Shown: positions 1-60,779 of the stretch, piece by piece
How positions within the stretch are numbered: position 1 is the first letter of the stretch
Layout: the number at the start of each line of letters is the position of its first letter
Assembly: GCA_964598745.1 (NCBI GenBank)
Contig: CAZRCV010000004.1
Span: 1 to 60,779 of the forward strand
Length of the DNA stretch: 60,779 bases
Direction of reading: 5' to 3'
DNA from: an uncultured Methanosarcinales archaeon
GTDB lineage: Archaea > Nanobdellota > Nanobdellia > Woesearchaeales > GW2011-AR9
Made by a program: the position numbers and the translations under genes
The notes under the pieces: generated by a model
What the model was told of the DNA's origin: nothing
The model's database searches: none
What the model saw: only the letters and a program-made list of their open reading frames with translations

Positions 1-387
1 TTTCATGCGTTTTTGGGCTAATTCTGGGTTTTCTATTTCCTGTACTCTATCATAACCTACTTGTGCAAGCCACAATTTAAGTGGTTCTGCTTTTTTAGAG
101 GGTATAGGCTGAATTATCCTAAAAAGAGACTTAGTATTGGCACAATCAGTTTCCCTTAGTTTCCCATCAGGAGCAGGTAATTTCAACTGGTGACAATTTG
201 TCACCACTTCACTTCCTTCTTCCCTAAGCCGTTGGCTGAGCTTATTCCAATATTTTCTGGAAGTTTGAAAATCTTCTTGCTCAGTTAAAAAAGCAATAAT
301 ATCAATAACAGAATAATACCATTCGTCGTTATACCATAATCTCCTAAATTGTTTTCCTTGGAATACTATTAGGGAAGTGTGTCCCAT
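1..387 (-). CDS. Bro-N / DinD-like (phage antirepressor-type) domain protein; C-terminus runs off the window start
   Basis: Hand translation from the ATG at 387-385 gives MGHTSLIVFQGKQFRRLWYNDEWYYSVIDIIAFLTEQ...LKLPAPDGKLRETDCANTKSLFRIIQPIPSKKAEPLKLWLAQVGYDRVQEIENPELAQKRMK, open to base 1. It carries the conserved IPSxKAEPxKxWLA Bro-N/DinD signature. It is absent from the ORF track because it is truncated. Confidence 0.6.
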   Translation of the reverse strand, partial: MGHTSLIVFQGKQFRRLWYNDEWYYSVIDIIAFLTEQEDFQTSRKYWNKLSQRLREEGSEVVTNCHQLKLPAPDGKLRETDCANTKSLFRIIQPIPSKKAEPLKLWLAQVGYDRVQEIENPELAQKRMK

Positions 388-391
388 TATT

Positions 392-841
392 TCATCTGCC
401 ATTTTCTGCACCTACGCATGAACTTCTGATAACTTTTAGGAAATAAATACCATACTTTTCAAAGTTTCTTTCTCCAATCCCTTCTACTTCAATCATTTCC
501 TCTTTAGTCATGGGCTTAACCTGAACTAATCTCTTCAAAACAGAATCATGTGCTACCATATATGGGGGGATGTTTTCAGCTCGCGCCAGATCCATCCTCA
601 TACTTCGCAACTTTTCAAACAGTTTGTTCTCATCATAATTTAACTTAATAGCTGCAGGCATTGCAGGTTTAAAATCTCCTTTGTTCATTTGATCTATTTT
701 TGTATCAAGAAAGGTAACTGTGGAACCGATAACTTGGTCTAATTCTTCTACCGTATCAGCTCCAACTTTTAAAGAACCAACATACCAAGAACCTTTGATT
801 GTTTGCTTAAATTCCACTTCCAACTTCTTTTTATCTTCCAT
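392..841 (-). CDS. Small protein with a C-terminal HRDC domain
   Basis: 149-aa ORF. The C-terminal approx 70 aa (LFEKLRSMRMDLARAENIPPYMVAHDSVLKRLVQVKPMTKEEMIEVEGIGERNFEKYG) matches the HRDC pattern of RecQ/RNase D. The N-terminal half is unrecognised. Confidence 0.6.
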   Translation of the reverse strand: MEDKKKLEVEFKQTIKGSWYVGSLKVGADTVEELDQVIGSTVTFLDTKIDQMNKGDFKPAMPAAIKLNYDENKLFEKLRSMRMDLARAENIPPYMVAHDSVLKRLVQVKPMTKEEMIEVEGIGERNFEKYGIYFLKVIRSSCVGAENGR

Positions 842-928
842 TTCAGGTTTAGGAAACGTTGCAGTTTATAACTTTTGCCTAACGGTGACCGGCGTTAACT
901 TAATATACCTTTATTCTATCTATCAAAC

Positions 929-1699
929 ATGTTTAAAACATTTTTTAATTCCTTTCGTTGGCATAGGGACCTATGGAAACCTTTTCTGATTGATGCTGTA
1001 GTTATCTCAATGATTATTTTGTTGTGGCAGGGGCTGGGAAAATTACTTCTAGTTTTAACTTCCAGGCTTAGTGATGGCCGGTCCTTGGAAGATTTGAAAG
1101 CGGCTTTGTTAAACTCACCGGAAATAGCGCAAGCTTTTGTTCGCGGCACTAAATATCTTCTTGTGGCTGTAGTTGGCGGTGTGTTATTAATAGCAATAAT
1201 CTCTCTGTTGCTGATTTCTTTAGCTCAAGCCTGGATTTGGTCGGTAAAATTTGATAGAAAAAAATATTGGCGCTGGAATGCGCTAACTTTGCTGCTGATT
1301 TTTTTTTCATTAGCCTATAGTGGATTAATTATAGGGTTGAATGTTATCTTGAAACTGTTTTCACTATCAGGATTTATTGTAAACTTGCTTAATGTCTGGC
1401 TGGTTTTGCTCTTGTTGGCAGCAATATTTGTAATTTATCATTCTTTTGCGAGAAGCTATAGTATTATTAAATCGTTAAATGATACCATCACTGTGTTAAA
1501 AAAGAATTATTTAAGGTACTTGGCAGCTTTAGCCTTAATTTTGGTAGTAGGCTTGATCTTATCCACCTTATTTTCTTGGCTTAAACAAAAATGGTACTGG
1601 CAATTTTTTGCCTGGCCGGCTTGGCTGCAACTGGCTGCCAACATAACTTTAGTTTTAATTTACTTAGCTTGGATGCGGTTTTATGTCAGCAGAATTTGA
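929..1699 (+). CDS. Multi-pass membrane protein, function unknown
   Basis: 256-aa ORF with several long hydrophobic segments and an ATG start. Confidence 0.5.
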   Translation: MFKTFFNSFRWHRDLWKPFLIDAVVISMIILLWQGLGKLLLVLTSRLSDGRSLEDLKAALLNSPEIAQAFVRGTKYLLVAVVGGVLLIAIISLLLISLAQAWIWSVKFDRKKYWRWNALTLLLIFFSLAYSGLIIGLNVILKLFSLSGFIVNLLNVWLVLLLLAAIFVIYHSFARSYSIIKSLNDTITVLKKNYLRYLAALALILVVGLILSTLFSWLKQKWYWQFFAWPAWLQLAANITLVLIYLAWMRFYVSRI

Positions 1700-1704
1700 T
1701 TTAA

Positions 1705-1902
1705 TCAGCCTTTTTTAAATTCAGCAGCGGTGTCGATTAAATCAATATGCCCTTGGAACAGGGCGCGGCAACAGAAGCGTTCCAAATTTAGCGAATCCAT
1801 AACTTTCTTAACCGCCTCTCCGTTTTCGATTCTTTCACAATATTCTTGGTATAACTGGCCTACTGGTTTACCACAACTGAAACAGCGAACTGGAATTATC
1901 AT
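1705..1902 (-). CDS. rpoN: DNA-directed RNA polymerase subunit N (Rpo10)
   Basis: MIIPVRCFSCGKPVG...ERFCCR zinc motif typical of Rpb10/RpoN. It is the last gene of the r-protein/RNAP operon. Confidence 0.9.
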   Translation of the reverse strand: MIIPVRCFSCGKPVGQLYQEYCERIENGEAVKKVMDSLNLERFCCRALFQGHIDLIDTAAEFKKG

Positions 1903-1911
1903 ATTATATTT

Positions 1912-2301
1912 TCACCTGTAAGATTTCTGCCGCTTGGCTCTAGCCTTGGAATCGTTTGGCTTGCGCACTTCTTTACGGCGGATGTCTGCGACCAATAGCA
2001 GACGATCATAACTCTCAAAAATTTTCTTTAATTTTTTATCGTACTGTACTAAAGCTCTGGCAATAGCCAGCCGGATAGCATCCGCTTGCCCGTTTTCGCC
2101 ACCACCAGCGCAAGTAATATCAATATTAATATCATTTTTTCCAGAGATAATTAATGGTTCTTTGATTCTTAAGCGCAACAACTGGTTGGCAAAATTTTCT
2201 ATATTTTGATCATTAATAGTGATCTTTCCTGTTCCGGGGTAAAGAGCGGCTTTAGCTATAGCTCGCTTGCGTTTTCCCTGAGTAATAATTACTTTTTTCA
2301 T
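1912..2301 (-). CDS. rps9: 30S ribosomal protein S9 (uS9)
   Basis: The internal ATG at 2301 gives MKKVIITQGKRKRAIAKA...RAKRQKSYR. There is a 4-nt ATGA overlap with the rpl13 stop. The longer track ORF overlaps rpl13. Confidence 0.9.
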   Translation of the reverse strand: MKKVIITQGKRKRAIAKAALYPGTGKITINDQNIENFANQLLRLRIKEPLIISGKNDINIDITCAGGGENGQADAIRLAIARALVQYDKKLKKIFESYDRLLLVADIRRKEVRKPNDSKARAKRQKSYR

Positions 2302-2723
2302 TTTTCTCTCCAGCCGATGGTGGTGCAGATTTCTTTTACAGTGATATAATTTAAAGTGGGCAATTTTTTTACAGATGCTAAGGGCAGCGTGGCCAATTCT
2401 TTTTCGGCGAATTCCGTGGGAATGCCACGGTAGCAAAGAACACGCCTGAATGCTTCTTTGCCTCTAGCTAATTTCCAAGGAAGCATACCCCGGATGGATC
2501 TTCGTACATACAGTTCAGGCAGGCGTGAATGTTTGGCGCTCTTTAAGGGATATCCTTTTCTGTCACGTCTAGCTTTGGCTAAGGCGAAAGTGTTATATTT
2601 TTTGCCGCTGACGATTACTTTTTCACAATTAACAATGCGCACTTCTTCTTTAAGAAGAGCTGATTTAGCTGCGGCGGTGGCTAATCTTCCTAAAATTAAA
2701 CCATCTCCGTTGTAAATAATCAT
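2298..2723 (-). CDS. rpl13: 50S ribosomal protein L13 (uL13)
   Basis: 141 aa with operon context and typical archaeal uL13 sequence (GRLATAAAK...RGMLP). Confidence 0.9.
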   Translation of the reverse strand: MIIYNGDGLILGRLATAAAKSALLKEEVRIVNCEKVIVSGKKYNTFALAKARRDRKGYPLKSAKHSRLPELYVRRSIRGMLPWKLARGKEAFRRVLCYRGIPTEFAEKELATLPLASVKKLPTLNYITVKEICTTIGWREK

Positions 2724-3076
2724 CCTAAAATCCTCACGTTTTTGCCTTGCGGGTTGTGTTGAATCAGTTCTTGAATAGTAAAGGCTTTACCTTGGGCTTG
2801 TTCGATTTTACGTTTGGCCTCTTCGGAAAAATTAACCGCAGCCACATCGATTTTTTTGGTTATTTCGCCTAGGCTTAATACTTTTCCTGGCACTAGCACT
2901 GTTTCACCTGCCTGGGCATACTGATCTATTTTGTAAAGGTTAACTGTTCTTCGTTGACGAGCTGGTTTTTTTATGTCGGTCAGCACTCGTTTCCAAAATT
3001 TGCTTTCCAACGATCTATTTTCTAACTCTAACAATAACTGCTGCAGTTGAAAATTGGTTGGCCCAGTTCTCCTCAT
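2720..3076 (-). CDS. rpl18e: 50S ribosomal protein L18e
   Basis: 118 aa, MRRTGPTN...VNLYKIDQ...VLVPGKVL pattern. Conserved position between rpoD and rpl13. Confidence 0.85.
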   Translation of the reverse strand: MRRTGPTNFQLQQLLLELENRSLESKFWKRVLTDIKKPARQRRTVNLYKIDQYAQAGETVLVPGKVLSLGEITKKIDVAAVNFSEEAKRKIEQAQGKAFTIQELIQHNPQGKNVRILG

Positions 3077-3855
3077 AGTAATTTCTCCATGGACTCTATT
3101 TTATTTTTCAATATTTCCACTGCTTGGTGCAAGATCTCTTTGCAGCCAAGTTGTCCCCAACTTTCCAAGTAAAAAATAATATTGTCAGTATAACTTAGTT
3201 CTATTCCCTGATCCAGTTCGCTGTAAAATTCCAGCAAGTTGCTGTCATAAAGCTTATCTGAATTAACTTTTACTTTGCTGCCGCTGATTTCAAGCACTCC
3301 GTCAGTGCATTTTTGAGCTAATAATTCTGAATGTTTTACTTTGCCAACAGTCAGTTGCGGCTCTTTTTTATAAAAGGCCATTCCCGGTGCCCATTTGGCG
3401 TGCTGTTTGCCTTGTCCTAGTACAGCTTTCATGGTTACATCAATTTTTTGTTTTGAAAGTAATTTAACTACTGGCATCTCTGGGTATACAAAAGTGCATT
3501 TGGGATCGGTGCTTACAGCCTCTCCAGCTGTGACCATGCCTTTTTTACTAGCTTTTAGAGTAAGAACTAATTCGCATTGCGCGCATCCTTGATTATTGCA
3601 TTTACAGTCATCTTTGAGATTATAACTTTTTAGGTCAGTCTTGATGGGTATCAAGCCTAAACGCAAGCCTAGCATTTCATCGTATAAGGCAGAATTATTT
3701 TCTTTAATCTCTAAATCTTCCACAGCTAAGGTAGGAACTTCTTCTATCACCAGCCGCCTAATAGTATTAGCTAGAACTTCATCACTGCCTTTGAGCAAAA
3801 AGGACAACTTTCCCTTTTTTTTGTCTTCCTTTAACTTTTCAATTTTTATGGCCAT
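3073..3855 (-). CDS. rpoD: DNA-directed RNA polymerase subunit D (Rpo3)
   Basis: 260 aa with the N-terminal ANTIRR motif and a Cys cluster (CKCNNQGCAQC). Conserved position after rps11. Confidence 0.85.
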   Translation of the reverse strand: MAIKIEKLKEDKKKGKLSFLLKGSDEVLANTIRRLVIEEVPTLAVEDLEIKENNSALYDEMLGLRLGLIPIKTDLKSYNLKDDCKCNNQGCAQCELVLTLKASKKGMVTAGEAVSTDPKCTFVYPEMPVVKLLSKQKIDVTMKAVLGQGKQHAKWAPGMAFYKKEPQLTVGKVKHSELLAQKCTDGVLEISGSKVKVNSDKLYDSNLLEFYSELDQGIELSYTDNIIFYLESWGQLGCKEILHQAVEILKNKIESMEKLL

Positions 3856-3859
3856 AATT

Positions 3860-4291
3860 TTATACTCTCCGGCCTCGGCGTCCGCCTTTCATTCTGCAGC
3901 CGTTATGCGGCTCAGGTGTAACTTCTTCAATTTTACCAATCCTTATCCCTATACGCGATAAGGCTCTAATCGCCGGCTGCGCGCCCGGCCCAGGCGTTTT
4001 AGGCCCGTTATGTCCCCCCTTGGCTCTTACCCGGATATATAATCCCTCAATTCCCTTCTCTCGGCAAATCTCGGCTATTTTTTTAGCGCAAGCCATTGCC
4101 GCAGTAGGTGAGCTTTCCAGCCGGTCTGATTTTACCATTTGGCCGCCGCTGGCTCTAGCCAAGGTTTCCGTTCCAGTAATATCTGTTACCGTAAGGATGG
4201 TATTATTATAAGTAGAATAAATATGGGCAATACCCCAGCGAATCGCCCTTCTGTTTTCCGGGGGGGCTGGGTTGTCTGGTCCTGTTCTCAT
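3860..4291 (-). CDS. rps11: 30S ribosomal protein S11 (uS11)
   Basis: 143 aa, [21 protein letters not shown]...typical uS11. Confidence 0.9.
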
Positions 4292-4294
4292 AGT

Positions 4295-4891
4295 TTAATT
4301 TTCCTCAGTAGTTAATACTAACTTTTGGTTTGCTGGTTCTGTTTCATTCGTGGTTGATTTGCTATCAGAAATTTTTTGGATCGGTGCTCGTTCCGGATGA
4401 TCTGGAGAAGCTAAAGTTGATTTGGGCTTAAACGCTACCTGGCTTTCTTCCTCTACCGAAACTAAGTAAGATGGAGAAGTTACTTCTTTATTGTTAATCA
4501 TGATATGGCGATGAATGATAAATTGCCTGGCTTGTAACATGGTTCTAGCCAAATTTTTTCTGTAAACTAAGCTCTGCAATCTCCTTTCCAAAATATTGGT
4601 TAATTCTAGAGTTAAGATTTGGTATAACTCAGCATTAGCTGGAAGCAATCCTAACCTATGCAATTTGCCGATTACTTGTTGCTTTTCTTTTTCTTTCTGT
4701 ACATTTTTGTGAACGGTAAGCTGCTTGGCAATAGTTTTATACTTTTTAAGAAAAGAGTTAGCTATGAGAATCTCTTTAGTGCTTTGCAGCCCATACTCCT
4801 GTTTCAGCTTTTTTCCAGTTTCAATGGCTTCTCTGATCCAGGGATGCATCTGCGTTTGATACTTTTTCTTTAACTTTTTTGGGTCTCCCAT
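4295..4891 (-). CDS. rps4: 30S ribosomal protein S4 (uS4)
   Basis: 198 aa, MGDPKKLKKKY... plus an S4 RNA-binding domain. It has a short polar C-terminal tail. Confidence 0.9.
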   Translation of the reverse strand: MGDPKKLKKKYQTQMHPWIREAIETGKKLKQEYGLQSTKEILIANSFLKKYKTIAKQLTVHKNVQKEKEKQQVIGKLHRLGLLPANAELYQILTLELTNILERRLQSLVYRKNLARTMLQARQFIIHRHIMINNKEVTSPSYLVSVEEESQVAFKPKSTLASPDHPERAPIQKISDSKSTTNETEPANQKLVLTTEEN

Positions 4892-4906
4892 TTTGAATTA
4901 GTTGGT

Positions 4907-5398
4907 TTAAGTTTTTCCCTTTTTAGCCTCGGCCCGCTTTTTCACGCCGACAACTTTTCCCTTGTTTCTTCTAAAGTTAGACCTGGTTCTTTGGCCGCGC
5001 ACAGGCAAGCCACGCAGGTGCCTTACTCCACGGTAAGTCTTAATTTTCTTTAGGCGTTTAAGATCATTGTCCTTTACGAAATTAAGGGTGCTAGTAATAA
5101 CATGCAGGTCTTCTCCTGTTTCATAATCTTTTCTGCGGTTAAACAGATGCGCTGGTATGCCACTTTCAGCCAGGCTAGTAATAACTTTGTTAATCTTAGA
5201 AACGTCTTGGTCAGATAACTCTCCCGTACGGCTGTGTTTGTTAACTTCAGCTGCAGCACAAATGGCATCAGCCAAATTTACACCTATGCCCTTAATTTGT
5301 TTCATAGCAAAACGCAACACTTGATTTCCAGGCAGATCAATATTAGCAATTCTAACAATGTGCTTAAAATTTTCTTTGTTAATTACTTTGTCAACCAT
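4907..5398 (-). CDS. rps13: 30S ribosomal protein S13 (uS13)
   Basis: 163 aa, FKHIVRIANIDLPG...YRGVRHLRGLPVRGQRTR. First gene of the operon. Confidence 0.9.
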   Translation of the reverse strand: MVDKVINKENFKHIVRIANIDLPGNQVLRFAMKQIKGIGVNLADAICAAAEVNKHSRTGELSDQDVSKINKVITSLAESGIPAHLFNRRKDYETGEDLHVITSTLNFVKDNDLKRLKKIKTYRGVRHLRGLPVRGQRTRSNFRRNKGKVVGVKKRAEAKKGKT

Positions 5399-5613
5399 GG
5401 TTATAATAGAGAATCACGTTAGGGTAGCCCTTATGCGCGTGAACTCGGACTGAATAACTGGTTGAAGAGACAGTTTATTTATAAAGATTTTGGTTTTTTT
5501 GAGGTTGATGCTAAAGGCGATGGCACATCTTCACCTGTAAAAGAATGAAACAAAGTTTTAATTAGGATAGCAAAATAAAAACATTTATATTAGTAAATAT
5601 GTTCACATAAATT

Positions 5614-5922
5614 ATGGCTGCTAGGGATAGTCAAGGAAATCCTGTTTTTAGGGAAATTGTTAAGTTAGAGCTTAGTATTGAGATCAGGGTAGTCTATGAT
5701 GGAATTAAACCAGCATGGGAGGTATTTCTGGAAGGCAAGGTTCCGGGAATTCTTTTTAGAAAACAGGAAATTTCTGATCAAATTGTAAACTTGTGGCCGT
5801 TATCAAAAGATCCTAGTGGAGCCAAGGCCTATAGCCTTCTCCGTAAGTTGAAACAGATGGTTAATGAAGGTAAGAGTATCATTCAATTAATAGATTACTG
5901 CAAATCCCTTAAATCTTTTTAA
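5614..5922 (+). CDS. Hypothetical protein
   Basis: 102-aa ORF with a TATA-like TTTATAT about 25 nt upstream. No recognisable motif. Confidence 0.4.
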   Translation: MAARDSQGNPVFREIVKLELSIEIRVVYDGIKPAWEVFLEGKVPGILFRKQEISDQIVNLWPLSKDPSGAKAYSLLRKLKQMVNEGKSIIQLIDYCKSLKSF

Positions 5923-5923
5923 T

Positions 5924-7042
5924 TCATCTAAATATCTTCTTTAGAAATTCTGTTAGCGGTTTTTCTTCTTTTAGTTGTTTAACCAAGTCTATCTGTTTGC
6001 GGCTTAATTTTTTGGGGACTTCAATGCGCACTTTGATCATTTGATCACCGCGATCTGGCGAGTTAAAGGCAGGCAACCCTTTTTCTTTCATCCTTAAGAT
6101 GGTTTCTGAAGCTGTTCCGGGTGGTATCTTTAAAATAGCGCGCCCATTAATTGTGGGAACTTCTACTTCATCTCCTAACACCGCTTGCGTGAAAGATATA
6201 GGGATAGTGATGTTGACGTCGCTCTCTTTTCTGGTAAATACTGAATGCGGCTGGACGGTTACTTCCACATACAAATCTCCGTTAGGCCCGCCATTTTCTC
6301 CCGCTTCTCCTTCTCCGCCAAGGCGCAAGCGCATACCATTTTCTATTCCAGGGGGTATCTTTACAGACAAAGTCTTTTTTTTTCTTACAGCGCCTTCCCC
6401 GCCACAGCCGGAACAAGAATTTTGCGGCAATTCTCCTCGGGCATGACAGTATGGGCAAGGCCCAGTCTGCTGAAACACACCAAATACAGTTCGTTCCGTT
6501 CTTTTAATGTATCCAGATCCGCTGCAATGGTGGCATCTTTCAAAATCAGTAGCGCCGCGGCCATGGCAGCTGTCGCAATTTTCCAGTTTATTTAGATTAA
6601 TTTGTTTGGCAGTTCCCATGGCTACTTCTTCTAAGGTAATCTTGATTCCATACAATAAATCCGAGCCTGGGCTAGCTCTGGTTCCACGCGATCCAGCGCT
6701 ATTGCCAAACAGCTGATCGAAAATATCATCAAAATTGCCGAAGGCACCGGAACGAAATTGCGACATGATATCTGAAAAATCAAAGCCTTGTTGTGATCCA
6801 GGGCTTCCTTGAAAAGAAGAACTGCCAAATTGATCATACTGCTGCCGTTTCTTATCATCGCCCAACACCGATGCAGCTTCATTGATTTCCTTAAAAGTTT
6901 CTTCATACTCCTTTTTTTTATCTTCTGGCGCCCGATCTGGATGATATTTTAAGGCTAGCTTTTTATAGGCTTTTTTGATCTCTTCCTTAGTAGCGCTTTT
7001 TCCTACTCCCAAAGTGTTATAATAATCTTTTTCTTTACTCAT
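5924..7042 (-). CDS. dnaJ: Chaperone DnaJ (Hsp40)
   Basis: J domain with HPD (KYHPDR), a G/F-rich linker and four CxxCxGxG repeats. Start placed at MSKEKDYYNTLGV by arithmetic on the track coordinates. Confidence 0.9.
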   Translation of the reverse strand: MSKEKDYYNTLGVGKSATKEEIKKAYKKLALKYHPDRAPEDKKKEYEETFKEINEAASVLGDDKKRQQYDQFGSSSFQGSPGSQQGFDFSDIMSQFRSGAFGNFDDIFDQLFGNSAGSRGTRASPGSDLLYGIKITLEEVAMGTAKQINLNKLENCDSCHGRGATDFERCHHCSGSGYIKRTERTVFGVFQQTGPCPYCHARGELPQNSCSGCGGEGAVRKKKTLSVKIPPGIENGMRLRLGGEGEAGENGGPNGDLYVEVTVQPHSVFTRKESDVNITIPISFTQAVLGDEVEVPTINGRAILKIPPGTASETILRMKEKGLPAFNSPDRGDQMIKVRIEVPKKLSRKQIDLVKQLKEEKPLTEFLKKIFR

Positions 7043-7643
7043 CTTGAATTGCTGCTCCCAGCTGCTGCGGTTCAATCTTAGCTGCAGCCATTACGGTTTG
7101 CTCTAGTTTTTTAATCTTTTCTAAATATCTCTTCCAGACTTCTGGTTCTCTAGGATAGCGCTTCTCTAGATAAGCAAACCGTTCTGTTACTGTTACAACA
7201 TTATCTTTGAATACGCGCATATCCGCATAATGCACAATGCTTTCTTCCCAATTGTGGTTGTTATAGTGAGGATTGCTGACATTGCTTAAGGCTACCGCTA
7301 ATTCAGGAAATCTTTCTTTAAAAACATCGTAAGCGACCTCTCCTTCATAAGACTGGGGATATTTTTTCTTTAATTCGTTCCAAAATCCCTGTTGGGCGCT
7401 GTTGATGGCTGCGCCGTGGTGTTCTCCAGAACCGAAGTCTTTGATCGTGATCATCTTAAACAGGTCGTGCAGCAAGGCTAACCGCGATACCAATTCGTAA
7501 TTCAAGCCAAAGCCTGAAGCGCAGATTCTTTTAGCGATAAAGTTAGCTACGCTTTGCACTCGCAGGCAATGCTTAAAAATATTATCTGGCACATGATATT
7601 CTTTAAAGTAGTTCAAACATTGTGCTTCACTGGGCAAAATCAT
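7035..7643 (-). CDS. HD-domain phosphohydrolase
   Basis: 202 aa with H...HD (LALLHDLFK) and a downstream HYADMR metal-binding pattern. It lies between dnaK and dnaJ. Confidence 0.7.
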   Translation of the reverse strand: MILPSEAQCLNYFKEYHVPDNIFKHCLRVQSVANFIAKRICASGFGLNYELVSRLALLHDLFKMITIKDFGSGEHHGAAINSAQQGFWNELKKKYPQSYEGEVAYDVFKERFPELAVALSNVSNPHYNNHNWEESIVHYADMRVFKDNVVTVTERFAYLEKRYPREPEVWKRYLEKIKKLEQTVMAAAKIEPQQLGAAIQDE

Positions 7644-7678
7644 CTTTTGTAAAAAATAAAAAGGTGAAAGATTAAAAT

Positions 7679-9532
7679 TTAATCTTTCTTTTCTTTAAAT
7701 TCAGCGTCAACTACGGTGTCATCGCCTTTGCCGCCTTTATTTTTGTTTTTAGTTGCTGATTCTGTTTGAGCTTTAGCCGCAGCTTGCTGATACATCTTGG
7801 TGCCAATTTCCTGGGCGGTTTTGTTGAGTTCGCCAATGGCTTTATTGATGCGTTCTGGCTCTCCAGAGGCTTTAGCTTCCTCGACTGCTGAAATGGCTTG
7901 GTCTAATTTTTGTTTTGTAGCTTCATCAATGTTGTCTTTGAACTCTTCCATCATTTTTTTAGTTTGGTAAACTACCGACTCAGCATTATTTTCAGCTTCG
8001 ATTTTTTCTTTTCTTTTCTTGTCTTCAGCCTCGTTCTTCTTAGCGTCATCTTTCATTTTTTCAATATCATTCTTGCTAAGCGTGGTTGATCCAGTAATTT
8101 GAATTCGTTGTTCTTTTCCTGTTCCTAAATCTTTAGCTGAAACATGGACTATTCCATTAGCATCAATGTCAAAAGTTACTTCGATTTGCGGCACTCCTCT
8201 GGGAGCTGGCGGAATACCCATTAAATCAAACTGCCCAAGCAGTTTGTTGTCTGTAAACATGGATCGTTCTCCTTGCCCTACCCTGATGGTTACTGCGGAC
8301 TGGTTGTCAGCGGCAGTGGAGAAAATCTGCGATTTTTTGGTGGGGATGGTGGTATTTCTTTCAATTAACTGGGTAAATACTCCGCCTAATGTTTCAATTC
8401 CTAAACTTAACGGCGTTACATCCAACAACAGAACATCCTTTACTTCACCAGAGATTACTCCGGCTTGGATGGCTGCGCCTAAAGCTACTGCCTCATCTGG
8501 GTTAACCGATTTATCGCCTTCTTTTCCGGTCAGTTTTTTAATCAGATTCTGCACGGCAGGAATTCTGGTGGAACCGCCAACTAAAATTACTTTATTGATT
8601 TTAGCAATCGGCAAATCGGCATCCTTTAGGGCGCTTTTGACTGGCCCTTCCAATCGCCTTAAGATATCTGAAATTAGTTCTTCAAATTTGGCTCTGGTTA
8701 ATTCTTCTTTAATATGTTTTGGCCCATGCTGATCAGCTGTGATAAAGGGAATATTTATTTCCACTTTAGTCTTGCTAGATAATTCAATTTTAGCCTTTTC
8801 TGCGGCTTCTTTCAACCGCTGCATGGCGGAAGGGTCATGGTTTAAATTTATTCCCGTGGCTCTTTTGAAATTATCAGCCAAATGTTTAATGATGATCTCA
8901 TCAATGTCATCTCCGCCTAGCTGGTTATCGCCGCTAGTGGATTTTACTTCGAATACCCCTTCACCTAATTCTAAAATGGAAACATCAAAAGTACCACCGC
9001 CAAAATCAAATACTAAAATAGTGTGGTCATGTTCTTGCTTATCCAGCCCATAGGCTAGGGAAGCGGCAGTTGGCTCATTAATTATTCTTAAAACATTTAG
9101 GCCGGCAATTTCCCCCGCATTTTTGGTAGCTTGCCTTTGGGGATCATTAAAATAAGCTGGCACGGTAATTACTGCATTTCTGGCAGGCTGCCCCAGATAA
9201 GCTTCTGCATCTTTCTTTAATTTCTGCAGAATCATGGCTGATATTTGTTCCGGAGTATATTCTTTATCGTCAATTTCCACCTTTTCGTTGGTGCCCATCT
9301 TCCGTTTGATGGAGCGAATGGTATGCGTGGGATCAACAATGGCTTGGTTTCTAGCTACTTGCCCTACAATTATTTCTTCATCCCTAATATGCACTACACT
9401 GGGTGTAGTTCTAGTGCCTTCAGAATTAGAAATAATAGTAGCTTTTCCGCCTTCCATTACGGCTACTGCCGAAAAAGTTGTCCCTAAATCAATTCCAATG
9501 GTTGCTCCAGTAACATTTTTTTTATCTGTCAT
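7679..9532 (-). CDS. dnaK: Chaperone DnaK (Hsp70)
   Basis: 617 aa with [20 protein letters not shown] and [14 protein letters not shown] signatures. Confidence 0.95.
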
Positions 9533-9542
9533 GTTCTTCCTC

Positions 9543-10082
9543 CTAGTTATGGTTCATAGTTTCATTTGATGCAACTTTTGTTTCATTTTTTTGGCCAGCG
9601 CTGATTTTTACTTTAGCTGGCCGAATAACTTCTCCTGATAATGTAAACCCGTTCTGAAATACTTCCAGGATGGTTCCTTCAGGCTGTTCTGATTCTACCT
9701 TTAACAAAGCCTCGTGTTGATAAGGATTAAATCTTTCTAAGGCTTTAATTACCTTAACTTCATTATTTTCCAGCAGGCTTGCCAATTGGGCATGAATTAA
9801 TTCTACCACTTTCAGCAAATCTTCAGCCTTGGCTGTGGCAGCGTTGCGCAACGCTAAATCAAAATTGTCTAGCACTGGCAGCAGCTGCAATATCAGGTCC
9901 TTGGCAGCTTTGCCTTTAATCTCTTGATATCTTTTTTCAGTTTGTTTTCGATAATTTTCAAAGTTAGCCTGAGTTCTTTGCAGTAAATCTGTTAATTCTG
10001 CTGATGATAGTTCCTGTTTTTTGGCCGGCGCTGTTTCTTCAGCTGCTTGTTTATTGGTTTCAGGCTCAGTGGCTTGTTTCAT
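9543..10082 (-). CDS. grpE: Nucleotide exchange factor GrpE
   Basis: 179 aa with a coiled-coil N-terminus, the [12 protein letters not shown] motif and a C-terminal beta domain. It lies upstream of dnaK. Confidence 0.85.
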
Positions 10083-10227
10083 GGTAACATTATTTTGTTA
10101 ACGTTAAATCAACTAAGTTAATTCAAAACTTAACTAATATATAAATATTTTGGAAATAAATTTAAGAATAACGGTTATTTTAATTACAGTAATGATTAAA
10201 TAGTTTAAAACTAAGGCTTAACTAGAA

Positions 10228-10620
10228 ATGATGAAATTAACCCTTTGGAAGCTGCGCAAGGAAAATACTGATAATATTAATCAAGAGCTGCAATGGCTGG
10301 GAAACTCTTTGGGCTTGTTTAATCTGCGCGATCGAGACAGCAGCTGCTTTAGAATTTTCATTCTGCTAGTTCGCAAAGCTAAAAGAAACGAACCAGTGTC
10401 TTCTGATGATTTAGCAGAACAATTAAATCTAACTCGCGGCACAGTAGTGCATCATTTAACGCGGCTGATGGATTCTGGATTGGTAGTGCACGCCGGAAGA
10501 AAATATATTTTACGCGAACGAGATTTGAATCAAGTGGTAAAGGATATACACAAAGACATGGAATTAGTGTTTTCGGAAATACTGGAAGTGGCTCAAGAAG
10601 TTGATAAAAAGCTGGGCTGA
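10228..10620 (+). CDS. Winged-helix (ArsR-like) transcriptional regulator
   Basis: 130 aa, HTH segment DLAEQLNLTRGTVVHHLTRLMDSGLVV. It is divergent from grpE. Confidence 0.6.
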   Translation: MMKLTLWKLRKENTDNINQELQWLGNSLGLFNLRDRDSSCFRIFILLVRKAKRNEPVSSDDLAEQLNLTRGTVVHHLTRLMDSGLVVHAGRKYILRERDLNQVVKDIHKDMELVFSEILEVAQEVDKKLG

Positions 10621-10754
10621 TTTAAAGTAATTAAATATCGTAAATTAAGTTATTTCCTTTTGTTTTACTAAGTATCCTTCCCGTAAGCCATTTACAAAGA
10701 TTTAAATAGAGCTAGTTCAAAAAGGTTTTTACTCATTATTACTTTAAAAACAAA

Positions 10755-11237
10755 ATGTATACCAACCAACAAATTCAGGAAGCATGGGATAGGTATTCTG
10801 CAAGAATAAATCCCGTGAGAGAGATTCTAGGGTCAGGCCCATTAAACCAACATCGTGTCAATACAGTAGTTCATTCTGGAGATAGGTTTATGGTTGTTGA
10901 ATGGTTGCGGCAGCAAATGGCTGGGGGGATACTTTGGGGAAGTTATAGTGGTAAAATTAGGGTTTGTCAAGAGTTAATTTTGCAGAAAAATAAAGCTATG
11001 CCCGAGGATATAGATTTAACCCCTATTTATGCTGGGTCGCCTTTGGATGCTGAGGCCAATCCGTTCTTTATGGTTTCTTATCACGATAAAGTTTGGGATT
11101 ATGTTCTTGCTAATGCCATAACTGAAAGAGAATTCACCGCAGCAAGATTAATGCGAACTAGGAAGGATATCTCTTTTATTCTTGCAAGAGAAAATGATGT
11201 GAATTCTGATTTTCCTTTTGAGGCAGTTTTTAAATGA
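10755..11237 (+). CDS. Hypothetical protein
   Basis: 160-aa ORF with no recognised motif. Confidence 0.45.
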   Translation: MYTNQQIQEAWDRYSARINPVREILGSGPLNQHRVNTVVHSGDRFMVVEWLRQQMAGGILWGSYSGKIRVCQELILQKNKAMPEDIDLTPIYAGSPLDAEANPFFMVSYHDKVWDYVLANAITEREFTAARLMRTRKDISFILARENDVNSDFPFEAVFK

Positions 11238-11312
11238 GTACTTGCAACCATTTCAAGAAATTTTAATTATTTATATCTGCTCTTTCTACAGCTACTTTAA
11301 ACTCAGCAAACG

Positions 11313-11321
11313 TTTATAAAA
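11313..11321 (+). promoter_or_regulatory. TATA box for the aIF2-gamma gene
   Basis: TTTATAAAA lies 23 nt upstream of the ATG at 11344. The same spacing recurs across the window. Confidence 0.4.
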
Positions 11322-11343
11322 TACCCCTTATTCTTTTGATTTA

Positions 11344-12600
11344 ATGGCTAGAAAAAAAGTTGCAGCAGTGGCAGAGGCTGTTGATTCGCCTCAACCAGAA
11401 TTAAATATTGCCTTAGTTGGCCATGTTGATCATGGCAAGACTACGCTTACAGAACGTTTGAGTGGTAAATGGACTGACACGCATTCAGAGGAATTGAAGA
11501 AAGGAATCACTATCAGGTTAGGCTATGCCGACTTTTCGATTTATAAATGTGAAAAATGCAATTTTTTTACTACCAAAGACAATTGTCCGCGCTGTGGCTC
11601 TGCCGTTAAGAAGCTGCGAAAAATTTCTTTAGTGGATGCTCCCGGCCATGAATCATTAATGGCTACGATGCTTTCTGGAGCAGCTATCGTAGATGGAGCC
11701 TTGCTGTTAGTGGCAGCTAATGAAAAATGCCCTCAGCCGCAAACTAAAGAGCATTTGATGGCTTTGCAAATTTCTGGAATAAAAAATGTTATTTTGGTGC
11801 AAAATAAAATTGATTTAGTTTCTCCGGAAGAAGCCCTGGAAAATTATAATCAGATTAAGGAATTTCTAAGCAAAAGCGAATTTAAAGATATACCTATCAT
11901 TCCTGTTTCGGCCAGGGCTAATGTAAATATTGATGTTTTGTTAGAAGCCATACAACAGTATATCCCAACACCGAAAAGAGATGCCTCTGCTAACCCCTTG
12001 ATGTTAGTAGCGCGTTCGTTTGATGTTAACAAACCAGGAAGCAAACCAGAAGATTTGATCGGCGGGGTTTTGGGGGGCACGGTAAAGCAAGGTTTGTTTT
12101 CGGTTGGCGACCAGATACAAATTTCACCGGGTTACATGGCTGAAGAAAAAAACAAAAAAGTTTGGAAACCGTTAGTTACTACTATTCAAAAAATATTTTC
12201 TGGCGGAGTTCCAGTAGAGAAAGTCCTGCCGGGTGGAAGCATGGCTTTTGGCACAACTTTAGACCCTTCTATTGTTAAATCAGATTCTTTAGCTGGTTCA
12301 GTAGTGGGCCTTTCCGGAAAACTGCCGCCAACGCACACGCAAATTATTTTAGAAACTCAATTGTTAGAGCGGGTGGTGGGAACTAAGGATGAAAATGAAG
12401 TCAAACCTCTGGCTAAAAGTGAAATTTTAATGTTGAATGTTAATTCTGCTGCTACGGTTGGCGTAGTATTGGATCCTTCCAAGAAAAATACAACCTGTAT
12501 ATTAAAGAAACCAATCTGCGCTAATCCCGGTGACCGAATCACTATTTCCCGCCGGATAGGCGACAGGTTTAGGCTGATTGGTTATGGCATTTTAAAGTAA
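11344..12600 (+). CDS. eif2g: Translation initiation factor aIF2 gamma subunit
   Basis: GHVDHGKTTL, DAPGH and NKID GTPase motifs plus a zinc knuckle (CEKC...CPRC). 418 aa. Confidence 0.9.
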   Translation: MARKKVAAVAEAVDSPQPELNIALVGHVDHGKTTLTERLSGKWTDTHSEELKKGITIRLGYADFSIYKCEKCNFFTTKDNCPRCGSAVKKLRKISLVDAPGHESLMATMLSGAAIVDGALLLVAANEKCPQPQTKEHLMALQISGIKNVILVQNKIDLVSPEEALENYNQIKEFLSKSEFKDIPIIPVSARANVNIDVLLEAIQQYIPTPKRDASANPLMLVARSFDVNKPGSKPEDLIGGVLGGTVKQGLFSVGDQIQISPGYMAEEKNKKVWKPLVTTIQKIFSGGVPVEKVLPGGSMAFGTTLDPSIVKSDSLAGSVVGLSGKLPPTHTQIILETQLLERVVGTKDENEVKPLAKSEILMLNVNSAATVGVVLDPSKKNTTCILKKPICANPGDRITISRRIGDRFRLIGYGILK

Positions 12601-12611
12601 AAAGGAAGATT

Positions 12612-12944
12612 ATGGCAACTGTTAATGATTTTCAAAAGTTAGACATTCGTGTTGGAAAGATTATCGAAGTGGAAGATTTTCCTGAAGCCAGAAAACCAGC
12701 CTATAAATTGGCCATAGATTTAGGTAGTGAAATTGGAATTAAAAAATCGAGTGTCCAAATTGTTAAAAATTATTCTAAATCAGAATTAAACGGAAAATTA
12801 GTTCTTTGCATCGTTAATTTTCCACCCAGAATAATTGGCTCATTTTTATCTGAAGCCTTAACTTTAGGAGTTCCTGATAAAAATAAAGAATGTATTTTAA
12901 TTCAGCCTGAAAGAAAAGTTCCTATTGGCGGGAAATTATATTAA
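12612..12944 (+). CDS. tRNA-binding domain protein (CsaA/Trbp111-like)
   Basis: 110 aa, DIRVGKIIEVEDFPEARKPAYKLAIDLG...OB-fold tRNA-binding signature. Confidence 0.75.
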   Translation: MATVNDFQKLDIRVGKIIEVEDFPEARKPAYKLAIDLGSEIGIKKSSVQIVKNYSKSELNGKLVLCIVNFPPRIIGSFLSEALTLGVPDKNKECILIQPERKVPIGGKLY

Positions 12945-12959
12945 GGTTGAATTTTAAGC

Positions 12960-13691
12960 TCAAAAATATTGATCTAGGTTTACCGCTTGTTCTGATGCTA
13001 AATACAATCCAGAATCATTTCGTTGATAAGTTCTTATTTTGCCAGCAATACCTGACCTGCGGCCATGATCGGGATTGGTTTTCGTTGGGTCGTATTCAAA
13101 TAAAAACTCTTCGACCAGGCCATCTATAGTAAAATGAGTAACCTTGCCCATTCCTAATGGCCCATAGCGGCTGCGTTTGATTTGAAAGGTTTCTGTGTCA
13201 TGATAAGCATGAGGAAGCTTAATAGCCAGCCTGGTCTTAGTTCCAATTTTAGGTCTTGGGCCTTGGCCGGAAGCATAAAAGAAATTAGCTGGAACCATGT
13301 GATACATCACGAAATCGGCTGGCAGTCCTGGTGGGCTGTTATTTAATTCCTGAACATGGGTCATTCTGCTTTTAGTTCCATCAAAAACATAAGCTCCATC
13401 TTCTGCTTCTTTTTGTGGCAAATAACGGGAAAGTTCTGTTTTGGTAGGAATTTCTTTAAAACCACTTATTTCATCGTCACCTACCACGCGATCTTGCAGT
13501 AATCTCTCGGCCAAATGGCTGCCATTAGCTACAATCAATACACCAGAATAAGGGCAACTGACATCGCTTCCTTCCGGAATGGCACCTCTTTGGTTAGCTA
13601 AAACTCCATTTCTAATGCGCGGCAATGCCTTCCTTAAGTTAACAGAACAATGATAATCTACCAGCGCCCCAAACAACTCCCCTCTTTCCAC
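12960..13691 (-). CDS. Hypothetical protein
   Basis: 243-aa ORF with non-repetitive globular composition and no recognised motif. Confidence 0.5.
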   Translation of the reverse strand: MERGELFGALVDYHCSVNLRKALPRIRNGVLANQRGAIPEGSDVSCPYSGVLIVANGSHLAERLLQDRVVGDDEISGFKEIPTKTELSRYLPQKEAEDGAYVFDGTKSRMTHVQELNNSPPGLPADFVMYHMVPANFFYASGQGPRPKIGTKTRLAIKLPHAYHDTETFQIKRSRYGPLGMGKVTHFTIDGLVEEFLFEYDPTKTNPDHGRRSGIAGKIRTYQRNDSGLYLASEQAVNLDQYF

Positions 13692-13798
13692 AGTTTACTA
13701 GAGACTAAATCTGCTATTTATAATCATTGGGGCTGTTTTCTTATTTTTAGTCACAAAAATAAAAATATTTATTAGGAAATAAAAATATTTACAGTGAA

Positions 13799-14803
13799 AT
13801 GTCTAAAATTGACCCAGATTTTACTTTTTGTCGCGCAGAAGGCGCTCGTTCACCGCTGAAAGAGATAGCTAACCATTTAAGGAAAAGCCCGCAACGCTTG
13901 AAATATACTCAATCTCTGCTGGAACGAGAGAAAATCATTCATTCGCCTTATTGCATCTTTGATTATTCTTACCTCGGGTTAATTTTGTTCAGAGTTTATT
14001 TTAAAGGTGGGTATATTGGTGAAAAAGATAAAACTAGGATCATTGATGAACTTCTGGGCAATAATTATATTACTACAGTGCAGGAATTAACTGGTGAGTT
14101 TGATTTAGTAGTAGAGTTTTTAGCTCCTAATCCTTCCAAGTTTAACAAAGAACTCAAGAAAATGATTTCTAATTTACCTACGCTTAATGATTATAAAATC
14201 ATTCTTAATGTAGTTTCGCATGTCTATCCCCGGCATTATCTATGCCGCAATACTAATTTACACAGTTTGCACTTAGAACGGATAGTGGGAGGAGATCGCG
14301 AGCGGGAAATAATCACGGAGAATGAATTAGCAGTAATAAAGATTCTTTTAAAGAATCCGTTGGTAAGGCTTTCTTATTTAGCTAAAGACACTAATCTTAA
14401 TGTCAAAACAGTAAAATCTATTCTTAGAAGCATGGCCAAACGGAACATTATCAAGGGTTTTAAGTATAATCTCAATAAAGATAGCTTAGGAATAACTGCG
14501 GCGCGGCTGTTTTTAAAATTGCATAATGTTACCTTAGAACGCGAATCTAAGTTGATGGAGTTTGTGTTAGTCACTAAGGAAATAGTGCAGCTTCACAAAA
14601 CTGTAGGCGATTGGGATTTAGAGTTAGATTTAGAGTCGATCAATAAGCAAGGGATTCGTTACTTGCTGATTAAACTGCGAGAAGAGTTTAAAGACTTGAT
14701 TGAGCGGTTTAATTTGATTGAGTTGAATTATTGCCATAAGCGTTCTTATCTTCCGGCTTATCTTTTTCCGGCTGAAACAGTTACCGGCGTTGTTGAAAAC
14801 TAA
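13799..14803 (+). CDS. Tandem (double) Lrp/AsnC-like transcriptional regulator
   Basis: 334 aa. Two successive HTH plus RAM-like halves; the second half (AVIKILLKNPLVRLSYLAKDTNLNVKTVKSILRSMAKRNIIKGF) is clearer. Paralog of the 20625..21599 gene. Confidence 0.6.
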   Translation: MSKIDPDFTFCRAEGARSPLKEIANHLRKSPQRLKYTQSLLEREKIIHSPYCIFDYSYLGLILFRVYFKGGYIGEKDKTRIIDELLGNNYITTVQELTGEFDLVVEFLAPNPSKFNKELKKMISNLPTLNDYKIILNVVSHVYPRHYLCRNTNLHSLHLERIVGGDREREIITENELAVIKILLKNPLVRLSYLAKDTNLNVKTVKSILRSMAKRNIIKGFKYNLNKDSLGITAARLFLKLHNVTLERESKLMEFVLVTKEIVQLHKTVGDWDLELDLESINKQGIRYLLIKLREEFKDLIERFNLIELNYCHKRSYLPAYLFPAETVTGVVEN

Positions 14804-14901
14804 ATTAAGAAAGTTCCAGTTAATAACTTAATTTAGTTTCATCCTTAACTAGCTTTATTTTAAACAGTAAATTTAAAAATACGCCTTAAGAGCAGTAATC
14901 A

Positions 14902-15369
14902 ATGGCTAGAACAATCCTCATTTATGTTTTATTAATAGCTTTCTTTTTAATTCTTGCTTCAGCAGCAGTGTTATCTTTTACGGGATTTGGCCTATTTACC
15001 GCTCCAGAGCGGCATTCGCCTAGCGATTGGATAACTGAAGATCAGATCAGTGTTTATTCTGATAAAGTTATTTTAAACGTACTAAATCCTATTTGGGCAA
15101 AGTTTACTAACACTAATTCAATGGATCCATTTATTGACGAACTAGCTAATGCTATCGAAATTAAACCACGCTCTGCCGAGCAAATTCAGATTGGAGATGT
15201 TATCTCTTACCAAACTAGTTATGGTACAGTTATTCACCGGGTGGTGCAAAAAAATGCCGATACCCAAGGAGTTTATTATATAGTACAGGGAGATAACAAT
15301 ACTCTGCAAGATCCGGTTAAAGTTCGTTTTGCCGAAGTGGAAGGAGTAGTAATAGCAGTTATTTATTGA
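14902..15369 (+). CDS. Signal peptidase I, archaeal/ER type (S26B)
   Basis: N-terminal TM anchor, catalytic-Ser box TNSMDP, His box VIHRV and a conserved GDNN box. Confidence 0.7.
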   Translation: MARTILIYVLLIAFFLILASAAVLSFTGFGLFTAPERHSPSDWITEDQISVYSDKVILNVLNPIWAKFTNTNSMDPFIDELANAIEIKPRSAEQIQIGDVISYQTSYGTVIHRVVQKNADTQGVYYIVQGDNNTLQDPVKVRFAEVEGVVIAVIY

Positions 15370-15427
15370 GAATGTAACGGCTTAATTCCGAATTCTGGCT
15401 AATCGCTTAAAATGAGGCCATTTGCAG

Positions 15428-15700
15428 TTAATATAATGGCAGTTGCCAATAATCGATAATAGCTCCCAATAACAGATAGCCAATAGCTCGATCTCTAAGA
15501 GTGTCCAACAAAACCATTTTTCTAGCATCAGAAGCAGCAATCTTGTTGCCAGATGTTCGAGCATACTCACAATCAGCTTGCACTCTTCGGCTAGCTACTT
15601 GTACCGCTGCTGCTTCACCTACTGCCGGGATTGGCGTTAAAGCTAAAAATTCTAACAAGGAATCGTTAACACTCATGCTTCTTAAGGATTTAGATCTCAT
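15428..15700 (-). CDS. Hypothetical small protein (uncertain)
   Basis: 90-aa ORF with an AT-rich TATA-like stretch upstream. It competes with overlapping ORFs on both strands. Visibly more G+C than its neighbours. Confidence 0.3.
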   Translation of the reverse strand: MRSKSLRSMSVNDSLLEFLALTPIPAVGEAAAVQVASRRVQADCEYARTSGNKIAASDARKMVLLDTLRDRAIGYLLLGAIIDYWQLPLY

Positions 15701-15788
15701 CTAGCTTAAATTATATGGATTACATTATAAAATTTTTGAAGAAATTTCAAACACAATCTTTATAAATCTTTGACGAAAAAGTGATTTC

Positions 15789-16409
15789 ATGAAGAGATCA
15801 ACACTGCCATTATATGTTGCTTTGCTGGCAGCCAGCTCTCCTGCTGTAGCTAATGAAACGGATGAATTAGCACCTAGCGGAATGATAGAGGTTTCAGCCG
15901 GCCACAAAGCCAGTACCTTAGACACTAAACTAACCCTTCCCATTACTCCGGCTATAGCCTTTTTCACTAGAAATAGATTATCTTTAGGTTATGAAGGAAA
16001 ACCTGATTTTTTTACCGTGGGGTCCGTAAGTTGCCAATTAACAGATGGTTTTGCTGCCAGCGCGGAGTTAGACGTGACACCACAATCAGTAGATTCACGA
16101 TTAGCGCTGGAGTATTTTAGGCAATTCGGGCCTTTGGATCTTTATGGTATGGTCTCTGGATCACCAGCCGATGCTAACTTATTATTTTTCCTGGATGCTA
16201 GATTTAATCCAGATGGATCACCAGCAGCTTTAGGATTGGAGGCAATTACTATAGTTGGCAATGGCGGCCACCAATTAAGTTTACAGCGAGGGCGGGCTGG
16301 CGTTAGAGTTGGAAATTCACAGCTGGGAGTATTTGCAGATTTAACAGAAGCTGGAACGAATATGGAAACTAGCCATAATCTTGGGGCTTACCTAAGAACA
16401 TTATTTTGA
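15789..16409 (+). CDS. Secreted beta-barrel-like protein (outer-membrane-protein-like)
   Basis: Signal peptide MKRSTLPLYVALLAASSPAVA/NE, about 12 amphipathic alternating beta-strand segments and a C-terminal aromatic YLRTLF. Confidence 0.5.
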   Translation: MKRSTLPLYVALLAASSPAVANETDELAPSGMIEVSAGHKASTLDTKLTLPITPAIAFFTRNRLSLGYEGKPDFFTVGSVSCQLTDGFAASAELDVTPQSVDSRLALEYFRQFGPLDLYGMVSGSPADANLLFFLDARFNPDGSPAALGLEAITIVGNGGHQLSLQRGRAGVRVGNSQLGVFADLTEAGTNMETSHNLGAYLRTLF

Positions 16410-16420
16410 AATATTATAAT

Positions 16421-18184
16421 TCATCCTAGTTCATCATTTACAGTAAGGTCTTCCTTAGTTTGGTTTAACAAAATATTTTTTTGATCTTTCTTTTCCCTGA
16501 AACTTCTGGGAACGTGAATTTGTTCTGCAGTAAAGGTGTCCCTTCCGGAATAATAAGCAGCAGTAGAAGCAGTGCCAGGAGTGGGAGTAAAAATTTGCGT
16601 CAGGTTGACATAAATATCATGTTCAGCGCAGAATTCTCGCAACAGTTTCATGTCTTCCTTGGTGCAACCGGGATGAGCAGCTACAAAGTAAGGCACTAAA
16701 TTTTTGTTGGTTCCTTGTTCTTTATTGATCGTTTGGTACTCTGTCAAGAATTCTTCAAAGGCCGCGCGGGTAGACTTGTTCATTTGCTTTAAAACTGAAT
16801 CGGAGATATGTTCCGGGGCAATCTTTAAGCGGGAAACAAATTGCATAATTTTCCTAAACAATGCTTTTTGATCCAAGATGATGTCGTGGCGAATAGCGCT
16901 GCGCAATTCCAATTCTTTTCCAGAAGATGTTTGTTGCAATTTTTCAATTTCCTCTAACAGCGGATAAAGCTGGTCATGCAGCACTCGCTGTGGACAGCCA
17001 ACGCATTGTTGATTGCAATATTTTTTTTTGCTGTAAACGATTATTTCTTGATTAATAATCGGTGAAAATAATTTTTCTTCTTGATCATAGAGAGCGCAGT
17101 ATGAACCATACATATTAAGCGTAGGTAAAGTTAAGTCGTTAATTTTGTTGACTCCTTGGCCATAAAGGGCTTTGATTTCTTTAATGATACTCTGCTGGCT
17201 GCGGCGGGCTACTTCCTTTCCTTGCACTAAAGGAATGACACAAAAGTTGCAACCGCCCCAACAGCCTCGGCCTAAAACCACTGAAGTTTCTAACTTAGCC
17301 ACCATTTCTTGATTGAATTGCCAATTTTTAGAGTTAGGATGAAGTTTTCTAGTAAATTCACCTTCATATAAATAATCCATTTCATGTTCTGTAAGCAATG
17401 GTGCTAGACGATTATGTTGTATAAAGCCGCCACTGCATGGTTCAATAAAAGCGTTTTCTGGAAGCAGATAACTCATCCTGGTTAAGCGGCTAAATTGCTG
17501 TTTGTCCTTCAGGCAATCTTCATAACTCGGCAGCAGGGGAATCCTCGGATTAATTTCTTGCTTACTTATCCGAAAGGCTGCTCCATCTAGTCCAGGCAAG
17601 TTTAATTTAGCCGAGATAGAAGCAAAAGTTAGATTCGCTTGAGGCTGGTGTTGTTCAATACCCCTGATTCGTTGAAGCAAAATTAATAATGAGCGCTCAG
17701 CATTGGCAAATAATAATAAATCAGCTTTGCTATCATTAAGAATTCCCCGGCGTAATTTATTTTCTTTATAATCAAAATGAGTAAAGCGGCGAATGGTGGC
17801 TTCCACGCCGCCTAGGATAGTTATTGTCCCTTTATATAATTCTTTTATTTTTTGGCTGTAAACCAATAAAGCTCGTTCTGGAACAAGAACATTCTCTCGC
17901 TGATGCAGCATGGGAGTATAATTAGCTAGCATTGAATCTAGCAAACCGGAAGTAATACAAAAGACATATTTAGGTCGTCCACAAGCTTGGTAATCTTCCT
18001 CAGTTTGTGGTTGGGCAATGATTCCTACTTGATAACCTCGACGATCCAACAGCCGGGCTAGGATAGCCACACCGCTTAAAGGATGATCATAATATGGATC
18101 GCCGGTAACAAAAATAACATCAAACTGTTTAAAATTAGGATAATATTGTTTAGCCTCTTCTAAGGTGGTGGGAAGGAAGGCCAT
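16421..18184 (-). CDS. YgiQ-family radical SAM protein
   Basis: 587 aa with the N-terminal YgiQ signature (VIFVTGDPYYDHPLSGVAILARLL) and a radical SAM cluster (CWGGCNFC). Confidence 0.85.
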   Translation of the reverse strand: MAFLPTTLEEAKQYYPNFKQFDVIFVTGDPYYDHPLSGVAILARLLDRRGYQVGIIAQPQTEEDYQACGRPKYVFCITSGLLDSMLANYTPMLHQRENVLVPERALLVYSQKIKELYKGTITILGGVEATIRRFTHFDYKENKLRRGILNDSKADLLLFANAERSLLILLQRIRGIEQHQPQANLTFASISAKLNLPGLDGAAFRISKQEINPRIPLLPSYEDCLKDKQQFSRLTRMSYLLPENAFIEPCSGGFIQHNRLAPLLTEHEMDYLYEGEFTRKLHPNSKNWQFNQEMVAKLETSVVLGRGCWGGCNFCVIPLVQGKEVARRSQQSIIKEIKALYGQGVNKINDLTLPTLNMYGSYCALYDQEEKLFSPIINQEIIVYSKKKYCNQQCVGCPQRVLHDQLYPLLEEIEKLQQTSSGKELELRSAIRHDIILDQKALFRKIMQFVSRLKIAPEHISDSVLKQMNKSTRAAFEEFLTEYQTINKEQGTNKNLVPYFVAAHPGCTKEDMKLLREFCAEHDIYVNLTQIFTPTPGTASTAAYYSGRDTFTAEQIHVPRSFREKKDQKNILLNQTKEDLTVNDELG

Positions 18185-18201
18185 ATTCTAAACCAGGAAA
18201 A

Positions 18202-18810
18202 TTATTTTTTAAATTCCTTTAGCTGCTCCCAAACTGTTTCATAGCTATCATAATCATCTGGATTAATTCCACTAGCCGTAGCGGCTCTAGATATTACATC
18301 CTCAATAGGTTCATGAAAAGGGTTGGCCTTGCCTAAAGCCCAAACAGCAAAAGCATCACGCATCATTCTAACAATGGGGAAAGGGATTTCTCCATCAGTA
18401 TTATAAATTAAATGATCATAGTTATTAGCAAACCATGTTCTTATTTTTTTGTCTTGAGCAGAAACAGCAGCTTCTAAAGCTGATCTAATCTTTGATCTAG
18501 CTGCTAGATCATCAATTGATGCTACAGCCAGATTTGTTCTTTCAGTAAGATAATTCCGGGTATTGTCAACAGCAGTATCTAAGGAACGAGGAGTAATACA
18601 GCGCCAATTTCTGCCACTACTTTCAATATATTCTTGGTTTTCTTTTACGAGCTCTGCTACTAGTACTTGTTTAACTTGGCCATCAATAGTTAAGCTGTTA
18701 ATTCTGTTCCTAATTCTATGAAGAGATAATAATTCTAAATCGCCTGCGGTTTCATAGGATAGAACTAAATTTAACGGAAGTCCAATGGCTTGACTTAATT
18801 GTAATTCCAT
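18202..18810 (-). CDS. Hypothetical protein
   Basis: 202-aa ORF 17 nt upstream of the YgiQ gene. Helical-looking, no recognised motif. Confidence 0.5.
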   Translation of the reverse strand: MELQLSQAIGLPLNLVLSYETAGDLELLSLHRIRNRINSLTIDGQVKQVLVAELVKENQEYIESSGRNWRCITPRSLDTAVDNTRNYLTERTNLAVASIDDLAARSKIRSALEAAVSAQDKKIRTWFANNYDHLIYNTDGEIPFPIVRMMRDAFAVWALGKANPFHEPIEDVISRAATASGINPDDYDSYETVWEQLKEFKK

Positions 18811-18870
18811 TTTAAGAGAAATAAGCTAATTACTATTTAAACTTTTCTTCTTTTGACCACTAACAAGTGA

Positions 18871-19392
18871 TTACTGAGAGTGTCGTTTAGGACCACTACT
18901 TTTGGGAGAACTATAGGTAAACCAATCTTCTTTTGTTACTGGATGAAAATAATCTGCTTCTTCAGCCAGAATTTTAGCTGTTGTTTCCTTAACGGCAGCA
19001 ATTTCCACTCGTACGCCTTCTGATTTTAGGTGCCGGACTAAATCAACATAGTCTGAATCGCCAGACATAATTATAATAGTATCAACTTTAGGGGCTAACT
19101 GGGTGGCTTTAATTGACAAAGGGATATCTGCTGACTTATGGCAAGGAACAACTGAGCCATAATATTTGTTATACAATCTTTCTGCTAATTTGGAAGAAAT
19201 GTTTTTGCCTTCTCTAAAATAAATCAAGCGGTTTAAACCTCGGCCACTTAATAACCTGGGTATAATTTTATCAAAATTGATCATGTTGCTGGTAGAACCG
19301 CTTAATTCGTGGATACTCCGCTCGATATTATTGCCGTCACAAAGGATAGCCACAGATTGGTTAATGAGAATCTCTTTTTCCATAAATTTCAC
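18871..19392 (-). CDS. NYN/LabA-like (PIN-related) domain protein
   Basis: VAILCDGNNIERS and IIIMSGDSDYVDLVRHLKSEGVRVEIAAV, typical of LabA/DUF88 NYN domains. Confidence 0.7.
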   Translation of the reverse strand: MKFMEKEILINQSVAILCDGNNIERSIHELSGSTSNMINFDKIIPRLLSGRGLNRLIYFREGKNISSKLAERLYNKYYGSVVPCHKSADIPLSIKATQLAPKVDTIIIMSGDSDYVDLVRHLKSEGVRVEIAAVKETTAKILAEEADYFHPVTKEDWFTYSSPKSSGPKRHSQ

Positions 19393-19493
19393 CTGCTAGT
19401 AATTCTTATGCTGTTATTTTAGGTATAAACAAATTAGTTAATAAAGTTTTGGATAGCTGATCTGTTTACTGTAAGGAAAAAGATAAAGAATCA

Positions 19494-20519
19494 TTAATTT
19501 AACCGTTCAATCAAACCATCAGTGTAACTAGCTTCTAAAGGAATTTCTTTTCCATGGCACAGTAATACCCTTCCCTGATTACTGGAAGTAACCATTCCGA
19601 TTTCAGCTGCTACGATGCCGGCTTTGTGATAATCATCTAGTAAATCAGCCACTAAGTCTTTTTCAATACTGATCAATAAGGCACCAGAACCAAAGATTCC
19701 TAATGGATCATCGCCCGTGGCTGCGCAGATTCTTTTGGTTTCCTCTCGAATAGGAATTTTGTCATAGTCAATAAAAACTCCATTTCCTGAAGCGAGAGCT
19801 AATTCTTCAATTCCTTTTCTAACACCACCTTCAGTTGGATCATGTAATGAGTGCGGTGAATGCTTCCAAGAGATGTAAGCTGCTGGTGCAACACAGATAC
19901 CAGGATTGTAGATAAATTGTTTTGCTATTTCTATAGTGCTTTCATCAACTTTTCCTTTCAATGATTCATACATATTTGCTGCCAAAATTGCAGTTCCTTC
20001 AATTCCTGCGCCTCCAGTTAAGACTAACGAATCTCCTTCTTTTGCTCCTGCTGTGGTGATTAGTTTATTTTTATCAACCTCCCCGAGCATAGTTAAGACG
20101 ATTCCTGGATTTCTGACTAGAGAAGTTATTTCTGTATGTCCAGTAACCACAGAAATTCTATGAGGCAAAACTGCATCGTATAACTGTCTGAAAAATGCTT
20201 CTACATCATTTAATGTAGATCTTTCTGGGAAAAATATGCTGGCCGAAGCCCATTTAGGAGTGGCTCCCCTGGTCACTATATCATTTACATTGATAGCGAC
20301 AGCAAAGTAGGGGGCATTTGATATATTGACCATTATTGGATCTACACAAACCGCCAAACAATTATTCTCTTTAGAGCCCATATCAATAATTGCTGCATCT
20401 TCTCCAATTTTTGGTCCTAATAGTACTCTGTCATTAGCACTATTAGTATATTTTTCTAATAGCCTAGATAATTCATCATCTGGCAATTTTCCGCATTTTA
20501 ATTTGTATGAGATATCCAT
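19494..20519 (-). CDS. AIR synthase-related protein (PurM/ThiL/HypE superfamily)
   Basis: 341 aa with the N-terminal GEDAAIID motif, a two-domain PurM-like layout and GGAGIEGTAI in the C-domain. Confidence 0.75.
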   Translation of the reverse strand: MDISYKLKCGKLPDDELSRLLEKYTNSANDRVLLGPKIGEDAAIIDMGSKENNCLAVCVDPIMVNISNAPYFAVAINVNDIVTRGATPKWASASIFFPERSTLNDVEAFFRQLYDAVLPHRISVVTGHTEITSLVRNPGIVLTMLGEVDKNKLITTAGAKEGDSLVLTGGAGIEGTAILAANMYESLKGKVDESTIEIAKQFIYNPGICVAPAAYISWKHSPHSLHDPTEGGVRKGIEELALASGNGVFIDYDKIPIREETKRICAATGDDPLGIFGSGALLISIEKDLVADLLDDYHKAGIVAAEIGMVTSSNQGRVLLCHGKEIPLEASYTDGLIERLN

Positions 20520-20594
20520 ATTAATTCACCACAAAAATAGTTAATTCAATAGTACATTAAATTAATCTTAAAAAATTAGAACTTTCTAGCAAAG

Positions 20595-20603
20595 TTTATA
20601 TAA
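20595..20603 (+). promoter_or_regulatory. TATA box for the tandem Lrp gene
   Basis: TTTATATAA lies about 22 nt upstream of the ATG at 20625. Confidence 0.4.
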
Positions 20604-20624
20604 TAATTACCTTAAAGTTCTTAT

Positions 20625-21599
20625 ATGGAGCTAAATAAAAAAGACAAAGATATTCTTAGGATACTTAACAAAAATTGCCGTGAACCAGATTCAAACATTG
20701 CTAGGAAATTAAAGATGAGCAAACAAGCAATAAGTTACAGAATTAGAAAAATGCAAGAAAATGAACTGATCAAAAATTTTTATACAGAATTTAATATTAG
20801 TAAACTGGGTTATAATTCTTATTACATTTTCATAGAATTAGAAAAAATAACCAATAAAATAGAAAAGGGAATAATTGAGATATTTGTTGATGAAGAGAAT
20901 ATTGGCTGGGTTATTAACGGAGTAGGTAAATCAAATATTATCTTGTTAGTATATGCTAAAACCATTCGTGAATTTGAAGATTTATATTCTAAAATTAAAA
21001 ACACCTGTTCTGAATATTTAAGAGATGCAAACTTCTCTATTTTAACAAAATCACATAAATTAAGTTATAGATTCTTAGAAACTGACCTTCATGGAGTCCA
21101 AACTGAAAAATTACAATCTATAATTTTAGATAATGAAGATGTTAGGTTAATGAAAGCATTAGGGCAGAATGCAAGAGAGAAAATAACAACAATCTCTAAT
21201 AAAACTGGAATGTCCATAGATGTAGTTAGATATAGATTAAAAAAACTTAAAACAAATAAAGTGATTAATGGTTTCAGAATGAAATTGGATGTATCAAAAC
21301 TAGGAATTCAATGGTATCTGTTATTAATTAAGTTACAACCGATAACTGAAAGCCTTAAACAGAGATTCCTTAACTATATTTTACAACAAAGAGAAATATA
21401 CTACCTCACTTCAACTGTAGGCAACTATGATTTAATCATTGATTTACAAGTAAATAGTTCTGTGGTGGTTGGGAACTTTATTTTTAGTTTAAGAGATAAA
21501 TTTCCAGAAATAATAAAAAGCTTTGAAACATTATTAATTTTTAAAGAACACAAAATTAATTATCTTCCAGAACTAATTATATCAACTCATGGTAATTAA
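20625..21599 (+). CDS. Tandem (double) Lrp/AsnC-family transcriptional regulator
   Basis: 324 aa with two complete Lrp modules (KDILRILNKNCREPDSNIARKLKMSKQAISYRIRKMQENELI...; DVRLMKALGQNAREKITTISNKTGMSIDVVRYRLKKLKTNKVI...), each followed by a RAM-like domain. Confidence 0.7.
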   Translation: MELNKKDKDILRILNKNCREPDSNIARKLKMSKQAISYRIRKMQENELIKNFYTEFNISKLGYNSYYIFIELEKITNKIEKGIIEIFVDEENIGWVINGVGKSNIILLVYAKTIREFEDLYSKIKNTCSEYLRDANFSILTKSHKLSYRFLETDLHGVQTEKLQSIILDNEDVRLMKALGQNAREKITTISNKTGMSIDVVRYRLKKLKTNKVINGFRMKLDVSKLGIQWYLLLIKLQPITESLKQRFLNYILQQREIYYLTSTVGNYDLIIDLQVNSSVVVGNFIFSLRDKFPEIIKSFETLLIFKEHKINYLPELIISTHGN

Positions 21600-21637
21600 G
21601 TAATTAATTTAAAATAAATTACGTCAAGGTTAAACCA

Positions 21638-22174
21638 ATGATTTCCATCATAGAATTATCAAAACTAGAACAAGACAGCCTAAAGAGAAAAATTCCTATT
21701 ATTGGCAGTGAGAAAGGCGCCTGGCTGCTGCAGAAAATAACAGAGATATCACCGCAGGCTATTTTAGAGTTGGGAACTGCCAATGGCTACAGTGGTTGCC
21801 TTTTGGGCAGCCAAGGCGCTGATTTAACCACTATTGAAATAAATCAGCTGATAGCTGAAGAAGCGGTTAAGAATTTCTCTAAATTCAATATTAAAGCCAA
21901 AATTATCATTGGCGATGCTGTAATGATAGTAAAAGAATTGGCTGAACACAAACAAGGCCTCTTTGATTTAATTTTTATTGATTTTTTTAAGAAAGGATAC
22001 CTGCAGGTGCTAGACAATTGCCTTAAATTAGTAAAATGGGGAGGCATGATTATTGCTGATAATATCAACATGAGAGGATGTCTTGATTTTAAACAGGCAG
22101 TTCTTAATCATCCGCAGCTAGATACGAAAATTATTAATATTCGGGATGGCTTAAGTTGCAGTGTTAAAAAATGA
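21638..22174 (+). CDS. Class I SAM-dependent O-methyltransferase (family 3-like)
   Basis: ILELGTANGYSG SAM motif I and FIDFFKKGY...GGMIIADNI, typical of the YrrM/CCoAOMT-like family. Confidence 0.7.
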   Translation: MISIIELSKLEQDSLKRKIPIIGSEKGAWLLQKITEISPQAILELGTANGYSGCLLGSQGADLTTIEINQLIAEEAVKNFSKFNIKAKIIIGDAVMIVKELAEHKQGLFDLIFIDFFKKGYLQVLDNCLKLVKWGGMIIADNINMRGCLDFKQAVLNHPQLDTKIINIRDGLSCSVKK

Positions 22175-22419
22175 GTTTGGAACAAAAAATTAAAGATAAT
22201 CGCAAACTAACTAATCATAAACCAACTTACCAGCTGCAACCACTGGATTTCTTACCGATACCAGGTTTTGGTTTGCTTCGTTTTGGCCTTAGAAACAGAA
22301 AACATGATTTTCCAATAACAGCTAGTGTAGAATATTTTACTAACATGGCTGTATTACTGGTTTACAACAGCATCTTAACCGTTGCGCCATTATACGTTAT
22401 GAGAGAATACTTTATTTAA
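22171..22419 (+). CDS. Small hypothetical membrane protein
   Basis: 82 aa with an ATGA overlap to the methyltransferase gene and a hydrophobic C-terminal segment. It overlaps the gatB 3' end by 8 nt. Confidence 0.35.
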   Translation: MSLEQKIKDNRKLTNHKPTYQLQPLDFLPIPGFGLLRFGLRNRKHDFPITASVEYFTNMAVLLVYNSILTVAPLYVMREYFI

Positions 22420-23824
22420 TCAGCTGTTTCATGATATCACTAACTAGCTGCGGCGAAGCCTTGCCTCGGCTAAGTTTCATCACTTGCCCAATTAAGAAGT
22501 TTAAAGATTTTTCACTGCCAGATTTATAATCTGCAACTGCAGCCTGGTTTTCATCAATTACCTTAATACAAAAACGCTGCAATTCCGAATTATCGCTTAT
22601 TTGCTGCAAATGATGCTGTTCAACATATTGTTTTGGCGAAAATGGCTTAATCATCAGTTCTTCTATAATCTTCTGGGCAGTGTCATCAGAAATACTGTTA
22701 GCAGCAACTAATTGCAATAGTTCTATCAGCTGCTCTGGTGAGAACTTGATGTCAGCAGCAGTTTTCTTATGAAAGTTAAGAACCCGTAATAACTCTTTGC
22801 GCATCCATTTGGCAGCTAATGGCGGATCAATTTTTTGAGCTACTGTTTCAAATAACTGAGCTAAATCTAAATCCATGGACATAACCTCGGCATCAGCCGG
22901 ATCCAACTTAAAGTTCTTGGTATAGCGATGGGATTTTTGGTATGCCAGTTCTGGCAGTTGTGATTTGAGTTGCTGTAACCAATCACGACCTAACTCTACT
23001 ATCGGCAAATCTGGTTCAATGATATAACCATAATCAGCTTCTGTTTCCTTGAGGCGCAGAGGGTAAGTAAAATTAGTTTGATTATCCCATCCCCTGGTTT
23101 CCTGAACCAATTTTTTGCCTTCAGCGGCTAGCTGTTTCTGGCGATTAATTTCACTGCCCAACGCCTTTTCTAACTCTTTAAATCCAGTAATGTTTTTTAT
23201 TTCCACTCGTGTGTAATTAGTTTCCTTTATGGAAACATTAGCATCAGCCTTAATAATACCATGATTTAAATCAAAAATTTTGAGGTAAGCAATAATACTA
23301 ATTAACTGGTTTAAGAAATCCCTGGCTTCTTCCGGTGAAGTTAATTCCGGTTTGGTTACAATTTCAATGAGTGGATTTCCCGAGCGGTTGTAGTCGATTA
23401 AGCAATAGGATGATTGGCGCATGGCTAAAGGATAGCTGATAGCTGCCGGATCTTCTTCCATATGCACGCGAATCAGGCTAACTTCACGGCCGGATTTAAG
23501 GTGAACTGATCCTTCCAAGCCTAGCGGCTCTTCAAATTGGGTAATTTGAAAATTTTTGGACATATCAGGGTAAAAGTAACTTTTTCTGGAAAAAATTACT
23601 TTGCTGGCTAACTTGGAATTAACGGCTAAACAGAATTTGCTGGCATACTCTAATGCTTTCTGGTTAATAACCGGCCGAGCTCCAGGATGCCCCAGGCAAA
23701 CTGGACAACAGCGGCTGTTTGCTTCTTCACTGCCTTGAGTGGGACAACTGCAGAACAATTTCGTGGCGGTATTTAATTGCACATGAACTTCCAATCCGAT
23801 TACCACTTCTGAAGTAAAGTTCAT
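22412..23824 (-). CDS. gatB: Asp/Glu-tRNA amidotransferase subunit B
   Basis: 470 aa, EVVIGLEVHVQLNTATKLFC... and a C-terminal GatB/YqeY tail. Confidence 0.9.
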   Translation of the reverse strand: MNFTSEVVIGLEVHVQLNTATKLFCSCPTQGSEEANSRCCPVCLGHPGARPVINQKALEYASKFCLAVNSKLASKVIFSRKSYFYPDMSKNFQITQFEEPLGLEGSVHLKSGREVSLIRVHMEEDPAAISYPLAMRQSSYCLIDYNRSGNPLIEIVTKPELTSPEEARDFLNQLISIIAYLKIFDLNHGIIKADANVSIKETNYTRVEIKNITGFKELEKALGSEINRQKQLAAEGKKLVQETRGWDNQTNFTYPLRLKETEADYGYIIEPDLPIVELGRDWLQQLKSQLPELAYQKSHRYTKNFKLDPADAEVMSMDLDLAQLFETVAQKIDPPLAAKWMRKELLRVLNFHKKTAADIKFSPEQLIELLQLVAANSISDDTAQKIIEELMIKPFSPKQYVEQHHLQQISDNSELQRFCIKVIDENQAAVADYKSGSEKSLNFLIGQVMKLSRGKASPQLVSDIMKQLIK

Positions 23825-25170
23825 GTTAACTCCTCTACTAATTGTAAAAATCGCAGCAAGGCTCCTTCATGCAGGTGATCAGCACAAGCCATTAAACCCA
23901 CCGGTAACCCTTCTACTGAACCAATAGGGATACTAGCATGCGGCACACCAGCCAGGTTTGGGCCAACAGTGAGGATGTCCATCAAATAATTTTCTAATGG
24001 AGTCATCTTTTTTACTTCAGAAAATTTTGGCGCAATTACCGGCATGGTGGGAGAAATCAGTAAATCATAAGTTTCAAATAATTTTTTATATTCCTCAATA
24101 ATTTTGGTTCTAACTTTAGTAGCTTTAAGATAATAAGCTTCACGATATCCAGCCATCCGGGCAAAGGTTCCTAGGATAATGCGGCGTTTGCTTTCCCGGT
24201 CAAAATGCTGGCTCCTGATTTCAGTAAAATATTTTCCGAAAGTTTTATTTTTGGGATTGCTTTCCTGGCCATAACGCAGGCCGCAAAATCGCGCTAAATT
24301 ACTAGAGGCTTCCGAGGTGGAAATAATATAATAAGTCGGGATGCCGTAAGTAAAAGTAGTCGGCATGGAGACAGATTTTAGTTCATGCCCTTGCTGCTTT
24401 AATTTCTCAATAACATTGATGATTAAGTTTTTAATGGCTGGATCAATGCCTTTTCCCAAACTTTCCTTAATGATGCCAATTTTTAAAATACCAGATTTTA
24501 CTTTAAAGTTAATTGGCTGCCGCAAGGAGGTAGCATCTTGTTGATCATGGCCGGAAATAATCTCCAGCACGGGTTTAATCTGTGAAACAGTTTTAGCCAT
24601 TAAGCCAATTTTGTCTAAAGAATCCGCATAAGAAATTAATCCATAGCGGCTTACGCTGCCATAAGTGGGACAAAAGCCAACCACTCCGCAAAAAGCAGCA
24701 GGGCTTTCAATGCTGCCACCTGTGGTTTCAGTAATAGCTACATGGTTAAATGAAGCTAGCTTGGTGATACCGGCGCCGCCGCCAGAAGAACCACCAGTTA
24801 CGCGGGTTACATCAATAGGATTTTTTGGCACAGGATAATCCAAACCAACATTGATATTAAAACTGCCAAAGCCAAAGGCATCCTGCGCAGTTTTACCGAT
24901 AACTATGGCTCCGGCTTCCTTCAGCCTGCGAACTACCGTAGCATCAAATAATGGCTTGTAGCCTTTAAGAATTCTTGATCCAGCAGTGCTTTCTACTCCC
25001 TTGACACACAGGCAATCTTTAACACTGACAAATAATCCTTTCAATGGCCCTTGTGCTTTTCCAGCCTGCTGCAACGCTTCCTGTTCACAAATTACATTAA
25101 AATAAGAGTATTTTTCGTTGATTTGTCGGCATTCTTCCAAGATGTTCTTAGTTTCATGAATCAGGGACAT
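23821..25170 (-). CDS. gatA: Asp/Glu-tRNA amidotransferase subunit A
   Basis: 449 aa with the amidase signature (GGSSGGGAG). 4-nt overlap with gatB. Confidence 0.9.
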   Translation of the reverse strand: MSLIHETKNILEECRQINEKYSYFNVICEQEALQQAGKAQGPLKGLFVSVKDCLCVKGVESTAGSRILKGYKPLFDATVVRRLKEAGAIVIGKTAQDAFGFGSFNINVGLDYPVPKNPIDVTRVTGGSSGGGAGITKLASFNHVAITETTGGSIESPAAFCGVVGFCPTYGSVSRYGLISYADSLDKIGLMAKTVSQIKPVLEIISGHDQQDATSLRQPINFKVKSGILKIGIIKESLGKGIDPAIKNLIINVIEKLKQQGHELKSVSMPTTFTYGIPTYYIISTSEASSNLARFCGLRYGQESNPKNKTFGKYFTEIRSQHFDRESKRRIILGTFARMAGYREAYYLKATKVRTKIIEEYKKLFETYDLLISPTMPVIAPKFSEVKKMTPLENYLMDILTVGPNLAGVPHASIPIGSVEGLPVGLMACADHLHEGALLRFLQLVEELT

Positions 25171-25185
25171 GTTATATTATGCAGT

Positions 25186-25473
25186 TTATCCAACAGTTTT
25201 TGGCCCGATAAAAAAGCCATCGCGCTTATTTTTAGTAAAGATTAAAACTTCCTCTTGGCTGAGACTATTGCAGGCAAGATCAGGCCTCAAGTGGTTTTTG
25301 GTTTCAATTGGCCGAAAGGAGCTGGCAGTATTTTCTACATTGATAGAATCCAAAATCGAAAAGGCCTTAAGTATTTCTTGTAAATCAGCAGTAAATATTT
25401 CTATCTCTGCTTCGGTCAAACTTAATTGAGCCATGGCTGCTATCTTTTTAGTTAATTCTGAATTAATTTCCAT
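25186..25473 (-). CDS. gatC: Asp/Glu-tRNA amidotransferase subunit C
   Basis: 95 aa, KIAAMAQLSLTEAEIEIFTADLQEIL pattern. It lies upstream of gatA. Confidence 0.85.
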   Translation of the reverse strand: MEINSELTKKIAAMAQLSLTEAEIEIFTADLQEILKAFSILDSINVENTASSFRPIETKNHLRPDLACNSLSQEEVLIFTKNKRDGFFIGPKTVG

Positions 25474-25639
25474 CGCTACAAGAGCTTGTAACGTTTTATT
25501 TAAAGGTTTTGTGATATAATAAAGGAGGCCTTAGAAAAATTAATTTTCCTTGATTCTCAGATGGTGCTTATAGCAAAAGTTCTACTGGTTCCTAATCTTT
25601 TCAGAAGTAGCATAGGTTAGAAATAATGTTAAGAAAAAG

Positions 25640-25758
25640 CGCCCCCAACCAGACTTCAACTGGTGACCTTTACCGGTTATTGCTAACTTGCGGTATCAGC
25701 CTATAAGGTAACAGCTTCGTGGTAATCTCGCACGCTCTACCTGCTAAGCTATGGGGGC
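25640..25758 (-). tRNA. tRNA-Asn(GUU) with three introns (13, 14 and 19 nt)
   Basis: Hand fold. Acceptor GCCCCCA/TGGGGGC with G73, D arm GCTT/GAGC, T arm ACCAG-TTGAAGT-CTGGT. Removing 25728-25716, 25708-25695 and 25688-25670 yields anticodon arm TGCGG-CUGUUAA-CCGCA and variable loop AGGTC, a 73-nt cloverleaf. Anticodon at 25712-25710. No encoded CCA. Confidence 0.7.
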
Positions 25759-25780
25759 ACTGCTAGTCTTTTACTCCGAC

Positions 25781-25792
25781 TTATTTATATAT
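25781..25792 (-). promoter_or_regulatory. TATA box for tRNA-Asn
   Basis: Minus-strand TATATAAATAA ends about 23 nt upstream of the tRNA 5' end. Confidence 0.4.
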
Positions 25793-25807
25793 TTTTTCAT
25801 ACAAACC

Positions 25808-25815
25808 TTTATAAA
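25808..25815 (+). promoter_or_regulatory. TATA box for aspS
   Basis: TTTATAAA lies 27 nt upstream of the ATG at 25842. It is divergent from the tRNA-Asn promoter. Confidence 0.4.
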
Positions 25816-25841
25816 ACTTTAATTAAATAACTTTATCTGTC

Positions 25842-27611
25842 ATGTTAAGAACACACACATGTGGCGAATTGACGTTAAAGAATGAAAACCAGGTGGTAAC
25901 ACTGTGCGGTTGGAATCATTCTCGCCGAGATCATGGAGGAATAATTTTTATCGACCTGAGAGACCGTTATGGCCTAACACAGTTAGTTTTCGATCCTGAC
26001 CATAATTTGGAAACTCATGTCCGCGCGGAAAAACTGCGCAGGGAAGATTGCCTTAAAGTAACTGGCAAGGTAAGATACCGCGGCCAAGGATTGGAAAACC
26101 AGCATTTGCCTACTGGAGAAATTGAGATCATCGTAGATGAATTGGATATCCTAAACAGCGCTGAAACTCCGCCGTTAGAAGTTGATGATCGCAAGGAAGC
26201 TTCCGAGGAAATGCGGCTAAAATACCGTTATTTAGATTTGCGCCGGCCAATTATGCAAAAACATTTACTAGTTCGCCATCAAGTTTTGCAAGCCTGCCGG
26301 GAATTGCTCGATAAGGAAGGATTTACAGAAATAGAAACGCCGATGCTAGTTCGTTCTACTCCGGAAGGGGCGCGTGATTATTTAGTGCCATCGCCATTTC
26401 ATCCCGGGCAAGTTTATTCGCTTCCGCAGTCGCCGCAAATTTACAAGCAGCTGCTGATGGTGGCGGGAATGGACAAGTACTACCAAATTGCTCGCTGCAT
26501 GAGAGCCGAAGATTCGCGCTCAGACCGGCAGCCAGAATTTACCCAATTGGATATTGAACTGAGTTTCGTGGATGAAGAGGACATTTATGCTATAGGTGAA
26601 AAACTATTTTATCACATCATGAAGAAAGTAAAAGGCATTGAGATAAAAACACCTTTTCGAAGAATGTCCTATGCTGAATCTATGGTTAAGTATGGTTGTG
26701 ATAAGCCAGACCTGCGTTTTGGCTTGGAACATCTAGATGTTTCTGAAATTGCCCAAAGCAGCGATTTTTCTGTGTTCAAGTCTGCAGTAGATAAGGGAGG
26801 AATAGTAAAATGTATCAATGCTAAAGGAGCCGGTTTGGCCTTTTCGAGAAAAGAAATTGATGCTCTGATTGCTTATGCTCAAAATTTAGGCGCGGCTGGC
26901 TTAGCTTGGATGAAAATGACCCCGCAAGGATTAGAATCATCCATTTGCAAATTCTTTAAGCCAGAACTGCAAAACATTTTAACTAAAAAAATGCAAGCGC
27001 AAGCCGGAGATTTATTATTATTCTGCGCTGGCGAAGAAAAATCAGTGCATAATGTAATGTGGAAAGTGCGCTTGAAGTTAGGTGATGATCTAAAACTAAT
27101 AAATCAGGATGAGTTTAACTTTTGTTGGATCAATCAATTTCCTATGTTTGAATGGAATACTGATGAAGGAAAGTGGGAAGCTATGCATCATATCTTTACC
27201 ATGCCTCGTGATGAAGATATGAAATATTTAGAAGAAAATCCAGGTAATGTGCGTGGCAAGTTGTACGATTTAGTGCTTAACGGAATTGAACTATGCTCTG
27301 GTTCAATTAGAATCAACCGGCCGGAAATTCAAGAGCGAGTAATGAAGGTTATTGGTATGAGCCTGGAAGAAGCGCAAGAAAAATTTGGGTTTTTATTGAA
27401 TGCTTTCAAATACGGAGCTCCGCCTCACGGGGGGTTTGCGCCAGGATTAGACCGGTTTGTGATGTTGATTGAAAAATTGGATAACATTAGGGATGTAATT
27501 GCTTTCCCTAAAAACAAGAACAAGGAAAGCCCCATGGATGGTTGTCCCTCCGCCTGGAATGCTAAAGACTTGAAAGAAAATTACCTAAAGTTAGAATTGC
27601 CTAAAAAGTAA
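25842..27611 (+). CDS. aspS: Aspartyl-tRNA synthetase, bacterial type (possibly non-discriminating)
   Basis: 589 aa with an N-terminal OB fold, class II motifs (FRAEDSRSDRQPEFTQLD; GGFAPGLDR) and the large bacterial insertion domain between motifs 2 and 3. Confidence 0.9.
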   Translation: MLRTHTCGELTLKNENQVVTLCGWNHSRRDHGGIIFIDLRDRYGLTQLVFDPDHNLETHVRAEKLRREDCLKVTGKVRYRGQGLENQHLPTGEIEIIVDELDILNSAETPPLEVDDRKEASEEMRLKYRYLDLRRPIMQKHLLVRHQVLQACRELLDKEGFTEIETPMLVRSTPEGARDYLVPSPFHPGQVYSLPQSPQIYKQLLMVAGMDKYYQIARCMRAEDSRSDRQPEFTQLDIELSFVDEEDIYAIGEKLFYHIMKKVKGIEIKTPFRRMSYAESMVKYGCDKPDLRFGLEHLDVSEIAQSSDFSVFKSAVDKGGIVKCINAKGAGLAFSRKEIDALIAYAQNLGAAGLAWMKMTPQGLESSICKFFKPELQNILTKKMQAQAGDLLLFCAGEEKSVHNVMWKVRLKLGDDLKLINQDEFNFCWINQFPMFEWNTDEGKWEAMHHIFTMPRDEDMKYLEENPGNVRGKLYDLVLNGIELCSGSIRINRPEIQERVMKVIGMSLEEAQEKFGFLLNAFKYGAPPHGGFAPGLDRFVMLIEKLDNIRDVIAFPKNKNKESPMDGCPSAWNAKDLKENYLKLELPKK

Positions 27612-27622
27612 GTTAACTGTTT

Positions 27623-28225
27623 CTAACTTGATTTTTGATATTTGTACATTACAGTTACCGTAGTTCCAGATGGTTTATCTTCAGAACTGTTGATGTTAAC
27701 TTCATAATGTGGTTCATTCATTGCTGTAAATCCACTTCCTTGGCATTGATAGTGTATCCCGCGTTTTCTGGTTCCATTTTGTGTAGCTATAATGATTGGT
27801 AGTGGATTAAATCCACAGCCGTTATCAGTTATTTGAAAAACTAACCCTCGTTTTCCAAAAAAATATTCCACTAAAGAGGGTTTAGCTTCTCCTTGTGAAC
27901 CTCGATAAATAGCATTCTCCAGCAGAAGAAAGATTAGGTTGGGTATACCAGAATAATAAAAATTGCCAGTTAAGTTACAATCCCCTTGATTGGGGCTGGC
28001 TTGGGAATTAACTAATACTGCAAAGTCATCAGTTAATAATCTTATTGCTCTCCCAAAACTAAAAGCGAAAGAAGCATTTTCATCTTTTAAGCATTCCCTA
28101 AAATCAAACACCCGATCTATTGAGCTGTTAACATCCGTGCCAGCTTCTTGCAACATATCAACTAAAGTTTTAGTGGTGAAAACCATCTTCGGGGCAGTTT
28201 GATTAGCTTTTATAAACTTTGACAT
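27623..28225 (-). CDS. Stand-alone GHKL/HATPase_c-like ATP-binding protein
   Basis: N box LLENAIYRG, G1 box ITDNGCGF, G2-like GSGFTAM. No HisKA, receiver or TM segments. Confidence 0.5.
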   Translation of the reverse strand: MSKFIKANQTAPKMVFTTKTLVDMLQEAGTDVNSSIDRVFDFRECLKDENASFAFSFGRAIRLLTDDFAVLVNSQASPNQGDCNLTGNFYYSGIPNLIFLLLENAIYRGSQGEAKPSLVEYFFGKRGLVFQITDNGCGFNPLPIIIATQNGTRKRGIHYQCQGSGFTAMNEPHYEVNINSSEDKPSGTTVTVMYKYQKSS

Positions 28226-28261
28226 AAATTATTAAAAGAAGCGCTATTTATAGCTACATAA

Positions 28262-28450
28262 GGACCCGTAGTTCAGCCTGGATGCATCTTTCTGCAGGGA
28301 AAATAGAACGATAGCCTCCTACTCCAATGAAGAACTCCTGAGTAATTCCAATCATGGAATACCAAAGTTCACTGAGGAGATGAAAGCTATAGGTCGGGGG
28401 TTCAAAAGCTTTGGTTAAAATAAACCAGCCTGAAAGTCCTCCCGGGTCCG
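28262..28450 (+). tRNA. tRNA-Arg(CCU) with three introns (D-loop approx 18-21 nt; 37/38, 63 nt; 59/60, 30 nt)
   Basis: Hand fold. Acceptor GGACCCG/CGGGTCC with G73, D stem GTTC/GAAC, anticodon arm ATAGC-CUCCUA[28322-28384]A-GCTAT, variable AGGTC, T arm GGGGG-TTCAAA[28407-28436]T-CCTCC. The spliced T loop is the canonical TTCAAAT. D-loop intron boundaries are uncertain (starts about 28283, ends 28300-28303). Confidence 0.7.
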
Positions 28451-28525
28451 CTTTATTATCACTTAGGAAAGATATAGCCTTGTGATTAGTAAATTATTTA
28501 AAGGATAAATTAAACCATAACAGCC

Positions 28526-28840
28526 ATGTTCTGTTCAAAATGTGGTTCAATCCTAAGGCCAAAGGAAAAAGCAGGCAAAAAAATACTTTACTGCAGTTGT
28601 GGCTTTACTAAAAATCTGGATAATGAATCCAATGCTGAGATCAAGGAAAAAGTGCAAGCAGCTAAAAAGATTGAAATCGTGGAAAGTGTTGAAACTAATC
28701 CTAAAGTAAAAATAAAATGTGAAAAGTGCGATAATGGCATGGCCTATTATTGGACCCAGCAAACTCGCGGCGCTGACGAACCGGAAACCAGATTTTTTAA
28801 ATGCACCAAATGCAGCTACACTTGGAGGGAATATGCGTGA
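28526..28840 (+). CDS. tfs: Transcription factor S (TFS / RpoM)
   Basis: 104 aa with an N-terminal zinc ribbon (CSKCG...CSCG) and a C-terminal TFIIS-type ribbon (CEKC...QTRGADEPETRFFKCTKC). Confidence 0.85.
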   Translation: MFCSKCGSILRPKEKAGKKILYCSCGFTKNLDNESNAEIKEKVQAAKKIEIVESVETNPKVKIKCEKCDNGMAYYWTQQTRGADEPETRFFKCTKCSYTWREYA

Positions 28841-29343
28841 GTTCGGTGCAAGAACTGCAACAGTCTCTTCATTCTAGCCAAGTTTTTAAAGAATGGGTTT
28901 CTAACCATCCTCAAGCTTACTTATCGCATCTGTTTAGCACTATTACTTCTGCTCTGGAACAAAAATCTAGCTGGGAAATTGGTTATTTTAATCCAGAGAA
29001 ACAGAAAATAGCTGTCTTTGTAAAAACTGAGCAGGCTTTCATGATGAAGCAAGAAGATGAGGTTTTTAAAACAGAAGAAAGCATAATCGAAGAACTAAAT
29101 TTACCTAAGGCAGTGGTAAGTTTTGATTCAGCTGCCGCAGCCTGCCGCAAAGAATTGATAACATTATTTCCAAAAGAAAATTTAGGAGATGGATTTGTAG
29201 TTTTGCAAACAATAGATCAAAAAACGCAATGGAATTTTACACTCATAACTAAGGCTTTAAAATTTGCTAATGTAAAAATTTCCGCTGTTACCGGAAAAGT
29301 AGACACACACCAGCTGGTGGAAGCAGTAAAACTTAGTAACTAA
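28837..29343 (+). CDS. Hypothetical protein
   Basis: ORF in the track frame. Start placed at the GTG that overlaps the TFS stop (GTGA), giving VSSVQELQQ.... The upstream 12 codons lie inside tfs. Confidence 0.45.
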   Translation: MSSVQELQQSLHSSQVFKEWVSNHPQAYLSHLFSTITSALEQKSSWEIGYFNPEKQKIAVFVKTEQAFMMKQEDEVFKTEESIIEELNLPKAVVSFDSAAAACRKELITLFPKENLGDGFVVLQTIDQKTQWNFTLITKALKFANVKISAVTGKVDTHQLVEAVKLSN

Positions 29344-29644
29344 TCTTAATATTATTTATATTTTAAAGTAGTAATTGGCTAGTATTTTTTATAAAGGTAA
29401 ATCGCAATAATTTTTCTAAAGTGGTGTCGCTCTTAAGTATATATTTTCCAACTGCGGAGTCTTTATATAGTTTATTTATTCTACTAAAGTTACCGATAGA
29501 TGTTTGAAAAAAGGGGTGATTGATGTCCTATGAAAATTTCTTACAAGGCCGCCATTAGTTCAAAAAAATTAGACAGTTTCTTTACCACGGAAACTAAAGA
29601 AGAAGAGGAGTAATTTTAAAACAATGATTGTGATTTATTTTTTT

Positions 29645-30286
29645 TCATTTATCTTCAATTTTTGAACTTCTTAAGAATTGATCCAAGGTTGACTTTACTT
29701 CTCTGAAAACGGTTTGTAGTTTTTGGTTTCCATCAATGCTAACAAAACGCTCTCCATTTGCTGTTAACGCTGCTATTGCGGTTTGGTAATTAGTTTTAAC
29801 TCTAGACAAAAGATCTTCTTGCTCAAAAACTTCTCGTGAACTGCGCGTTTGACGAATTCTTTCCATAGCTAATTTTAAATCAACCTCAAAAACCAAAGTT
29901 AAATCAGGCCGATATAACCCTTGATGTTTTTGGATCAACTCATTAATATCCATTCCCATAGCTGATTGATAAGCAATGGTAGATAACTTATGGCGGTCGC
30001 AAAGCACGATTTGGCCTTGCTGAAGTGCGGGAATGATTCTGCGGCTTAAGTGCATAACCCGATCATCATAAAATAGCTCCGCAAATTGTTCTGCAGAAAC
30101 AGGGCTGCTTTCAGTGTTGCCTTGAGCTGCTAAAACTCTAATTTTGCGGCCGATATCCATATCTGTCGGTTCTTTGGTGGCCAGAACATTATAACTTTGA
30201 GAACGAAGATAATCTGCAGCTAAGCGGAGTTGTGTAGTTTTTCCACAGCCGTCAATGCCTTCAAAAACAATAAATTTTCCGGTCAT
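29645..30286 (-). CDS. tmk: Thymidylate kinase
   Basis: P-loop FIVFEGIDGCGKTTQ, DRH motif and LID region. 213 aa. Confidence 0.85.
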   Translation of the reverse strand: MTGKFIVFEGIDGCGKTTQLRLAADYLRSQSYNVLATKEPTDMDIGRKIRVLAAQGNTESSPVSAEQFAELFYDDRVMHLSRRIIPALQQGQIVLCDRHKLSTIAYQSAMGMDINELIQKHQGLYRPDLTLVFEVDLKLAMERIRQTRSSREVFEQEDLLSRVKTNYQTAIAALTANGERFVSIDGNQKLQTVFREVKSTLDQFLRSSKIEDK

Positions 30287-30813
30287 AGTTTTAGCTTATA
30301 TTCAATATAAGTGTGTGTCCCTTCATGATGCTTAGTTCGCTTGATTTCTTGCCACGAGCTTTGATCAAATGGAGGCAATTTAGTATCTCCACCCCAGGAG
30401 CCATGCACTTTGGTTTCATAAATTTTGCTAACTAATCCAGAATTCATAGCTTCGGCATAAGGTCGCGAGCCTCCCGCAACAAAAACAGTACTAGAATCAA
30501 TACCAACGAACTCACTATTATCTAGTACTTCTATGGCTGATGGTAAAGATGGAACCACAATTACACCTGGATCATTATAGCTAGCAGTTGATGAAAGAAT
30601 TATATTTAATCTGTCTTTTAGTGGCCTAAGCTTAGGGGGAATAGACTCGTAAGTAACCCTGCCCATAATTACAGGATGGCCTATAGTAAGCTGCTTAAAT
30701 CGTGCTAAATCATCCTTAAGGCGGAAAGGCCAAGGAAAACCAACCTGGCCATTACGAGTTACACCAATGTAACCATCATCCGCTACAGCATAAATTAGAG
30801 CTAAATTTATCAT
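30283..30813 (-). CDS. folA: Dihydrofolate reductase
   Basis: 176 aa with FPWPFRLKDDLARFKQLT and VIMGRVTYESIP DHFR motifs. 4-nt overlap with tmk. Confidence 0.8.
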   Translation of the reverse strand: MINLALIYAVADDGYIGVTRNGQVGFPWPFRLKDDLARFKQLTIGHPVIMGRVTYESIPPKLRPLKDRLNIILSSTASYNDPGVIVVPSLPSAIEVLDNSEFVGIDSSTVFVAGGSRPYAEAMNSGLVSKIYETKVHGSWGGDTKLPPFDQSSWQEIKRTKHHEGTHTYIEYKLKL

Positions 30814-30814
30814 T

Positions 30815-31678
30815 TTATATTGCTACCTCCGCTTTAATGTGTGGATGAGGATCGTAACCAACCAACCTAAAATCATCAAATTTGAAATCAAAAATATTTG
30901 AAACTTTTTGGTTAATAACCATTGTAGGTAATGGCCGAGGTGTTCGGCTTAACTGCAACGTGGTTTGTTGCAAATGGTTTCTGTAAAGATGCAGATCACC
31001 AAAGGCCTGAACAAATTCTCCCGGTTGTTTTCCCGTTACTTGGGCCATCATCATAGTCAGCAAAGCATAAGAAGCAAGGTTGAATGGCACTCCCAAAAAG
31101 GCATCAGCGCTTCTCTGATACATCTGGCATGAAAGCTTCTGTTGTTCAGGCCTAGTTTCATCACCAGCTACATAGAACTGAAATAAGGTATGGCAGGGAG
31201 GCAAAGCTACCTCATCCGCTTCAGCTGGATTCCAAGAACTAACAATAATTCTGCGGCTGAACGGATTTTTTTTAATGGTTTCCACGGCTCTAACAATTTG
31301 ATCTATTCCATCATTTTGATAAGTGCCATCAGCGTTCTTAGTAGCTCCGAAATTCCGCCATTGATGGCCATAAACTGGGCCTAAATCGCCTGGTTTTCTG
31401 CCGAATCTAGCCGTTTGTTCTTCAGTAGCCCATTCATTCCAAATGGTAACTCCTTGTTGATTTAACCACTGAGTATTGGTATGGCCGCCCAACATCCATA
31501 ATAATTCATACAGAATAGATTTAAGATGCAGTTTTTTGGTGGTAAGCAAAGGAAAACCAGCTGCTAAGTCACAACGCAGTTGATAACCAAAGACGCCAAC
31601 AGTGCCAACTCCAGTTCGATCAAGTCTCTCCTTACCCCTAGTTAAAATATGTTCCAATAATGAAAGATATTGTTCCAT
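30815..31678 (-). CDS. thyA: Thymidylate synthase (ThyA)
   Basis: 287 aa, [11 protein letters not shown] and the [12 protein letters not shown] active-site Cys motif. Confidence 0.95.
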
Positions 31679-31835
31679 GGTCGAAACTATAATCTGTTCT
31701 ATAAATTAAACATCTCTTATTTCTAAATAATAGCTTTAAGCAGTACCATTTAATCTATTTAAATCGCTTTCTCTTCTGGAGAAATAGCATTGAAAGATAA
31801 AAATACATTTAAATTTGGTTCTGAGCATAAAACTA

Positions 31836-32846
31836 ATGATCATTGGCGTCACTGGCTTGTTTTGTTCAGGAAAAGATACCGTAGCTAAATTTCTGCAAGA
31901 AATGAATTTTTATCATATTTCTTTTTCTGATTTGATCAGAGATGAACTTAAAAGAAGAAAGCAGAATATTACTCGGAACTCATTAATTGAAACCGGAAAC
32001 GAACTGAGAAAAAGCCTGGGCGCGGATACTTTAGCTAAGCAGGCTTTAGCGCAAGTTAAAGATGGGGAAAATTATGTTTTTACTTCTATCCGCAATCAAG
32101 CCGAAGTGGAATTACTGCAGCACCGAACAGATTTTCTGCTTATTAAAGTAGTAGCGCCAATTAAAGCCAGGCTGCAAAGAATTATTCAAAGAAACCGGGA
32201 AGAAGATCCTAAAACATTGCAAGAATTAAAACAAAAAGAACAGCAAGAGTCTAGTTCAGAAGTTCATCAACAGCAATTGTCTCAAGTCTTAAGCCTGGCT
32301 AAAGTAACCATTAACAATAACTCTACTCCAGAGGCGCTAACGGGCAAAGTAAACCAACTAGTTAAAGATTATTTATATCTGCTGCAGGAGGCGCGCCCTA
32401 GCTGGGACAAATATTTTATGAATATCACTGAACAAGTTAAATTGCGTTCCACCTGCTTGTCGGCTAAGAAAGGGGCGATTCTCGTTCGTGACAAAATGAT
32501 CTTGTCTACCGGTTACAATGGTTCGCCGAAGAACATCCGGCATTGCAATGATGGTGGCTGCCAGCGCTGCACTTCCCGCCATTTGGGAAAAATGAAATCT
32601 GGTGTTTATCAAGAACCTTGTATTTGCTGCCATTCCGAAGAGAATGCTATAGTGCAGGCGGCTTATAGCGGTATTTCCACTCGTGGAGCTACACTTTACA
32701 CTACTTTTACTCCTTGTATTGTTTGCGCTAAAATGATTATTAATTCTGGTATTGCTCAAGTAGTATCTAAAGTGGCTTATCCTGATGATACAGCCAAAGA
32801 ATTATTAAAGCAGGCTAAAATCAAGCTGGAGGTTTTGATGAATTAA
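31836..32846 (+). CDS. Fusion protein: P-loop nucleotide kinase-like domain plus dCMP deaminase domain
   Basis: N-terminal Walker A (IIGVTGLFCSGKDT). The C-terminal half has cytidine/deoxycytidylate deaminase zinc motifs (HSEENAI and PCIVCAKMII). The ATG at 31836 is preferred over the TTG at 31815. Confidence 0.75.
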   Translation: MIIGVTGLFCSGKDTVAKFLQEMNFYHISFSDLIRDELKRRKQNITRNSLIETGNELRKSLGADTLAKQALAQVKDGENYVFTSIRNQAEVELLQHRTDFLLIKVVAPIKARLQRIIQRNREEDPKTLQELKQKEQQESSSEVHQQQLSQVLSLAKVTINNNSTPEALTGKVNQLVKDYLYLLQEARPSWDKYFMNITEQVKLRSTCLSAKKGAILVRDKMILSTGYNGSPKNIRHCNDGGCQRCTSRHLGKMKSGVYQEPCICCHSEENAIVQAAYSGISTRGATLYTTFTPCIVCAKMIINSGIAQVVSKVAYPDDTAKELLKQAKIKLEVLMN

Positions 32847-33075
32847 TTATTTCTAACACTTTGTCCCTGCTGTTAAGGCCGCTTACAATCCTGACAGTTA
32901 ACTTCAGCTGTTTTTTAAAAAATTTAATTAATTGATCGTTAGCTTGATGATCTGCCGCTGGTTTGGTTAGGTATAACTTCAACTGGCCTTTATCTTCAAT
33001 CAATTTTAATCTGGAAGAGTTGGGAACGACTCGAAGATGAATGTGTCCATTAAACATATAAGCGGTTACATTCAT
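32821..33075 (-). CDS. DUF167 (YggU-like) family protein
   Basis: 84 aa, LRVVPNSSR...KPAADHQANDQLIKFFKK...VRIVSGLNSRDKVLEI pattern. Confidence 0.65.
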   Translation of the reverse strand: MNVTAYMFNGHIHLRVVPNSSRLKLIEDKGQLKLYLTKPAADHQANDQLIKFFKKQLKLTVRIVSGLNSRDKVLEIINSSKPPA

Positions 33076-33170
33076 ATATCTTTATAAGGTAGTTAGTTCT
33101 TAAAAGTAGGGGTGGTACAAGTATCTTATACTAATTAAAGATACCTTTGTTAATAGATGTTTGCTAGCTG

Positions 33171-33800
33171 ATGGACTCAATAAAAATTACTCTGGAGACG
33201 TTGTACGACTTTGTGAGAAATGAGAAAAAGCGTGCTGATTTGCAGCAGTTGGAAGCTGCCTTCTTGATAAACGTTGCCGGTTACGTAAGAGAAAAACAAG
33301 CACTTTTGAAAGAAAAAGAGCATGACGCCAGTATTTTTGCTGCAGGAGAGCGAGACAAATTGGAATATGAAGTGCGCAGCATCAAGCGCATTCTGAAAGA
33401 AATCTATGAACTACGGGAAAAAAAGATCATTGATATCGCCCTAAATAAAAGCAAAACAGGCTCGGAAATTATCGATACCAGCGCGATGTTAAGGGAAGAA
33501 AAGGAATTTTACCAGCAGCTGCTGCGAGTTTTGGACTTATCCCGGCAGAAAGTATTGTTTAAATTGTATAACGGCGAACTTCCGGTGTTGCTGGAAACAA
33601 CCTTGCCAGAAATTAAAATGATTTCGGCAGATAAAGAAAAGACTTCCGTAATGACCATGATTAGGTTTATTCATCCCACGCCAAGTTTTGTGTGGAAGGA
33701 TCTAAAAGTTTATGGTCCCTATGGAATAGGCGTTGAGACAGAAATTTTCACCGAAGTGGCGGAATTATTAATTCGCAAGAAACGCGCCGAGAGAGTTTAA
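33171..33800 (+). CDS. Probable archaeal GINS subunit (Gins51-like)
   Basis: 209 aa. Layout resembles Gins51: N-terminal LETLYDFVRNEKKRADLQQLEAAF, central KKIIDIAL, C-terminal beta domain with KVYGPYG...AELLIRKKRAE. Confidence 0.5.
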   Translation: MDSIKITLETLYDFVRNEKKRADLQQLEAAFLINVAGYVREKQALLKEKEHDASIFAAGERDKLEYEVRSIKRILKEIYELREKKIIDIALNKSKTGSEIIDTSAMLREEKEFYQQLLRVLDLSRQKVLFKLYNGELPVLLETTLPEIKMISADKEKTSVMTMIRFIHPTPSFVWKDLKVYGPYGIGVETEIFTEVAELLIRKKRAERV

Positions 33801-34633
33801 AGGCCGCGATGATGTTTGACTATTGGCACTAATTCTTCTGGTTTGTCAATAATATAATCAAAATTAACTTTCTTTCCACTTTCTAAAGTTGTTCCCCGCT
33901 CCAATAGTTCCCGGCCTTCATAACCCCAGGCTGCGCCGACCATTAATAAATCTACTTTTTTGGATAAGCCGGGAACTAATACTTCGCGAGATGCAGCTAA
34001 GTCGGCTCTGGTGTCACCTACATGCATAGTGTTAGGCCCAGTCGTTCCCAGAGTTCTTAAACACCAAGCTACAGAAATAGTACTTGGTTTTCTTAAAGAT
34101 TCACCATTCCCTGCGCCGTGAGCTTCTCGCAGTATTTCTATTCCAACTTGAGTATCAAAGTATTGGATAACTCCTGCGCGTTCCAATTCTCGGCTAATAG
34201 TTTCCCAGGTATTGGTAGAGTTTACCGCCATTCTTAATCTAGTTGAGCCAGTTAATCGTTGCGCTGAAAGTGAACCTAAAGCATAGAGTTGTTCTAAAAC
34301 TTCTTTAATTCCAGGAAATAAACCCAGTTGATGGGTTGTTTTAAATTCATTATAAGCCGCCCACACAGGATGATCTTTATCTTTCATGTCACAAGGTAGT
34401 CCATGTTTATCATAAAAGTTTTGCACACCACTAGCTACATCTCCAGCCCCATGCAAAGTATAATTATAATCTAATAAGAATTCACTTAAATCTTTATAAG
34501 GTAAAGGTGGCTTTCCATTTACCATGGCCCAGTTTTGAAACCATTGGTATTGTCTTGGAGCTGTACAAGATAAAACACCATCATTATCAAAAATAATTCC
34601 TTCTAATGAACCATTAATTTCTGGTTGATGCAT
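33797..34633 (-). CDS. HAD-superfamily hydrolase
   Basis: Motif I IIFDNDGVL and motif III VGDTRADLAA. 278 aa. Confidence 0.6.
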   Translation of the reverse strand: MHQPEINGSLEGIIFDNDGVLSCTAPRQYQWFQNWAMVNGKPPLPYKDLSEFLLDYNYTLHGAGDVASGVQNFYDKHGLPCDMKDKDHPVWAAYNEFKTTHQLGLFPGIKEVLEQLYALGSLSAQRLTGSTRLRMAVNSTNTWETISRELERAGVIQYFDTQVGIEILREAHGAGNGESLRKPSTISVAWCLRTLGTTGPNTMHVGDTRADLAASREVLVPGLSKKVDLLMVGAAWGYEGRELLERGTTLESGKKVNFDYIIDKPEELVPIVKHHRGL

Positions 34634-34768
34634 TTTAAATGTTTAAAAGGCCGGAGTTTAAAAAATATTCTAATTTAAAAACAATAGTTCAAGATATCCA
34701 GTACAAAGCCTGATAATAACCGAATGAAGCGAGATTTTCCACATAGCCATCTAAATTAGACAGAAGCC

Positions 34769-35563
34769 TTACCTTTTTTTAAAGGCACTAGTTACTACAA
34801 AACCTGCAAACAACAATAGAACGATTACGCCGCTAGGTGGAAGGTCAACAATATAAGAAACAATAATGCCGCTAATTGCTGCTACCATGGCGCTAAATGA
34901 GGAAATAAGTAAGGCCTGCTTAAATGAGCTAGCTAAATTCAAGGCAATCATGCTGGGAATGACTAACAGCGCCGAAATTAATAGAATGCCTACAGCTCTG
35001 ATGCTGATTACCACCACCATTGCTGTTAAAAGTGTAAATATAATATTAGCTAAATTAACCCTGTGGCGGTACAGGTAAGCTAATTCTTCGTTAAAAGTAA
35101 GATAAAACATGTCCTGATAGAACAATTTTAAAAAAATTATCACTGCCAATAATAAAGATAAAGCTAGGATTAAATCAAAATTATTAAGTGTTAAAATACT
35201 GCCAATAAGATAACTGTAAAGGTTGCTGTTAAATCCCCTTACTGCAGCAATCATGACTATCCCTAAACCTACTCCAAAAGAAAGCAATAAAGCAATCACA
35301 GCATCACCGTAGAGATTTTTCTTAAGTGTGTGACGAACCCAGAAACTGCCAACGATGGCCATCACTAAGGCTGAGAGTAAAGGATTAATGCCTAACAGGA
35401 ACCCTAAAGCCACGCCGCCAAACGATAAATGGGCTAAACCATCGCCCAGCAAAGAAAGCCTTCTTAACACTAAAAATGGCCCCAGCAAGCCACAAGAGAT
35501 GGCGATAGCTAATCCTCCCAGCAAAGCTTTTTGCATAAATCCATAACTCAGTAATTCAATCAT
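34769..35563 (-). CDS. znuB: Metal (Zn/Mn) ABC transporter permease
   Basis: 264 aa, ABC-3 type multi-TM permease. 8-nt overlap with the ATPase gene. Confidence 0.8.
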   Translation of the reverse strand: MIELLSYGFMQKALLGGLAIAISCGLLGPFLVLRRLSLLGDGLAHLSFGGVALGFLLGINPLLSALVMAIVGSFWVRHTLKKNLYGDAVIALLLSFGVGLGIVMIAAVRGFNSNLYSYLIGSILTLNNFDLILALSLLLAVIIFLKLFYQDMFYLTFNEELAYLYRHRVNLANIIFTLLTAMVVVISIRAVGILLISALLVIPSMIALNLASSFKQALLISSFSAMVAAISGIIVSYIVDLPPSGVIVLLLFAGFVVTSAFKKR

Positions 35564-36236
35564 GATGCTTGCCTCGAAGATGATTTAAATGATGATGCAC
35601 AAAATAAGGCCCATACATTTGCTTTAACAAACTAGGAATTTGCCGTGGTGTTCCCATGCAACAAACTCGGTGATTGATGCACAATACTGTTTTGACTAAC
35701 GAAGAAAGAATGCCTACTTCATGTGTAACTAGGATTATGGCCATTCCTTGACGGTTTAATTTTTTAAGCAATTGGTAAAATGACTGCTGGGCTTGCACAT
35801 CCACCCCGGCAGTAGGCTCATCTAAAATCAACAATTGCGGATTTCTTAACAAAGCTAAAGCAATAAGTACCCGCTGCTGTTGTCCGCCCGAGAGCGAGGC
35901 GAATTTCTTATTAAGGACTCCTTGTAAACCTAATAAATTTATTAATTCAGGTTTAACTGTAAGTAATGTTTCTTTCACGGTGCCTGGAAAATTCCGATCA
36001 ATGGTGTAACGCTGTGGGACATAACTTATCTTATTTCTGTTAATCTTAATCTCAACACTGCCGCTAGTTGGGGATAGTAAACCCAGAATAACCTTCACTA
36101 GGGTAGTTTTTCCTGAGCCGTTGGGGCCAATCAAGGCCAAAAAATCCTTTTCTTTAACCGCAAAAGAAATGTCTTCCAATATTTTTTGCTCAGCAAAGGA
36201 AAAGAACAGTGAAGAAACAGTAATTAAAGATTTCAT
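35556..36236 (-). CDS. znuC: Metal ABC transporter ATP-binding protein
   Basis: Walker A GPNGSGKTT, signature LSGGQQQR, Walker B LLILDEP. The ATG at 36236 is preferred over the upstream TTG. Confidence 0.85.
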   Translation of the reverse strand: MKSLITVSSLFFSFAEQKILEDISFAVKEKDFLALIGPNGSGKTTLVKVILGLLSPTSGSVEIKINRNKISYVPQRYTIDRNFPGTVKETLLTVKPELINLLGLQGVLNKKFASLSGGQQQRVLIALALLRNPQLLILDEPTAGVDVQAQQSFYQLLKKLNRQGMAIILVTHEVGILSSLVKTVLCINHRVCCMGTPRQIPSLLKQMYGPYFVHHHLNHLRGKHHD

Positions 36237-36288
36237 GGACAGATAAAACAATATCTTTTAGGCTTGTGCAAAAATAAAATTTTTAAAA

Positions 36289-37191
36289 TCATGTCGTGCA
36301 TTCCAGAGCCAGTTTCAACTTCTGCAAATTTTTCTGCATGATAGTAATGTAAGTATCAGCTGGATTGGTAGTGCCTTCCACCGGGCTTAGCTCCAACAAA
36401 CTGGCTCCAGTTTCGCTGGCAATAGCCTCGGCTACACGCGGATCAACTAATTCCTCATATAAAATGTATTTGATATTCTCTGCTTTAGCCAAATTGATTA
36501 ATTGTTTAATTTGATTGGGAGTTGGTTCTGTTTCTGGTTCTAGCCCGCTGATGGACTTGGTTCTGAAACCATAATCACGGCCCAAGTAGGAAAATGAATT
36601 GTGGCTGCTAAGAATAACTTCTTTTTTACAGTTGGTTAACCCTTGTTTATATTCCACATCCAGTTTTTCCAGTTGTTCAATTAAATTGTTGCCGTTCTCA
36701 ACATAATAGTTGGCATTTTCAAAATCAATCATACTCAAGCCATTAATAATATTAGCAGCCATTATTTTGGCATTTTTAGGAGAAAGCCAGATATGCGGGT
36801 CAAGCCTGCTGGCGGCTTCCAGAGGATCTGTTTTAATTTGGCTGACTCCTTTGCCGGCCGAGATTACTTGAACCTGGCCTATTATAGATTCAGTAAAAGT
36901 ATCTTCAAATGGCGCAAATCCTGTTCCTAAAATAACCAAGGCATCAGCCCGATTTAGCTGTTGGATATCGCTAGGCTTTGGCTCAAAATCGTGCGGTTCT
37001 GCGCCAGCTGGAACCAAAGAGTAAACTGTACCATAGTCGCCCACGATACTTTTAGCCAAATCATACAGTGGATAAAAAGTGGCGGCCACTGCCAATGATT
37101 TATTATTTGTTAAAGGATTAGCTTGATTTGCTGAACATCCGAGCAAAGATAGAACCATAATGCCAATCCAAACAATTGTTATAATTTTCAT
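36289..37191 (-). CDS. znuA: Metal ABC transporter substrate-binding lipoprotein (TroA/ZnuA-like)
   Basis: Lipobox LSLLGCSA and HDFEP / DPHIWLSP metal-binding motifs. Confidence 0.8.
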   Translation of the reverse strand: MKIITIVWIGIMVLSLLGCSANQANPLTNNKSLAVAATFYPLYDLAKSIVGDYGTVYSLVPAGAEPHDFEPKPSDIQQLNRADALVILGTGFAPFEDTFTESIIGQVQVISAGKGVSQIKTDPLEAASRLDPHIWLSPKNAKIMAANIINGLSMIDFENANYYVENGNNLIEQLEKLDVEYKQGLTNCKKEVILSSHNSFSYLGRDYGFRTKSISGLEPETEPTPNQIKQLINLAKAENIKYILYEELVDPRVAEAIASETGASLLELSPVEGTTNPADTYITIMQKNLQKLKLALECTT

Positions 37192-37226
37192 CTATCATTC
37201 AAAAAATTATCTTGGTATTTAAATAG

Positions 37227-37251
37227 TTTATTGATAATCATTATCAATAAA
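37227..37251. promoter_or_regulatory. Fur/Zur-box palindrome in the znuA-zur divergent spacer
   Basis: TTTATTGATAATCATTATCAATAAA is a perfect 12-1-12 inverted repeat containing the classical Fur-box core GATAATCATTATC. Confidence 0.6.
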
Positions 37252-37280
37252 TTTATATTTATTAATCAGTTTATATTTTT

Positions 37281-37652
37281 ATGGTAAGGGCTACTAAACA
37301 AAAACAGCTATTAGGAGAAGAAATTAAGCAGCTTAAATCGTTCTTTGATGCTTATACTTTGCACCGGAATGTTTCCAGGAAAGACAGAAAACTAGGGATA
37401 GCCACAGTTTACCGGTTTCTGACCCAGCTAGAAGAGCAAGGAGGAATCCATTCCTTTATCTGCGATAAAAAAAGAATTTATTCCAGCAATAAAGTAAACC
37501 ATGCTCATTTCAAGTGTGAGCGATGCGGACAAGTAACGCACTTAAAAATAACCAACATTGATTTCCTGAAGGAATTAAAAGATAATGAGGTTTGTCATTT
37601 TCAAATTGAGATAAGTGGAATTTGTTCTACCTGTAGGAAGAAAGTTGAATAA
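37281..37652 (+). CDS. zur: Fur-family metalloregulator (Zur-like)
   Basis: 123 aa with HTH ATVYRFLTQLEEQGGI, HAHFKCERCG and a C-terminal CSTC zinc site. Confidence 0.75.
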   Translation: MVRATKQKQLLGEEIKQLKSFFDAYTLHRNVSRKDRKLGIATVYRFLTQLEEQGGIHSFICDKKRIYSSNKVNHAHFKCERCGQVTHLKITNIDFLKELKDNEVCHFQIEISGICSTCRKKVE

Positions 37653-37720
37653 TAACCAAAGCCAATAATAAAATTATTACGACAAGATTTTTAAATAAAG
37701 TTATTAAAATTAGCTAAACT

Positions 37721-38059
37721 ATGGACTTAAAGAAATATCTGCGAGGAAAATTAGCTGTACAACAATCCGGGTTAGAGCGGGAATTGAAAGCAACTAAAGG
37801 AGCAGTGGTAAGTTTGGATCGAACAGACTTAGAGCGTGCTGTCTATGAAGTAAATCTTCATAGCCTCTGGGCTGATTATGGAGGAAAGGATGTTGTTGTT
37901 ACTCATTCTGGAAATATTTCTGATGCTGTTGCTCTGGCGGAACAAAAATTTAAAATGATAAATCGGAAAAGAGATGTTCAAGCTATTTATCGGGTGTCGA
38001 TTGTTTTAAATGGGCAAAAGCACCTTATTCCAGCAGAATGTTATTACAAATCAGATTAA
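37721..38059 (+). CDS. Hypothetical protein
   Basis: 112-aa ORF with no recognised motif. Confidence 0.4.
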   Translation: MDLKKYLRGKLAVQQSGLERELKATKGAVVSLDRTDLERAVYEVNLHSLWADYGGKDVVVTHSGNISDAVALAEQKFKMINRKRDVQAIYRVSIVLNGQKHLIPAECYYKSD

Positions 38060-38088
38060 TATCCTAATTTTAACATAATCCAAACATT

Positions 38089-38096
38089 TTTATATA
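38089..38096 (+). promoter_or_regulatory. TATA box for topA
   Basis: TTTATATA lies 23 nt upstream of the ATG at 38119. Confidence 0.4.
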
Positions 38097-38118
38097 TTCT
38101 ACAAAATGAGCATTGGTA

Positions 38119-40365
38119 ATGGTAGAATTAAGTATCAGTGAAAAGCCCTCCTCGGCTCAGAAAATCGCGGAAGCTTTGGCTGAAGGCAAACTAAAAAAAA
38201 AAAAACACCAGCAGTGCGCTTACTATGAATTGAATAGGGGCAAGCACAAGATTCTGGTTACTTCAGCGGTAGGCCACCTGTTTGGATTGGTGGAAGCTCG
38301 GAAGCAGGCATGGAGTTATCCTATTTTTGATATTGTTTGGCAGGCTTCTAACATTACTTCTAAAGAATTAGCTTATGTTAAAGATTATATTGATACCATA
38401 GCCCTGCTGGCTAAGAAAGCTGAGGAAGTCACGATTGCCTGCGACTATGATGTGGAAGGTGAAGTCATCGGCATGAACGTTGTGCGTTTTGTTTGCCATC
38501 GTAAAGATGCCAACAGAATGAAATTTTCAACCTTAACTAAACCTGATTTAGTTGAAGCTTACGAACACAAACGCAAGCATCTGGATTGGGGACAGGCTAA
38601 CGCCGGTGAAACCAGGCATAAATTAGATTGGTACTACGGAATTAATTTGTCCAGAGCTCTGACTTCTTCAGTTAAAACTGCTGGTTCGTTTAAAGTTATG
38701 TCTGCAGGCAGAGTGCAAGGGCCAGCGCTGAAATTGTTGGTAGATAGAGAACGAGAAATTAGGGCATTCAAGCCAGAACCATATTGGGAAATTGCTTTCG
38801 AGGGAGAATATCAGAACAACAATCTGCAAGGAATGCATTGCCATGGCCGGATTGATAGCCAGAAGGAAGTAGAAAAAATCATGTCTAATGTTAAAGGGCA
38901 TAAACAGGCTCTAGTTAAATCTGTCAAAACTAGCCAACGAACTCAAGCTCCACCTACTCCTTTTGACTTAACCACTTTGCAATCAGAATCTTACAATTTG
39001 TTTAAAATTACCCCTAAGCAGACTTTAGCTATTGCCCAAAGCCTTTATTTAGCTGGAGTTACCTCTTATCCGAGAACTTCCTCTCAACAATTAGATCCAA
39101 AATTAGGCTTTCAAAAAATCATCAAAAGTTTAAGCCATCAAACTAGTTACCAAAAATTATGTGAGCTATTACTTAAATTAAAAGAATTAAAGCCAAATAA
39201 TGGCGCTAAATCTGATCCAGCTCATCCAGCTATTTATCCTACTGGCTTGGCGCCCAAGGAACTCAAGTCGCAAGAAAAAAAAATATATGATTTAATTGTC
39301 AAGCGGTTTATGGCTACGTTTGCTAAACCAGCCTTGCGGGAAACCATGGAAGTTACCTTGGATGTTAATAAAGAATTGTTTTTAGTTAAAGGAACCAGGA
39401 CATTAGAGGAAAATTGGCATATTTTCTATAAGCCTTACGTTAAATTAGAAGAATTAGCTTTACCTAAGATGGAACAGGGAAATCAAGTTAAGGTAAAAAA
39501 AATTTCTTCTATAAGCAAAGAGACGCAACCGCCTAAACGTTTCAATCAAAGTTCTATCATTAAAGAATTAGAAAAAAGAAATTTGGGAACCAAAGCTACG
39601 CGCGCCGATATCTTGGATCGAATGTTTACGCGCGGCTATATTGATGGTGTGCAAATAACTGTTACTAAGTTGGGCGAAGAAACAACTCACGTTCTAGAGA
39701 AATTTGCGCCACGGATTATCGATGAAAAATTAACCGCTGAATTTGAAGAAGAGATGGAAAAGATCAGAGCCGGCCAAGCCCAGCCAGAAAAAATTTTGGA
39801 AAAGGCCAAAACTTTTTTAACTAAATTATTAACAGATTTCAAAAAGAAAGAGCCGCAAATAGGCAAGGAAATCATTACTTCGGTTAGAGCTACGCAGGAT
39901 GAACAAAATTACCTGGGGAAATGCCACCAATGCCAGCGAGGAAAGTTAATGATGCGTTATGGAAAATTTGGCCGATTTGCCGCTTGTGATGCTTATCCTG
40001 CTTGTAAAACTACTTTTAAGCTGCCGCAAGGAACAGTCAAGCGGACAGAGAAAACTTGCGAACACGATAATTATCCGATAATCCAAGTACTGCAGAAAGG
40101 AAAACGGCCTAGAATTTATTGCCTTAAATCTGACTGTAAAAGCAAAGTTTCGATAGTTGAAACTAAGGAAGCAGGCAAAGTTGAACTTCATAAAATCAAG
40201 AAAAACTGTCCTAAGTGTTCCAAATCATTGGTGGTAAGAAAATCATTTTATGGCGAGTTCTTAGCCTGTCCTGGATTCCCTGCTTGCAAGTACATTGAAA
40301 ATTTCGACCGACAAACAGGCCATTTTGAAAAAACTGAGGATAAAGAAAAAGGTAAGCGAGTTTAG
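38119..40365 (+). CDS. topA: DNA topoisomerase I (type IA)
   Basis: Toprim (ISEKPS...DYDVEGE), an active-site Tyr region (GVTSYPRTSSQ) and several C-terminal C4 zinc ribbons. The ATG at 38119 is preferred over the TTG at 38113. Confidence 0.9.
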   Translation: MVELSISEKPSSAQKIAEALAEGKLKKKKHQQCAYYELNRGKHKILVTSAVGHLFGLVEARKQAWSYPIFDIVWQASNITSKELAYVKDYIDTIALLAKKAEEVTIACDYDVEGEVIGMNVVRFVCHRKDANRMKFSTLTKPDLVEAYEHKRKHLDWGQANAGETRHKLDWYYGINLSRALTSSVKTAGSFKVMSAGRVQGPALKLLVDREREIRAFKPEPYWEIAFEGEYQNNNLQGMHCHGRIDSQKEVEKIMSNVKGHKQALVKSVKTSQRTQAPPTPFDLTTLQSESYNLFKITPKQTLAIAQSLYLAGVTSYPRTSSQQLDPKLGFQKIIKSLSHQTSYQKLCELLLKLKELKPNNGAKSDPAHPAIYPTGLAPKELKSQEKKIYDLIVKRFMATFAKPALRETMEVTLDVNKELFLVKGTRTLEENWHIFYKPYVKLEELALPKMEQGNQVKVKKISSISKETQPPKRFNQSSIIKELEKRNLGTKATRADILDRMFTRGYIDGVQITVTKLGEETTHVLEKFAPRIIDEKLTAEFEEEMEKIRAGQAQPEKILEKAKTFLTKLLTDFKKKEPQIGKEIITSVRATQDEQNYLGKCHQCQRGKLMMRYGKFGRFAACDAYPACKTTFKLPQGTVKRTEKTCEHDNYPIIQVLQKGKRPRIYCLKSDCKSKVSIVETKEAGKVELHKIKKNCPKCSKSLVVRKSFYGEFLACPGFPACKYIENFDRQTGHFEKTEDKEKGKRV

Positions 40366-40673
40366 TAATAAATAAATTTTAATTATTAAACTGTTTTCTG
40401 GTTTTGAATAACATTGACTCTAAAAAATTGTTATATTAACAGCATGAATACCAGAAGGAACTGAAGTAGTTGTAAACTATCATCAGAGATGTAGTAATGG
40501 TAGTTTATGTACAAGTAGTTATAGATATGCAAGAGGAGATGCATTAATTCCTAAAAAAAGAAATTAGGGAATATTCTTTTTGATAATAATATTAATTTTA
40601 ATAATTCTCTTGTAACCATTTTTAAAATTTAGAACTTATATTGCGTATATACTCCGCTTAAACATAAAAAGGA

Positions 40674-40834
40674 TGTGGGCGGCAGGGTTCGAACCTGCGT
40701 AGGGACTAACCCACTGGGTATCTTCCAGTCACAGCAGTAATGCTCAGCATACCCGCTGCCAGTTTGGCCTAAGCTTAGCCTAATTATTCTCCTGAACAAT
40801 TAACCAGCCCGTTTGACCACTCCGGCACGCCCAC
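40674..40834 (-). tRNA. tRNA-Leu(UAG), class II, with two introns (29 nt at 30/31; 48 nt at 37/38)
   Basis: Hand fold. Acceptor GTGGGCG/CGCCCAC with A73, D arm CCG-GAGTGGTCAAA-CGG, long variable arm TGGGTTAGTCCCTAC, T arm GCAGG-TTCGAAC-CCTGC. Removing 40803-40775 and 40767-40720 gives anticodon arm CTGGG-CUUAGGA-CCCAG, 84 nt mature. Anticodon at 40771-40769. Confidence 0.75.
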
Positions 40835-40984
40835 GCTAATTTTAAAATTACAGTTTTTAATCTTGTTTTTATATGTTTCTATCAAAATGGTTCTTTGCTT
40901 AACAGGATAGGTAGTTTATTCTAATTTGGGAATAATATTATCTTTTTCATAACACTTAAAAACAGCAGATAATCATTGCCTGTG

Positions 40985-41668
40985 ATGAAACACTTAGTAA
41001 TCCTATTGCTTATTATTAGCTTGCTGCTCATTACAGCCTGTTCACAAGCTAGTCAAGTTACTGGTGATGTAGTTAGCGATGGTGATTCCTGCTTGAAATT
41101 AGGCTCTGCAGCTAAAGATAACTGTTACTTTGAACAAAATAAGTGCAGTAAAATTGGCAAGGAATCGATAAGAAACAGCTGTGTGGCTGGTTTAGGCATA
41201 AAAAAACAAGATTTAGAGGTGTGTAAGCTTATTACCTCTTCTACTACGAGAGGGTACTGTGAATCGGGGGTGGCTGCTGCCGTAAATAAGGTAGAAATTT
41301 GCAAAGATATTACGGATAATTACTGGAGGGATAACTGTTATTTTAATTATGCCACAGAAAATAATGATGCCTTATACTGTTCAGCTATTGGTTCAATAGA
41401 ACAGCAGCAAGATTGCTTCTTTGATGTGGCTACAACTATAAATAAACCGGAATTATGTGAAACTTTGCCTGATAACCGAGAAGAAATCTGTATCTCCCAA
41501 ATAGCCCAACAGCTGTTAGACATAACTGTCTGCGATAAAATTAAAACTGCGCTTTCACAGGACAGTTGCCGGCTAAGATTGGCTTCCAAGGTCTTAAATA
41601 ATGAAAACAGTTGTGATACTATCCGCTTTAAAGAAATGAGAGATATTTGCCATCAAAGATTTGAATAA
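40985..41668 (+). CDS. Cys-rich repeat lipoprotein
   Basis: Signal/lipobox MKHLVILLLIISLLLITAC, then 17 further Cys in a roughly 27-30-aa periodic pattern (C-x9-11-C-x12-14-C). The ATG at 40985 is preferred over the TTG at 40976. Confidence 0.55.
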   Translation: MKHLVILLLIISLLLITACSQASQVTGDVVSDGDSCLKLGSAAKDNCYFEQNKCSKIGKESIRNSCVAGLGIKKQDLEVCKLITSSTTRGYCESGVAAAVNKVEICKDITDNYWRDNCYFNYATENNDALYCSAIGSIEQQQDCFFDVATTINKPELCETLPDNREEICISQIAQQLLDITVCDKIKTALSQDSCRLRLASKVLNNENSCDTIRFKEMRDICHQRFE

Positions 41669-41690
41669 ATAACTTTTTTAGTAAAAAATT

Positions 41691-41864
41691 TTAAGGATGG
41701 TTTTTCTTATTCCAGTTGTATTTTCTCTGGTGGGCTGTAGCACCATAACCACAGGAAGCGCATTTCTTTTTAGTAACATGATAAGCCCTTTTACCACAGC
41801 GGCGGCAGGGAATATGAGTCTTCTTGCCGCTCTTACGGCCCATACTAGCTGTTCCTTTAGTCAT
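41691..41864 (-). CDS. rpl37e: 50S ribosomal protein L37e (eL37)
   Basis: Hand translation gives MTKGTASMGRKSGKKTHIPCRRCGKRAYHVTKKKCASCGYGATAHQRKYNWNKKNHP, 57 aa with a C4 zinc ribbon. It is below the track's length cut-off and sits immediately downstream of the Sm gene, as in many archaea. Confidence 0.85.
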   Translation of the reverse strand: MTKGTASMGRKSGKKTHIPCRRCGKRAYHVTKKKCASCGYGATAHQRKYNWNKKNHP

Positions 41865-41891
41865 GTTGTGCTCCTGTTATAAAATCCAAAA

Positions 41892-42134
41892 TTAAGCTGG
41901 AGAAATGATGGTAATAGTATCTCCTCTGATAAACACCGTTCCTAATTTTCGTTTGATTTCACCATTTTGGTGCTCTTCAGCATCGCTGAGAACTGTATTA
42001 ATATGAATATCAAATGCGCGCAGTTTACCAACGTATCTAATGCCGTTTTTCAAATCAACCATAACGGTTTTATTTCTAGCTACATTTAAAGTGTCTAATG
42101 GTCTTGATCCTTCATCCATGGCAATAACCCCCAT
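41892..42134 (-). CDS. Sm-like (LSm) archaeal protein
   Basis: Sm1/Sm2 motifs VMVDLKNGIRYVGKLRAFDIHINTVL and VFIRGDTITIISP. Confidence 0.85.
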   Translation of the reverse strand: MGVIAMDEGSRPLDTLNVARNKTVMVDLKNGIRYVGKLRAFDIHINTVLSDAEEHQNGEIKRKLGTVFIRGDTITIISPA

Positions 42135-42250
42135 AATCTATTTTAACCATAACTGACAGTGCTATATAAATGTTTTGCCATAAATGGAATGTAAAGGAAA
42201 GTTTTTGTTTTTCAGAAACTCTTATAAAATAGCTGCCAATTAAAAACTAG

Positions 42251-42664
42251 ATGGAACCAGACCAAGAAAAACAAGAGAAGCTAAAAGAAAAGTTTATGCA
42301 ATTCCGCACTTTGCACCAGTACATAGAACAAATTGGAGAACATCTCCAGTTGCTTCATATGCAGCATACAGAATTAGAAAATACCAAGGAGGCCTTACTG
42401 GAATTGGGCGGAACTAGTCAACAAGAAATGTTGGCACCATTGGCTAATGGAATTTTTGTCAAAGCTAAATTACTTGAAACTGAGAATGTACTTATTAACG
42501 TCGGAGCTGACATCGTGGTTGAAAAAGCCATTCCTCAAGCGATTGAGATGCTGGAAGCCCAACAAAAAGAAACCGCAGAGAAGATAGGCCAAGCCCAAAA
42601 ATTAAAGCAGGAATTTAACCAGCAAGCTGTGTTAATATATAAAGAAATAGAGGCGCTACAATAA
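42251..42664 (+). CDS. pfdA: Prefoldin alpha subunit
   Basis: 137 aa, coiled coil - beta hairpins (MLAPLANGIFVKAKL...VLINVGADIVVEK) - coiled coil. It lies directly upstream of ftsY. Confidence 0.7.
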   Translation: MEPDQEKQEKLKEKFMQFRTLHQYIEQIGEHLQLLHMQHTELENTKEALLELGGTSQQEMLAPLANGIFVKAKLLETENVLINVGADIVVEKAIPQAIEMLEAQQKETAEKIGQAQKLKQEFNQQAVLIYKEIEALQ

Positions 42665-42666
42665 AA

Positions 42667-44040
42667 ATGTTTGGCAAGCTTAAAGAAAAACTAAAAAATG
42701 CCTTGTCGGTATTTTCTAACAAAGCTGCAGAAGAAGCTACTTCTCTAGAATCGCCGATTATTTCTGAAACCATTTCCGAGAAAAAACAGGAACAGCTAGC
42801 TGAAAAGGCTGCAGTTGATGCAGAAAAAAAAAGTAATAAAACTGCAAAAGCAACGGCTGCTAAAAAACTAACAGCAATAGGTAAGGATCAAGCTCAAATT
42901 AGTGAAGATTCTGAAACAAAAGATAATCGCAAGAGTAAATCTAAAGAAAAACAACAACCTTCAGCTACAGTAAACAAGGCCATTTCGACCGCAGCTGAAA
43001 TAAATACCCAGTTAGAGCCAGCTTTGCCAGCAGTTAATAAAGAAAGTTCAGACGAAAAAAAAGACGGTTTTTTAGGCCGTTTTAAAGGCTTATTCCAGGG
43101 CCAGGTTAAAGAAACACCAACGGCTTTAGATAAAGCTAATGAAAAAATACCTTTAGACTCAGAAGGAAAGAAAGGTTTTTTTTCCAAAGTTAAAGAAACT
43201 ATCACTACCAGAAAGATTTCTGAAGAAAAATTTGAACAATTATTTTGGGATTTAGAATTAGTGCTGTTAGAAAACAATGTCTCAGTAGAAGTAATTGAAA
43301 AAATAAAGATTGATTTAAAGCGGGAGTTAGTGGAAAAGCCATTGCCGAGAAAGGTTGAATTAAAAATTGAAGATACCTTGCGTTCAACCTTAGAACAAAT
43401 CTTAACTCATGAACCGATGGATTTAATTAGTGAGATTAAAGCTAAATCTGGCCCTTATATTATTGCTTTTTTTGGCATTAATGGTGCGGGAAAAACAACT
43501 TCAATCGCTAAGTTAGCGCATTATCTAAAAAAAAATAAACTAACAGTAGTGCTAGCGGCTTGTGACACCTTCCGAGCTGCAGCCATCCAGCAATTGCAGG
43601 AGCATGCCGAGAAACTGCAAGTGCCAATCATTAAGCAAGATTATGGATCTGATGCGGCGGCCATAGCTTTTGATGCTGTAAAGTATGCTGAAAAAAACGG
43701 AATTAAAGTAGTATTAATAGACACGGCAGGAAGACTTCATTCTAATACTAACCTGATGGCTGAACTGCAAAAAATTATTCGTGTGGCTAAACCAGACTTA
43801 AAATTATTTGTGGGAGAAAGCATTACCGGCAATGATTGTATTGAACAAGCTAGAAAATTTAATGAGTTAGTGCAAGTAGATGGAGCTATCTTAACTAAGG
43901 CTGATGTAGATGATAAAGGCGGCGCGCCATTATCTATAAGCTACACTATTGGCAAGCCTATTTTGTTTTTGGGTGTCGGCCAGGGGTATGATGACTTAGA
44001 AGAATTTAACAAAGACAAGATTTTGAAACAATTATTTTAA
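42667..44040 (+). CDS. ftsY: Signal recognition particle receptor FtsY
   Basis: Long K/E/A-rich N-terminal region followed by an NG domain (GINGAGKTTS, DTAGR, TKAD). Confidence 0.9.
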   Translation: MFGKLKEKLKNALSVFSNKAAEEATSLESPIISETISEKKQEQLAEKAAVDAEKKSNKTAKATAAKKLTAIGKDQAQISEDSETKDNRKSKSKEKQQPSATVNKAISTAAEINTQLEPALPAVNKESSDEKKDGFLGRFKGLFQGQVKETPTALDKANEKIPLDSEGKKGFFSKVKETITTRKISEEKFEQLFWDLELVLLENNVSVEVIEKIKIDLKRELVEKPLPRKVELKIEDTLRSTLEQILTHEPMDLISEIKAKSGPYIIAFFGINGAGKTTSIAKLAHYLKKNKLTVVLAACDTFRAAAIQQLQEHAEKLQVPIIKQDYGSDAAAIAFDAVKYAEKNGIKVVLIDTAGRLHSNTNLMAELQKIIRVAKPDLKLFVGESITGNDCIEQARKFNELVQVDGAILTKADVDDKGGAPLSISYTIGKPILFLGVGQGYDDLEEFNKDKILKQLF

Positions 44041-44366
44041 ACAAGTTTTGGTTTTCTTCCAGGAATGGAAATTCCTAGAGTTTTGAAGATACTGGTATAA
44101 ACAAAGATTTCTTTGCCCAATATCTTACTAGGCTCTTTAACTGAGCCAAGATCTCTTTTTATCGCATCAATAGTTTTAGGATCTTCAAACTGAGGATGAA
44201 ATATATTCCAGTGGTTCTCAATATCGACTGTTACAATCAAATCTAATCCACACTGGCCGGAAAAACGTTCTACTCTTCCCTTGTAACGGCCAGTGAATCT
44301 TTCTAATCCAGGTGTTACAATGGTGTTGTAACAAGGATAAAAATCTTTTCCGGCCTGATAAACCAT
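44037..44366 (-). CDS. Hypothetical protein
   Basis: 109-aa ORF with no recognised motif. Confidence 0.4.
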   Translation of the reverse strand: MVYQAGKDFYPCYNTIVTPGLERFTGRYKGRVERFSGQCGLDLIVTVDIENHWNIFHPQFEDPKTIDAIKRDLGSVKEPSKILGKEIFVYTSIFKTLGISIPGRKPKLV

Positions 44367-44461
44367 TATTTGTTAAAATAACTGGCTTATTTAAAATAAT
44401 TACCTTTCGATTAAGAAATAGAAGCAACCTTTTTATAACTGCCTTCATTTGAAAGATTAAG

Positions 44462-45736
44462 ATGTCCACGACTTTTACTGTGCTAACTTCCGGCTGCGCG
44501 GCTAATCAGGCTGATTCTGAGCAGATGGCTGGATTATTGGGGAAGGCTGGGTTTAAGCTAGTGGAAAAGTTGGAGGAAGCTTACATAGTAGTTATGAATA
44601 CTTGCACCGTGAAATCGCCTTCAGAAAATTCTTTCTTTAAGCAGTTAGAGACATTCAGAGAACAATTTCCTAACAAAGTAGTTGTGATTGCCGGCTGTAT
44701 TCCTCAAGCTGATTCGCAAAAGCTAAAAGATTACTGCTTAGTTGGCACAAAACAAATTCATAATATTGTTCAGGTAGTGGAAGAAGCGCTGCATGAAAAT
44801 GTCCTACAATTGTTGAGCAATGATGAAATGCCTCCATTAAACTTGCCAAGGGTTAGAAAAAATCCCCTGGTGGAGATTCTGCCAATTAACCGTGGCTGTT
44901 TGGGGGCTTGCGCTTTCTGTAAAACCAAGCAGGCGCGTGGAAATCTTAAGTCTTATCCTATTGGAGAGATTATGGAATCTGCGTTAAATGCCTTAAAGGA
45001 AGGAGTTCAAGAAATTTGGCTGACTTCGCAGGATACATTTTGTTATGGTTTTGATATAGGTACAAATTTGCCTAACTTGCTGAGCCAATTGGTAACTTTG
45101 CCCTATGATTTTAAAATTAGAATTGGCATGGGAAATCCGGATCATTTTTCCCAAATTGGCGAACAGTTAATTCAAAATTATAAGCATCCTAAGATTTTCA
45201 AGTTTCTGCACTTGCCATTGCAGGCCGGTAGCGATGCCGTGTTAAAACATATGCGGCGGCGCTATACAATCAATGAATTTAACCAGATTATTAACGGATT
45301 TAAGAAAGAAATTCCTTCAATTAACATCATGACTGATATTATTGTAGGTTATCCTATCGAAACAGATGATGATTTTTGGCAGACCTTGGAAACAGTAAGA
45401 AAAAACTCCTTTGACTCAATTAACATCTCTCGATTCTGGCCGCGTCCAGGGACTGCTGCCGCAGAACTTGCGGAATTGCCCGGTGAAGTAGTAAAAAAGA
45501 GATCGCGAGTCTTAACGGATATTTTCAGTAATATTTCTAAGCTGCAGAATGAGCGATGGATCAACTGGCAGGGAATAATTATTATTGATGAAAAAGGAAG
45601 AGAAGAAAAACAATGGATCGGCCGGAATGATTCCTATAAGCCAGTAATCGTTGATGGTAATTTTAAATTAGGCGATAAAGTCGAAGTTAAAATAGTTAGG
45701 GCTGAGGTATTTGATCTGCGCGGGGCAGTTATTTAA
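44462..45736 (+). CDS. MiaB-like tRNA methylthiotransferase, archaeal/eukaryotic (CDKAL1/MtaB) type
   Basis: N-terminal UPF0004 Cys triad, radical SAM CLGACAFC and a C-terminal TRAM domain. 424 aa. Confidence 0.85.
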   Translation: MSTTFTVLTSGCAANQADSEQMAGLLGKAGFKLVEKLEEAYIVVMNTCTVKSPSENSFFKQLETFREQFPNKVVVIAGCIPQADSQKLKDYCLVGTKQIHNIVQVVEEALHENVLQLLSNDEMPPLNLPRVRKNPLVEILPINRGCLGACAFCKTKQARGNLKSYPIGEIMESALNALKEGVQEIWLTSQDTFCYGFDIGTNLPNLLSQLVTLPYDFKIRIGMGNPDHFSQIGEQLIQNYKHPKIFKFLHLPLQAGSDAVLKHMRRRYTINEFNQIINGFKKEIPSINIMTDIIVGYPIETDDDFWQTLETVRKNSFDSINISRFWPRPGTAAAELAELPGEVVKKRSRVLTDIFSNISKLQNERWINWQGIIIIDEKGREEKQWIGRNDSYKPVIVDGNFKLGDKVEVKIVRAEVFDLRGAVI

Positions 45737-45774
45737 GAAAAAAGTTATAAAATAAATGATTAATTCTACTTACC

Positions 45775-46245
45775 ATGGTTAAATCGATAGAAGGCAAGCA
45801 TCCGGAATACTATGAAGCCATTTTACAGTTGCGCAATGTTAATGACTTGGTAGTCCATTTTGTGAAGATGCAAATTAAAAAAGAAAATATTTATCTCAGC
45901 AAAATAAAGGCGGTAGTGAATGGATTTGATTTTTATCTTGCAGATTATAACTTTACTAGAGCTTTAAGCAAAAAATTACAACAACAGTTTAACGGCCATA
46001 CGCTGATCACGGCTAGCTTGGTAGGCAGAAAAAAAGATAAGGATATCCATAGATTTACGGTGTTGTTTAGAGGCACTGATTTTAAGAAAGGTGATAAAGT
46101 AGAATACAATGGAGAAAATTATGTTATTAGGGGTGTAGGAAAGGAGATTCAACTACAGCCTATCGATCCTGGAAAAAAAGTAAATGTTAAATGGAAAGAT
46201 AGTAAGGAAATAAAAAAAAAAGCCGGAGCATTGCTAATTAAATAG
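45775..46245 (+). CDS. Short NMD3-related protein (tentative)
   Basis: 156 aa. The YYEAILQLR motif and following layout resemble the NMD3 core without the N-terminal zinc clusters. Confidence 0.4.
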   Translation: MVKSIEGKHPEYYEAILQLRNVNDLVVHFVKMQIKKENIYLSKIKAVVNGFDFYLADYNFTRALSKKLQQQFNGHTLITASLVGRKKDKDIHRFTVLFRGTDFKKGDKVEYNGENYVIRGVGKEIQLQPIDPGKKVNVKWKDSKEIKKKAGALLIK

Positions 46246-46246
46246 T

Positions 46247-46567
46247 TTAATCATCTAAAATACCTTTTCCGAGGTAAGCAAAAGCAGGAATGATTCTTTC
46301 AGCAGCAGTAATGGGAAGATAAAAAAGTAGCCGCTGAATGCTTCTTATTTTCACTTTGTAGCCTATGAAATTAACATCAAAGTGCCTGGCTCGTTCTGAT
46401 AAGGCATTGCATCTTTGTTCTAAAAGAGGACTGGCATTGTTTAAGGCACTGGTTTCATCAGTACCAAAAGTGTTAACACTTCCATTAAACACCCAGCGTT
46501 TAGTTCCTATTTTGGGAATAACTACATATTTAATCTGATAAAGAGACAAGACATCATCTACAGCCAT
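46247..46567 (-). CDS. Hypothetical protein
   Basis: The ATG at 46567 (MAVDDVLSLYQ...) is preferred over the TTG at 46651. No recognised motif. Confidence 0.35.
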   Translation of the reverse strand: MAVDDVLSLYQIKYVVIPKIGTKRWVFNGSVNTFGTDETSALNNASPLLEQRCNALSERARHFDVNFIGYKVKIRSIQRLLFYLPITAAERIIPAFAYLGKGILDD

Positions 46568-46685
46568 ATTATAACAAATAATTTTAGGAGATTTAAATAT
46601 TGTTAAAATGAAAGTATATTCTTTTAAACCAAGATTATTTGAACCTAACAAAATGTTTATAAGCCATTAATTCTTTGTTATCACT

Positions 46686-48461
46686 ATGAAAATAGTTCAA
46701 GGAATGTGGTTGCTGATGGCACTGCTTTTTAGTTTCTCAGCTTTGGCTGCTGATCCGGTGTACCATCTGAAATTATTGGCAGTTCAGGAATCTTCTTCAG
46801 AGGACGGATTAAAAGGAAGCGATGCTGATTTATACCTTGAACTTAAACCGGGGTCAGGAAGAGTTTTTTTGGAAACATTTCCCTTGACAAAGCTAGACAC
46901 GCAGATTTCTACCCGTTATGCTAAAGAAATCGCTTGCAAGAGTTTTAAGTTGGACTGTGCTAAGTATGATTATATTTTTACAATTAAGGCTAAATCTAAT
47001 ATTATTGGCGGGCCATCTGCTGGCGCGGCCATAGCCGCGTTAACAGCCATTGCTACTTTAGATTTAGATTACCAGCAGGACATAGCCATAACCGGCACGA
47101 TTAATTCTGGAGGCATTATTGGCCAGGTGGGTGGTGTTAAACAGAAAAGCGAAGCTGCTAAAAGCAGCGGCCTTAGAAAGATGCTTATTGCTAAGAACAA
47201 TGGCTACCAAAATGATAATCAAACTAATGTGATAGATTATGCTAAACAAAATCTTAGCTTGGAGGTAATAGAAGTTAACGACTTAAATGATGTCATCTTT
47301 CAACTTACAGGTGTTAATTTAAACCATAAAGAGTACAAACTGGTAGAAGACAACAGTTATACGCGCATTATGGGCAGCCTGCAGAATGTTCTTTGCCGCA
47401 GGTCTTATGAGATAGAAACACAAATTTCTCAAAAGGGGTATAATCTAGATTTGTCTTCACAAGAAGAAATAACTTTAAGAAAAGGGCGAGCTGATAATTC
47501 CACCATCAATAAGGAGTACTATGCCGCAGCCAGCTACTGCTTTGGACTAAACATTTACTTACAGGAGAAATTGTTGCAGATGCAGCATCCCAATCGCGGA
47601 AAAATAACCCAAGAATTTACTAGTTTAGAAAAAAAGGCTGCGGTATTACTAGATAAAATAAACCAGGAAAAAATTGAAACTATCAGCGACTTGCAGACAT
47701 TAATGATTGTTAAAGAGCGCTTAAGCGATGTCCAGGAAAAAATTGTTCAATCGCGAACGCCCAGTTTAACCATTAAAGAATTATACTCTATTCTTGCTTA
47801 CGCTGAGGAGAGGCTATATTCAGCTGCTTCCTGGATGCAGTTTCTAAAAATGGACGGTAAAAAATTCATTATTGATCCTGAACAGCTTAGGCAGTCCTGC
47901 CAGCAGAAGATTTTGGAAAGTCAGGAAAGAAGTGAATATGCTAGTTTATTTGTTCCCTTGGATAACCTAAATGATAAAATCGCCAAAGCTGAACAATCCT
48001 TAGAAAATGAAGAGTATGCTTTATGCCTGATCATTGCTTCACAAGCCAAAGCTCAAGCTGACGCTGTCCTTAGCTCGCTTGGTTTGCGTACAGAAATTGC
48101 CGATGACTACATTGAAAATAAGAAAATAGCTACTGAAAGAATCATAGCTGAAAATACCGCCGAAGGCATGTTTCCTATTTTAGGCTATTCTTATTATCAA
48201 TATGCTCTCTCATTGCGAGAGGCTGAGCCTTTTTCAGCGCTTTTGTACTTAGAATATGCCCTAGAAATGAGTGAAATAGGCATTTATTTTCCAGAACAAA
48301 AACCATTATTCAAAAAGTTAATGGTTTATCCAACGAATAAATTGGCTGATGAAAAATGGTTCTATCTAGTGGTGGGCTTAGTAATTGGTTCAGCTTTAAG
48401 CTTCTACTTTGTAGCTAGAAATCCTCGTTTAGTTAAGCTAAAAATAAACATTAGGAAATAG
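46686..48461 (+). CDS. Membrane-anchored Lon-protease-domain (S16) protein without an AAA+ module
   Basis: Signal peptide, then a Lon proteolytic domain (GGPSAGAAIAALTA...ITGTINSGGIIGQVGGVKQKSEAA), a long helical region and a C-terminal TM helix. Confidence 0.65.
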   Translation: MKIVQGMWLLMALLFSFSALAADPVYHLKLLAVQESSSEDGLKGSDADLYLELKPGSGRVFLETFPLTKLDTQISTRYAKEIACKSFKLDCAKYDYIFTIKAKSNIIGGPSAGAAIAALTAIATLDLDYQQDIAITGTINSGGIIGQVGGVKQKSEAAKSSGLRKMLIAKNNGYQNDNQTNVIDYAKQNLSLEVIEVNDLNDVIFQLTGVNLNHKEYKLVEDNSYTRIMGSLQNVLCRRSYEIETQISQKGYNLDLSSQEEITLRKGRADNSTINKEYYAAASYCFGLNIYLQEKLLQMQHPNRGKITQEFTSLEKKAAVLLDKINQEKIETISDLQTLMIVKERLSDVQEKIVQSRTPSLTIKELYSILAYAEERLYSAASWMQFLKMDGKKFIIDPEQLRQSCQQKILESQERSEYASLFVPLDNLNDKIAKAEQSLENEEYALCLIIASQAKAQADAVLSSLGLRTEIADDYIENKKIATERIIAENTAEGMFPILGYSYYQYALSLREAEPFSALLYLEYALEMSEIGIYFPEQKPLFKKLMVYPTNKLADEKWFYLVVGLVIGSALSFYFVARNPRLVKLKINIRK

Positions 48462-48472
48462 GTTTAAATAAA

Positions 48473-48504
48473 CCCCTAAGCCAACCCGAAGGCTGGCTTT
48501 GGGG
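48473..48504. repeat. GC-rich imperfect hairpin just after the Lon-like gene
   Basis: CCCCTAAGCCAACC-CGAA-GGCTGGCTTTGGGG. Its arm TAAGCCAACC is also complementary to GGTTGGCTTA at 48640-48649. Confidence 0.5.
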
Positions 48505-48739
48505 AAAAAGAGGTGATAGATGTTTATACAGTTCTGGTAATTGCTACTATTTAAACTTTATGGTTAATTTTCCATTTTAGAGTAGTGAACCTAATTTTAA
48601 TACCCCCGCGCAGCACAAATTTTGTTAATTTTTATTCCCGGTTGGCTTAATGCCCGTAGCTCTGCTGCTCGCGGGAGCTTCATTCGTAAAAATGTTTTAG
48701 AAAAGTTTATATATCAATTATGGATAATATTATCCCCTT

Positions 48740-49312
48740 ATGGATAACAAATCGAAGATTATTGGTTATTTAGGAAAGCACCTTAGAGAAAGTTATACTA
48801 TGCATGAGCTAAGTAAATTGTTAAACATTCCTTATGCTTCTTTTTACAGAACAATTCAAGGTATGAACGACCTTTTAACAATTAAAACTGTAGGAAAATC
48901 TAAAATAATAACATTAAACTCTAAAAATCCAGTAATTAAATCACATTTGGTAATTGCTTCTGATGAAGAAAAGAAGGAATTTTTAAGGAAGCAACCAATA
49001 ATCAAAAAATTAAAGGAAGAATTGGATACTAAAAGTATTGTTTTTGTTTTTGGCAGTTACGCGAAGGGGAAAGAAACTGAAAAAAGTGATATAGATATTT
49101 TAATTATTAACAAAGGCGGTAAGAAAGATTTGTCTTTCTCAAAGTATGAATTTTTATTCAAGAAAAAAATTAATCCAATATTTATTAGCATTAAAGAATT
49201 CAAGAAAATGTTAAAAGATAAAGAAGAAAATGTTGGAAAGCAAGCCCTAAAAAATCATATTATACTTATTAATGAAGAACAATTTTGGGAGTGTGTTTTA
49301 GATGCCTTTTGA
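48740..49312 (+). CDS. wHTH plus minimal nucleotidyltransferase (MNT-type) protein
   Basis: N-terminal HTH-like segment, then the NTase motif VFVFGSYAKGKETEKSDIDILII. Confidence 0.7.
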   Translation: MDNKSKIIGYLGKHLRESYTMHELSKLLNIPYASFYRTIQGMNDLLTIKTVGKSKIITLNSKNPVIKSHLVIASDEEKKEFLRKQPIIKKLKEELDTKSIVFVFGSYAKGKETEKSDIDILIINKGGKKDLSFSKYEFLFKKKINPIFISIKEFKKMLKDKEENVGKQALKNHIILINEEQFWECVLDAF

Positions 49313-49829
49313 TAAAAAAGTATATGAACAATTGTTCAAGGAATGCCTAACAGATAGAAGGATAAAAAAATCTGAAGAATCCTTTAAGATCAAATTGTTT
49401 TTACAAAAAGGAGAAAATAGTTTACTTATAGCAAAAGAGATGAAAGAAAAGAAACCAAGTAGGGATGAGCCTGCTAAGATTTATTGGAATTATTGGGCAA
49501 TTACGATTTCTTATTATTCGATGTCGTATGCTGCGAAAGCGGCTATTCTTTCAAAAGGTTATGAAGTTTCTGATCATGATGCAGCTCAAATTTCCTTAGG
49601 TCATTTGTTAATTCCAGATGAATTAGAAAAAGAAGATTTGGAAATTCTCAATCAAGCTCATAAAATCCTTGAGGATGAATATGTGCATTATTTTGAAGAT
49701 GCAAAAAGGGAAAGTCACATTGCAAGATATTCAGCGATTAAGACTTATACCGAAAGAAGATTAGAAGAAATTTTTGAAAACGCTAGGAAATTTGTTGCAA
49801 AGATAACGTTGATGTTACAAGATAGATAA
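49302..49829 (+). CDS. HEPN-domain protein
   Basis: 11-nt overlap with the NTase gene. HEPN helices YWNYWAITISYYSMSYAAKAAILSKGYEVSDHDAAQ and RESHIARY. Confidence 0.6.
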   Translation: MPFDKKVYEQLFKECLTDRRIKKSEESFKIKLFLQKGENSLLIAKEMKEKKPSRDEPAKIYWNYWAITISYYSMSYAAKAAILSKGYEVSDHDAAQISLGHLLIPDELEKEDLEILNQAHKILEDEYVHYFEDAKRESHIARYSAIKTYTERRLEEIFENARKFVAKITLMLQDR

Positions 49830-50192
49830 ATAAGTGCCTAGAACTTTAATTAAAGAGCAAAGAATTAGCCTCTTAACAAAAACTATGTAAAAAGCCAGTA
49901 AAACACCACCAAAGTGCCTTTTGTATTAGTGCAAGAATAGCTGAAAATGCCGTAAGAGCTTAAAAAATAGCCGTTAAAGCATTTTCTCAATAAGGTGCTT
50001 GAATCTGGGTGGTTTCGGACAAAAGTTCAATGGTGTCAGGAGAGCGAGAAGACGAGTTCGCAAAAGTTTGATGGTACAAAAAGAGAATTATGGCGTATAA
50101 CTCCAGAATTTTGCAGAAGGGGTAGGTCGTTACTGCTTAGTAACAACCATTCCGAAATATTTATATACTAATTTTACTTTTAATCCTTTAAA

Positions 50193-50495
50193 ATGAAAAC
50201 ATTGCAATTAATTGTCATGGCTCTGGCTAGCGCAGCTGCTATTAATGCTTGTGCTTCTATCCCCTTGGAAGCGCGCATGGCTCAAGAATACCGATGCATC
50301 GGGGTTGGAAAAGTTGATTCAGGAGAAATTAGAAAAAATCCTTCATTAGCCATGAACATAGCTAGGAATAGGGCTATAGCTAATTATCAACAACGGTGTA
50401 GAGGTAGAAAAGTTGGCAGTATGTCAGAAATCAATGTAACCTATGATCCCTATAGGCAGGTAGTTGTAGCTTATGATCCTAGTGATAAATTATAA
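50193..50495 (+). CDS. Small putative lipoprotein
   Basis: Signal peptide with lipobox AAINAC. 100 aa. Confidence 0.45.
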   Translation: MKTLQLIVMALASAAAINACASIPLEARMAQEYRCIGVGKVDSGEIRKNPSLAMNIARNRAIANYQQRCRGRKVGSMSEINVTYDPYRQVVVAYDPSDKL

Positions 50496-50537
50496 TTCCA
50501 TTCTCTTTTTATATTTTATTATTATTTCTCTGTTTTA

Positions 50538-50828
50538 ATGGTGAAAGTATGGTCAGCTTTAATGTTATCTCTCTTGGTTAATTGCGCTTCCCAGTATGAA
50601 ACTATTCGTTCCTTGCCGTGGTATGGTATAGGAATTCCTGATCCTGGAATGAACCGCCTAGAAGCTGAAAATTTATCTTTGCAGAGAGCTAAAATGGATT
50701 ACATGAGGAAAAGAAGAGTTGTAACCCTGCTTGATCCAGCTTCGGACTATTCTAGCAGTTGCAAATATTTTGTTGATAATCATGTAGCGCTATGTTGGAA
50801 TGAATATTTTTTAAGTGAGGAAAACTAA
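50538..50828 (+). CDS. Small putative lipoprotein (distant paralog of the previous gene)
   Basis: Signal peptide with lipobox LLVNCAS. 96 aa. Confidence 0.45.
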   Translation: MVKVWSALMLSLLVNCASQYETIRSLPWYGIGIPDPGMNRLEAENLSLQRAKMDYMRKRRVVTLLDPASDYSSSCKYFVDNHVALCWNEYFLSEEN

Positions 50829-50888
50829 ATTTTTTATAGAGCCAAAAGTTAAGCAACCTTTTTATATATTGGAAGGAACAAGATACTG

Positions 50889-51971
50889 ATGAATGAGTTT
50901 ACTTTGATTGATAATTCTGCGCAGCTTATGAAAATGATGGAACAGTTAAGCCATAAAGAGCTTGTTGCTATCGATTTGGAATGTGAAAATAATCTTCATC
51001 ACTATGGTGCATATGTGACTTTGCTGCAGATTTCCGATGGAGACGCGATCTGGATAGTCGATGCGCTAAATCTGAAAGGTCTGCAGCCATTGTTAGGGTT
51101 GTTCACTAATTCTGCAGTGCAAAAAGTATTTCATGATGTTAATTTTGATTTAAGGATTATTTCTAACCAGTGGGGCTGCCGTGTGATTAATGTATTTGAC
51201 ACCCAGCTAGCAGCCTTGTTTCTAGGTGAAGAAAAATTGGGGCTGGGATCATTGCTAGAAAAATATTTTAAAATTAAAACTGAAAAGCGTTTTCAGCGGG
51301 TGGACTGGACCAAACGCCCTTTATCAAGAGATAAACTAGTTTATGCCGCTAGAGATGTGGCCTATTTACTGCAATTAAAACAGAAATTAGAGCGCCAGCT
51401 TCTGGAAAAAGAAAAATTATCTTGGCTGATTGAAGAATGTTCTCATTTGGATCAACAGAATTGGATATACAAGGAACAATCTTACCTAGATCTTCCAGGG
51501 GTTAAATCATTAAATGCTCTTCAGCGTTCCATAGCTAAGGCTTTATTTGAAGCCAGAAAACAACTGGCTAAAAAGATTGATAAGCCACCGTTTATGGTTT
51601 TTTCCAATCAGCAATTGTTGGCCTTTGCTAAACATCCTCCTCAGAATTGGGTCATGGTAAGAAAAGTGCACCCTATTGTAGCAGAAGCAGCAGAATACTT
51701 AAAACGATTAATCCAGGAAGCTAGCCAAAAACCGGATATAGTAGAAAAAAAATCAAAGCGAAAATTATCCAGCCATCAATATCAATGGATTAGGGATTTG
51801 CTTGAGCTTAGAACAAAGCTGGGAAACAAAGTTGGGTTAAAAGGATACCTCCTTCTTAACAATGAACAAGTTTGGGACATTGCCGCTACACAATCCTTAG
51901 ATGGGTTGCGTAATTGGCAAAAAGAATTGTTAGAAAACCAATCCTTAATCTTAGATATACTTAGGAGTTAA
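50889..51971 (+). CDS. rnd: Ribonuclease D (DEDDy 3'-5' exonuclease plus HRDC)
   Basis: Exo motifs VAIDLE, VFHDVNFD and YAARDVAYL, followed by an HRDC-like segment (ALQRSIAKALFEARKQLAKKIDKPPFMVFSNQQLLAFAK). Confidence 0.8.
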   Translation: MNEFTLIDNSAQLMKMMEQLSHKELVAIDLECENNLHHYGAYVTLLQISDGDAIWIVDALNLKGLQPLLGLFTNSAVQKVFHDVNFDLRIISNQWGCRVINVFDTQLAALFLGEEKLGLGSLLEKYFKIKTEKRFQRVDWTKRPLSRDKLVYAARDVAYLLQLKQKLERQLLEKEKLSWLIEECSHLDQQNWIYKEQSYLDLPGVKSLNALQRSIAKALFEARKQLAKKIDKPPFMVFSNQQLLAFAKHPPQNWVMVRKVHPIVAEAAEYLKRLIQEASQKPDIVEKKSKRKLSSHQYQWIRDLLELRTKLGNKVGLKGYLLLNNEQVWDIAATQSLDGLRNWQKELLENQSLILDILRS

Positions 51972-51977
51972 TTTTTA

Positions 51978-52439
51978 CTAACCGCCAATCTCATATCTCA
52001 ATAGCAACGGTTTTAATAATAGCAAGATAATGATTAGGATAGTTCCAAAGATAGCTAGGCTAAACAAGCTTAAGCCTACAGCTACACCAATGGCTGCTGA
52101 GGCCCAGATACAAGCCGCTGTAGTTAATCCAGTAAGTTCCATTCTAGTTTTCCAGATAACTCCTGCCCCTAAAAAGCCCACGCCAGAAACTATTTGAGCT
52201 ATAATTCTGGCTTGATCAGCGCTGGGTGAATTGTTAGGAAAGCCAATCAAAGAAATAATCGTAAAGACGGTTGCGCCTAAAGTTATCAAGGAGAAAGTCC
52301 TAATGCCAGCATTAGTAGAACGCCGATTCCAGCCAATAGAAAAACCCAGAAAAGTAGATAATAATAACTTAACAATAATCGCTCCTTGTCCAGGTTGCAC
52401 AAAACCGCTGACCAGGTAGTTTATTAAATCCATCCCCAC
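51978..52439 (-). CDS. MgtC/SapB-family membrane protein
   Basis: 153 aa with four TM segments and the GLTTAACIWASAAIGVAVG signature. Confidence 0.75.
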   Translation of the reverse strand: MGMDLINYLVSGFVQPGQGAIIVKLLLSTFLGFSIGWNRRSTNAGIRTFSLITLGATVFTIISLIGFPNNSPSADQARIIAQIVSGVGFLGAGVIWKTRMELTGLTTAACIWASAAIGVAVGLSLFSLAIFGTILIIILLLLKPLLLRYEIGG

Positions 52440-52557
52440 ACCTTTTTTATGATGTAAGCTTATACTTAAATATATATCTTTTGGAAATGTAATCTTCCAG
52501 GATGTGGCGTTAAAGAGAAATTATTAAATTTTAAATGATTTTTATCAATTAATAAAT

Positions 52558-53406
52558 ATGAAAATTCGCAAATCCTTAGCTGCGGTAGTGGCGGTAGTTG
52601 GCATACTAGCAGCAGCCATAACTAGCATTGAAACAGAACTGGATAATATTCGAAGGCAGTTAGCGCAAACAGAATTAATCATAAAGAAAGAAAGGATTCA
52701 AGCTAAGCATTCTAACTTAACTTGGGCTGATGTCCGAAGAATGATTTCTGCTGATATAAAATTGCGCCAAGAATTAAGGCGCAGAACACAACTTTTAAAG
52801 AGAGATGAAGCTTATTTTCAAGCACTGAAAAACAAATTTGCTAATTTAGTAAGAAGAACAGAACTGGGCGCTTATCAAGCCCGAAACATAACTGAACTAA
52901 AAGAATTTGTGGAAAGATGGGTTCTGGATAGCCAAAGAGCAACTAATTATGAAGAAGCTCAAGCCAGAACTAAACTGGAACATCTAAAAAAATATGCAAA
53001 ACTATCTCCGCGCCACCGCGAGCTATTAGTTAAAATTAGCACCTCTCCTGATTTAGTTAGTGGCAGTGAATGGCAGGAGTTAGAAACAAAAGAGGACTTG
53101 TTAGGAACTTGGAGATGGGATGACTTTACAAAAGCCAAAGAACAAGAAATAGCTAATTTACAATTAAGGCGGACATATTATTTAGATTTACTAATTGAAG
53201 CTGAACAATATCAAAAGCCGATACAAAAATTGATTGGTTTCATTGAACAGAATCAGCTGCAGGAATTGTTGAAACAGGAATTATCTGCATTATATGGGTT
53301 GGAAAATTCACTCCAGGCGCAACTAAAAGAATATGAAGACTTTTTACAGTTTATTGAAGAATCTGTTAACGAACTGTCGGTTCTGCAATTAATAGAACAA
53401 GATTAA
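52558..53406 (+). CDS. Membrane-anchored coiled-coil protein
   Basis: N-terminal TM helix followed by a long heptad-rich E/K/Q/L sequence. Confidence 0.45.
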   Translation: MKIRKSLAAVVAVVGILAAAITSIETELDNIRRQLAQTELIIKKERIQAKHSNLTWADVRRMISADIKLRQELRRRTQLLKRDEAYFQALKNKFANLVRRTELGAYQARNITELKEFVERWVLDSQRATNYEEAQARTKLEHLKKYAKLSPRHRELLVKISTSPDLVSGSEWQELETKEDLLGTWRWDDFTKAKEQEIANLQLRRTYYLDLLIEAEQYQKPIQKLIGFIEQNQLQELLKQELSALYGLENSLQAQLKEYEDFLQFIEESVNELSVLQLIEQD

Positions 53407-53478
53407 AATAGAATTTAAGTAATATTCTTAACTATTATTCAGAATTGGATATATTATAACTTTCTTTATTAATTGTTA

Positions 53479-54192
53479 TTATTTCTTCTCAGCTTCTTTC
53501 TCTGCAGGAGCTAGTTCATCGATGATCTTTTGCGGGATACCCGCTTCAGCTAAGGCTTTTCTAAGCGCTTTGTTCTCTTTTCCTTCTAGTTCTTTAAGGA
53601 TTTGCTTACCTTTAACTTCAAATTCAGAACGGCGTTTCTCCATTTCTGCTTGCAATCTCTTTCTTTCTTGTTCCAGCCGCTGTTTTTCTTCTGCAGATAA
53701 TTCTGTTTTTCCAGAAGCAATCTTTACATCATATATTCCACTGGCAATATCATTAAGAGTCTCTGAGGCGGGTTTTCCTTCCACTAAAATACCCATAGAT
53801 TGACAAGTACCGACAATTTCTCTTACCTTAGCTTTTAAATTCTTGCCCAGAAGCACATCTTGCTTGGCCTTGGCAATTTTTATGATTTGTTCAATCACTA
53901 AATCAGCTACTTTTTCTTGAAGCGGGTTACCTGCTCCTTTTTCAATTCCAGCTTCTTTCTTGATTAAGGCGGCTGAAGGCGGAGTGCCAATTTCTATGGT
54001 AAAAGTCTTGCTTTCAGTGTCTACGATTACTTTGACCGGCACCTGCATCCCAGCTAAATCTGCAGTTTTCTTATTAATTTCAGCTACTACCTGGCCGATA
54101 TTAACGCCAGTTGGCCCTAATGCTGGGCCAAGGGGCGGCGCAGCGCTAGCTTTGCCTCCTTGAATTAATGTTTCTACCGCTTGTTTAGACAT
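53479..54192 (-). CDS. rpl11: 50S ribosomal protein L11 (uL11) with a K/E-rich C-terminal extension
   Basis: N-terminal GGKASAAPPLGPALGPTGVNIGQ motif and full uL11 core to about residue 160. About 75 extra residues follow (EEKQRLEQERKRLQAEMEKRR...). Confidence 0.85.
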   Translation of the reverse strand: MSKQAVETLIQGGKASAAPPLGPALGPTGVNIGQVVAEINKKTADLAGMQVPVKVIVDTESKTFTIEIGTPPSAALIKKEAGIEKGAGNPLQEKVADLVIEQIIKIAKAKQDVLLGKNLKAKVREIVGTCQSMGILVEGKPASETLNDIASGIYDVKIASGKTELSAEEKQRLEQERKRLQAEMEKRRSEFEVKGKQILKELEGKENKALRKALAEAGIPQKIIDELAPAEKEAEKK

Positions 54193-54342
54193 TTTAATAA
54201 ATAATAACTTTAATTACTCGGTTAAAAGTTGGTTTATTTATATACTTTACGCCAAGGTTAAGTAGATATGTAAAACATCTTATATTATTAAGTAAGTTTA
54301 TACTCCTTTGTCAACTGCCAATTAAATTATTCCCGTGCGGGT

Positions 54343-55509
54343 TTAATGGCCAGCAACTCTACTGGGATGGAGAGTTTCATTATAACAATTAAGAATTAAT
54401 TTTCTAATCCTATTAATAGACCTTTCCCAGGAAAAAGAGTAAATAACCGTCTTGCGAGCATTCCGGCCAAGCTTTTCCCTTAAAGTTTGATCCTGAAGCA
54501 GTTTCTCTAGTTTAGCCGCCAGGATCTTAGCGCTGTTTTTAGGGAAAAATAAGCCATTATAATCTTTCTTAACATAATCTTTAATGAAACCAATTTTAGA
54601 AACGATTACTGGCAATCCCGTAGCCATGGCTTCCAACGTGGCCAAAGAAGTAGTTTCAGTTAAACTGGGCATTACAAAAATGTCCATGGCTTTGAGATAA
54701 TTATTCACATCCTGTTTGAAACCGGTAATGGCACAATTTTCCAATGATTTAAATTTAGCTGTTTGTTCTTCCGGGCCATCACCTACAATCAACAAGTAAA
54801 CTTGCTGCTGATCTTTTAAGCTTTTGAATGCTTCCAATAGCACTTTAATATTCTTTTCTTTAGAAATCCGGCCTACATAACCAATTACTAATTTGTTAGC
54901 AGGTATGCCAATGCGCTTCTTGCTTAGAACTCTATCTAATGTTGGATTAAACAGGTTAATATCCACTCCCAATTTAGCAATTTTAAGCGGCGGCTTAACT
55001 CCTGCCTGCCGCAAATAATGCTGCAGCCCAGGATAAGGCACTAGCACCAGGTTGCAATAATTGTAGCAAATTACTGAAAATAATTTAATCAATTTATTAA
55101 GCCAGCGATTAAGCGGCGGCGGCGCGAATGTTTCAAATAACTCCCAGGCAATGGTATGCGTATAGAAAACAGTTGTTTTGTGGTACTTGTGGCCATAATA
55201 CATACTAAGATAGCTTATCAAAGCTGGGCCTTGAACAAAAATAATGTCTGAATTTCTAACCGTTTTTTTGATTAATTGCAGGTTGCTCCAAGAGAATTTC
55301 ATTAAAGGGTAACCCGATAAAAATATTCTAGCTGAAGTTTTAACTGCAGTAGTTTGCGGGTAGTTATCTTTAGTTAAGCCTGGGACTAAATAAGAAATTT
55401 CAAAATTTTTCTGGGCTTTTTTGGCAAATTCTTCCATGAATCGTAAAGTTCCATCTACTTTAGGATGAAATGTGTCCGCTGCCAGCAACAACTTAGGAAG
55501 GTAATTCAT
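54343..55509 (-). CDS. Glycosyltransferase family 4 (GT-B, group 1)
   Basis: N-terminal AADTFHPKVDGT motif and C-terminal E-x7-E region (PSLTETTSLATLEAMATGLPVI). The ATG at 55509 forms an ATGA overlap with the upstream gene. Confidence 0.8.
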   Translation of the reverse strand: MNYLPKLLLAADTFHPKVDGTLRFMEEFAKKAQKNFEISYLVPGLTKDNYPQTTAVKTSARIFLSGYPLMKFSWSNLQLIKKTVRNSDIIFVQGPALISYLSMYYGHKYHKTTVFYTHTIAWELFETFAPPPLNRWLNKLIKLFSVICYNYCNLVLVPYPGLQHYLRQAGVKPPLKIAKLGVDINLFNPTLDRVLSKKRIGIPANKLVIGYVGRISKEKNIKVLLEAFKSLKDQQQVYLLIVGDGPEEQTAKFKSLENCAITGFKQDVNNYLKAMDIFVMPSLTETTSLATLEAMATGLPVIVSKIGFIKDYVKKDYNGLFFPKNSAKILAAKLEKLLQDQTLREKLGRNARKTVIYSFSWERSINRIRKLILNCYNETLHPSRVAGH

Positions 55510-56150
55510 GTGATGCGGTAGAACTTTTCTCCAAACCATTTTTTAATTTTAAAGCCGTCAATAACAGCTCTAAATATTAGTAAAATAAAAGGATAAATAA
55601 GATGGAACTTTTGGCTTTTGAATAAAGACAGAGCTTTAAGTTTGGATGAAAAAGTATTACTAATGTCTGAGCATAATGAAGGATACTTGGTTCGGAAGGA
55701 TACGGGGTTCCATACAGAATAAATATACACTTCTGGCTTATAGCTTAGAGACTGAACTAATTCCATGGTTATGAGATTTACCGCGCTATGGTCTGGATGC
55801 GGATCTTCATGGCTATGGGTAAAGATCTTAGTTGGTTTTAATTGATTAAACATTTTAATTAACTTTAGTTTTAAGTTATTGGCTTGATATTCTTTCTTAA
55901 AATTAAATTCTTTTAAATCAAAAAAAGTAACCTGGCAGTGAAGCAACTGGCTGGCTTGGAGAGTTTCCTCCGCGCGCATTTTTTTAACTACTTCTTGTTT
56001 TAGCCAGGGATGCGAACTTTCGCCATAAGAAAAGACTACTACTGCTACGTTCTGTCCCTGCTGCGTGTAGTTGGCAATGGTGCCGCCTGCGCCGATTACA
56101 AAATCATCAGAATGAGCGCTAAATACTATGATAGTTTCTTTTTTAGGCAT
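55506..56150 (-). CDS. PIG-L/LmbE-family N-acetylglucosaminyl deacetylase
   Basis: IIVFSAHSDDFVIGAGGTIA and HEDPHPDH zinc-binding motifs. Confidence 0.8.
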   Translation of the reverse strand: MPKKETIIVFSAHSDDFVIGAGGTIANYTQQGQNVAVVVFSYGESSHPWLKQEVVKKMRAEETLQASQLLHCQVTFFDLKEFNFKKEYQANNLKLKLIKMFNQLKPTKIFTHSHEDPHPDHSAVNLITMELVQSLSYKPEVYIYSVWNPVSFRTKYPSLCSDISNTFSSKLKALSLFKSQKFHLIYPFILLIFRAVIDGFKIKKWFGEKFYRIT

Positions 56151-56214
56151 GGGTTAAAGAAATCTTTTAACTTTAAGTAATTTTTGTTAGTTTGCTTATT
56201 TCATTAAGCCAGGT

Positions 56215-56916
56215 TCACTCGCCTAGCCAACTTTTAATTATTTCTTCTTCCTGTTGGGAATATTTTTCTAAATAGTCGCTTACTGCCTGGGCATTATTTG
56301 GTAGCGTGGCCCTACTTTCCCAACGCGGCTCGCCATTTAGGATATGGCTGATAGTAACAGCTAAATTTCCTTCATTTTGCAACGCCAGCGATAATCTAGT
56401 TTCTATTACTTCTCCACCGCTATTGGCATCGATGTAAGTGCCGCCTAGATCTGCATAATAACTTTTGCGGTTGGCGCTTAAGATTCCATCACCCAAGCCC
56501 AATACTTTGTTTGGATCAAAAGAGATAGTTTGCTGAGCTGTTTTATCCCTGGCATTTAATAATTCCAGTATCTTTTCAAGATCTCCAACTATCCGATCAT
56601 ATTTAGCGTTGCCCCACTGTTTATTATAATCATTATAGGAATTTCTGCCTCCATTAATAACTTCATTGTAAGTAGCTTGCGCTACAGCCGTAAAATCGCG
56701 CGGAGCAGTTTCCTGGCGTAGTTTACCTTTAGAGCTAAGCCAGTTAAAAGTGTGTTTATCTCGCTCTAAAGTTATAGTTTCTTTTTCTTTAGTAGAAGAA
56801 CTATCATATCTAATCTGGGTAGTGGCATTAAGAGTTTCTATTTCTATTTCACTTTCTCCTAGATCACGGCCATACAAAATTGTTCCTTCAGGAATTACTA
56901 CTTTATCTAAAGGCAT
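56215..56916 (-). CDS. Hypothetical protein
   Basis: 233-aa ORF with no recognised motif. Confidence 0.45.
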   Translation of the reverse strand: MPLDKVVIPEGTILYGRDLGESEIEIETLNATTQIRYDSSSTKEKETITLERDKHTFNWLSSKGKLRQETAPRDFTAVAQATYNEVINGGRNSYNDYNKQWGNAKYDRIVGDLEKILELLNARDKTAQQTISFDPNKVLGLGDGILSANRKSYYADLGGTYIDANSGGEVIETRLSLALQNEGNLAVTISHILNGEPRWESRATLPNNAQAVSDYLEKYSQQEEEIIKSWLGE

Positions 56917-56985
56917 AGTTTGGTTATAGGCTAAGCTACTATAAATTTATTTAGTAAATACTTTATTATTGCGCTTACTAATGGT

Positions 56986-57399
56986 TTAATGCACAACAGC
57001 CTGCAGCTTTTCTCTTAACTCATAAAGCCTGACTTCTTCGCTAAAATACTCCTGTTCAATTTTTGTTTTTATTCCTTTAACATAGTTTAAAGCTTTATTC
57101 TTGCAATCTCTTCCAGCGAATTCTCTCTGGCAAAAAAAACTTATATCATTTCTTTCAAACCCTCTTCCAAGTTTACGATTTTCTTTATCTAATACGAGAG
57201 CTTCTACCGTTATAGATTCATCATGTAATCTTTCTTCAAAAGAAATCTCACCCCTGTACCTATCGTTAGAAGTGACATAACCTAAATAAGAACAGCCACG
57301 CCATTTTGGATCAATGCCTGGGTCTTTTACTTCTTGTTTGTCACTGTCGTCTCTAAAGTAATCTCTTTCCCAGATCCCATCCGTGAAGATAGTATGCAT
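56986..57399 (-). CDS. Hypothetical protein
   Basis: 137-aa ORF with no recognised motif. Confidence 0.45.
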   Translation of the reverse strand: MHTIFTDGIWERDYFRDDSDKQEVKDPGIDPKWRGCSYLGYVTSNDRYRGEISFEERLHDESITVEALVLDKENRKLGRGFERNDISFFCQREFAGRDCKNKALNYVKGIKTKIEQEYFSEEVRLYELREKLQAVVH

Positions 57400-57559
57400 A
57401 GAGCAATCAAGTTACTGGTTAATTATAGTTAATAACTGTTGTTTTTTATATATCTTATTGTTGTAAATAGGATATTTTACAACTATCTAAATTTAGGCTT
57501 AAAATACCATAATACTTTCTCCGATTATTTTTTATATAACTACAGCTTCCTAGGCTCCA

Positions 57560-59755
57560 ATGAAGATAATTACTATTCATAGCAATTTTATTGAATTTGA
57601 AGCTAAAAAGAAGGCTTTTCAAGGAGCGGAAGAGAATATCCCTTCAGGCCGCCAGCGAGTTGAAGAGTGCTTGGTTGTCCTTACGGCAGTCGAGAAAAGA
57701 GATGAATCTAGTTTACCTGCCATTGCGGCAAAGCTGGTTCAGGAAATTAAAAATATTTCTCAGCAGTTGGATGTTCAACGCATAGTGCTGTACCCCTATG
57801 CTCATTTAAGTTCTAGCCTAGCCGAGCCATCTTTTGCTGAGAAAGTGCTTAAGGAAGCCGAACAGTTGCTAAAAGTTAAATTTGTTGTTTACCGGGCTCC
57901 GTTTGGCTGGTATAAATCCTTTACTTTGTCTTGCAAAGGCCATCCATTATCTGAGTTAAGCCGTGAATTTAGCGCTGAAAAATCTGAAACAGCTGTTGGC
58001 AACTTGAACCGTGAGTTTAAGGATGAGCCTTTTGCTTATAGTTCTAGTTTGTTAACCAAGGAACAAAAACTTAGTTTTACGGCCGGTTTAATCTTAGCCA
58101 AGGCCGTTAAGGATTTATTTAAAACAGCTCAAGTAGGGGAAATTAATTTTTATCATGAACAGGTTTATGTTGATTTTTCTAGTGTTAAACTGCGAACCGA
58201 TGACCTGGAACGAATCGGCCGGCAGGCGCAAAAAATAATTAATGCTGCAGTTAAAATTCAGCCCGGGATTCGTGACGATCTTAAAGAGGAATGGCAGCGC
58301 AAAATTTTGAGTGACATTGGCCAAGACAAGCCTGTTTACAAACTGGAAGATCTAGCTGTTGTTCCATTGCATAAAGAACCATTTTTATATTCTACAACTG
58401 AAGTTAAGGCTTTTAAAATCATCAACTTGAGCAGCGCTTATTGGAAGGGCAATCAAAATAATGCGCAATTAGCTCGGGTATCGATTATTGGCTTTGCTTC
58501 TGAGCAAAAACTACAGCAGTTTGTGGCTGCGCTGGAAGCCGCAGAACAACGTTCCCATGTAGTTATTGGCAGGAAACAGCAGCTGTTTGTAAATTCTGAT
58601 TTAGTGGGGGCTGGGTTGCCATTATTGACTTCGAAAGGCATGACTATCCGCCAAGAAATTATTGATTTTCTTTGGGATTTGCATAAGCAAAAAGGCTACC
58701 ACTGGGTTTGGACGCCGCACATAGCTAAAGATATGTTATACAAAACCAGCGGCCATTGGGATAAATTTGGCGATGAGTTATTTCAAGTCAAAGGTAAAAC
58801 TGAAAATTTTGTCATGAAGCCGATGAATTGCCCGCACCATATGCAGATTTTTGATAGTTATTCGCTAAGTTACCGTGATATGCCTATGCGCTTGTTTGAG
58901 CCAGCTACTATTTATCGTGATGAAAAATCAGGCCAATTGCACGGCTTAAGCCGAGTAAGGTCTATCACTCAGGATGACGGCCATTTATTTTGCCGTGTTT
59001 CGCAAATTAAAGCCGAAGTGGCTTCTATTGTCAAGATTATTAGAACATTTTATCATGTTTTGGGCATGGAAGATTATTGGGTTTCTCTTTCTGTGCGCGG
59101 CGAGGATAAAAGCAAGTACTTAGGAACAGATGAAGTATGGAAAACGGCTGAACAAGCTCTGTTGGAAGCGGCTGAGGAAAATAAACTTCCCTTCAAGCGT
59201 GTTCCAGGAGAAGCAGCATTTTATGGTCCGAAACTGGATTTTATGTTTAAGGATTCGCTTAGCCGGGAGTGGCAGCTATCCACTATTCAATGCGATTTCA
59301 ACCTGCCGGAACGGTTTGATTTATCTTTCATGAATGAGCAAAGCCTCAAGGAGCGGCCAGTAGTTATCCATCGGGCGATTTGCGGCTCACTGGAACGTTT
59401 TATGAGCATCCTGATTGAACATTTTGCTGGAGCTTTTCCTCTCTGGCTGAGTCCAGAACAAGTGCGGATAGTTACGATTACTGATCGCAGCACAGCCTTT
59501 GCAGAAAAAATTATGTTGAAATTAACAGCCCACGGCATTCGCGCTTTTTTAGATGCTCAAGCGGAAACTATGGGGCGAAAGGTTCGTGAAGCTCAACTAG
59601 CTAAAGTCAATTATATTGTAACTATTGGCGACAAGGAAGTGGAATCACAAACAGTGGCTGTTAGAGAACGCAGCGGCGAGAACAAACTGGGGGTTGATCC
59701 AGACGAGTTTACGGCAGAGCTAGTTGATAGGATTGCCAATAGAAGTTTGGATTAG
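57560..59755 (+). CDS. thrS: Threonyl-tRNA synthetase with archaeal N-terminal editing domain plus degenerate bacterial N2-like domain
   Basis: Residues 1-140 match the archaeal DTD-like editing domain (IHSNFIEFEAK...YPYAHLSS...CKGHPLSELSR). Residues about 165-325 align to the bacterial N2 domain (FKIINLSSAYWKGNQNNAQLARV). Class II core and anticodon domain follow. Confidence 0.9.
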   Translation: MKIITIHSNFIEFEAKKKAFQGAEENIPSGRQRVEECLVVLTAVEKRDESSLPAIAAKLVQEIKNISQQLDVQRIVLYPYAHLSSSLAEPSFAEKVLKEAEQLLKVKFVVYRAPFGWYKSFTLSCKGHPLSELSREFSAEKSETAVGNLNREFKDEPFAYSSSLLTKEQKLSFTAGLILAKAVKDLFKTAQVGEINFYHEQVYVDFSSVKLRTDDLERIGRQAQKIINAAVKIQPGIRDDLKEEWQRKILSDIGQDKPVYKLEDLAVVPLHKEPFLYSTTEVKAFKIINLSSAYWKGNQNNAQLARVSIIGFASEQKLQQFVAALEAAEQRSHVVIGRKQQLFVNSDLVGAGLPLLTSKGMTIRQEIIDFLWDLHKQKGYHWVWTPHIAKDMLYKTSGHWDKFGDELFQVKGKTENFVMKPMNCPHHMQIFDSYSLSYRDMPMRLFEPATIYRDEKSGQLHGLSRVRSITQDDGHLFCRVSQIKAEVASIVKIIRTFYHVLGMEDYWVSLSVRGEDKSKYLGTDEVWKTAEQALLEAAEENKLPFKRVPGEAAFYGPKLDFMFKDSLSREWQLSTIQCDFNLPERFDLSFMNEQSLKERPVVIHRAICGSLERFMSILIEHFAGAFPLWLSPEQVRIVTITDRSTAFAEKIMLKLTAHGIRAFLDAQAETMGRKVREAQLAKVNYIVTIGDKEVESQTVAVRERSGENKLGVDPDEFTAELVDRIANRSLD

Positions 59756-59784
59756 CCAAGCTAGTTTCAATAGTTTTATTATAC

Positions 59785-60420
59785 ATGGCTTACAAATTAA
59801 TTTGCTTTGATCTGGATGGAGTTATTTTTAAAGATATAAATTTCTGGTTAGAACTGCATAAGAAATTCGGAACTTATAAACAAGGGTTAGAACTGACTGA
59901 AAAGTATCTTCATACCAATTATGATAAGCTGGTACAGGAAGTGGTAGTTAAATTATGGAAAGGCAAGAATGCTAAACCTTATTATGACTTAGTTAACTCT
60001 TTGCAATATTTGCCAGGTGTTAAGCTAACTTTCCAACATCTCAAAAACAAAGGATATATGACAGCGATTATTAGCGCTTCAAGCATTGAAGCAGCCAGAA
60101 GAGCGCAGAAGGATTACCTGGTTGATCGCATTTTTGCTAATGAACTAGTAATTAAGGAGGGAAAAGTTTCCGGTGAATTTTTCTGGCCGGTTGGCGCGGG
60201 GAGGGATAAAAAAGCGCAGCTTATCAAAAATTTGTGTTTTGATCTAGAAATTTCTAGCAAAGAAGTTATTTACATCGGGGATAGTGATACAGACTTAGAA
60301 GCTTTTAAGGAAGTTGGTATCTCGATTGCTTTTAATTGTTCTTCCGGCAAGCTTAAGGCAGCAACGACTTATGTAGTTGAGTCTAATAATTTATCTGAAG
60401 TAATAAAATATATTCCTTAA
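59785..60420 (+). CDS. HAD-superfamily phosphatase (SerB-like)
   Basis: Motif I CFDLDGVIF, motif II ISASS and motif III GDSDTDLEAF. Confidence 0.7.
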   Translation: MAYKLICFDLDGVIFKDINFWLELHKKFGTYKQGLELTEKYLHTNYDKLVQEVVVKLWKGKNAKPYYDLVNSLQYLPGVKLTFQHLKNKGYMTAIISASSIEAARRAQKDYLVDRIFANELVIKEGKVSGEFFWPVGAGRDKKAQLIKNLCFDLEISSKEVIYIGDSDTDLEAFKEVGISIAFNCSSGKLKAATTYVVESNNLSEVIKYIP

Positions 60421-60779
60421 ACCAAATAAATTCCTTCTAGAGTTCTGTCGATCATTCCCTGGCAGTTATCCATTTTATTTAACAAAGCATGATCAGTAGT
60501 GGCTTTGCGGATCTGGCCAATGCGATCATTGATTTGCGCGAACAAGCGAATTAGATCTCCTTCCAATAAATTAGTCAAATCTAAGAAATCAAAAAATTTT
60601 TTTCCTTGAGACAGAGGATAAATCAAAGTAGTTAATAAGTCCAAGTTCTCAAACTTTTTTTCACGGCGCAAGGTTTCACTTTGCCGCAGCCAATGTTTTA
60701 ATTGGGCTAATTCGTGGTTGGCATAAGTTTGTTTAAATTCATCAATTTCTCTATCTAGCCCAGTTACTTTCTTCTTGGC
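60417..60779 (-). CDS. C-terminal part of a Ski2-like (HelY/Mtr4-type) helicase, DSHCT domain; N-terminus beyond the window end
   Basis: The frame stays open to base 60779 (AKKKVTGLDREIDEFKQTYANHELAQLKHW...). The tail FLDLTNLLEGDLIRLFAQINDRIGQIRKA...IDRTLEGIYLV matches the DSHCT pattern. The track 'M' is an internal TTG. Confidence 0.6.
   Translation of the reverse strand, partial: AKKKVTGLDREIDEFKQTYANHELAQLKHWLRQSETLRREKKFENLDLLTTLIYPLSQGKKFFDFLDLTNLLEGDLIRLFAQINDRIGQIRKATTDHALLNKMDNCQGMIDRTLEGIYLV

Follow-up and report, generated by a model that had tools for sequence, protein, structure and literature searches.

Transfer RNA genes broken by several introns are known mainly from the Thermoproteales, for instance Pyrobaculum, Thermofilum and Caldivirga, according to the work of Sugahara et al. 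(2007/2008) as relayed by PMC8450103 and PMC4090602. In these hyperthermophilic crenarchaea, the introns are short and form bulge-helix-bulge (BHB) or relaxed HBh' motifs and, since a complement carried by the intron holds exon nucleotides, some motifs cannot form until another intron has been removed. The literature gives 'up to three' introns per tRNA gene, mostly in Thermoproteales (PMC8450103), and positions 30/31, 45/46 and 59/60 are known non-canonical sites (PMC4090602). The splicing endonuclease EndA of Thermoproteales is an (alpha-beta)2 enzyme with a crenarchaeal loop. In multiple DPANN lineages, EndA is of the alpha4 type and bears an additional 'L3' loop that is linked to more tRNA gene disruption, according to a survey with Woesearchaeota RBG_13_36_6 among its genomes (PMC5829648). 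Two other systems are also relevant: the split, trans-spliced tRNAs of Nanoarchaeum equitans, in which 30/31 is a split site (PMC4090602), and the red alga Cyanidioschyzon merolae, whose nuclear genome has tRNA genes with as many as three BHB introns each, placed in the D arm, at 37/38 and in the T loop (PMC3728597).

The locus described here was found in a window of 60.8 kb, i.e. the whole stretch of DNA that was analysed. With a probability that we put at about 85%, it is a tRNA-Asn(GUU) gene of a Woesearchaeota archaeon, broken by three short introns of the archaeal type that are removed by a protein enzyme. It is a further example of a known, rare gene layout, and the rarity of three introns per tRNA gene claimed by the first-pass annotation agrees with the literature. 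The locus shares with the Thermoproteales the short introns, the BHB or relaxed motifs, the intron-borne complements and the use of 30/31. However, its host is a low-G+C DPANN archaeon, for which the literature leads us to expect an alpha4 EndA with the L3 loop. Multi-intron tRNA genes hence extend from hyperthermophilic Thermoproteales to a DPANN lineage for which a different endonuclease architecture is suggested. Furthermore, 43/44 is absent from the non-canonical sites recorded in the available parts of these sources, and the relatives of the window gene reach four and five introns against a recorded maximum of three.

The published work on DPANN archaea, including that on the epsilon2 EndA system of ARMAN-2/Micrarchaeota from the same superphylum as our host (PMC3239211; PMC5829648), gives genome-level proportions of disrupted tRNA genes, unlike the present per-gene description. 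The present tRNA-Asn family, its positions and genes with more than three introns were not found in the searched literature on disrupted DPANN tRNA genes. When four or five introns per tRNA gene were looked for in the literature, only the C. merolae paper came up, where these words refer to introns per region. N. equitans belongs to a related lineage (Nanoarchaeota/Nanobdellota in the broad sense) and also depends on BHB motifs for tRNA maturation, but it uses separate half-genes, whereas the pieces of the window gene are contiguous and would be read as one transcript with cis introns. In C. merolae, experiments demonstrated that the outer introns are removed before the 37/38 intron (PMC3728597), which is the order that we propose here. 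However, the host and the enzyme are eukaryotic in that case and splicing was shown by RT-PCR, while we infer the splicing of the window gene.

The complete tRNA-Asn(GUU) gene occupies positions 25640..25758 on the minus strand (119 nt unspliced, 73 nt spliced), was recognized with ARAGORN and Rfam RF00005 and does not encode the CCA end. The minus-strand string given in the first-pass annotation is identical base for base to this region, with bracketed segments of 13, 14 and 19 nt. Once these three segments are deleted, ARAGORN folds the 73-mer as tRNA-Asn(GTT), i.e. the clean cloverleaf that had been announced, with both the loop CUGUUAA and G73. The acceptor (7-bp), D (4-bp), anticodon (5-bp) and T (5-bp) stems are all fully paired, the variable loop has 5 nt, and the 7-nt anticodon loop has U33, a purine at 37 and the anticodon GUU. 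Exon 1 (25729..25758, tRNA positions 1-30) comprises the 5' strand of the acceptor stem, the D arm, G26 and positions 27-30 of the anticodon stem; its positions 8-30 are identical to those of two intronless metagenome genes, L109 and L155. Exon 2 (25709..25715, positions 31-37) consists of G31 and CUGUUA, with the anticodon at 34-36, and exon 3 (25689..25694, positions 38-43) reads ACCGCA. Exon 4 (25640..25669, positions 44-73) brings the variable loop AGGUC, the T arm ACCAG-UUGAAGU-CUGGU, the 3' strand of the acceptor stem and G73. All exons are on the minus strand.

On the minus strand, a TATA-box-like A/T-rich element (TATATAAATAA, 25781..25791) that lies upstream of the gene, 23-33 nt from the mature 5' end, is a putative archaeal promoter, and a T-rich tract (CTTTTTCTT, 25631..25639) directly after G73 is a putative archaeal transcription terminator. 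A similar (A)TATATAAA element is found at an equal distance upstream in L001, L002, L202, L137 and L155, and a T-run also follows the homologous gene in L001, L002, L203 and L202. On the same strand, 167 nt downstream of the tRNA, lies gatC (25186..25473; Pfam PF02686 GatC, 1e-9), whose product is 64-67% identical to GatC encoded at the same place in L001/L204 and L203. It is followed by the genes of two other subunits of the tRNA-dependent amidotransferase, gatA (23821-25170, minus strand; Amidase, 6e-105) and gatB (22412-23824, minus strand; GatB_N, 5e-91, and GatB_Yqey, 3e-43). On the other side, aspS (25842..27611, plus strand) is divergent and starts 84 nt from the tRNA 5' end. It encodes a bacterial-type AspRS with tRNA-synt_2 (2e-118), GAD insertion (2e-21) and OB anticodon-binding (9e-17) Pfam domains, and its homologues are annotated as aspartate--tRNA ligase in Woesearchaeota/Nanoarchaeia genomes.

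The order tRNA-Asn, gatC, gatA, gatB with a divergent aspS is common to the window, L001/L204-L207 and L203. In L003 and L208-L211, whose AspRS is about 60% identical, no tRNA-Asn was found beside aspS; therefore, this synteny is confined to the closer clade. The position between a bacterial-type AspRS and gatCAB ties a heavily processed tRNA to the indirect synthesis of Asn-tRNA. The host carries archaeal markers (RpoD, aIF2-gamma, TFS, Gins51 and the archaeal ThrRS editing domain), and the window is closest to Woesearchaeota/Nanoarchaeia genomes (DPANN, class Nanoarchaeia). This host is described as a tiny, groundwater-type archaeon, and independent assemblies of the relatives are labelled as groundwater metagenomes.

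One feature of the spliced tRNA, absent from the first-pass annotation, raises the question of its function. The T loop UUGAAGU has a G at position 56 (window position 25657), whereas the 35 aligned sequences of intronless relatives and the 10 relatives with introns all have C56. The other conserved tertiary nucleotides (U8, A14, G18, G19, G53, U54, U55, A58 and C61) are all present. As C56 normally pairs with G19, the window copy may be impaired: G19 is unchanged and the tertiary pair would be lost. Hence, the locus might be a multi-intron tRNA-Asn gene that is decaying or no longer functional, crippled by the change from C56 to G, with another gene supplying tRNA-Asn, and the exact sequence was found in one assembly only. 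We nevertheless consider this unlikely. All 21 cloverleaf pairs and the three BHB motifs are intact, and the promoter-like element, the T-run and the place beside gatCAB and aspS are all kept. Moreover, at pair 7-66 the window has A-U where L001 and L002 have G-C; this compensatory change of both bases indicates, from sequence comparison, continued selection on the gene. As the sequence is a metagenome consensus, one deviating base could also be a sequencing variant or an error.

Global alignment of the 119-mer to the intronless genes L155 and L109 places insertions at precursor positions 31-43, 51-64 and 71-89, i.e. at 30/31, 37/38 and 43/44, the same coordinates as had been proposed from the window alone. 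The gap of intron 1 is unique, while the 71-89 insertion has three equivalent slid registers: by sequence alone, 42/43, 43/44, 44/45 and 45/46 are equivalent for intron 3. Since only 43/44 fits the BHB geometry, this junction was retained. The spliced 73-mer is identical to L155 and L109 at 65/73 and 68/73 positions, respectively, and, of the 124 metagenome matches, 114 read the contiguous 24-mer TAGAGCGTGCG-GCTGTTA-ACCGCA without a break.

No covariance-model support was obtained for a different exon structure, which the first-pass annotation had named as grounds for rejecting its claim. The sole alternative came from ARAGORN -i, which reports a tRNA-Ile(gat) with a 29-nt intron, (31,29), on the unspliced sequence; GUUAGCAAUAAC would then be a long extra arm, and the GUUA-GCAA-UAAC hairpin could indeed mimic a variable arm. 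Such a structure, or a two-intron solution, is very improbable. In the tRNA-Ile(GAU) model, the anticodon stem has 4 bp and there is a long extra arm, which is foreign to tRNA-Ile, a class I tRNA. Furthermore, the alignment to intronless relatives yields the three-gap solution only, relatives that lack introns 1 and 3 read GUGCGGCUGUUA and ACCGCAAGGUC continuously, and it is the three-intron product that matches an uninterrupted gene so closely.

The three introns, all on the minus strand, were compared to the BHB motif defined by a 4-bp central helix and two 3-nt bulges on opposite strands, with splicing after the second nucleotide of each bulge. Intron 1 (25716..25728, 13 nt, AGAUUACCACGAA) has a 4/4 central helix between C25-G28 and CACG (CGUG/CACG) and the bulges CGA and AAG, as had been claimed, in the correct register; its outer helix has 2 bp (A23-U33 and G24-C32) and its inner helix a single pair. 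Intron 2 (25695..25708, 14 nt, CCUUAUAGGCUGAU) is at the canonical position and has the relaxed motif attributed to it: the central helix between C32-U35 and GCUG (CUGU/GCUG) is 3/4 paired with a U33.U mismatch, the bulges are UAC and AUA, and the inner helix has 2 bp. The anticodon stem, unable to form before introns 1 and 3 are gone, serves as its outer helix. Intron 3 (25670..25688, 19 nt, AGUUAGCAAUAACCGGUAA) has a 4/4 central helix between A38-G41 and CGGU (ACCG/CGGU), the bulges CAA and AAA, and an inner helix GUUA/UAAC capped by the tetraloop GCAA. These elements of the 'textbook' motif described earlier stand, but the outer helix is almost absent (one G.U pair) and the motif is HBh' rather than full hBHBh'. 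None of the three introns has the strict hBHBh' form, in which both flanking helices (h and h') have 2 bp or more: h = 2 and h' = 1 in intron 1, h = 1 and h' = 4 in intron 3, and h' = 2 in intron 2, where h is the anticodon stem after removal of the other two. They are relaxed forms, which require an EndA of broad specificity.

The unconstrained minimum-free-energy fold of the precursor holds the motif of intron 3 and the central helix of intron 1 (z = -3.5). However, a scan of the 119-mer for BHB geometry gave 39 other candidates with a 4/4 central helix, which arise by chance. Therefore, the BHB motif alone is not diagnostic and the case is made by the motifs together with the comparative evidence. 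Bacterial-type group I tRNA introns are longer than about 200 nt, have a P1-P9 catalytic core and are inserted in the anticodon loop. The present inserts of 13, 14 and 19 nt are not of this self-splicing type, and Rfam gave no group I intron match.

The comparative evidence comes from related loci that carry 0, 1, 2, 3, 4 or 5 introns at the same sites with identical exon junctions. L109 and L155 have none, L137 and L186 have a sole intron at 37/38, L142 has two (15/16 and 37/38) and L165 has three (15/16, 30/31 and 37/38). Each of the window junctions is read through in some of these relatives. The closest relatives, L001, L002 and L203, which were reached through AspRS synteny, have all three window introns, with different lengths and inner helices and with the BHB pairing kept. 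In a table of 28 introns from 11 genes, all non-canonical introns have a 4/4 central helix and the exact cleavage register. The homologues of intron 1 measure 14, 19, 17 and 21 nt in L001, L002, L203 and L165, respectively, and all share the CACG-AA 3' end. The U33.U mismatch of intron 2 and its 3' end ...UGAU are common to L001, L002, L203 and L202. As judged from 3 to 5 sequences per intron, helices change in sequence yet stay paired: G/C, GU/AC and GUC/GAC for the inner helices of intron 1, and CGUG/CACG, CGCG/CGCG, CGUGG/CCACG and CAUGU/ACAUG for the helices of the 15/16 intron. Intron 3 has loops GCAA, GUGA (in L001) and GAUAA across the genes, and in L203 it is 22 nt long with a 5-bp inner helix GUUAU/GUAAC and a UAA bulge.

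The more novel result concerns the relatives L001 (JAGVYX010000014.1) and L203 (Ga0637471_0000047), each of which has five BHB introns in one tRNA-Asn gene. These are located at 15/16, 30/31, 37/38, 43/44 and 59/60; the gene of L001/L204-L207 is 178 nt long and that of L203 is similar. The window gene is likely to belong to a Woesearchaeota tRNA-Asn lineage with up to five BHB introns per 73-nt tRNA gene and to be partly de-intronised. This number would exceed the maximum of three recorded for any tRNA gene, and precise intron loss or gain would have led to intron numbers of 5, 4, 3 and 1 in genomes that encode an AspRS 75-85% identical to that of the window. The presence of 0 to 5 introns at fixed sites is an unusually clean series for the insertion or precise loss of BHB introns. 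Moreover, every non-canonical intron has AA at its 3' end, preceded by 4 nt that copy the sequence with which the exon normally pairs, a feature that hints at a common mode of intron origin. If the five-intron lineage is real, this clade would be a natural system for the gain and loss of archaeal tRNA introns and for the way in which five sites in one substrate are handled by an alpha4-type endonuclease.

A maturation route can be proposed for the window gene. Transcription would start from its own TATA-box promoter and stop at the T-run past G73. In the 119-nt precursor, the intron-borne CACG would pair with C25-G28 and CGGU with A38-G41, giving two independent BHB motifs; since each strand of the anticodon stem is held by a 4-nt complement from an intron, this stem cannot form in the precursor. 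EndA would cut each 3-nt bulge between its second and third nucleotides, introns 1 (30/31) and 3 (43/44) would leave in either order, and the exons would be joined by an RtcB-type ligase. Among about 70 ORFs of the window, Pfam found neither EndA nor RtcB. The anticodon stem would then form and provide the outer helix of the weaker 37/38 BHB; therefore, intron 2 would be removed last. Processing of the 5' and 3' ends and CCA addition would yield the mature 73-nt tRNA. This tRNA most likely receives Asp from the adjoining AspRS, and the product would be amidated to Asn-tRNA-Asn by the adjoining GatCAB.

Genes of this type escape the standard tools. ARAGORN in default mode detected 0 tRNA genes in the whole window, and a whole-window Rfam search, with gathering or E-value thresholds, missed the tRNA-Asn locus because of its speed filters. 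The RF00005 match was obtained only with a local search of 401 nt: searched alone, the unspliced 119-nt region scores 38.0 bits (E = 1.2e-6, gathering score 29) over model positions 1-71, with 61 nt in place of the 15-nt anticodon arm. A custom covariance model built from 35 intronless tRNA-Asn genes, and uninformative on intron placement, gave 14.8 bits in the window with filters off, aligning the 3' part alone without bridging the three insertions. That default searches return nothing would suit a chance tRNA likeness in A+T-rich intergenic DNA, but this is hardly credible given the local Rfam score, the homologous genes that several independent assemblies have in the equivalent syntenic place and the G+C content of the locus (60%, as for the spliced tRNA) in a window of 38% G+C. 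Since standard tools miss intron-rich tRNAs, genomes of this group will look tRNA-poor, and 'missing' DPANN isoacceptors may partly reflect heavy intron disruption. The window itself holds at least two tRNA genes. The second, also missed by the tRNA finders, is a tRNA-Leu(UAG) gene (40834..40674) with two introns: the one at 30/31 ends with ...GGCUAA and the one at 37/38 with ...AGAU, in the same style as those of the tRNA-Asn gene.

The tRNA-Asn(GUU) gene lies on the minus strand at 25758..25640 and is 119 nt long before splicing. The string read from it in the first-pass annotation matches this interval exactly. The segments in brackets measure 13, 14 and 19 nt, and their deletion does give the clean 73-nt cloverleaf that had been described: ARAGORN folds the spliced 73-mer as tRNA-Asn(GTT), with all 21 stem pairs formed, an anticodon loop CUGUUAA, a 5-nt variable loop and the discriminator G73. 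In the entire window, ARAGORN calls no tRNA and Rfam returns nothing, neither at gathering thresholds nor at E-value thresholds, the latter miss being due to speed filters. When 401 nt around the unspliced locus are searched alone, the Rfam tRNA model matches with 38.0 bits (gathering score 29; E = 1.2e-6); the whole model is covered and 61 nt occupy the place of the 15-nt anticodon arm. A chance match to tRNA is ruled out for this locus. Furthermore, the G+C content of the spliced tRNA is 60% versus 38% for the window.

The placement of the introns was deduced from related loci of other assemblies and metagenomes (L-numbers). Global alignment of the 119-mer with the two closest uninterrupted genes (L155 and L109) has one kind of solution, with precursor positions 31-43, 51-64 and 71-89 as its three gaps. 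Because A and G bases are repeated, the third gap has three more equivalent registers (70-88, 72-90 and 73-91). The spliced product is identical to the genes of L155 and L109 at 65/73 and 68/73 positions, respectively. Moreover, each exon junction is found closed in turn among the relatives: L137, L186, L092 and L202 carry the 37/38 intron only, L142 carries two introns (15/16 and 37/38) and L165 three (15/16, 30/31 and 37/38). Public metagenome contigs were also scanned for the three anticodon-arm exon pieces, with 0-30 nt allowed between pieces. These pieces are contiguous in 114 of the 124 matches and therefore the 24-mer TAGAGCGTGCG-GCTGTTA-ACCGCA is a common tRNA-Asn anticodon arm. Since the alignment and the partly intron-less relatives dictate the same layout, the three-intron exon structure first proposed (30/31, 37/38 and 43/44) is the one required by the comparative data.

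For archaeal splicing, the established bulge-helix-bulge (BHB) rule asks for a central helix of 4 bp whose strands are each followed 3' by a bulge of 3 nt, and for a cut after the second bulge nucleotide (arrows below). Every intron was scored against this rule. Intron 1 (30/31) has the expected central helix CGUG/CACG, with 4/4 pairs in the correct register, bulges CG↓A and AA↓G, an outer helix of 2 bp and an inner helix of 1 bp. Intron 2 (37/38) is relaxed, as had been noted, with 3/4 central pairs (CUGU/GCUG, U33·U mismatch), bulges UA↓C and AU↓A, the anticodon stem as outer helix and 2 bp inside. Intron 3 (43/44) had been called a textbook BHB; its 4/4 central helix (ACCG/CGGU), its bulges CA↓A and AA↓A and its 4-bp inner helix closed by a GCAA tetraloop stand, but the motif is relaxed, its outer helix being one G·U pair. 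All three motifs are relaxed (HBh' and short hBHBh') and do not reach the strict form. Folded without constraints, the precursor has a minimum free energy of -43.7 kcal/mol (z = -3.5), in a structure that contains the intron 3 motif and the central helix of intron 1. BHB geometry by itself is weak evidence for introns, because a scan of the 119-mer finds a 4/4 central helix in 39 further candidates. The case rests on the coincidence of the comparative junctions with the BHB register: the intron 1 junction is unique, and one of the four equivalent registers fits for intron 3.

These motifs are also recognizable in the relatives. Intron 1 varies in length (13 nt in the window, 14 in L001, 19 in L002, 17 in L203 and 21 in L165) and in its inner helix, and ends in CACG-AA in all five. 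Intron 2 keeps its U33·U mismatch, with the adjacent pair shifting from U-G to U-A. The loop of intron 3 is GCAA or GUGA; in L203 this intron measures 22 nt and its inner helix 5 bp. All non-canonical introns of the window, L001, L002, L203, L165 and L142 end in a 4-nt complement of exon bases that precede the 5' splice site by 3-6 nt. After this complement comes AA, except for UA in intron 3 of L203 and AU in the 59/60 introns. Its sequence is often that of the exon strand found in this pairing in the mature tRNA, GAGC for the D stem being an example. The 3' ends of canonical introns are mostly AU or AA. The pattern of a 4-nt complement plus AA may reflect an enzyme preference or the mode of intron origin.

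One feature of the window gene could point to decay. Its T loop (UUGAAGU) has a G at tRNA position 56 (window 25657), where all relatives, the 35 aligned uninterrupted ones as well as those with introns, have C. With G19 unchanged, the tertiary pair G19-C56 would not form. A sequence variant, an error and an impairing mutation as a first step of decay are all conceivable for this G, and the exact locus occurs in one assembly only. However, a pseudogene is rather improbable, as the stems and the three BHB motifs are all intact and pair 7-66 shows a compensatory double change (A-U in the window versus G-C in L001 and L002). A tRNA-Asn gene with three introns is the reading that we retain.

In the precursor of this gene, the anticodon stem would be blocked, since each of its strands would be taken up by a 4-nt complement that an intron carries at its 3' end: CACG (then AA) with C25-G28 and CGGU (then AA) with A38-G41. 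Introns 1 and 3 could be cut in either order since their motifs do not overlap. Intron 2 should go last, since the outer helix of intron 1 would use C32 and U33 and that of intron 2 would be the anticodon stem. Experiments on a three-intron tRNA of C. merolae found the same order of removal (PMC3728597). For the window gene, cleavage and ligation, as well as end processing and CCA addition, are predicted steps; no splicing enzyme gene was found in the 60.8-kb window. For DPANN lineages, Kaneta et al. (PMC5829648), with a Woesearchaeota genome among those surveyed, link an alpha4-type EndA that bears an additional L3 loop to increased disruption of tRNA genes.

Up to three BHB introns per tRNA gene are well known from archaea, above all from Thermoproteales (PMC8450103; PMC4090602), and sites at 30/31, 45/46 and 59/60 are on record (PMC4090602). 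A chart of archaeal genomes that covers DPANN members has a "multiple introns" class (PMC5829648). The layout of the window gene is thus of a known type. The rarity claimed for three introns in one tRNA gene holds, three being the literature maximum, mainly in Thermoproteales (PMC8450103; PMC4090602). Our literature search did not find the lineage and positions of this gene described. The initial observation is confirmed and its interpretation supported. Alone, the gene is of moderate interest, and its family of higher interest.

Within this family, L002 (2418-2562, minus strand; AspRS 82% identical to that of the window) has a 145-nt gene with four introns, the extra one at 15/16. L001 (JAGVYX010000014.1, 2453-2630, minus strand; AspRS 85%) uses 178 nt to encode a 73-nt tRNA, and identical copies occur in four more independent assemblies (L204-L207). 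L001 and L203 (from 2111, minus strand; AspRS 75%) both carry five BHB introns (15/16, 30/31, 37/38, 43/44 and 59/60), 15/16 and 59/60 being the extra sites. At the other end, L202 (AspRS 79%) has an 86-nt gene with one canonical 13-nt intron. At 15/16, the central helix of the intron is GCUU/GAGC (4/4), a D-stem mimic, and the inner helices covary (CGUG/CACG, CGCG/CGCG, CGUGG/CCACG, CAUGU/ACAUG). The 59/60 intron of L203 is a strict hBHBh', with the T stem as outer, UUCA/UGAA as central and CUAUA-GAAA-UAUAG as inner helix; L001 keeps this frame with UUCA/UGAG. All spliced products fold as tRNA-Asn. Within the literature found, three introns per tRNA gene is the published maximum, which the genes with five surpass.

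Another disrupted gene of the window, missed by both ARAGORN and Rfam, is a class II tRNA-Leu(UAG) (40834..40674, minus strand; 161 nt, 84 nt spliced, A73) followed by a T-run. Its 30/31 intron (29 nt, 40803..40775) has a central helix GGCU/GGCU, a 3' bulge AA↓G and an inner helix starting UAAUU/AAUUA (9 bp by scan), and its 37/38 intron (48 nt, 40767..40720) ends in ...GAAGAU↓A. In L203, a 177-nt tRNA-like gene (6451-6627, plus strand) has intact acceptor, D and T arms, and its anticodon loop carries about 102-104 inserted nt with C/D-box-like motifs (CUGAUGA ... CUGA ... GAGAUGA ... CUGA). ARAGORN calls it tRNA-Ser(UGA), at odds with a class I body. An anticodon CCU (Arg) or CCA (Trp) is conceivable, and a clean BHB motif results from none of the readings.

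The window is archaeal DNA, with RpoD and an S13-S4-S11 ribosomal cluster, aIF2-gamma, a TFS-type zinc ribbon, Gins51, prefoldin, NMD3 and an archaea-specific ThrRS editing domain. Its nearest genomes are Candidatus Woesearchaeota/Nanoarchaeia metagenome-assembled genomes (AspRS identity 85% and 82%). A putative TATA-like A/T-rich element lies 23-33 nt upstream of the tRNA-Asn gene, with a similar element at equal distance in several relatives, and a T-run directly follows G73. A divergent bacterial-type AspRS gene with a GAD domain starts 84 nt from the tRNA-Asn gene, and gatC-gatA-gatB lies 167 nt downstream on the same strand. This cluster (22412-27611) is conserved in L001/L204-L207 and L203 and fits a tRNA-Asn charged with Asp and then amidated, a pathway that we infer from gene content. 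Among the best AspRS matches, homologs with source names are mostly from Woesearchaeota/Nanoarchaeia, which, with the conserved cluster, suggests an old transfer from bacteria and an indirect Asn-tRNA pathway. At the related locus L208, this bacterial-type AspRS occurs together with an archaeal-type class IIb synthetase of 435 aa. Elsewhere in the window (48740-49829), adjoining nucleotidyltransferase (NTP_transf_2/Polbeta) and HEPN-domain ORFs form a typical toxin-antitoxin-like pair, and L204-L207 carry a similar nucleotidyltransferase gene between tRNA-Asn and aspS.

Follow-up and report, generated by a model that had tools for sequence, protein, structure and literature searches.

The stretch of DNA analysed here (the window, 60,779 bases) raises the question of whether its tRNA genes are each broken up by several introns and, if so, how such genes could be processed. 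Neither default ARAGORN nor Rfam (at the gathering threshold and at E≤10) returned a single tRNA from the whole 60,779 bases. The first-pass annotation had proposed three tRNA genes containing eight introns, and no uninterrupted one.

Three interrupted tRNA genes in the window

An acceptor-stem/T-arm screen of both strands, which is blind to split (trans-encoded) halves, found exactly three loci with a T-loop-like sequence (Table 1). ARAGORN in intron mode flagged 25639-25758(-) and 40674-40834(-). When three, three, and two inserts were removed from the loci, sequences of 73, 75, and 84 nt were obtained. These were recognized by ARAGORN as tRNA-Asn(gtt), tRNA-Arg(cct), and tRNA-Leu(tag), with full cloverleafs and a 7-nt anticodon loop containing U33 and a purine at position 37. 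tRNA-Leu(TAG) is a class II tRNA with a long variable arm. The Arg gene model occurs letter for letter in the window, and the minimum-free-energy fold of its precursor contains the cloverleaf stems together with intron hairpins. G+C content is 61% in the exons versus 40% in the introns. A T-run lies 3' of every tRNA gene in the window and likewise in the orthologues.

Thus, the three genes, the eight introns, and their positions proposed at first pass are upheld by the cloverleafs obtained after splicing, by the bulge-helix-bulge (BHB) geometry, and by orthologues. The screen also bears out the lack of an uninterrupted tRNA gene in the ~60-kb window, and none was found in the loci of four relatives (L001, L002, L083, and L169). 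The gathering threshold of the Rfam tRNA model RF00005 is 29 bits. The unspliced Asn locus reached 38.0 bits only when a 3-kb stretch was the search space, and the Arg and Leu loci gave no match even in stretches of 250-300 nt. Such misses, including those of the whole-window scans, are expected for multi-intron genes.

Table 1. Coordinates of the tRNA genes, their introns, and the neighbours of tRNA-Asn in the window (score, strict 3-4-3 BHB geometry score)
Feature	Position	Strand	Description
tRNA-Asn context	22412..27611	.	gatC, gatA, and gatB downstream on the minus strand; AspRS divergent
gatB	22412-23824	-	Pfam, ORF list
gatA	23821-25170	-	Pfam, ORF list
gatC	25186-25473	-	Named by position and length (95 aa), as in relatives with PF02686 on record
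tRNA-Asn(GTT) gene	25640..25758	-	Screen locus; precursor 119 nt, mature 73 nt, 3 introns; ARAGORN cloverleaf after splicing
Asn intron 43/44	25670..25688	-	19 nt; central helix 4/4, inner helix 4/4, score 13
Asn canonical intron 37/38	25695..25708	-	14 nt; central helix 3/4; missing from L171
Asn intron 30/31	25716..25728	-	13 nt, AGATTACCACGAA; anticodon stem 5' strand; central helix 4/4, score 11
AspRS, bacterial type with GAD domain	25842-27611	+	Divergent from tRNA-Asn; Pfam
tRNA-Arg(CCT) gene	28262..28450	+	Screen locus; precursor 189 nt, mature 75 nt, 3 introns; ARAGORN cloverleaf after splicing
Arg D-loop intron 19/20	28282..28302	+	21 nt; score 11
Arg canonical intron 37/38	28322..28384	+	63 nt; relaxed BHB, central helix 2/4, score 10
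Arg T-loop intron 59/60	28407..28436	+	30 nt; outer helix 4/4, central helix 4/4, score 13
tRNA-Leu(TAG) gene	40674..40834	-	Screen locus; precursor 161 nt, mature 84 nt, 2 introns; ARAGORN cloverleaf after splicing
Leu canonical intron 37/38	40720..40767	-	48 nt; central helix 3/4
Leu intron 30/31	40775..40803	-	29 nt; central helix 4/4, inner helix 4/4, score 13

Two other kinds of disrupted tRNA gene were considered and set aside. Split or permuted genes do not fit, as all exons of each gene are colinear, on one strand, and within 119-189 nt. A GC-rich element at 48600-48680 with a tRNA-5'-like GCCCGTAGCTC was a candidate structured RNA or split-tRNA half. Its folding z-scores were -0.26 and -1.84 and therefore gave no evidence of either.

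Junction geometry and orthologous genes

All eight junctions scored 10-13 for strict 3-4-3 BHB geometry. As a null, 200,000 random pseudo-introns were drawn in the window; their mean score was 5.4, with 1.5% reaching at least 11 and 0.075% reaching at least 13. The Fisher combined p for the eight introns, with a 4x penalty per intron, was ~3e-7. Every junction pair can adopt the hBHBh' form, in which a 4-bp helix separates two 3-nt bulges, or one of the known relaxed forms (HBh', hBH, or BHL). Central helices are complete (4/4 pairs) in four introns, one pair short (3/4) in three, and down to 2/4 in the remaining one. Seven of the eight introns are weakened in one helix, in agreement with the relaxed BHB forms noted at first pass; the Arg 59/60 intron is the sole fully strict hBHBh' among them. 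The interior of the Asn 30/31 intron is reduced to a 6-nt loop, giving a bulge-helix-loop-like structure.

Position 30/31 is occupied in both Asn and Leu, as the earlier annotation had claimed, by introns of 13 and 29 nt that are unrelated in sequence. In both genes the outer helix of the 37/38 intron (the anticodon stem) is whole only with the 30/31 intron removed, upon which the score rises from 9 to 11.

For six of the eight introns we found an intron-free orthologous junction with the exons joined exactly as predicted; none was seen for the canonical 37/38 introns of Arg and Leu. For tRNA-Asn, L171 has an uninterrupted orthologue (L171:8319-8391, 73 nt) that is colinear, gap-free, with the spliced window model and lacks the 30/31 and 43/44 introns as well as 37/38. 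The 30/31 intron is found in the orthologues of L001, L002, and L169. The 43/44 intron, situated where the anticodon stem meets the variable loop, shares 100% identity with the orthologous intron of L002.

The exact stretch corresponding to the Arg 19/20 intron is missing in L001:14427-14595, L083:3440-3599, and L169:5149-4973(-), which read unbroken across the junction (AGCCTGG or AGCTTGG, then ATA). At Arg 59/60, L083 also has an intron; L001 has an unbroken T-loop (TTCAAAT) and an intron at 53/54 instead. A Leu orthologue was sought next to TopA in L161-L164, L166, and L168, and none was found there, because gene order after TopA differs. One was located in L165 via a small neighbouring ORF. 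This gene, L165:1315-1200(-), has the matching position, adjoining the homologue of ORF 40976-41668. It is unbroken across the 30/31 junction (CTGGGCTTAGG) and has a 32-nt intron at the same 37/38 site.

Identity with the clade orthologues is 95-96% for the mature tRNAs and 53-100% for orthologous introns. Compensatory changes were observed in the stems: in Asn at 7-66 (A-T/G-C), and relative to L171 also in the acceptor, anticodon, and T stems; in Arg at 27-43 and 28-42.

The Arg 37/38 intron is conserved (84% identity with the L001 intron and 73% with that of L083) and structured, with compensatory changes in its terminal stem and apical hairpin. A C-box-like AATGAAGA and a D-box-like CTGA adjoin the terminal stem, and one pair beside the G.A pairs shows covariation, being A-U in the window and C-G in L083. 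That this intron is a box C/D guide RNA is doubtful. The boxes hint at such an RNA, but they are wrongly spaced, with 4 nt between the C-like box and the conserved CUGA where guides need ~12 nt. In addition, L001 and L084 have a 2-nt bulge instead of a 3-nt one, and L084, with a G at the conserved A, contradicts the assignment.

Function, processing, and alternative explanations

The window encodes GINS51, eIF2-gamma, L18e, and an archaeal ThrRS editing domain (Pfam), and the closest genomes are MAGs of Candidatus Woesearchaeota and Nanoarchaeia. The host is thus a Woesearchaeota/Nanoarchaeia (DPANN) archaeon. We regard it as highly probable that Asn-GTT, Arg-CCT, and Leu-TAG are functional archaeal tRNA genes, each with two or three short BHB introns, and that they are spliced by EndA.

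Why such introns are kept is a separate matter. They might be retained for breaking up the tRNA attachment sites of integrating viruses or plasmids (the Randau and Soll hypothesis), as opposed to persisting neutrally because a permissive endonuclease tolerates them. The idea has been discussed in the literature (PMC4090602, PMC4033280), introns in the anticodon and T arms occupy typical attachment regions, and the intron pattern varies among close relatives. However, neutral gain and loss would predict this polymorphism equally well, and Pfam scans detected no integrase, nor was a tRNA-fragment repeat seen, beside the three genes. We consider protection from integration unlikely as the reason for the introns.

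The loci could also be decaying tRNA pseudogenes that have accumulated insertions, with functional uninterrupted copies elsewhere in the genome, of which the sequence seen is one 60-kb window. The Rfam tRNA model misses Arg and Leu outright, and the Asn gene has an unusual G56: its T-loop reads TTGAAGT, and all orthologues have C56. The usual G19-C56 tertiary pair is thereby lost, which may point to a weakened gene or to an error in sequencing. Against decay, the inserts lie exactly at BHB-forming places, and the mature sequences are preserved, with stems that change in a compensatory manner, whereas the introns diverge or come and go. Neither the window nor the loci of the four relatives named above contained an uninterrupted copy. 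Moreover, tRNA-Asn is located directly upstream of gatC, gatA, and gatB, and its place beside gatCAB and aspS is kept across lineages. A pseudogene origin is therefore very improbable.

Still less probable is removal of the inserts outside the EndA/BHB pathway, by self-splicing group I/II introns or another processing system. Such a system would suit the weak BHB of the Arg 37/38 intron and the outcome of our enzyme searches: Pfam matched neither EndA nor RtcB among the ~60 window ORFs or in the fetched related loci, and phmmer with M. jannaschii EndA as the query matched none of the ORFs of the window and 19 archaeal loci. However, inserts of 13-63 nt are far too short for group I/II introns, which comprise hundreds of nucleotides with a ribozyme core, and Rfam detected no intron in the window. 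The match of all eight junctions to the 3-4-3 geometry goes far beyond chance, and in another DPANN lineage EndA is already known to cut at 37/38, 53/54, and 59/60 (PMC3239211). A chimeric or mis-assembled sequence mimicking inserts, conceivable for a metagenome-type contig (63,174 bp), has a negligible chance of being the answer given structurally meaningful insert positions and matching interrupted structures in independently assembled contigs from NCBI, JGI, and ENA (L001, L084, and L170; L002, L081, and L082; L083; L169).

Returning to functional, EndA-spliced genes, we infer their expression, the order of splicing, and the enzymes. Each gene would be transcribed as one colinear precursor ending at the T-run. 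At every exon-intron junction EndA would cut in the two 3-nt bulges flanking the 4-bp helix, and an RtcB-type ligase would join the exons. CCA is not encoded and would thus be added after splicing. Since the 37/38 outer helix in Asn and Leu exists only once the 30/31 intron is gone, splicing is probably ordered, with the 30/31 intron probably removed first and the 37/38 intron second.

Seven of the eight junctions being relaxed only, the host enzyme would have to tolerate imperfect BHBs in the D loop, anticodon stem, variable region, and T loop. A broad-specificity splicing endonuclease, as supposed in the first-pass annotation, is plausible and would fit the literature: alpha4 and alpha'2 EndAs require a strict BHB, and DPANN alpha4 enzymes with an 'L3' loop accompany more disrupted tRNA genes (PMC5829648, PMC3239211). 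An alpha4 EndA with the L3 loop has been suggested for DPANN lineages in a survey that included one Woesearchaeota MAG (PMC5829648).

Intron load in relatives and in known systems

Four relatives contributed 10 further tRNA genes with one to five introns each, their tRNA-Asn having four or five. The tRNA-Asn orthologues thereby form a series with 0, 3, 4, and 5 introns. Intron sites vary among close relatives (53/54 versus 59/60, and D-loop sites) whose flanking proteins are ~74-85% identical. In an all-against-all local alignment of 32 introns, with shuffles, only orthologous introns resembled one another. The top-scoring pairs of non-orthologous introns, including an 8-mer common to two L002 Leu-TAA introns, had z ≤ 3.8, the chance yield of ~500 comparisons. 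Transposition of introns, for which the first pass had called for a check, thus finds no support.

These observations tentatively suggest, at a confidence that falls a little short of even, a clade with the heaviest tRNA-intron load yet, in which almost every tRNA gene has two to five BHB introns (~2.5 per gene). This would exceed the published ceilings of 3 per gene and ~1.5 per gene genome-wide, with introns gained, lost, or switched between sites. If the load holds genome-wide, the endonuclease of the clade would be unusually permissive; four to five introns in a 73-nt tRNA, mostly with relaxed motifs, would set its EndA a demanding substrate range. Orthologues that differ by single introns at exact junctions also offer a natural system for studying the gain, loss, and movement of BHB introns.

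Gene detection is affected as well. Complete Nanobdellota genomes are reported to have only 26-54 tRNAs each, with order-wide 'missing' tRNAs that might be due to split genes (bioRxiv 10.64898/2026.05.13.725050). Rfam recovered 1 of 14 tRNA genes in the related loci, which total 144 kb. Multi-intron genes help to account for the failure of standard tools to find tRNA genes in such genomes, and they are a concrete alternative explanation for the 'missing' Nanobdellota tRNAs. If the load is genome-wide, many 'missing' DPANN tRNAs would be hidden multi-intron genes and not losses or split genes.

The Arg 37/38 intron resembles the box C/D guide RNA in the tRNA-Trp intron of Haloferax and other Euryarchaeota in its terminal stem, C-box-like AUGAAGA, and D-box-like CUGA, but lacks the 12-nt guide between the C and D' boxes. 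The split tRNAs of Nanoarchaeum equitans, from a related DPANN group, likewise depend on BHB processing of disrupted tRNAs by EndA; their halves are at separate loci, whereas the exons described here are colinear within each short, single-strand gene. Nuclear tRNA genes of the eukaryote Cyanidioschyzon merolae contain up to three BHB-type introns per gene (D arm, 37/38, T loop), with ordered splicing demonstrated by RT-PCR (PMC3728597). Some of these genes are also permuted, and the alga is no relative of the present host.

Closer in kind is ARMAN-2 (Ca. Micrarchaeum), a DPANN archaeon with 56% of its tRNA genes disrupted and an epsilon2 EndA (PMC3239211). It has introns at 53/54 and 59/60, two of them in one T-loop, and its relaxed motifs are cut by the broad-specificity enzyme (PMC3239211). 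These two positions are therefore already known; the earlier annotation had suggested that the genome may be rich in undescribed ones. ARMAN-2 belongs to a different DPANN phylum, and the per-gene intron load is higher in the present clade.

In the Thermoproteales (Pyrobaculum, Thermofilum, and Caldivirga), colinear tRNA genes contain several short BHB or relaxed-BHB introns and are missed by ordinary tRNA finders (PMC4033280, PMC8450103). As in the window, canonical and non-canonical sites (D arm, anticodon stem, T loop) are used and adjacent introns need ordered removal. In contrast to these hyperthermophilic crenarchaea, our host is a mesophile-type DPANN archaeon with 38% G+C. Intron sequences recur between genes in the Thermoproteales, in line with transposition, but not among the 32 introns aligned here. 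Published genes have at most 3 introns, the record stands at 71 introns over 46 genes, and the Thermoproteales average 0.84 introns per gene (PMC8450103). By comparison, the window has 8 introns in 3 genes, and tRNA-Asn of its relatives has 4-5. Multiple-intron tRNA genes are thus already known in kind from the Thermoproteales and ARMAN-2, and disrupted tRNA genes had already been flagged in DPANN; the load found here is extreme.

Gene structures in the window

The screen of both strands of the window combined three features: an acceptor stem of 7 bp with U8, a T stem of 5 bp immediately 5' of the 3' acceptor strand, and a sequence resembling a T-loop. Exactly three loci with a T-loop sequence were found; the remaining matches all lay within coding regions and had no T-loop. 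Thus, the window contains three tRNA genes, none of them uninterrupted, as the first-pass annotation had proposed with the same coordinates (see the table); halves of split tRNAs would escape this screen. Each of the three gene models matches a stretch of the window base for base, and ARAGORN folded all three spliced sequences into complete cloverleaf tRNAs with the expected anticodons. Introns sum to 237 nt and exons to 232 nt, with a G+C content of 40% in introns, near the window background (30-42%), and 61% in exons. CCA is encoded in none of the genes, and a T-run follows each.

tRNA genes of the window and of related archaeal loci (L handles), with intron sites in standard tRNA numbering
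tRNA	Source	Position	Strand	Precursor/mature (nt)	Introns
Asn(GTT)	window	25640-25758	-	119/73	3: 30/31 (13 nt), 37/38 (14 nt), 43/44 (19 nt)
Arg(CCT)	window	28262-28450	+	189/75	3: D-loop 19/20 (21 nt), 37/38 (63 nt), T-loop 59/60 (30 nt)
Leu(TAG)	window	40674-40834	-	161/84	2: 30/31 (29 nt), 37/38 (48 nt)
Asn	L001	8453-8630	-	/73	5: 15/16, 30/31, 37/38, 43/44, 59/60
Asn	L169	9489-9657	+	/73	5: 15/16, 30/31, 37/38, 43/44, 59/60
Asn	L002	2418-2562	-	/73	4: 15/16, 30/31, 37/38, 43/44
Leu(TAA)	L002				3: 8/9, 30/31, 37/38
Gly(TCC)	L002				2: 23/24, 59/60; none at 37/38
Ser(GGA)	L001	17532-17717	-		2: 37/38, 53/54
Ser(GGA)	L169	79-278			2: 37/38, 59/60
Arg	L001	14427-14595			2
Arg	L083	3440-3599			2
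Arg	L169				1
Thr(GGT)	L168				3: D loop, 37/38, 59/60

Standard finders performed poorly on these genes. No tRNA was reported in the window by default ARAGORN, or by Rfam in whole-window searches at gathering thresholds and at E<=10. With one intron permitted, ARAGORN flagged 25639-25758(-) and 40674-40834(-), with wrong single-intron models. The Rfam tRNA model matched the Asn locus (38 bits; threshold 29 bits) only if a 3-kb stretch was searched, taking its middle as one 61-nt insertion, and the Arg and Leu loci still gave no Rfam tRNA match in short stretches. In 144 kb of related loci, Rfam at gathering thresholds detected one of 14 tRNA genes (Phe in L003). Some DPANN genomes surveyed by Kaneta et al. 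have incomplete predicted tRNA sets (PMC5829648), and the failure of standard finders here bears on tRNAs reported missing from complete Nanobdellota genomes.

The tRNA-Asn gene is followed immediately, on its own strand, by gatC-gatA-gatB and is divergent from a bacterial-type AspRS gene with a GAD domain (window 22412-27611; AspRS, 25842-27611). These genes make up a compact module for Asn-tRNA(Asn) synthesis by transamidation. The neighborhood also occurs in L169, L170, and L171. The window gene carries G56 (25656, minus strand; T-loop TTGAAGT), whereas its four orthologues all carry C56 (TTCAAGT or TTCGAGT). G56 would break the G19-C56 tertiary pair and may reflect genuine variation, a gene that has weakened, or an error in the sequence.

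Elsewhere in the window, a gap of 280 nt separates ORFs 46686-48461 and 48740-49312. A GC-rich patch within it (48600-48680) holds GCCCGTAGCTC, which resembles the 5' end of a tRNA, together with a long-range complement, CCCGCGCAGCA / TGCTGCTCGCGGG. Its folding energy was no better than that of shuffles (z -0.26 and -1.84). At 48740-49829, a nucleotidyltransferase (Polbeta/NTP_transf_2) ORF adjoins a HEPN-domain ORF, a pairing typical of minimal toxin-antitoxin-like modules.

Splice motifs at the junctions

Junctions were picked from the cloverleaf alone, and bulge-helix-bulge (BHB) geometry was scored afterwards. We scored the strict archaeal form, with two 3-nt bulges separated by a 4-bp helix, flanking outer and inner helices, and cleavage after the second bulge base. 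Scores were 11, 11, and 13 at Asn 30/31, 37/38, and 43/44; 11, 10, and 13 at Arg 19/20, 37/38, and 59/60; and 13 and 11 at Leu 30/31 and 37/38. Among 200,000 random pseudo-introns of matched lengths drawn from the window, the mean was 5.4, and scores of at least 10, 11, and 13 had frequencies of 4.1%, 1.5%, and 0.075%. Combining the eight junctions by Fisher's method gave p ~3e-7 after each intron had been penalized fourfold for boundary sliding and the choice of context.

The full motif with both flanking helices (hBHBh') was present only at Arg 59/60. The other seven junctions are each relaxed in one element, bearing out the earlier proposal that relaxed forms are used: a 6-nt loop replaces the inner helix at Asn 30/31, the outer helix is weak at Asn 43/44 and Leu 30/31, and the central helix has three of four pairs at Asn 37/38, Leu 37/38, and Arg 19/20 and two of four at Arg 37/38. 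At Asn and Leu 37/38, the anticodon stem serves as outer helix and is complete only once the 30/31 intron is gone; removing this intron raises both scores from 9 to 11. This suggests that splicing of the two precursors may be ordered.

Orthologues and intron load in the clade

With the flanking AspRS as query, we retrieved Candidatus Woesearchaeota and Nanoarchaeia MAGs (79-85% identity), and additional loci were reached through neighboring genes. Orthologous tRNA genes differed from those of the window by whole introns, exactly at the predicted junctions. The 21-nt Arg D-loop insert is absent from L001, L083, and L169. The Arg 59/60 site (window intron, 28407-28436) is shared with L083, whereas in L001 the T-loop is unbroken and an intron lies at 53/54 in its place. 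The Leu gene of L165, which adjoins a homologue of window ORF 40976-41668, is uninterrupted at 30/31 and keeps the 37/38 intron alone. Beside AspRS-gatCAB, L171 has an uninterrupted 73-nt tRNA-Asn that aligns without gaps to the spliced window model; its acceptor, anticodon, and T stems carry compensatory changes. Covariation was seen at Asn 7-66 (A-T or G-C) and at Arg 27-43 and 28-42. Identity to clade orthologues is 95-96% for mature sequences and 53-100% for orthologous introns. Matching interrupted structures recur in independent assemblies (L001/L084/L170 and L002/L081/L082), ruling out assembly artefacts as their source.

We treated four relatives (L001, L002, L083, and L169) as the clade, with AspRS 79-85% or GatA 74% identical to the window's. 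Ten further tRNA genes were modelled there; all passed ARAGORN after splicing, with BHB scores of 10-14. By ARAGORN, neither the clade loci nor L168, a further relative (TopA 74%), contained an uninterrupted tRNA. The sample covers ~60 kb of the host genome and ~60 kb of the four relatives, and its counts include orthologous genes and so are not independent observations. More distant Woesearchaeota had fewer introns (L165 Leu, one; L003 Phe, one; L167 Ser, two; L171 Asn, none). The 30/31 site, correctly recognized as common to the window Asn and Leu genes, occurs in Leu-TAA as well as in Asn and Leu-TAG, three different genes in all, and 59/60 recurs in five.

The T-arm intron also varies between Ser(GGA) orthologues (59/60 in L169, 53/54 in L001). 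Introns at the two sites showed no detectable sequence similarity; between close relatives, the difference could reflect site switching or independent gain and loss.

The Arg 37/38 intron (window 28322-28384) is structured and conserved far above other introns (orthologues in L001, L084, L083, and L169). Compensatory changes mark the terminal stem (CTCC/GGAG, CCCC/GGGG, CCTC/GAGG), and two compensatory pairs lie in the apical hairpin. A C-box-like AUGAAGA and a D-box-like CUGA flank the terminal stem in a k-turn-like arrangement, but the box spacing is at odds with a canonical box C/D guide, and L084 breaks one conserved A.

Archaeal SRP RNA was found in three relatives (L161:9580-9849(-), L162:2455-2724(-), and L166:5330-5600(-)), upstream of TopA by 2.7-4.4 kb or less (~150 nt in L161). 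The whole window gave no SRP RNA match; its TopA gene is preceded by Fur-like and small ORFs. Downstream of TopA, L161 encodes a 1251-aa CDC48-type AAA ATPase (12861-16616) with intein and LAGLIDADG domains, whereas its homologues in L162 and L166 are intein-free (754-763 aa).

Splicing, intron origin, and known systems

The observed gene structures and splice motifs are best explained by ordinary archaeal protein-catalysed tRNA splicing acting on unusually fragmented genes. We infer that the genes are expressed, that the endonuclease EndA would cleave within the bulges, and that an RtcB-type ligase would join the exons, with CCA added after splicing. No EndA or RtcB gene was found in the window or in any fetched related locus. 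Because alpha4 and alpha'2 enzymes require strict hBHBh', whereas enzymes of the (alpha-beta)2 and epsilon2 types cleave relaxed forms (PMC3239211, PMC5829648), a host endonuclease of broad specificity is predicted. In the DPANN survey of Kaneta et al., which took in one Woesearchaeota MAG, L3-loop alpha4 EndAs in multiple lineages were associated with a marked rise in disrupted tRNA genes (PMC5829648).

The suggestion of intron transposition found no support: among 32 introns, similarity was seen only between orthologous pairs, although ancient events would leave no visible trace in such short sequences. The window's two 30/31 introns are unrelated in sequence. The introns might, as was also suggested, shield tRNA genes against integrating elements. 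No integrase or tRNA-fragment repeat was seen near the three genes.

Genes of this kind, tRNA genes with multiple introns, are already known; the best descriptions come from Thermoproteales, and further examples occur in ARMAN-2 and the eukaryote Cyanidioschyzon. As to the suggestion of undescribed positions, 30/31 and 43/44 may be new, and 37/38, 53/54, and 59/60 are already known from ARMAN-2 (PMC3239211). Published reviews and the tRNAscan-SE 2.0 paper put the maximum for an archaeal tRNA gene at three introns (PMC3239211, PMC4033280, PMC8450103). The window's genes lie within this maximum and count as members of the known kind. The highest load on record is 71 introns in 46 genes, and genes of Thermoproteales average 0.84 introns (PMC8450103); if representative, the window's density of 2.7 introns per gene, in a set where each gene is split more than once, would be beyond the record. 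Our literature searches turned up no archaeal tRNA gene described with more than three introns. The tRNA-Asn genes of the relatives, with four or five introns, exceed the published archaeal maximum, and the clade may carry a record-level tRNA-intron load.

Follow-up and report, generated by a model that had tools for sequence, protein, structure and literature searches.

[quoted passage not shown] Archaeal tRNA genes contain up to three introns (tRNAscan-SE 2.0 paper, PMC8450103). In the Thermoproteales, introns are found at 20/21, 53/54, 59/60, and elsewhere, and three-intron genes are documented (PMC4090602). For tRNA-Pro(UGG) of Pyrobaculum islandicum, introns at 25/26, 37/38, and 56/57 are given in the summary of Sugahara et al. 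2007/2008 in PMC4090602. Stepwise intron removal has been followed by RT-PCR for the tRNA-Ile(UAU) of the red alga Cyanidioschyzon merolae, in which the D and T introns leave before the 37/38 intron (PMC3728597). As for the enzymes, the EndA expected in DPANN archaea is an alpha4 form with an L3 loop, an epsilon2 form, or the NEQ-type alpha-beta form, and the crenarchaeal enzyme is an (alpha-beta)2 form with a CSL loop (PMC5829648). In a survey of 2018, with a Woesearchaeota genome among those covered, the L3-loop-bearing DPANN EndAs were associated with more tRNA gene disruption (PMC5829648). Predicted tRNA sets in DPANN surveys are incomplete, suggesting undetected disrupted genes (PMC5829648), and have led to speculation on split genes or gene loss (PMC5829648; bioRxiv 10.64898/2026.05.13.725050). 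Finally, in Haloferax and other Euryarchaeota a box C/D sRNA lies inside the tRNA-Trp intron (Clouet d'Orval 2001, as cited in PMC7714728).

The gene considered here lies in a window of 60,779 nt, the whole stretch of DNA that was analysed, with 37.8% G+C. The flanking genes encode GatA, GatC, AspRS, a TFS-type transcription factor, and thymidylate kinase, the last confirmed with Pfam; the TFS gene begins 76 nt downstream, and its product has a TFIIS zinc ribbon (E 2e-17). Two other flanking ORFs were read by eye as DHFR and ThyA. Adjoining these two ORFs and thymidylate kinase is an ORF at 31815-32846 (+) whose product apparently joins a P-loop nucleoside/nucleotide kinase-like domain at the N terminus to a dCMP/cytidine deaminase domain at the C terminus. 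The closest AspRS homologs are 85-75% identical and come from groundwater metagenomes. The TFS gene points to an archaeal host, and because the best named AspRS homologs are assigned to 'Candidatus Woesearchaeota' or 'Nanoarchaeia', we take the host to be a DPANN archaeon (Woesearchaeota/Nanoarchaeia).

Reading of the sequence, together with ARAGORN after in silico splicing, identifies 28262-28450 (+), a segment of 189 nt, as a tRNA-Arg(CCU) gene interrupted three times: a D-loop insertion of 21 nt is followed by one of 63 nt at 37/38 and one of 30 nt at 59/60 (Table 1). A preliminary description of this segment had proposed such a gene, with insertions in the D, anticodon, and T loops that make up more than half of its length. 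Its account of the sequence matches the DNA, the introns account for 114 of the 189 nt (60%), and all three insertions are upheld. We regard the observation as confirmed and the earlier interpretation as supported, with the D-loop boundary refined.

The locus is laid out as GGACCCG-TA-GTTC-AGCCTGG[ATGCATCTTTCTGCAGGGAAA]ATA-GAAC-G-ATAGC-CTCCTA[63 nt]A-GCTAT-AGGTC-GGGGG-TTCAAA[30 nt]T-CCTCC-CGGGTCC-G. The exons of 20, 19, 22, and 14 nt add up to a spliced tRNA of 75 nt, with predicted junctions GCCTGG↓ATAGAAC in the D loop, CCTCCTA↓AGCTAT in the anticodon loop, and GTTCAAA↓TCCTCC in the T loop (here and below, the arrow marks a cut or a junction). Exon 1 is identical or nearly so among orthologs. 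CCA is not encoded, and a T-rich tract follows exon 4. The four exons are colinear within the 189 nt, so the gene is neither a split nor a permuted tRNA gene. The inserts are short and have no Rfam match at E<=10, unlike group I or group II self-splicing introns, whose catalytic RNA folds run to hundreds of nucleotides. With introns at 19/20, 37/38, and 59/60, each missing from some ortholog, it is a multiple-intron tRNA gene. The introns also show structural properties of archaeal BHB introns: in silico splicing restores the cloverleaf, and both predicted cuts fall in 3-nt bulges around a 4-bp helix, in a relaxed form at the anticodon.

Table 1. Features of the tRNA-Arg(CCU) locus, in window coordinates.
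Feature	Position	Strand	Remarks
Putative archaeal promoter, TATA/BRE-like AAATTATTAAAAG	28226..28238	+	-36..-24 from the mature 5' end
Exon 1	28262..28281	+	Acceptor 5' strand, D-stem 5' strand, D loop to G19; GGACCCGTAGTTCAGCCTGG
Intron 1, 21 nt, D loop 19/20	28282..28302	+	BHB register; orthologs without the insert
Exon 2	28303..28321	+	A20-A37; ATAGAACGATAGCCTCCTA; anticodon CCT at 28318-28320
Intron 2, 63 nt, canonical 37/38	28322..28384	+	Relaxed BHB; homologous introns in orthologs
Conserved core in intron 2	28327..28375	+	Invariant columns of the intron alignment
Exon 3	28385..28406	+	A38-A59; AGCTATAGGTCGGGGGTTCAAA
Intron 3, 30 nt, T loop 59/60	28407..28436	+	Strict hBHBh'
Exon 4	28437..28450	+	U60, T-stem 3' strand, acceptor 3' strand, discriminator G

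Standard tools pass over this gene. ARAGORN in default mode returns no tRNA in the window, and with the intron option or relaxed settings it makes no call at the locus. All 4227 Rfam models are silent there, both when the whole window is searched (gathering thresholds and E<=10) and when the search is confined to a 231-nt slice with E<=10 and the laxest filters. The silence of ARAGORN and Rfam on the unspliced DNA is what hides the gene from standard tools, and a complete, conserved tRNA gene can go unseen by ARAGORN and the Rfam tRNA model because 60% of it is intron. The ARAGORN intron mode is silent on the locus as it stands, but once 21, 63, and 30 nt are removed, the remaining 75 nt are called tRNA-Arg(cct) with a normal cloverleaf. 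The call depends on how much of the D loop is taken out: removal of 18 or 19 nt makes ARAGORN distort the D stem, removal of 17 nt gives no call, and with the D insert kept, the gene is miscalled as tRNA-Pro(ggg). Low-stringency ARAGORN calls at 17470-17674 and 18410-18493 are false positives, with poor cloverleaves inside long ORFs, and a call at 30534-30715, inside ORF 30283-30813, is likely false.

For comparison, the contigs encoding the closest AspRS homologs were fetched and searched for the exons. GTDB genomes and JGI metagenomes were also scanned with a degenerate D-arm/anticodon-arm pattern, since an exact pattern with the window's own anticodon stem matched nothing in the GTDB genomes. 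Synteny around AspRS is not kept downstream, and the orthologous tRNAs were located by exon matching. Eight further distinct orthologous tRNA-Arg(CCU) genes were found on related metagenomic contigs, with differing intron subsets. The D-loop intron is absent from L001-4, L012, L019, and L020, which have a homologous 62-nt intron at 37/38 and 32 nt at 53/54 in the T arm; from L009 and L018 (63 nt at 37/38, 22 nt at 59/60); from L010 (63 nt at 37/38, 31 nt at 53/54); from L013 (62 nt at 37/38, 41 nt at 59/60); and from L011, where 102 nt at 37/38 stand alone. L014 and L015 have 14 nt in the D loop, 15 nt at 37/38, and 19 nt at 59/60; the corresponding lengths in L016 and L017 are 15, 47, and 74 nt.

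All nine distinct genes, that of the window included, splice in silico to a gap-free 75 nt. When the seven distinct spliced sequences are aligned (mean column identity 95%), none of them has a non-standard pair at any of the 21 stem pairs. Both partners change at six of these pairs, which belong to the acceptor, anticodon, and T stems, the helices interrupted by introns. In 500 shuffles the observed pairing and compensatory changes were never reached, and slid registers fall to 32-56% paired. Together this argues strongly that the tRNA is functional and that its mature form would be as predicted.

Two observations on the ortholog contigs deserve mention in their own right. L009 and L010, two contigs of different sample origin, share 99.4% identity over 5.6 kb. 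In a 360-nt tRNA region (L009:3094-3453 and L010:3893-4261), flanks, exons, and anticodon intron are identical, and the T-arm intron is 22 nt at 59/60 in the one and 31 nt at 53/54 in the other. The L010 intron at 53/54 departs from its L001-type counterpart at several positions, so the L010 allele is not a simple chimera. Further, L013 (CAYFMM010000001.1), a 385-kb contig labelled 'uncultured Methanosarcinales archaeon', has a Woesearchaeal-type anticodon intron and a 59/60 intron; the contig may be mislabelled, or this family of introns may extend beyond Woesearchaeales.

Intron 3 has the clearest motif, exactly as claimed in the preliminary description. The T stem (5 bp) serves as helix h, the central helix H pairs TTCA (28401-04) with TGAA (28431-34) in 4/4 pairs, the bulges are AA↓A (28405-07) and AG↓T (28435-37), and h' is formed by 28408-16 and 28423-30. 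Site and motif recur in five lineages: the window, L009, L013, L014, and L016. In L013 the T loop reads TTCGAAT and the intron carries CGAA, so that TTCG/CGAA replaces TTCA/TGAA, a covariation between exon and intron. Only 106 of 20000 shuffled T introns (0.5%) match the observed BHB quality.

The 63-nt anticodon-loop intron proposed earlier is also upheld. Its central helix, CTCC (28316-19) with GATG (28379-82), has only its two outer pairs standard (2/4), and the bulges are TA↓C and AA↓A, followed by h' TCC/GGA (28323-25/28376-78). Intron 2 is thus a relaxed motif in the canonical register. L001-4, L009/10, and L013 have homologous introns of 62-63 nt, the one in L011 is longer, and the weak CUCC/GAUG central helix is kept in most of the long-intron orthologs. 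Across lineages, h' reads UCC/GGA, CCC/GGG, or CUC/GAG; it is 100% paired, with two compensatory pairs. Among 20000 shuffled anticodon introns, 244 (1.2%) match the observed quality.

The exact extent of the D-loop insert had been left at 18-21 nt in the preliminary description, the 3' end falling at 28300 by a CCTG/CAGG helix (18 nt) or at 28303 by the D-loop length (21 nt). The longer insert stands and the shorter does not. The six ortholog lineages without a D-loop insert all read ...AGCCTGGA↓TAGAAC... (GGA↓TAGAAC), so the insert is 21 nt. Because bases repeat at the junction, three placements (28282-302, 28283-303, and 28284-304) give an identical product; only 28282-302 fits a BHB, with predicted cuts after 28281 and after 28302. 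Here the central helix H pairs GCCT (28276-79) with GGGA (28297-300), that is, a G.A mismatch, two C-G pairs, and one U.G. The 5' bulge is GG↓A (28280-82), the 3' bulge is AA↓A (28301-03), and the inner helix h' is TGCA/TGCA (28283-86/28293-96). Beyond the 3' bulge come an A-U pair and then the D stem; the outer helix is weak. With 3/4 central pairs and a 4-bp h', the motif has a strict-register quality matched by 55 of 20000 shuffled D introns (0.3%). The mature sequence predicted across the junction is ...GCCUGGAUAGAAC..., and the resulting 10-nt D loop AGCCUGGAUA is common to all orthologs after splicing. The homologous 14-nt D-loop intron of L014 fits only the register that gives the product GGATAGAAC; its architecture, GCCU-GGA-AUUACAU-GGGU-AAA, is the same as in the window with a shorter hairpin. 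In L016 the D-loop intron lies 2 nt further 3' than the window's and has a perfect CUGG/CCAG helix.

Folding the unspliced 189 nt to minimum free energy (MFE) preserves the four stems of the tRNA (acceptor, D, anticodon, T), from which each insert protrudes as its own helix. The fold contains the CCU/GGG pairing, the GGA bulge, and the UGCA hairpin of intron 1, as well as the T-intron motif; the folding z-score of the precursor is modest, at -1.7. One cloverleaf-like precursor can accommodate all three BHB motifs at once.

Upstream of the gene, AAATTAT(A/T)AAAA is found at the same distance in 6/7 lineages compared, L009 having diverged to AAAAATCTTAAAAAG. Apart from this motif at -36..-24, the flanks do not align among lineages. 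We infer that it is an archaeal TATA/BRE promoter.

From these elements, we propose that the locus is very probably a functional DPANN tRNA-Arg(CCU) gene whose precursor of ~190 nt contains three protein-spliced BHB introns, at 19/20, 37/38, and 59/60. Transcription would yield this precursor with its 21-, 63-, and 30-nt introns. At each junction pair, two 3-nt bulges would flank a 4-bp helix, the base being the D stem for the first intron, the anticodon stem for the second, and the T stem for the third. EndA would cut each bulge after its second nucleotide, and an RtcB-type ligase would join the four exons into the 75-nt tRNA, the introns being circularised; CCA would be added after ligation. 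Because the anticodon central helix has 2/4 pairs and the D helix a G.A mismatch with a weak outer helix, an endonuclease of broad specificity would be needed. We infer the enzyme step, since a search for EndA in the window and 181 kb of related loci gave no match, a weak test in which the only query was an M. jannaschii sequence. An RtcB gene was likewise not found in the window or the fetched loci, again in a weak test.

Other explanations of the locus have to be weighed against this proposal. The silence of the standard tools is what one would expect if the exon-like pieces were a chance resemblance or an assembly artefact and did not form one gene, but orthologs from independent assemblies and samples have the same exon order at the column identity given above, and we consider this reading extremely improbable. 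A different objection concerns the D insert alone. Only the anticodon and T-loop inserts might be spliced, with the D insert kept as an expanded D loop, or cut at 28283-28300 to leave a 13-nt loop. The latter cut would use CCTG (28277-80)/CAGG (28295-98), a perfect 4-bp helix flanked by 3-nt stretches, and the register preferred here suffers from its G.A mismatch and weak outer helix. Yet the CCTG/CAGG reading has no h or h' pairs alongside, is not chosen in the MFE fold, and is impossible in L014, whose homologous intron fits only the GCCU/GGGN register; on these grounds, the 18-nt intron was rejected. Its product, moreover, would be a 78-nt tRNA with the D stem distorted in ARAGORN, all orthologs have the 10-nt loop, and with the insert retained ARAGORN no longer recognises a tRNA-Arg. 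It is therefore most unlikely that the D insert is kept or cut at 28283-28300.

A tRNA-Arg(CCU) can be dispensable where tRNA-Arg(UCU) reads AGG, so that selection on the copy in the window is not guaranteed. The locus might then be a decaying pseudogene with a third insertion, AGG being read by tRNA-Arg(UCU) or by another copy. That the D-loop insert is missing from the closest relatives sampled (AspRS 75-85% identity) would agree with this, as would a T-run after the gene (CTTTATTAT) that is weaker than in the orthologs. Against decay, however, the cloverleaf is perfect at all 75 exon positions, the only differences from the orthologs being compensatory pairs, and the promoter motif is conserved. 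The D insert itself has a BHB motif of a quality that few shuffles attain, and the same gene has D-loop introns in two other lineages, L014 and L016. In addition, the other tRNA genes of the window are equally disrupted, so that disruption is the norm here and not a sign of decay. We give a pseudogene very little credence and retain the functional, three-intron gene as the preferred reading.

These other tRNA genes are a tRNA-Asn(GUU) at 25640-25758 (-), whose BHB inserts lie at 30/31 (13 nt), at 37/38 (14 nt), and in the variable loop (19 nt), and a tRNA-Leu(UAG) at 40674-40834 (-), whose two BHB introns lie at 30/31 (29 nt) and at 37/38 (48 nt). The ARAGORN intron mode mislabels them as Ile-GAU (25640-25758) and Ile-AAU (40674-40834); spliced by hand, they prove to be Asn(GUU) and Leu(UAG). 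All three tRNA genes of the window thus have 2-3 introns, 8 introns in 3 genes. The introns of tRNA-Asn and tRNA-Leu all show good BHB motifs, and it follows that the organism must process multi-intron precursors of this kind. The T loop of the window tRNA-Asn reads TTGAAGT, with G at position 56; relatives have TTCAAGT or TTCGAGT. The tRNA-Asn(GUU) of one relative (AspRS 82% identical) has four BHB-type inserts. It is found on the minus strand of L005, ending at ~2336, and is identical in L006, L007 (GCA_035289345.1), and L008, four independent assemblies in all. The fourth insert, 20 nt long, lies in the D loop at 15/16 and has H GCTT/GAGC (4/4, one G.U) and h' CGCG/CGCG. In L001-L020 (181 kb), ARAGORN without the intron option finds one tRNA, and no tRNA-Arg correctly, which suggests that uninterrupted tRNA genes are rare in the clade.

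Conservation is far higher in the 63-nt anticodon intron than in the other introns. Its core consists of a box-C-like AUGAAGA (28327-33), an invariant CUCCUGAGU (28335-43), a variable hairpin, and a box-D-like CUGA (28372-75); the invariant columns among the orthologous introns of L001-4, L009-11, and L013 are AUG.AGA.CUCCUGAGU ... AGU..C.GA. The core can be drawn as a K-turn (box C/D-like) adjoining h'. The pair beside its tandem GA changes from A-U to C-G in L009, a compensatory change, and one strain variant (L001/L002) breaks the tandem GA. No recognisable C'/D' boxes were found in the intron, and the C-like box and the first internal CUGA are only 4 nt apart. The only complementarity found is that of ACUCCUGA to U47-U54 of the tRNA (-11.7 kcal/mol), and the ortholog comparison gives this pairing no covariation support. 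Because C'/D' boxes and a supported target are absent, the K-turn or box C/D idea is speculative, as would be any function of the core, and a box C/D guide role was not confirmed. An alternative pairing inside the intron, CUCCUGAG/CUGAGGAG, was rejected, since L009 breaks two of its pairs. At least 120 IMG/VR viral contigs match a 15-mer of the intron, which we take as chance matches. In L011 (L011:10969-11145), a gene without D or T intron, the 102-nt intron at 37/38 shows an apparent partial internal duplication of the core (GAACGAACTCCTT... then GATGAAGAACTCCTGAG...).

It is tempting to go further and to see in this locus a snapshot of an intron-saturated, dynamic Woesearchaeales tRNA gene set, in which gain, loss, or relocation of BHB introns would happen on the time scale of populations, genes would carry more introns than the documented archaeal maximum (four in the relative's tRNA-Asn), and the K-turn module of the excised 63-nt intron would act as a small RNA or as a protein-binding platform. 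The basis for the dynamic part is the T-arm intron that sits at 59/60 or at 53/54 in 99.4%-identical contigs, together with the patchy D-loop intron. Taken as a whole, we regard this extension as possible but rather doubtful.

For the gene itself, the present work is confirmatory and extends a known phenomenon to another lineage: since archaeal tRNAs with up to three introns have already been described, the gene belongs to a documented class. The locus is a concrete case of a complete tRNA gene that escapes ARAGORN and Rfam, and it offers a way into a DPANN tRNA gene set rich in introns. Exact junctions follow from comparing orthologs that have a given intron with those that lack it, and the ortholog series is natural material for work on the substrate range of the DPANN splicing endonuclease and on the gain, loss, and relocation of BHB introns. 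The literature searched contained no description of a three-intron tRNA-Arg(CCU) in Woesearchaeota.

Several described systems resemble parts of what is found here. The tRNA-Trp intron with its sRNA (cited in PMC7714728) shares with intron 2 a long conserved intron at 37/38 and a terminal stem, the box-C-like AUGAAGA and CUGA being the counterparts here; unlike that type of sRNA, intron 2 has no recognisable C'/D' boxes or covariation-backed guide-target pairing. The nuclear tRNA-Ile(UAU) of C. merolae has the same spread of hBHBh' introns over D, 37/38, and T as the present gene (PMC3728597). That gene and its enzyme are, however, eukaryotic and nuclear, and its D intron lies in the stem, whereas the D intron predicted here lies in the loop. 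Like the present gene, the tRNA-Pro(UGG) of P. islandicum, as summarised in PMC4090602, combines one canonical BHB-type intron with two non-canonical ones in the D and T regions. The multi-intron genes of Thermoproteales also mix strict and relaxed motifs and are also unseen by standard predictors, but their hosts are hyperthermophilic crenarchaea; the host here is a mesophilic, AT-rich DPANN archaeon, and the non-canonical sites are 19/20 and 59/60. Disrupted tRNA genes of the same superphylum include the split tRNAs of Nanoarchaeum and the non-canonical introns of ARMAN. In contrast to the Nanoarchaeum tRNAs, the present gene is colinear and would be spliced in cis. With its three introns, it equals the documented archaeal maximum, in a lineage where such genes have barely been described.

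What the first reader, a model, noticed from the sequence alone, without database searches (positions are those of the whole stretch)
40674..40834. Class II tRNA-Leu(UAG) with two introns, one in a G-U-containing self-complementary BHB at 30/31
The RNA reads GTGGGCG-TG-CCG-GAGTGGTCAAA-CGG-G-CTGG[29 nt]G-CTTAGG[48 nt]A-CCCAG-TGGGTTAGTCCCTAC-GCAGG-TTCGAAC-CCTGC-CGCCCAC-A. Intron 1 forms GGCT/[GGT]/TAATT-loop-AATTA/GGCT/[AAG]. Its central 4-bp helix is GGCU paired with GGCU (two G-C and two G-U pairs), an exact helix-bulge-helix-bulge geometry. Intron 2 is at canonical 37/38, with CTTA/GAAG (one A-G mismatch) and an internal hairpin CAGC...ATGC-TGA-GCAT...GCTG. The mature length of 84 nt fits a class II tRNA.
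Basis: seen in the sequence. Interest (0 to 1): 0.65.

Follow-up and report, generated by a model that had tools for sequence, protein, structure and literature searches.

The report
Archaeal leucine tRNA with two introns
This is a real leucine tRNA gene of a tiny groundwater archaeon (Woesearchaeota), interrupted by two short protein-spliced introns; this is a known archaeal feature, and it mainly matters because ordinary tRNA finders miss such genes.

Summary
On the minus strand of 40674-40834 lies a 161-nt gene. Removing 29 nt (tRNA position 30/31) and 48 nt (37/38) gives an 84-nt class II tRNA-Leu(UAG). ARAGORN calls the spliced form, but ARAGORN and Rfam find no tRNA in the unspliced window.

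Thirteen intron-less orthologues in Woesearchaeota/Nanoarchaeota MAGs read exactly ...GGGCTGG|GCTTAGG|ACCCAG..., which validates both junctions. Thirteen distinct versions of intron 1 keep the same geometry. Exon GGCU(25-28) always pairs with intron GGCU, GGCC or GGUC. The bulges are GG+N and A(A/U)+G31. The inner hairpin has unrelated sequences (94% of cells paired; 8 of 9 pairs compensatory).

Intron 2 is a canonical-position BHB intron with a relaxed fourth pair. Intron 1 lacks an outer exon helix (relaxed HBh' type), and its helix borrows D-stem and anticodon-stem bases. The two motifs are therefore mutually exclusive and splicing must be sequential.

Position 30/31, multi-intron tRNAs and disrupted tRNAs in DPANN are all documented. 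This is a new member of a known kind. No RNA data exist for it, and no splicing endonuclease gene lies in the window.

A second gene at 25640-25758 is tRNA-Asn(GUU) with three mini-introns.

The parts
40866..40880 (-). Archaeal promoter-like element 32-46 nt upstream of the tRNA 5' end: AGAAAC (BRE-like) followed by ATATAAAAA (TATA-like).
   Evidence: Read directly from the sequence. The closest orthologue L034/L041 has GAAACATATAAAAAA at the same distance. Most other orthologues have RAAAC-(C)TTTTTAA or -TATAAAAA in the same place. Promoter function is inferred.
40804..40834 (-). Exon 1: tRNA positions 1-30 (acceptor 5' strand GUGGGCG, D arm, G26, C27-G30).
   Evidence: Identical to the 5' part of the orthologues.
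40806..40809 (-). GGCU (G25 G26 C27 U28): the exon strand of the central 4-bp helix H of the intron-1 BHB.
   Evidence: Pairs with intron GGCU here and with GGCC or GGUC in relatives. 13 of 13 distinct sequences are fully paired.
40775..40803 (-). Intron 1, 29 nt, at tRNA position 30/31. Its layout is U + hairpin UAAUUGUUC-AGGA-GAAUAAUUA (40781-40802) + GGCU (40777-40780) + AA. The 5' bulge is G29 G30 U (40803-40805) and the 3' bulge is A A G31 (40774-40776).
   Evidence: Intron-less orthologues join G30 directly to G31.
40768..40774 (-). Exon 2, 7 nt, GCUUAGG: G31, C32, U33, anticodon U34 A35 G36, G37.
   Evidence: ARAGORN reads anticodon tag in the spliced form.
40720..40767 (-). Intron 2, 48 nt, at the canonical position 37/38. 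Its GAAG (40722-40725) pairs with C32 U33 U34, with A35.G as a mismatch. The bulges are G36 G37 C and A U A38.
   Evidence: In 16 distinct orthologous introns the -6..-3 bases pair with C32 in 16/16, U33 in 15/16, U34 in 15/16 and A35 in 7/16.
40674..40719 (-). Exon 3: A38, anticodon-stem 3' strand CCCAG, long variable arm, T arm GCAGG-UUCGAAC-CCUGC, acceptor 3' strand, discriminator A73. CCA is not encoded.
   Evidence: The exons are 84/84 identical to the closest orthologue L034/L041.
40666..40670 (-). T5 run, 3 nt after the discriminator; likely transcription stop.
   Evidence: Read directly from the sequence. Terminator function is inferred.

Best explanation
This is a functional, single-transcript gene for a class II tRNA-Leu(UAG) of a Woesearchaeota (DPANN) archaeon. 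Two endonuclease-type (bulge-helix-bulge) introns, only 7 nt apart, interrupt it.

Proposed pathway:
1. Transcription starts from a BRE/TATA promoter about 35 nt upstream and stops at the T5 run.
2. The archaeal splicing endonuclease EndA cuts in the 3-nt bulges on either side of a 4-bp helix.
3. For intron 1 (30/31) that helix is exon G25-U28 (GGCU) paired with intron GGCU. It is extended by a 9-bp intron hairpin but has almost no outer exon helix, which makes it a relaxed HBh' motif.
4. For intron 2 (37/38) the helix is C32-U34(A35) paired with the intron's GAAG, stacked on the anticodon stem.
5. The intron-1 helix uses bases that belong to the D stem and anticodon stem, and intron 2 needs the intact anticodon stem. 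The two motifs therefore cannot exist together, so the RNA must be cut, ligated (RtcB-type ligase), refolded and cut again.
6. Folding energies favour intron 1 first.
7. The CCA end is added afterwards.

Shown here: the sequence, the structural potential, the conservation and covariation, and the exact junctions in intron-less orthologues. Inferred: the splicing itself, the enzymes, the order and the promoter.
For: The spliced product is a clean tRNA-Leu(tag) cloverleaf with a 5-bp anticodon stem CUGGG/CCCAG, loop CUUAGGA, a long variable arm and A73.

A genome scan found 28 Woesearchaeota/Nanoarchaeota loci with the same 5' exon. Thirteen are fully intron-less and read GGGCTGG-GCTTAGG-ACCCAG. 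ARAGORN called tRNA-Leu(tag) in 12 of the 13 (L006, L012, L014, L015, L018, L019, L022, L026, L028, L030, L031 directly; L020 and L024 carry the same gene sequence as L006). Rfam RF00005 matched the three that were scanned (L006, L012, L014) at 56-58 bits.

Thirteen distinct intron-1 sequences (22-31 nt) all show GG+N / end-to-end hairpin / GGCU|GGCC|GGUC / A(A|U)+G31. On alignment A1, 94.3% of cells are paired against 75% in shuffles and 26-55% when the partners are slid. Eight of nine hairpin pairs have changes on both sides. Helix H is 100% paired with G-C/G-U exchanges.

In the closest orthologue L034/L041 the exons are 84/84 identical, while intron 1 is 21/29 identical and intron 2 is much more diverged.

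The intron-2 pairing with the anticodon loop is kept in 16 distinct introns.

The intron-1 BHB fold lies only 2.7-3.1 kcal/mol above the minimum-energy fold. The intron-2 BHB lies 20 kcal/mol above it before intron 1 is removed and 7 kcal/mol above it afterwards.

The DNA is identical in three independent runs.

Literature: 30/31 is a listed non-canonical intron site (PMC4090602). DPANN lineages carry EndA with an extra L3 loop, associated with many disrupted tRNA genes (PMC5829648). Closely spaced introns that need sequential removal are known (PMC8450103).
Against: There is no RNA evidence: no transcriptome run holds the sequence, so the spliced product and the order of splicing are unobserved.

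No EndA or RtcB gene lies in the 60.8-kb window among the 60 ORFs of at least 130 aa that were scanned, so the enzyme of this organism was not examined.

Intron 1 lacks the outer helix, and in this gene intron 2 has an A35.G mismatch and only about 2 bp of inner helix next to the 5' bulge. Both are relaxed substrates.

Neither BHB is the minimum-energy fold.

Whether the genome also holds an intron-less copy of tRNA-Leu(UAG) cannot be told from one window.
Confidence: 0.9

Rival explanations
1. It is a decaying pseudogene: a former tRNA-Leu gene broken by two unrelated insertions and no longer made into a working tRNA.
For: Standard finders do not see it. Both splice motifs are relaxed. There is no RNA evidence.
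Against: The exons are 84/84 identical to the closest orthologue while the introns diverge. The insertions sit at the same two positions in many lineages, with structure-preserving covariation. A conserved promoter-like element and a T-run flank the gene. The spliced form is a flawless cloverleaf.
Confidence: 0.04
2. The exon structure is different: a single 79-nt intron gives an 82-nt tRNA with anticodon AAU (ARAGORN's intron mode), or intron 1 alone is retained.
For: ARAGORN -i reports tRNA-Ile(aat) with one 79-nt intron at 40674-40834.
Against: That parse gives a class II 'Ile' tRNA with an A34 anticodon, a G.U-closed weak anticodon stem and no BHB at its borders. Intron-less orthologues read CUUAGGA (anticodon UAG) at exactly this place. 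A73 plus the long variable arm is the Leu pattern (established tRNA identity rules for archaeal Leu). With intron 1 removed, ARAGORN itself finds Leu(tag) with a 48-nt intron.
Confidence: 0.01
3. The gene is genuine, but the two introns are removed in the opposite order (canonical intron first), or by recognition that does not use the GGCU/GGCU helix.
For: In vitro, the canonical intron of M. kandleri pre-tRNA-Glu is removed before the non-canonical one by three different EndAs (PMC5829648). The energy differences are only model predictions.
Against: In the primary transcript the intron-2 BHB with an anticodon stem split by a 29-nt hairpin lies about 20 kcal/mol above the minimum-energy fold, whereas the intron-1 BHB lies 2.7 kcal/mol above it. 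The G-C/G-U exchanges in the intron strand of H keep pairing with exon GGCU in 13/13 variants, which argues that this helix is the one under selection.
Confidence: 0.25

Closest known systems
Non-canonical-position BHB introns of archaeal tRNA genes (Marck & Grosjean 2003; Sugahara et al. 2008; reviewed in PMC4090602)
   Same: A protein-spliced intron defined by a 4-bp helix flanked by 3-nt bulges, sitting outside 37/38. Position 30/31 is explicitly listed among known sites. The relaxed HBh' form is known.
   Different: The host is a Woesearchaeota (DPANN) archaeon rather than Crenarchaeota/Thermoproteales. The exon strand of the helix is G25-U28, so one D-stem pair and two anticodon-stem pairs must open.
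Multi-intron tRNAs of Thermoproteales, e.g. Pyrobaculum islandicum tRNA-Pro(UGG) with introns at 25/26, 37/38 and 56/57 (PMC4090602)
   Same: One canonical intron plus non-canonical ones in a single gene. Introns are so close that one must go before the next motif can form (PMC8450103). Presence and absence vary among close relatives.
   Different: Here the two introns are only 7 nt apart, leaving a micro-exon that holds the whole anticodon. No sign of a shared, transposed intron sequence between different tRNAs was found or systematically sought.
Disrupted tRNA genes of DPANN archaea and their EndA variants (ARMAN-2 epsilon2 EndA, PMC3239211; survey including a Woesearchaeota MAG, PMC5829648)
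   Same: Same superphylum. The survey reports alpha4-type EndA with an L3 loop together with many disrupted tRNAs, and says that undetected disrupted tRNA genes remain.
   Different: That work does not, in the text I read, describe this tRNA-Leu(UAG) intron pair. The EndA of the present organism was not seen.
Split tRNA-Lys(CUU) of Nanoarchaeum equitans and Staphylothermus, split at 30/31 (PMC4090602)
   Same: The same position in the anticodon stem is the break point. N. equitans is in the same GTDB phylum as Woesearchaeota-type archaea.
   Different: Those are two separate genes joined in trans. Here it is one transcript with a cis intron, and a different tRNA.
Methanopyrus kandleri pre-tRNA-Glu(UUC), with a canonical intron plus an HBh' intron in the D loop (PMC5829648)
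   Same: A strict or near-strict canonical BHB combined with a relaxed HBh' motif in one precursor. Sequential processing was shown in vitro.
   Different: The position differs (D loop versus 30/31), and that organism's EndA lacks the specificity loop.

Membership tests
Archaeal endonuclease-spliced (BHB) tRNA intron: intron 1 at 30/31 | Central 4-bp helix H between an exon strand and an intron strand | tested here: met
   GGCU(25-28) pairs with intron GGCU as two G-C and two G.U pairs. 13 of 13 distinct orthologous introns have 4 of 4 pairs (GGCU, GGCC, GGUC).
Archaeal endonuclease-spliced (BHB) tRNA intron: intron 1 at 30/31 | Two 3-nt bulges, each carrying a splice site after its second base | tested here: met
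   The bulges are G29 G30|U and A A|G31. The same layout is found in all 13 variants (GG|N and A(A/U)|G). The geometry rule is taken from PMC4090602 and established knowledge.
Archaeal endonuclease-spliced (BHB) tRNA intron: intron 1 at 30/31 | Flanking helices h (exon-exon) and h' (intron) of the strict hBHBh' motif | tested here: not met
   h' is present (9 bp; 8 of 9 pairs covary). h is only G24-C32, followed by a C.U mismatch. The motif is therefore the relaxed HBh' form, which is itself a recognised member class.
Archaeal endonuclease-spliced (BHB) tRNA intron: intron 2 at 37/38 | Anticodon-loop bases 32-35 pair with intron bases -6..-3; bulges 36, 37, i1 and i-2, i-1, 38; anticodon stem as outer helix | tested here: met
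   CUU pairs with AAG, plus an A35.G mismatch. Across 16 introns the pairing is C32 16/16, U33 15/16, U34 15/16, A35 7/16. The outer helix CUGGG/CCCAG exists once intron 1 is out. The inner helix next to the 5' bulge is only 2 bp in this gene.
Archaeal endonuclease-spliced tRNA introns (both) | Removal restores a canonical cloverleaf identical to intron-less orthologues | tested here: met
   ARAGORN calls the spliced 84-mer Leu(tag). Thirteen intron-less orthologues have the exact junction sequence.
Archaeal endonuclease-spliced tRNA introns (both) | The spliced RNA exists and the excised (often circular) introns exist | not testable with these tools
   No RNA run holds the sequence. Only DNA metagenomes do.
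Archaeal endonuclease-spliced tRNA introns (both) | The genome encodes an EndA able to cut relaxed motifs, and an RtcB-type ligase | tested here: inconclusive
   No Pfam EndA or RtcB hit among the 60 window ORFs of at least 130 aa that were scanned. The rest of the genome is not available. The literature reports L3-loop EndA in DPANN.
Class II tRNA-Leu | Long variable arm, Leu anticodon, A73 discriminator, normal D and T arms | tested here: met
   ARAGORN cloverleaf of the spliced form: variable arm UGGGUUAGUCCCUAC, anticodon UAG, A73, T loop UUCGAAC.
Group I / group II self-splicing tRNA introns | Intron of hundreds of nt with a ribozyme core | tested here: not met
   The introns are 29 and 48 nt. 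Rfam finds no intron family anywhere in the window.

The most novel reading that the evidence does not exclude
The canonical intron may do more than be removed. In the long intron-2 family (window, L034, L039, L029, L032) a conserved core survives while the flanks diverge. This core, GGGURU..NNGA-GCA[hairpin]UGC-NRUGAMU..AAGAY, has the layout of a kink-turn: a D'-like NUGA/NNGA box, a short capped stem and a C'-like RUGA box, which is the arrangement L7Ae-type proteins bind. In the window gene, intron 2 also carries a decoy CUGG that pairs with the 3' strand of the anticodon stem (CCAG) in the predicted fold. That frees exon GGCUGG to form the intron-1 splice motif. Intron 2 could therefore act as a built-in folding device, possibly protein-bound, that enforces the order 'intron 1 first, then intron 2' and so protects the 7-nt micro-exon from being lost.
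Probability: 0.1. Interest if true: 0.55.

Novelty: new member of a known kind. Interest (0 to 1): 0.3.

Why it matters
The value is practical rather than conceptual. In this 60.8-kb window both tRNA genes (Leu and Asn) are invisible to ARAGORN's default mode and to Rfam's tRNA model because of five short introns. tRNA complements of Woesearchaeota MAGs will look incomplete unless BHB-aware, iterated searches are used, which is the problem flagged in PMC5829648.

The comparative set gathered here holds the same tRNA-Leu(UAG) with no intron, intron 1 only, intron 2 only, both, or an added T-loop intron, sometimes behind identical acceptor stems. It is a compact natural series for studying gain and loss of archaeal tRNA introns outside Thermoproteales. 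It also offers defined relaxed substrates for testing what the L3-loop EndA of DPANN archaea can cut.

Tried and rejected
- ARAGORN default mode and Rfam, at gathering score and at E up to 10, find no tRNA in the window. This is a failure of the tools on disrupted genes, not evidence against the gene.
- ARAGORN intron mode gives Ile(aat) with one 79-nt intron. I rejected this parse.
- Exact look-ups of two window proteins in the assembly index found nothing.
- I looked for the orthologous tRNA by synteny next to TopA homologues (about 75% identity; L001-L004). It failed because the neighbourhood is rearranged and no tRNA is there.
The genome scan was therefore limited to intron 1 of 0-30 nt and the metagenome scan to 10-40 nt, so the frequencies (7 of 28 genome loci with intron 1) are biased lower bounds. 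One metagenome hit (L035) is a different Leu tRNA and was discarded.
- The search for RNA runs returned none.
- No EndA or RtcB was found in the window.
- I considered a box C/D guide RNA in intron 2 and rejected it. The stretch between the box-like motifs is a hairpin, not a guide.
- A kink-turn reading fits the conserved bases, but it competes with the intron's own 5'/3' helix, which shows two compensatory pairs (L034 versus L029/L039). This is unresolved (and direct reading).
- The apparent covariation between intron GGGU(A/G)U and the last intron base (U/C) rests on one event and was not taken as evidence.

Full report
**What is in the sequence.**
All segments are present exactly as given:
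- exon 1: 40804-40834
- intron 1: 40775-40803, 29 nt
- exon 2: 40768-40774, GCTTAGG
- intron 2: 40720-40767, 48 nt
- exon 3: 40674-40719

Joining the exons gives an 84-nt sequence that ARAGORN folds as tRNA-Leu(tag). It has a 7-bp acceptor stem, a 5-bp anticodon stem CUGGG/CCCAG, the loop CUUAGGA, a long variable arm, the T loop UUCGAAC and discriminator A. CCA is not encoded. A T5 run follows 3 nt after the discriminator, and an AGAAAC-ATATAAAAA element lies 32-46 nt upstream.

The unspliced gene is invisible to ARAGORN's default mode and to all Rfam families, even at E up to 10. ARAGORN's intron mode offers a single 79-nt intron and 'Ile(aat)', which is structurally poor and biologically implausible.

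The DNA is identical on contigs from three independent groundwater metagenome runs.

**Whose gene it is.**
The neighbouring topoisomerase I has its best named relatives (66-69% identity) in 'Candidatus Woesearchaeota' / 'Nanoarchaeota' MAGs. The window encodes archaeal translation and information-processing proteins: eIF2-gamma, an archaeal-type ThrRS editing domain, prefoldin, GINS and ribosomal proteins. The host is a DPANN archaeon of the Woesearchaeota type from groundwater.

**Comparative test of the exon structure.**
I scanned one genome per GTDB species with the 5' exon, a gap of 0-30 nt, then GCTTAGG. This gave 28 loci, all in Woesearchaeota/Nanoarchaeota-type MAGs.
ARAGORN calls tRNA-Leu(tag) in the eleven of these that I scanned directly, and L020 and L024 carry the same gene sequence as L006. 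Rfam's tRNA model matches the three I scanned (L006, L012, L014) at 56-58 bits.
- The intron-bearing orthologues are missed, like the window gene.
- Seven genome loci carry an insertion of 24-30 nt at the same 30/31 position.
- A metagenome scan (gap 10-40 nt) added six more distinct versions.
- All combinations occur: no intron, intron 1 only (L007, L021, L036, L038), intron 2 only (L016, L023, L025, L027, L029, L032, L009), and both (window, L005, L008, L010, L013, L017, L033, L034, L037, L039).
- Some carry an extra intron in the T loop (L011, L016, L029, L036, and L034/L041 at 59/60).
- Identical acceptor stems occur with and without introns, for example GTGCGGG in L014 and L038, and GTGGGAG in L019 and L017. 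Gain or loss is therefore recent and repeated.

**Structure of intron 1.**
In all 13 distinct versions the layout is the same:
- exon G25 G26 C27 U28
- a bulge G29 G30 plus the first intron base
- a hairpin that pairs from end to end
- four intron bases: GGCU, GGCC or GGUC
- two bases, AA or AU
- then G31

Every variant of the four intron bases still pairs with exon GGCU. On alignment A1 the named structure has 94.3% of cells paired, against 75.1% in column shuffles (0 of 500 reach it) and 26-55% when partners are slid by 1-3 columns. Eight of the nine hairpin pairs show changes on both sides. Helix H is 100% paired, with G-C/G-U exchanges on the intron side.

This is the archaeal bulge-helix-bulge geometry, with each cut after the second base of a 3-nt bulge. 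The geometry follows PMC4090602, which states that the first two anticodon bases lie in the 4-bp helix for canonical introns.

The outer exon-exon helix is practically absent: G24-C32 is followed by a C.U mismatch. The motif is therefore the relaxed HBh' kind rather than the strict form. What is conserved is complementarity to the exon.

**Structure of intron 2.**
The intron sits at the canonical 37/38 site. Its bases -6 to -3 (GAAG) pair with C32, U33 and U34, and A35 faces G. The bulges are G36 G37 C and A U A38. The anticodon stem is the outer helix.

In 16 distinct orthologous introns (13-74 nt) the pairing is kept for C32 in 16/16, U33 in 15/16, U34 in 15/16 and A35 in 7/16.

The inner AUGC/GCAU part is not conserved. 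The outer GCAG/CUGC part has one compensatory change in L034 (GCAA/UUGC).

**How it most likely works.**
Shown: two conserved BHB-type motifs whose removal restores the tRNA.

Inferred: EndA cuts the four sites, an RtcB-type ligase joins the exons, RNase P and a 3' nuclease trim the ends, and CCA is added.

The helix of intron 1 uses G25 (D stem) and C27 and U28 (anticodon stem), and puts G29 and G30 in a bulge. Intron 2 needs the anticodon stem 27-31/39-43. The two motifs exclude each other, and the exon between them is only 7 nt, so cutting, ligation and refolding must be sequential.

With ViennaRNA:
- The intron-1 motif lies 2.7 kcal/mol above the minimum-energy fold of the primary transcript, and 3.1 kcal/mol above it after intron 2 is removed.
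- The intron-2 motif lies about 20 kcal/mol above the minimum-energy fold in the primary transcript, and 7 kcal/mol above it after intron 1 is removed.

This favours intron 1 first. It is a model result only. In vitro work on another archaeal precursor found the canonical intron removed first (PMC5829648).

**Comparison with what is known.**
- Non-canonical intron positions, including 29/30 and 30/31, relaxed HBh'/hBH motifs, and genes with up to three introns are well documented. Split tRNA-Lys genes of N. equitans break at 30/31 (PMC4090602).
- A survey that included a Woesearchaeota MAG reports alpha4-type EndA with an extra L3 loop in DPANN lineages, associated with many disrupted tRNA genes. 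It notes that undetected disrupted genes remain (PMC5829648).
- tRNAscan-SE 2.0 iterates its intron search because close introns can hide each other's BHB. Its BHB models were trained on Crenarchaeota/Euryarchaeota and Thaumarchaeota (PMC8450103).

The finding is therefore a well-supported new member of a known kind, not a new kind.

**Limits.**
- No RNA data exist for this sequence.
- No EndA or RtcB is in the window.
- The collection scans required exact exon matches and bounded intron lengths, so intron frequencies are not unbiased.

**Other things seen.**
- The only other tRNA gene I could find in the window (25640-25758, minus strand) is tRNA-Asn(GUU), with three mini-introns.
- The long intron-2 family has a conserved kink-turn-like core.
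- Both are listed under Noticed in passing.

Noticed in passing
window 25640-25758, minus strand: A second disrupted tRNA gene. ARAGORN's intron mode mis-calls it Ile(gat). Removing AGATTACCACGAA (13 nt, position 30/31; helix CGUG(25-28)/CACG, no inner hairpin), CCTTATAGGCTGAT (14 nt, 37/38) and a 19-nt insert in the variable region gives a perfect 73-nt tRNA-Asn(GUU) with G73. The 19-nt insert is best placed at 43/44 as AGTTAGCAATAACCGGTAA, with helix ACCG(38-41)/CGGU and hairpin GUUA-GCAA-UAAC. The gene lies beside AspRS (25842-27611) and GatA/GatB (22412-25170). It shares the 30/31 site and the 'AA|N' 3' bulge with the Leu gene.
   Followed up: partly
window 40720-40767 (intron 2), and the same intron in L034/L041, L039, L029, L032: The long intron-2 family keeps a core, GGGURU..NNGA-GCA[3-5 bp hairpin]UGC-NRUGAMU..AAGAY, while the rest diverges. 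The two GA steps around a capped stem with a 3-nt bulge have the layout of a kink-turn (a D'-like box, then a hairpin, then a C'-like box). This competes with a 5'/3' intron helix that shows two compensatory pairs. Function unknown (direct reading).
   Followed up: partly
window 40720-40834, minus strand (predicted folds): In the minimum-energy fold, the 5' end of intron 2 (GGCCA..CUGGC) pairs with the D-arm bases UGGUC and GCCGG. An intron-2 CUGG pairs with the anticodon-stem 3' strand CCAG as a decoy stem-loop. Both leave exon GGCUGG free for the intron-1 motif. Conservation is only partial: CUGG is also in L032, and 3 bp are kept in L034.
   Followed up: partly
L034 and L041 (the same sequence); also L011, L016, L029, L036, L009: The closest orthologue (exons 84/84 identical) has a third intron of about 87 nt in the T loop at 59/60. 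Four other orthologues also have T-loop insertions. L009 has a 74-nt intron at 37/38 plus an insertion in the variable arm.
   Followed up: partly
run X7, contig laid on window 40714-40807; run X5, contig on 40765-40827: Another community member has a Leu-type tRNA with a different anticodon stem (CAUGG/CCAUG). It carries a 14-nt insert, AAGAUAAUUGCUAA, at the same 30/31 position, with UGCU pairing to exon GGCA and the same AA|G bulge. Its loop would read CUAAGGA (anticodon AAG), which is odd for an archaeon. Separately, an X5 contig shows the window's intron 1 with 4 extra bases in the hairpin loop.
   Followed up: no
window 40866-40880, and the same distance upstream in L005-L042: A purine-rich box followed by a TATA-like box (RAAAC + TTTTTAA or TATAAAAA) sits about 30-45 nt upstream of most orthologous tRNA-Leu genes. 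It looks like a conserved archaeal BRE/TATA promoter.
   Followed up: partly
window 48740-49829, plus strand: Adjacent, slightly overlapping ORFs with a nucleotidyltransferase (Polbeta/NTP_transf_2) domain and a HEPN domain. This is the usual minimal NTase-HEPN toxin-antitoxin-like pair.
   Followed up: no
L001 7861-11616: In a related contig the CDC48-type AAA ATPase downstream of TopA carries an intein with a LAGLIDADG domain (precomputed Pfam hits).
   Followed up: no
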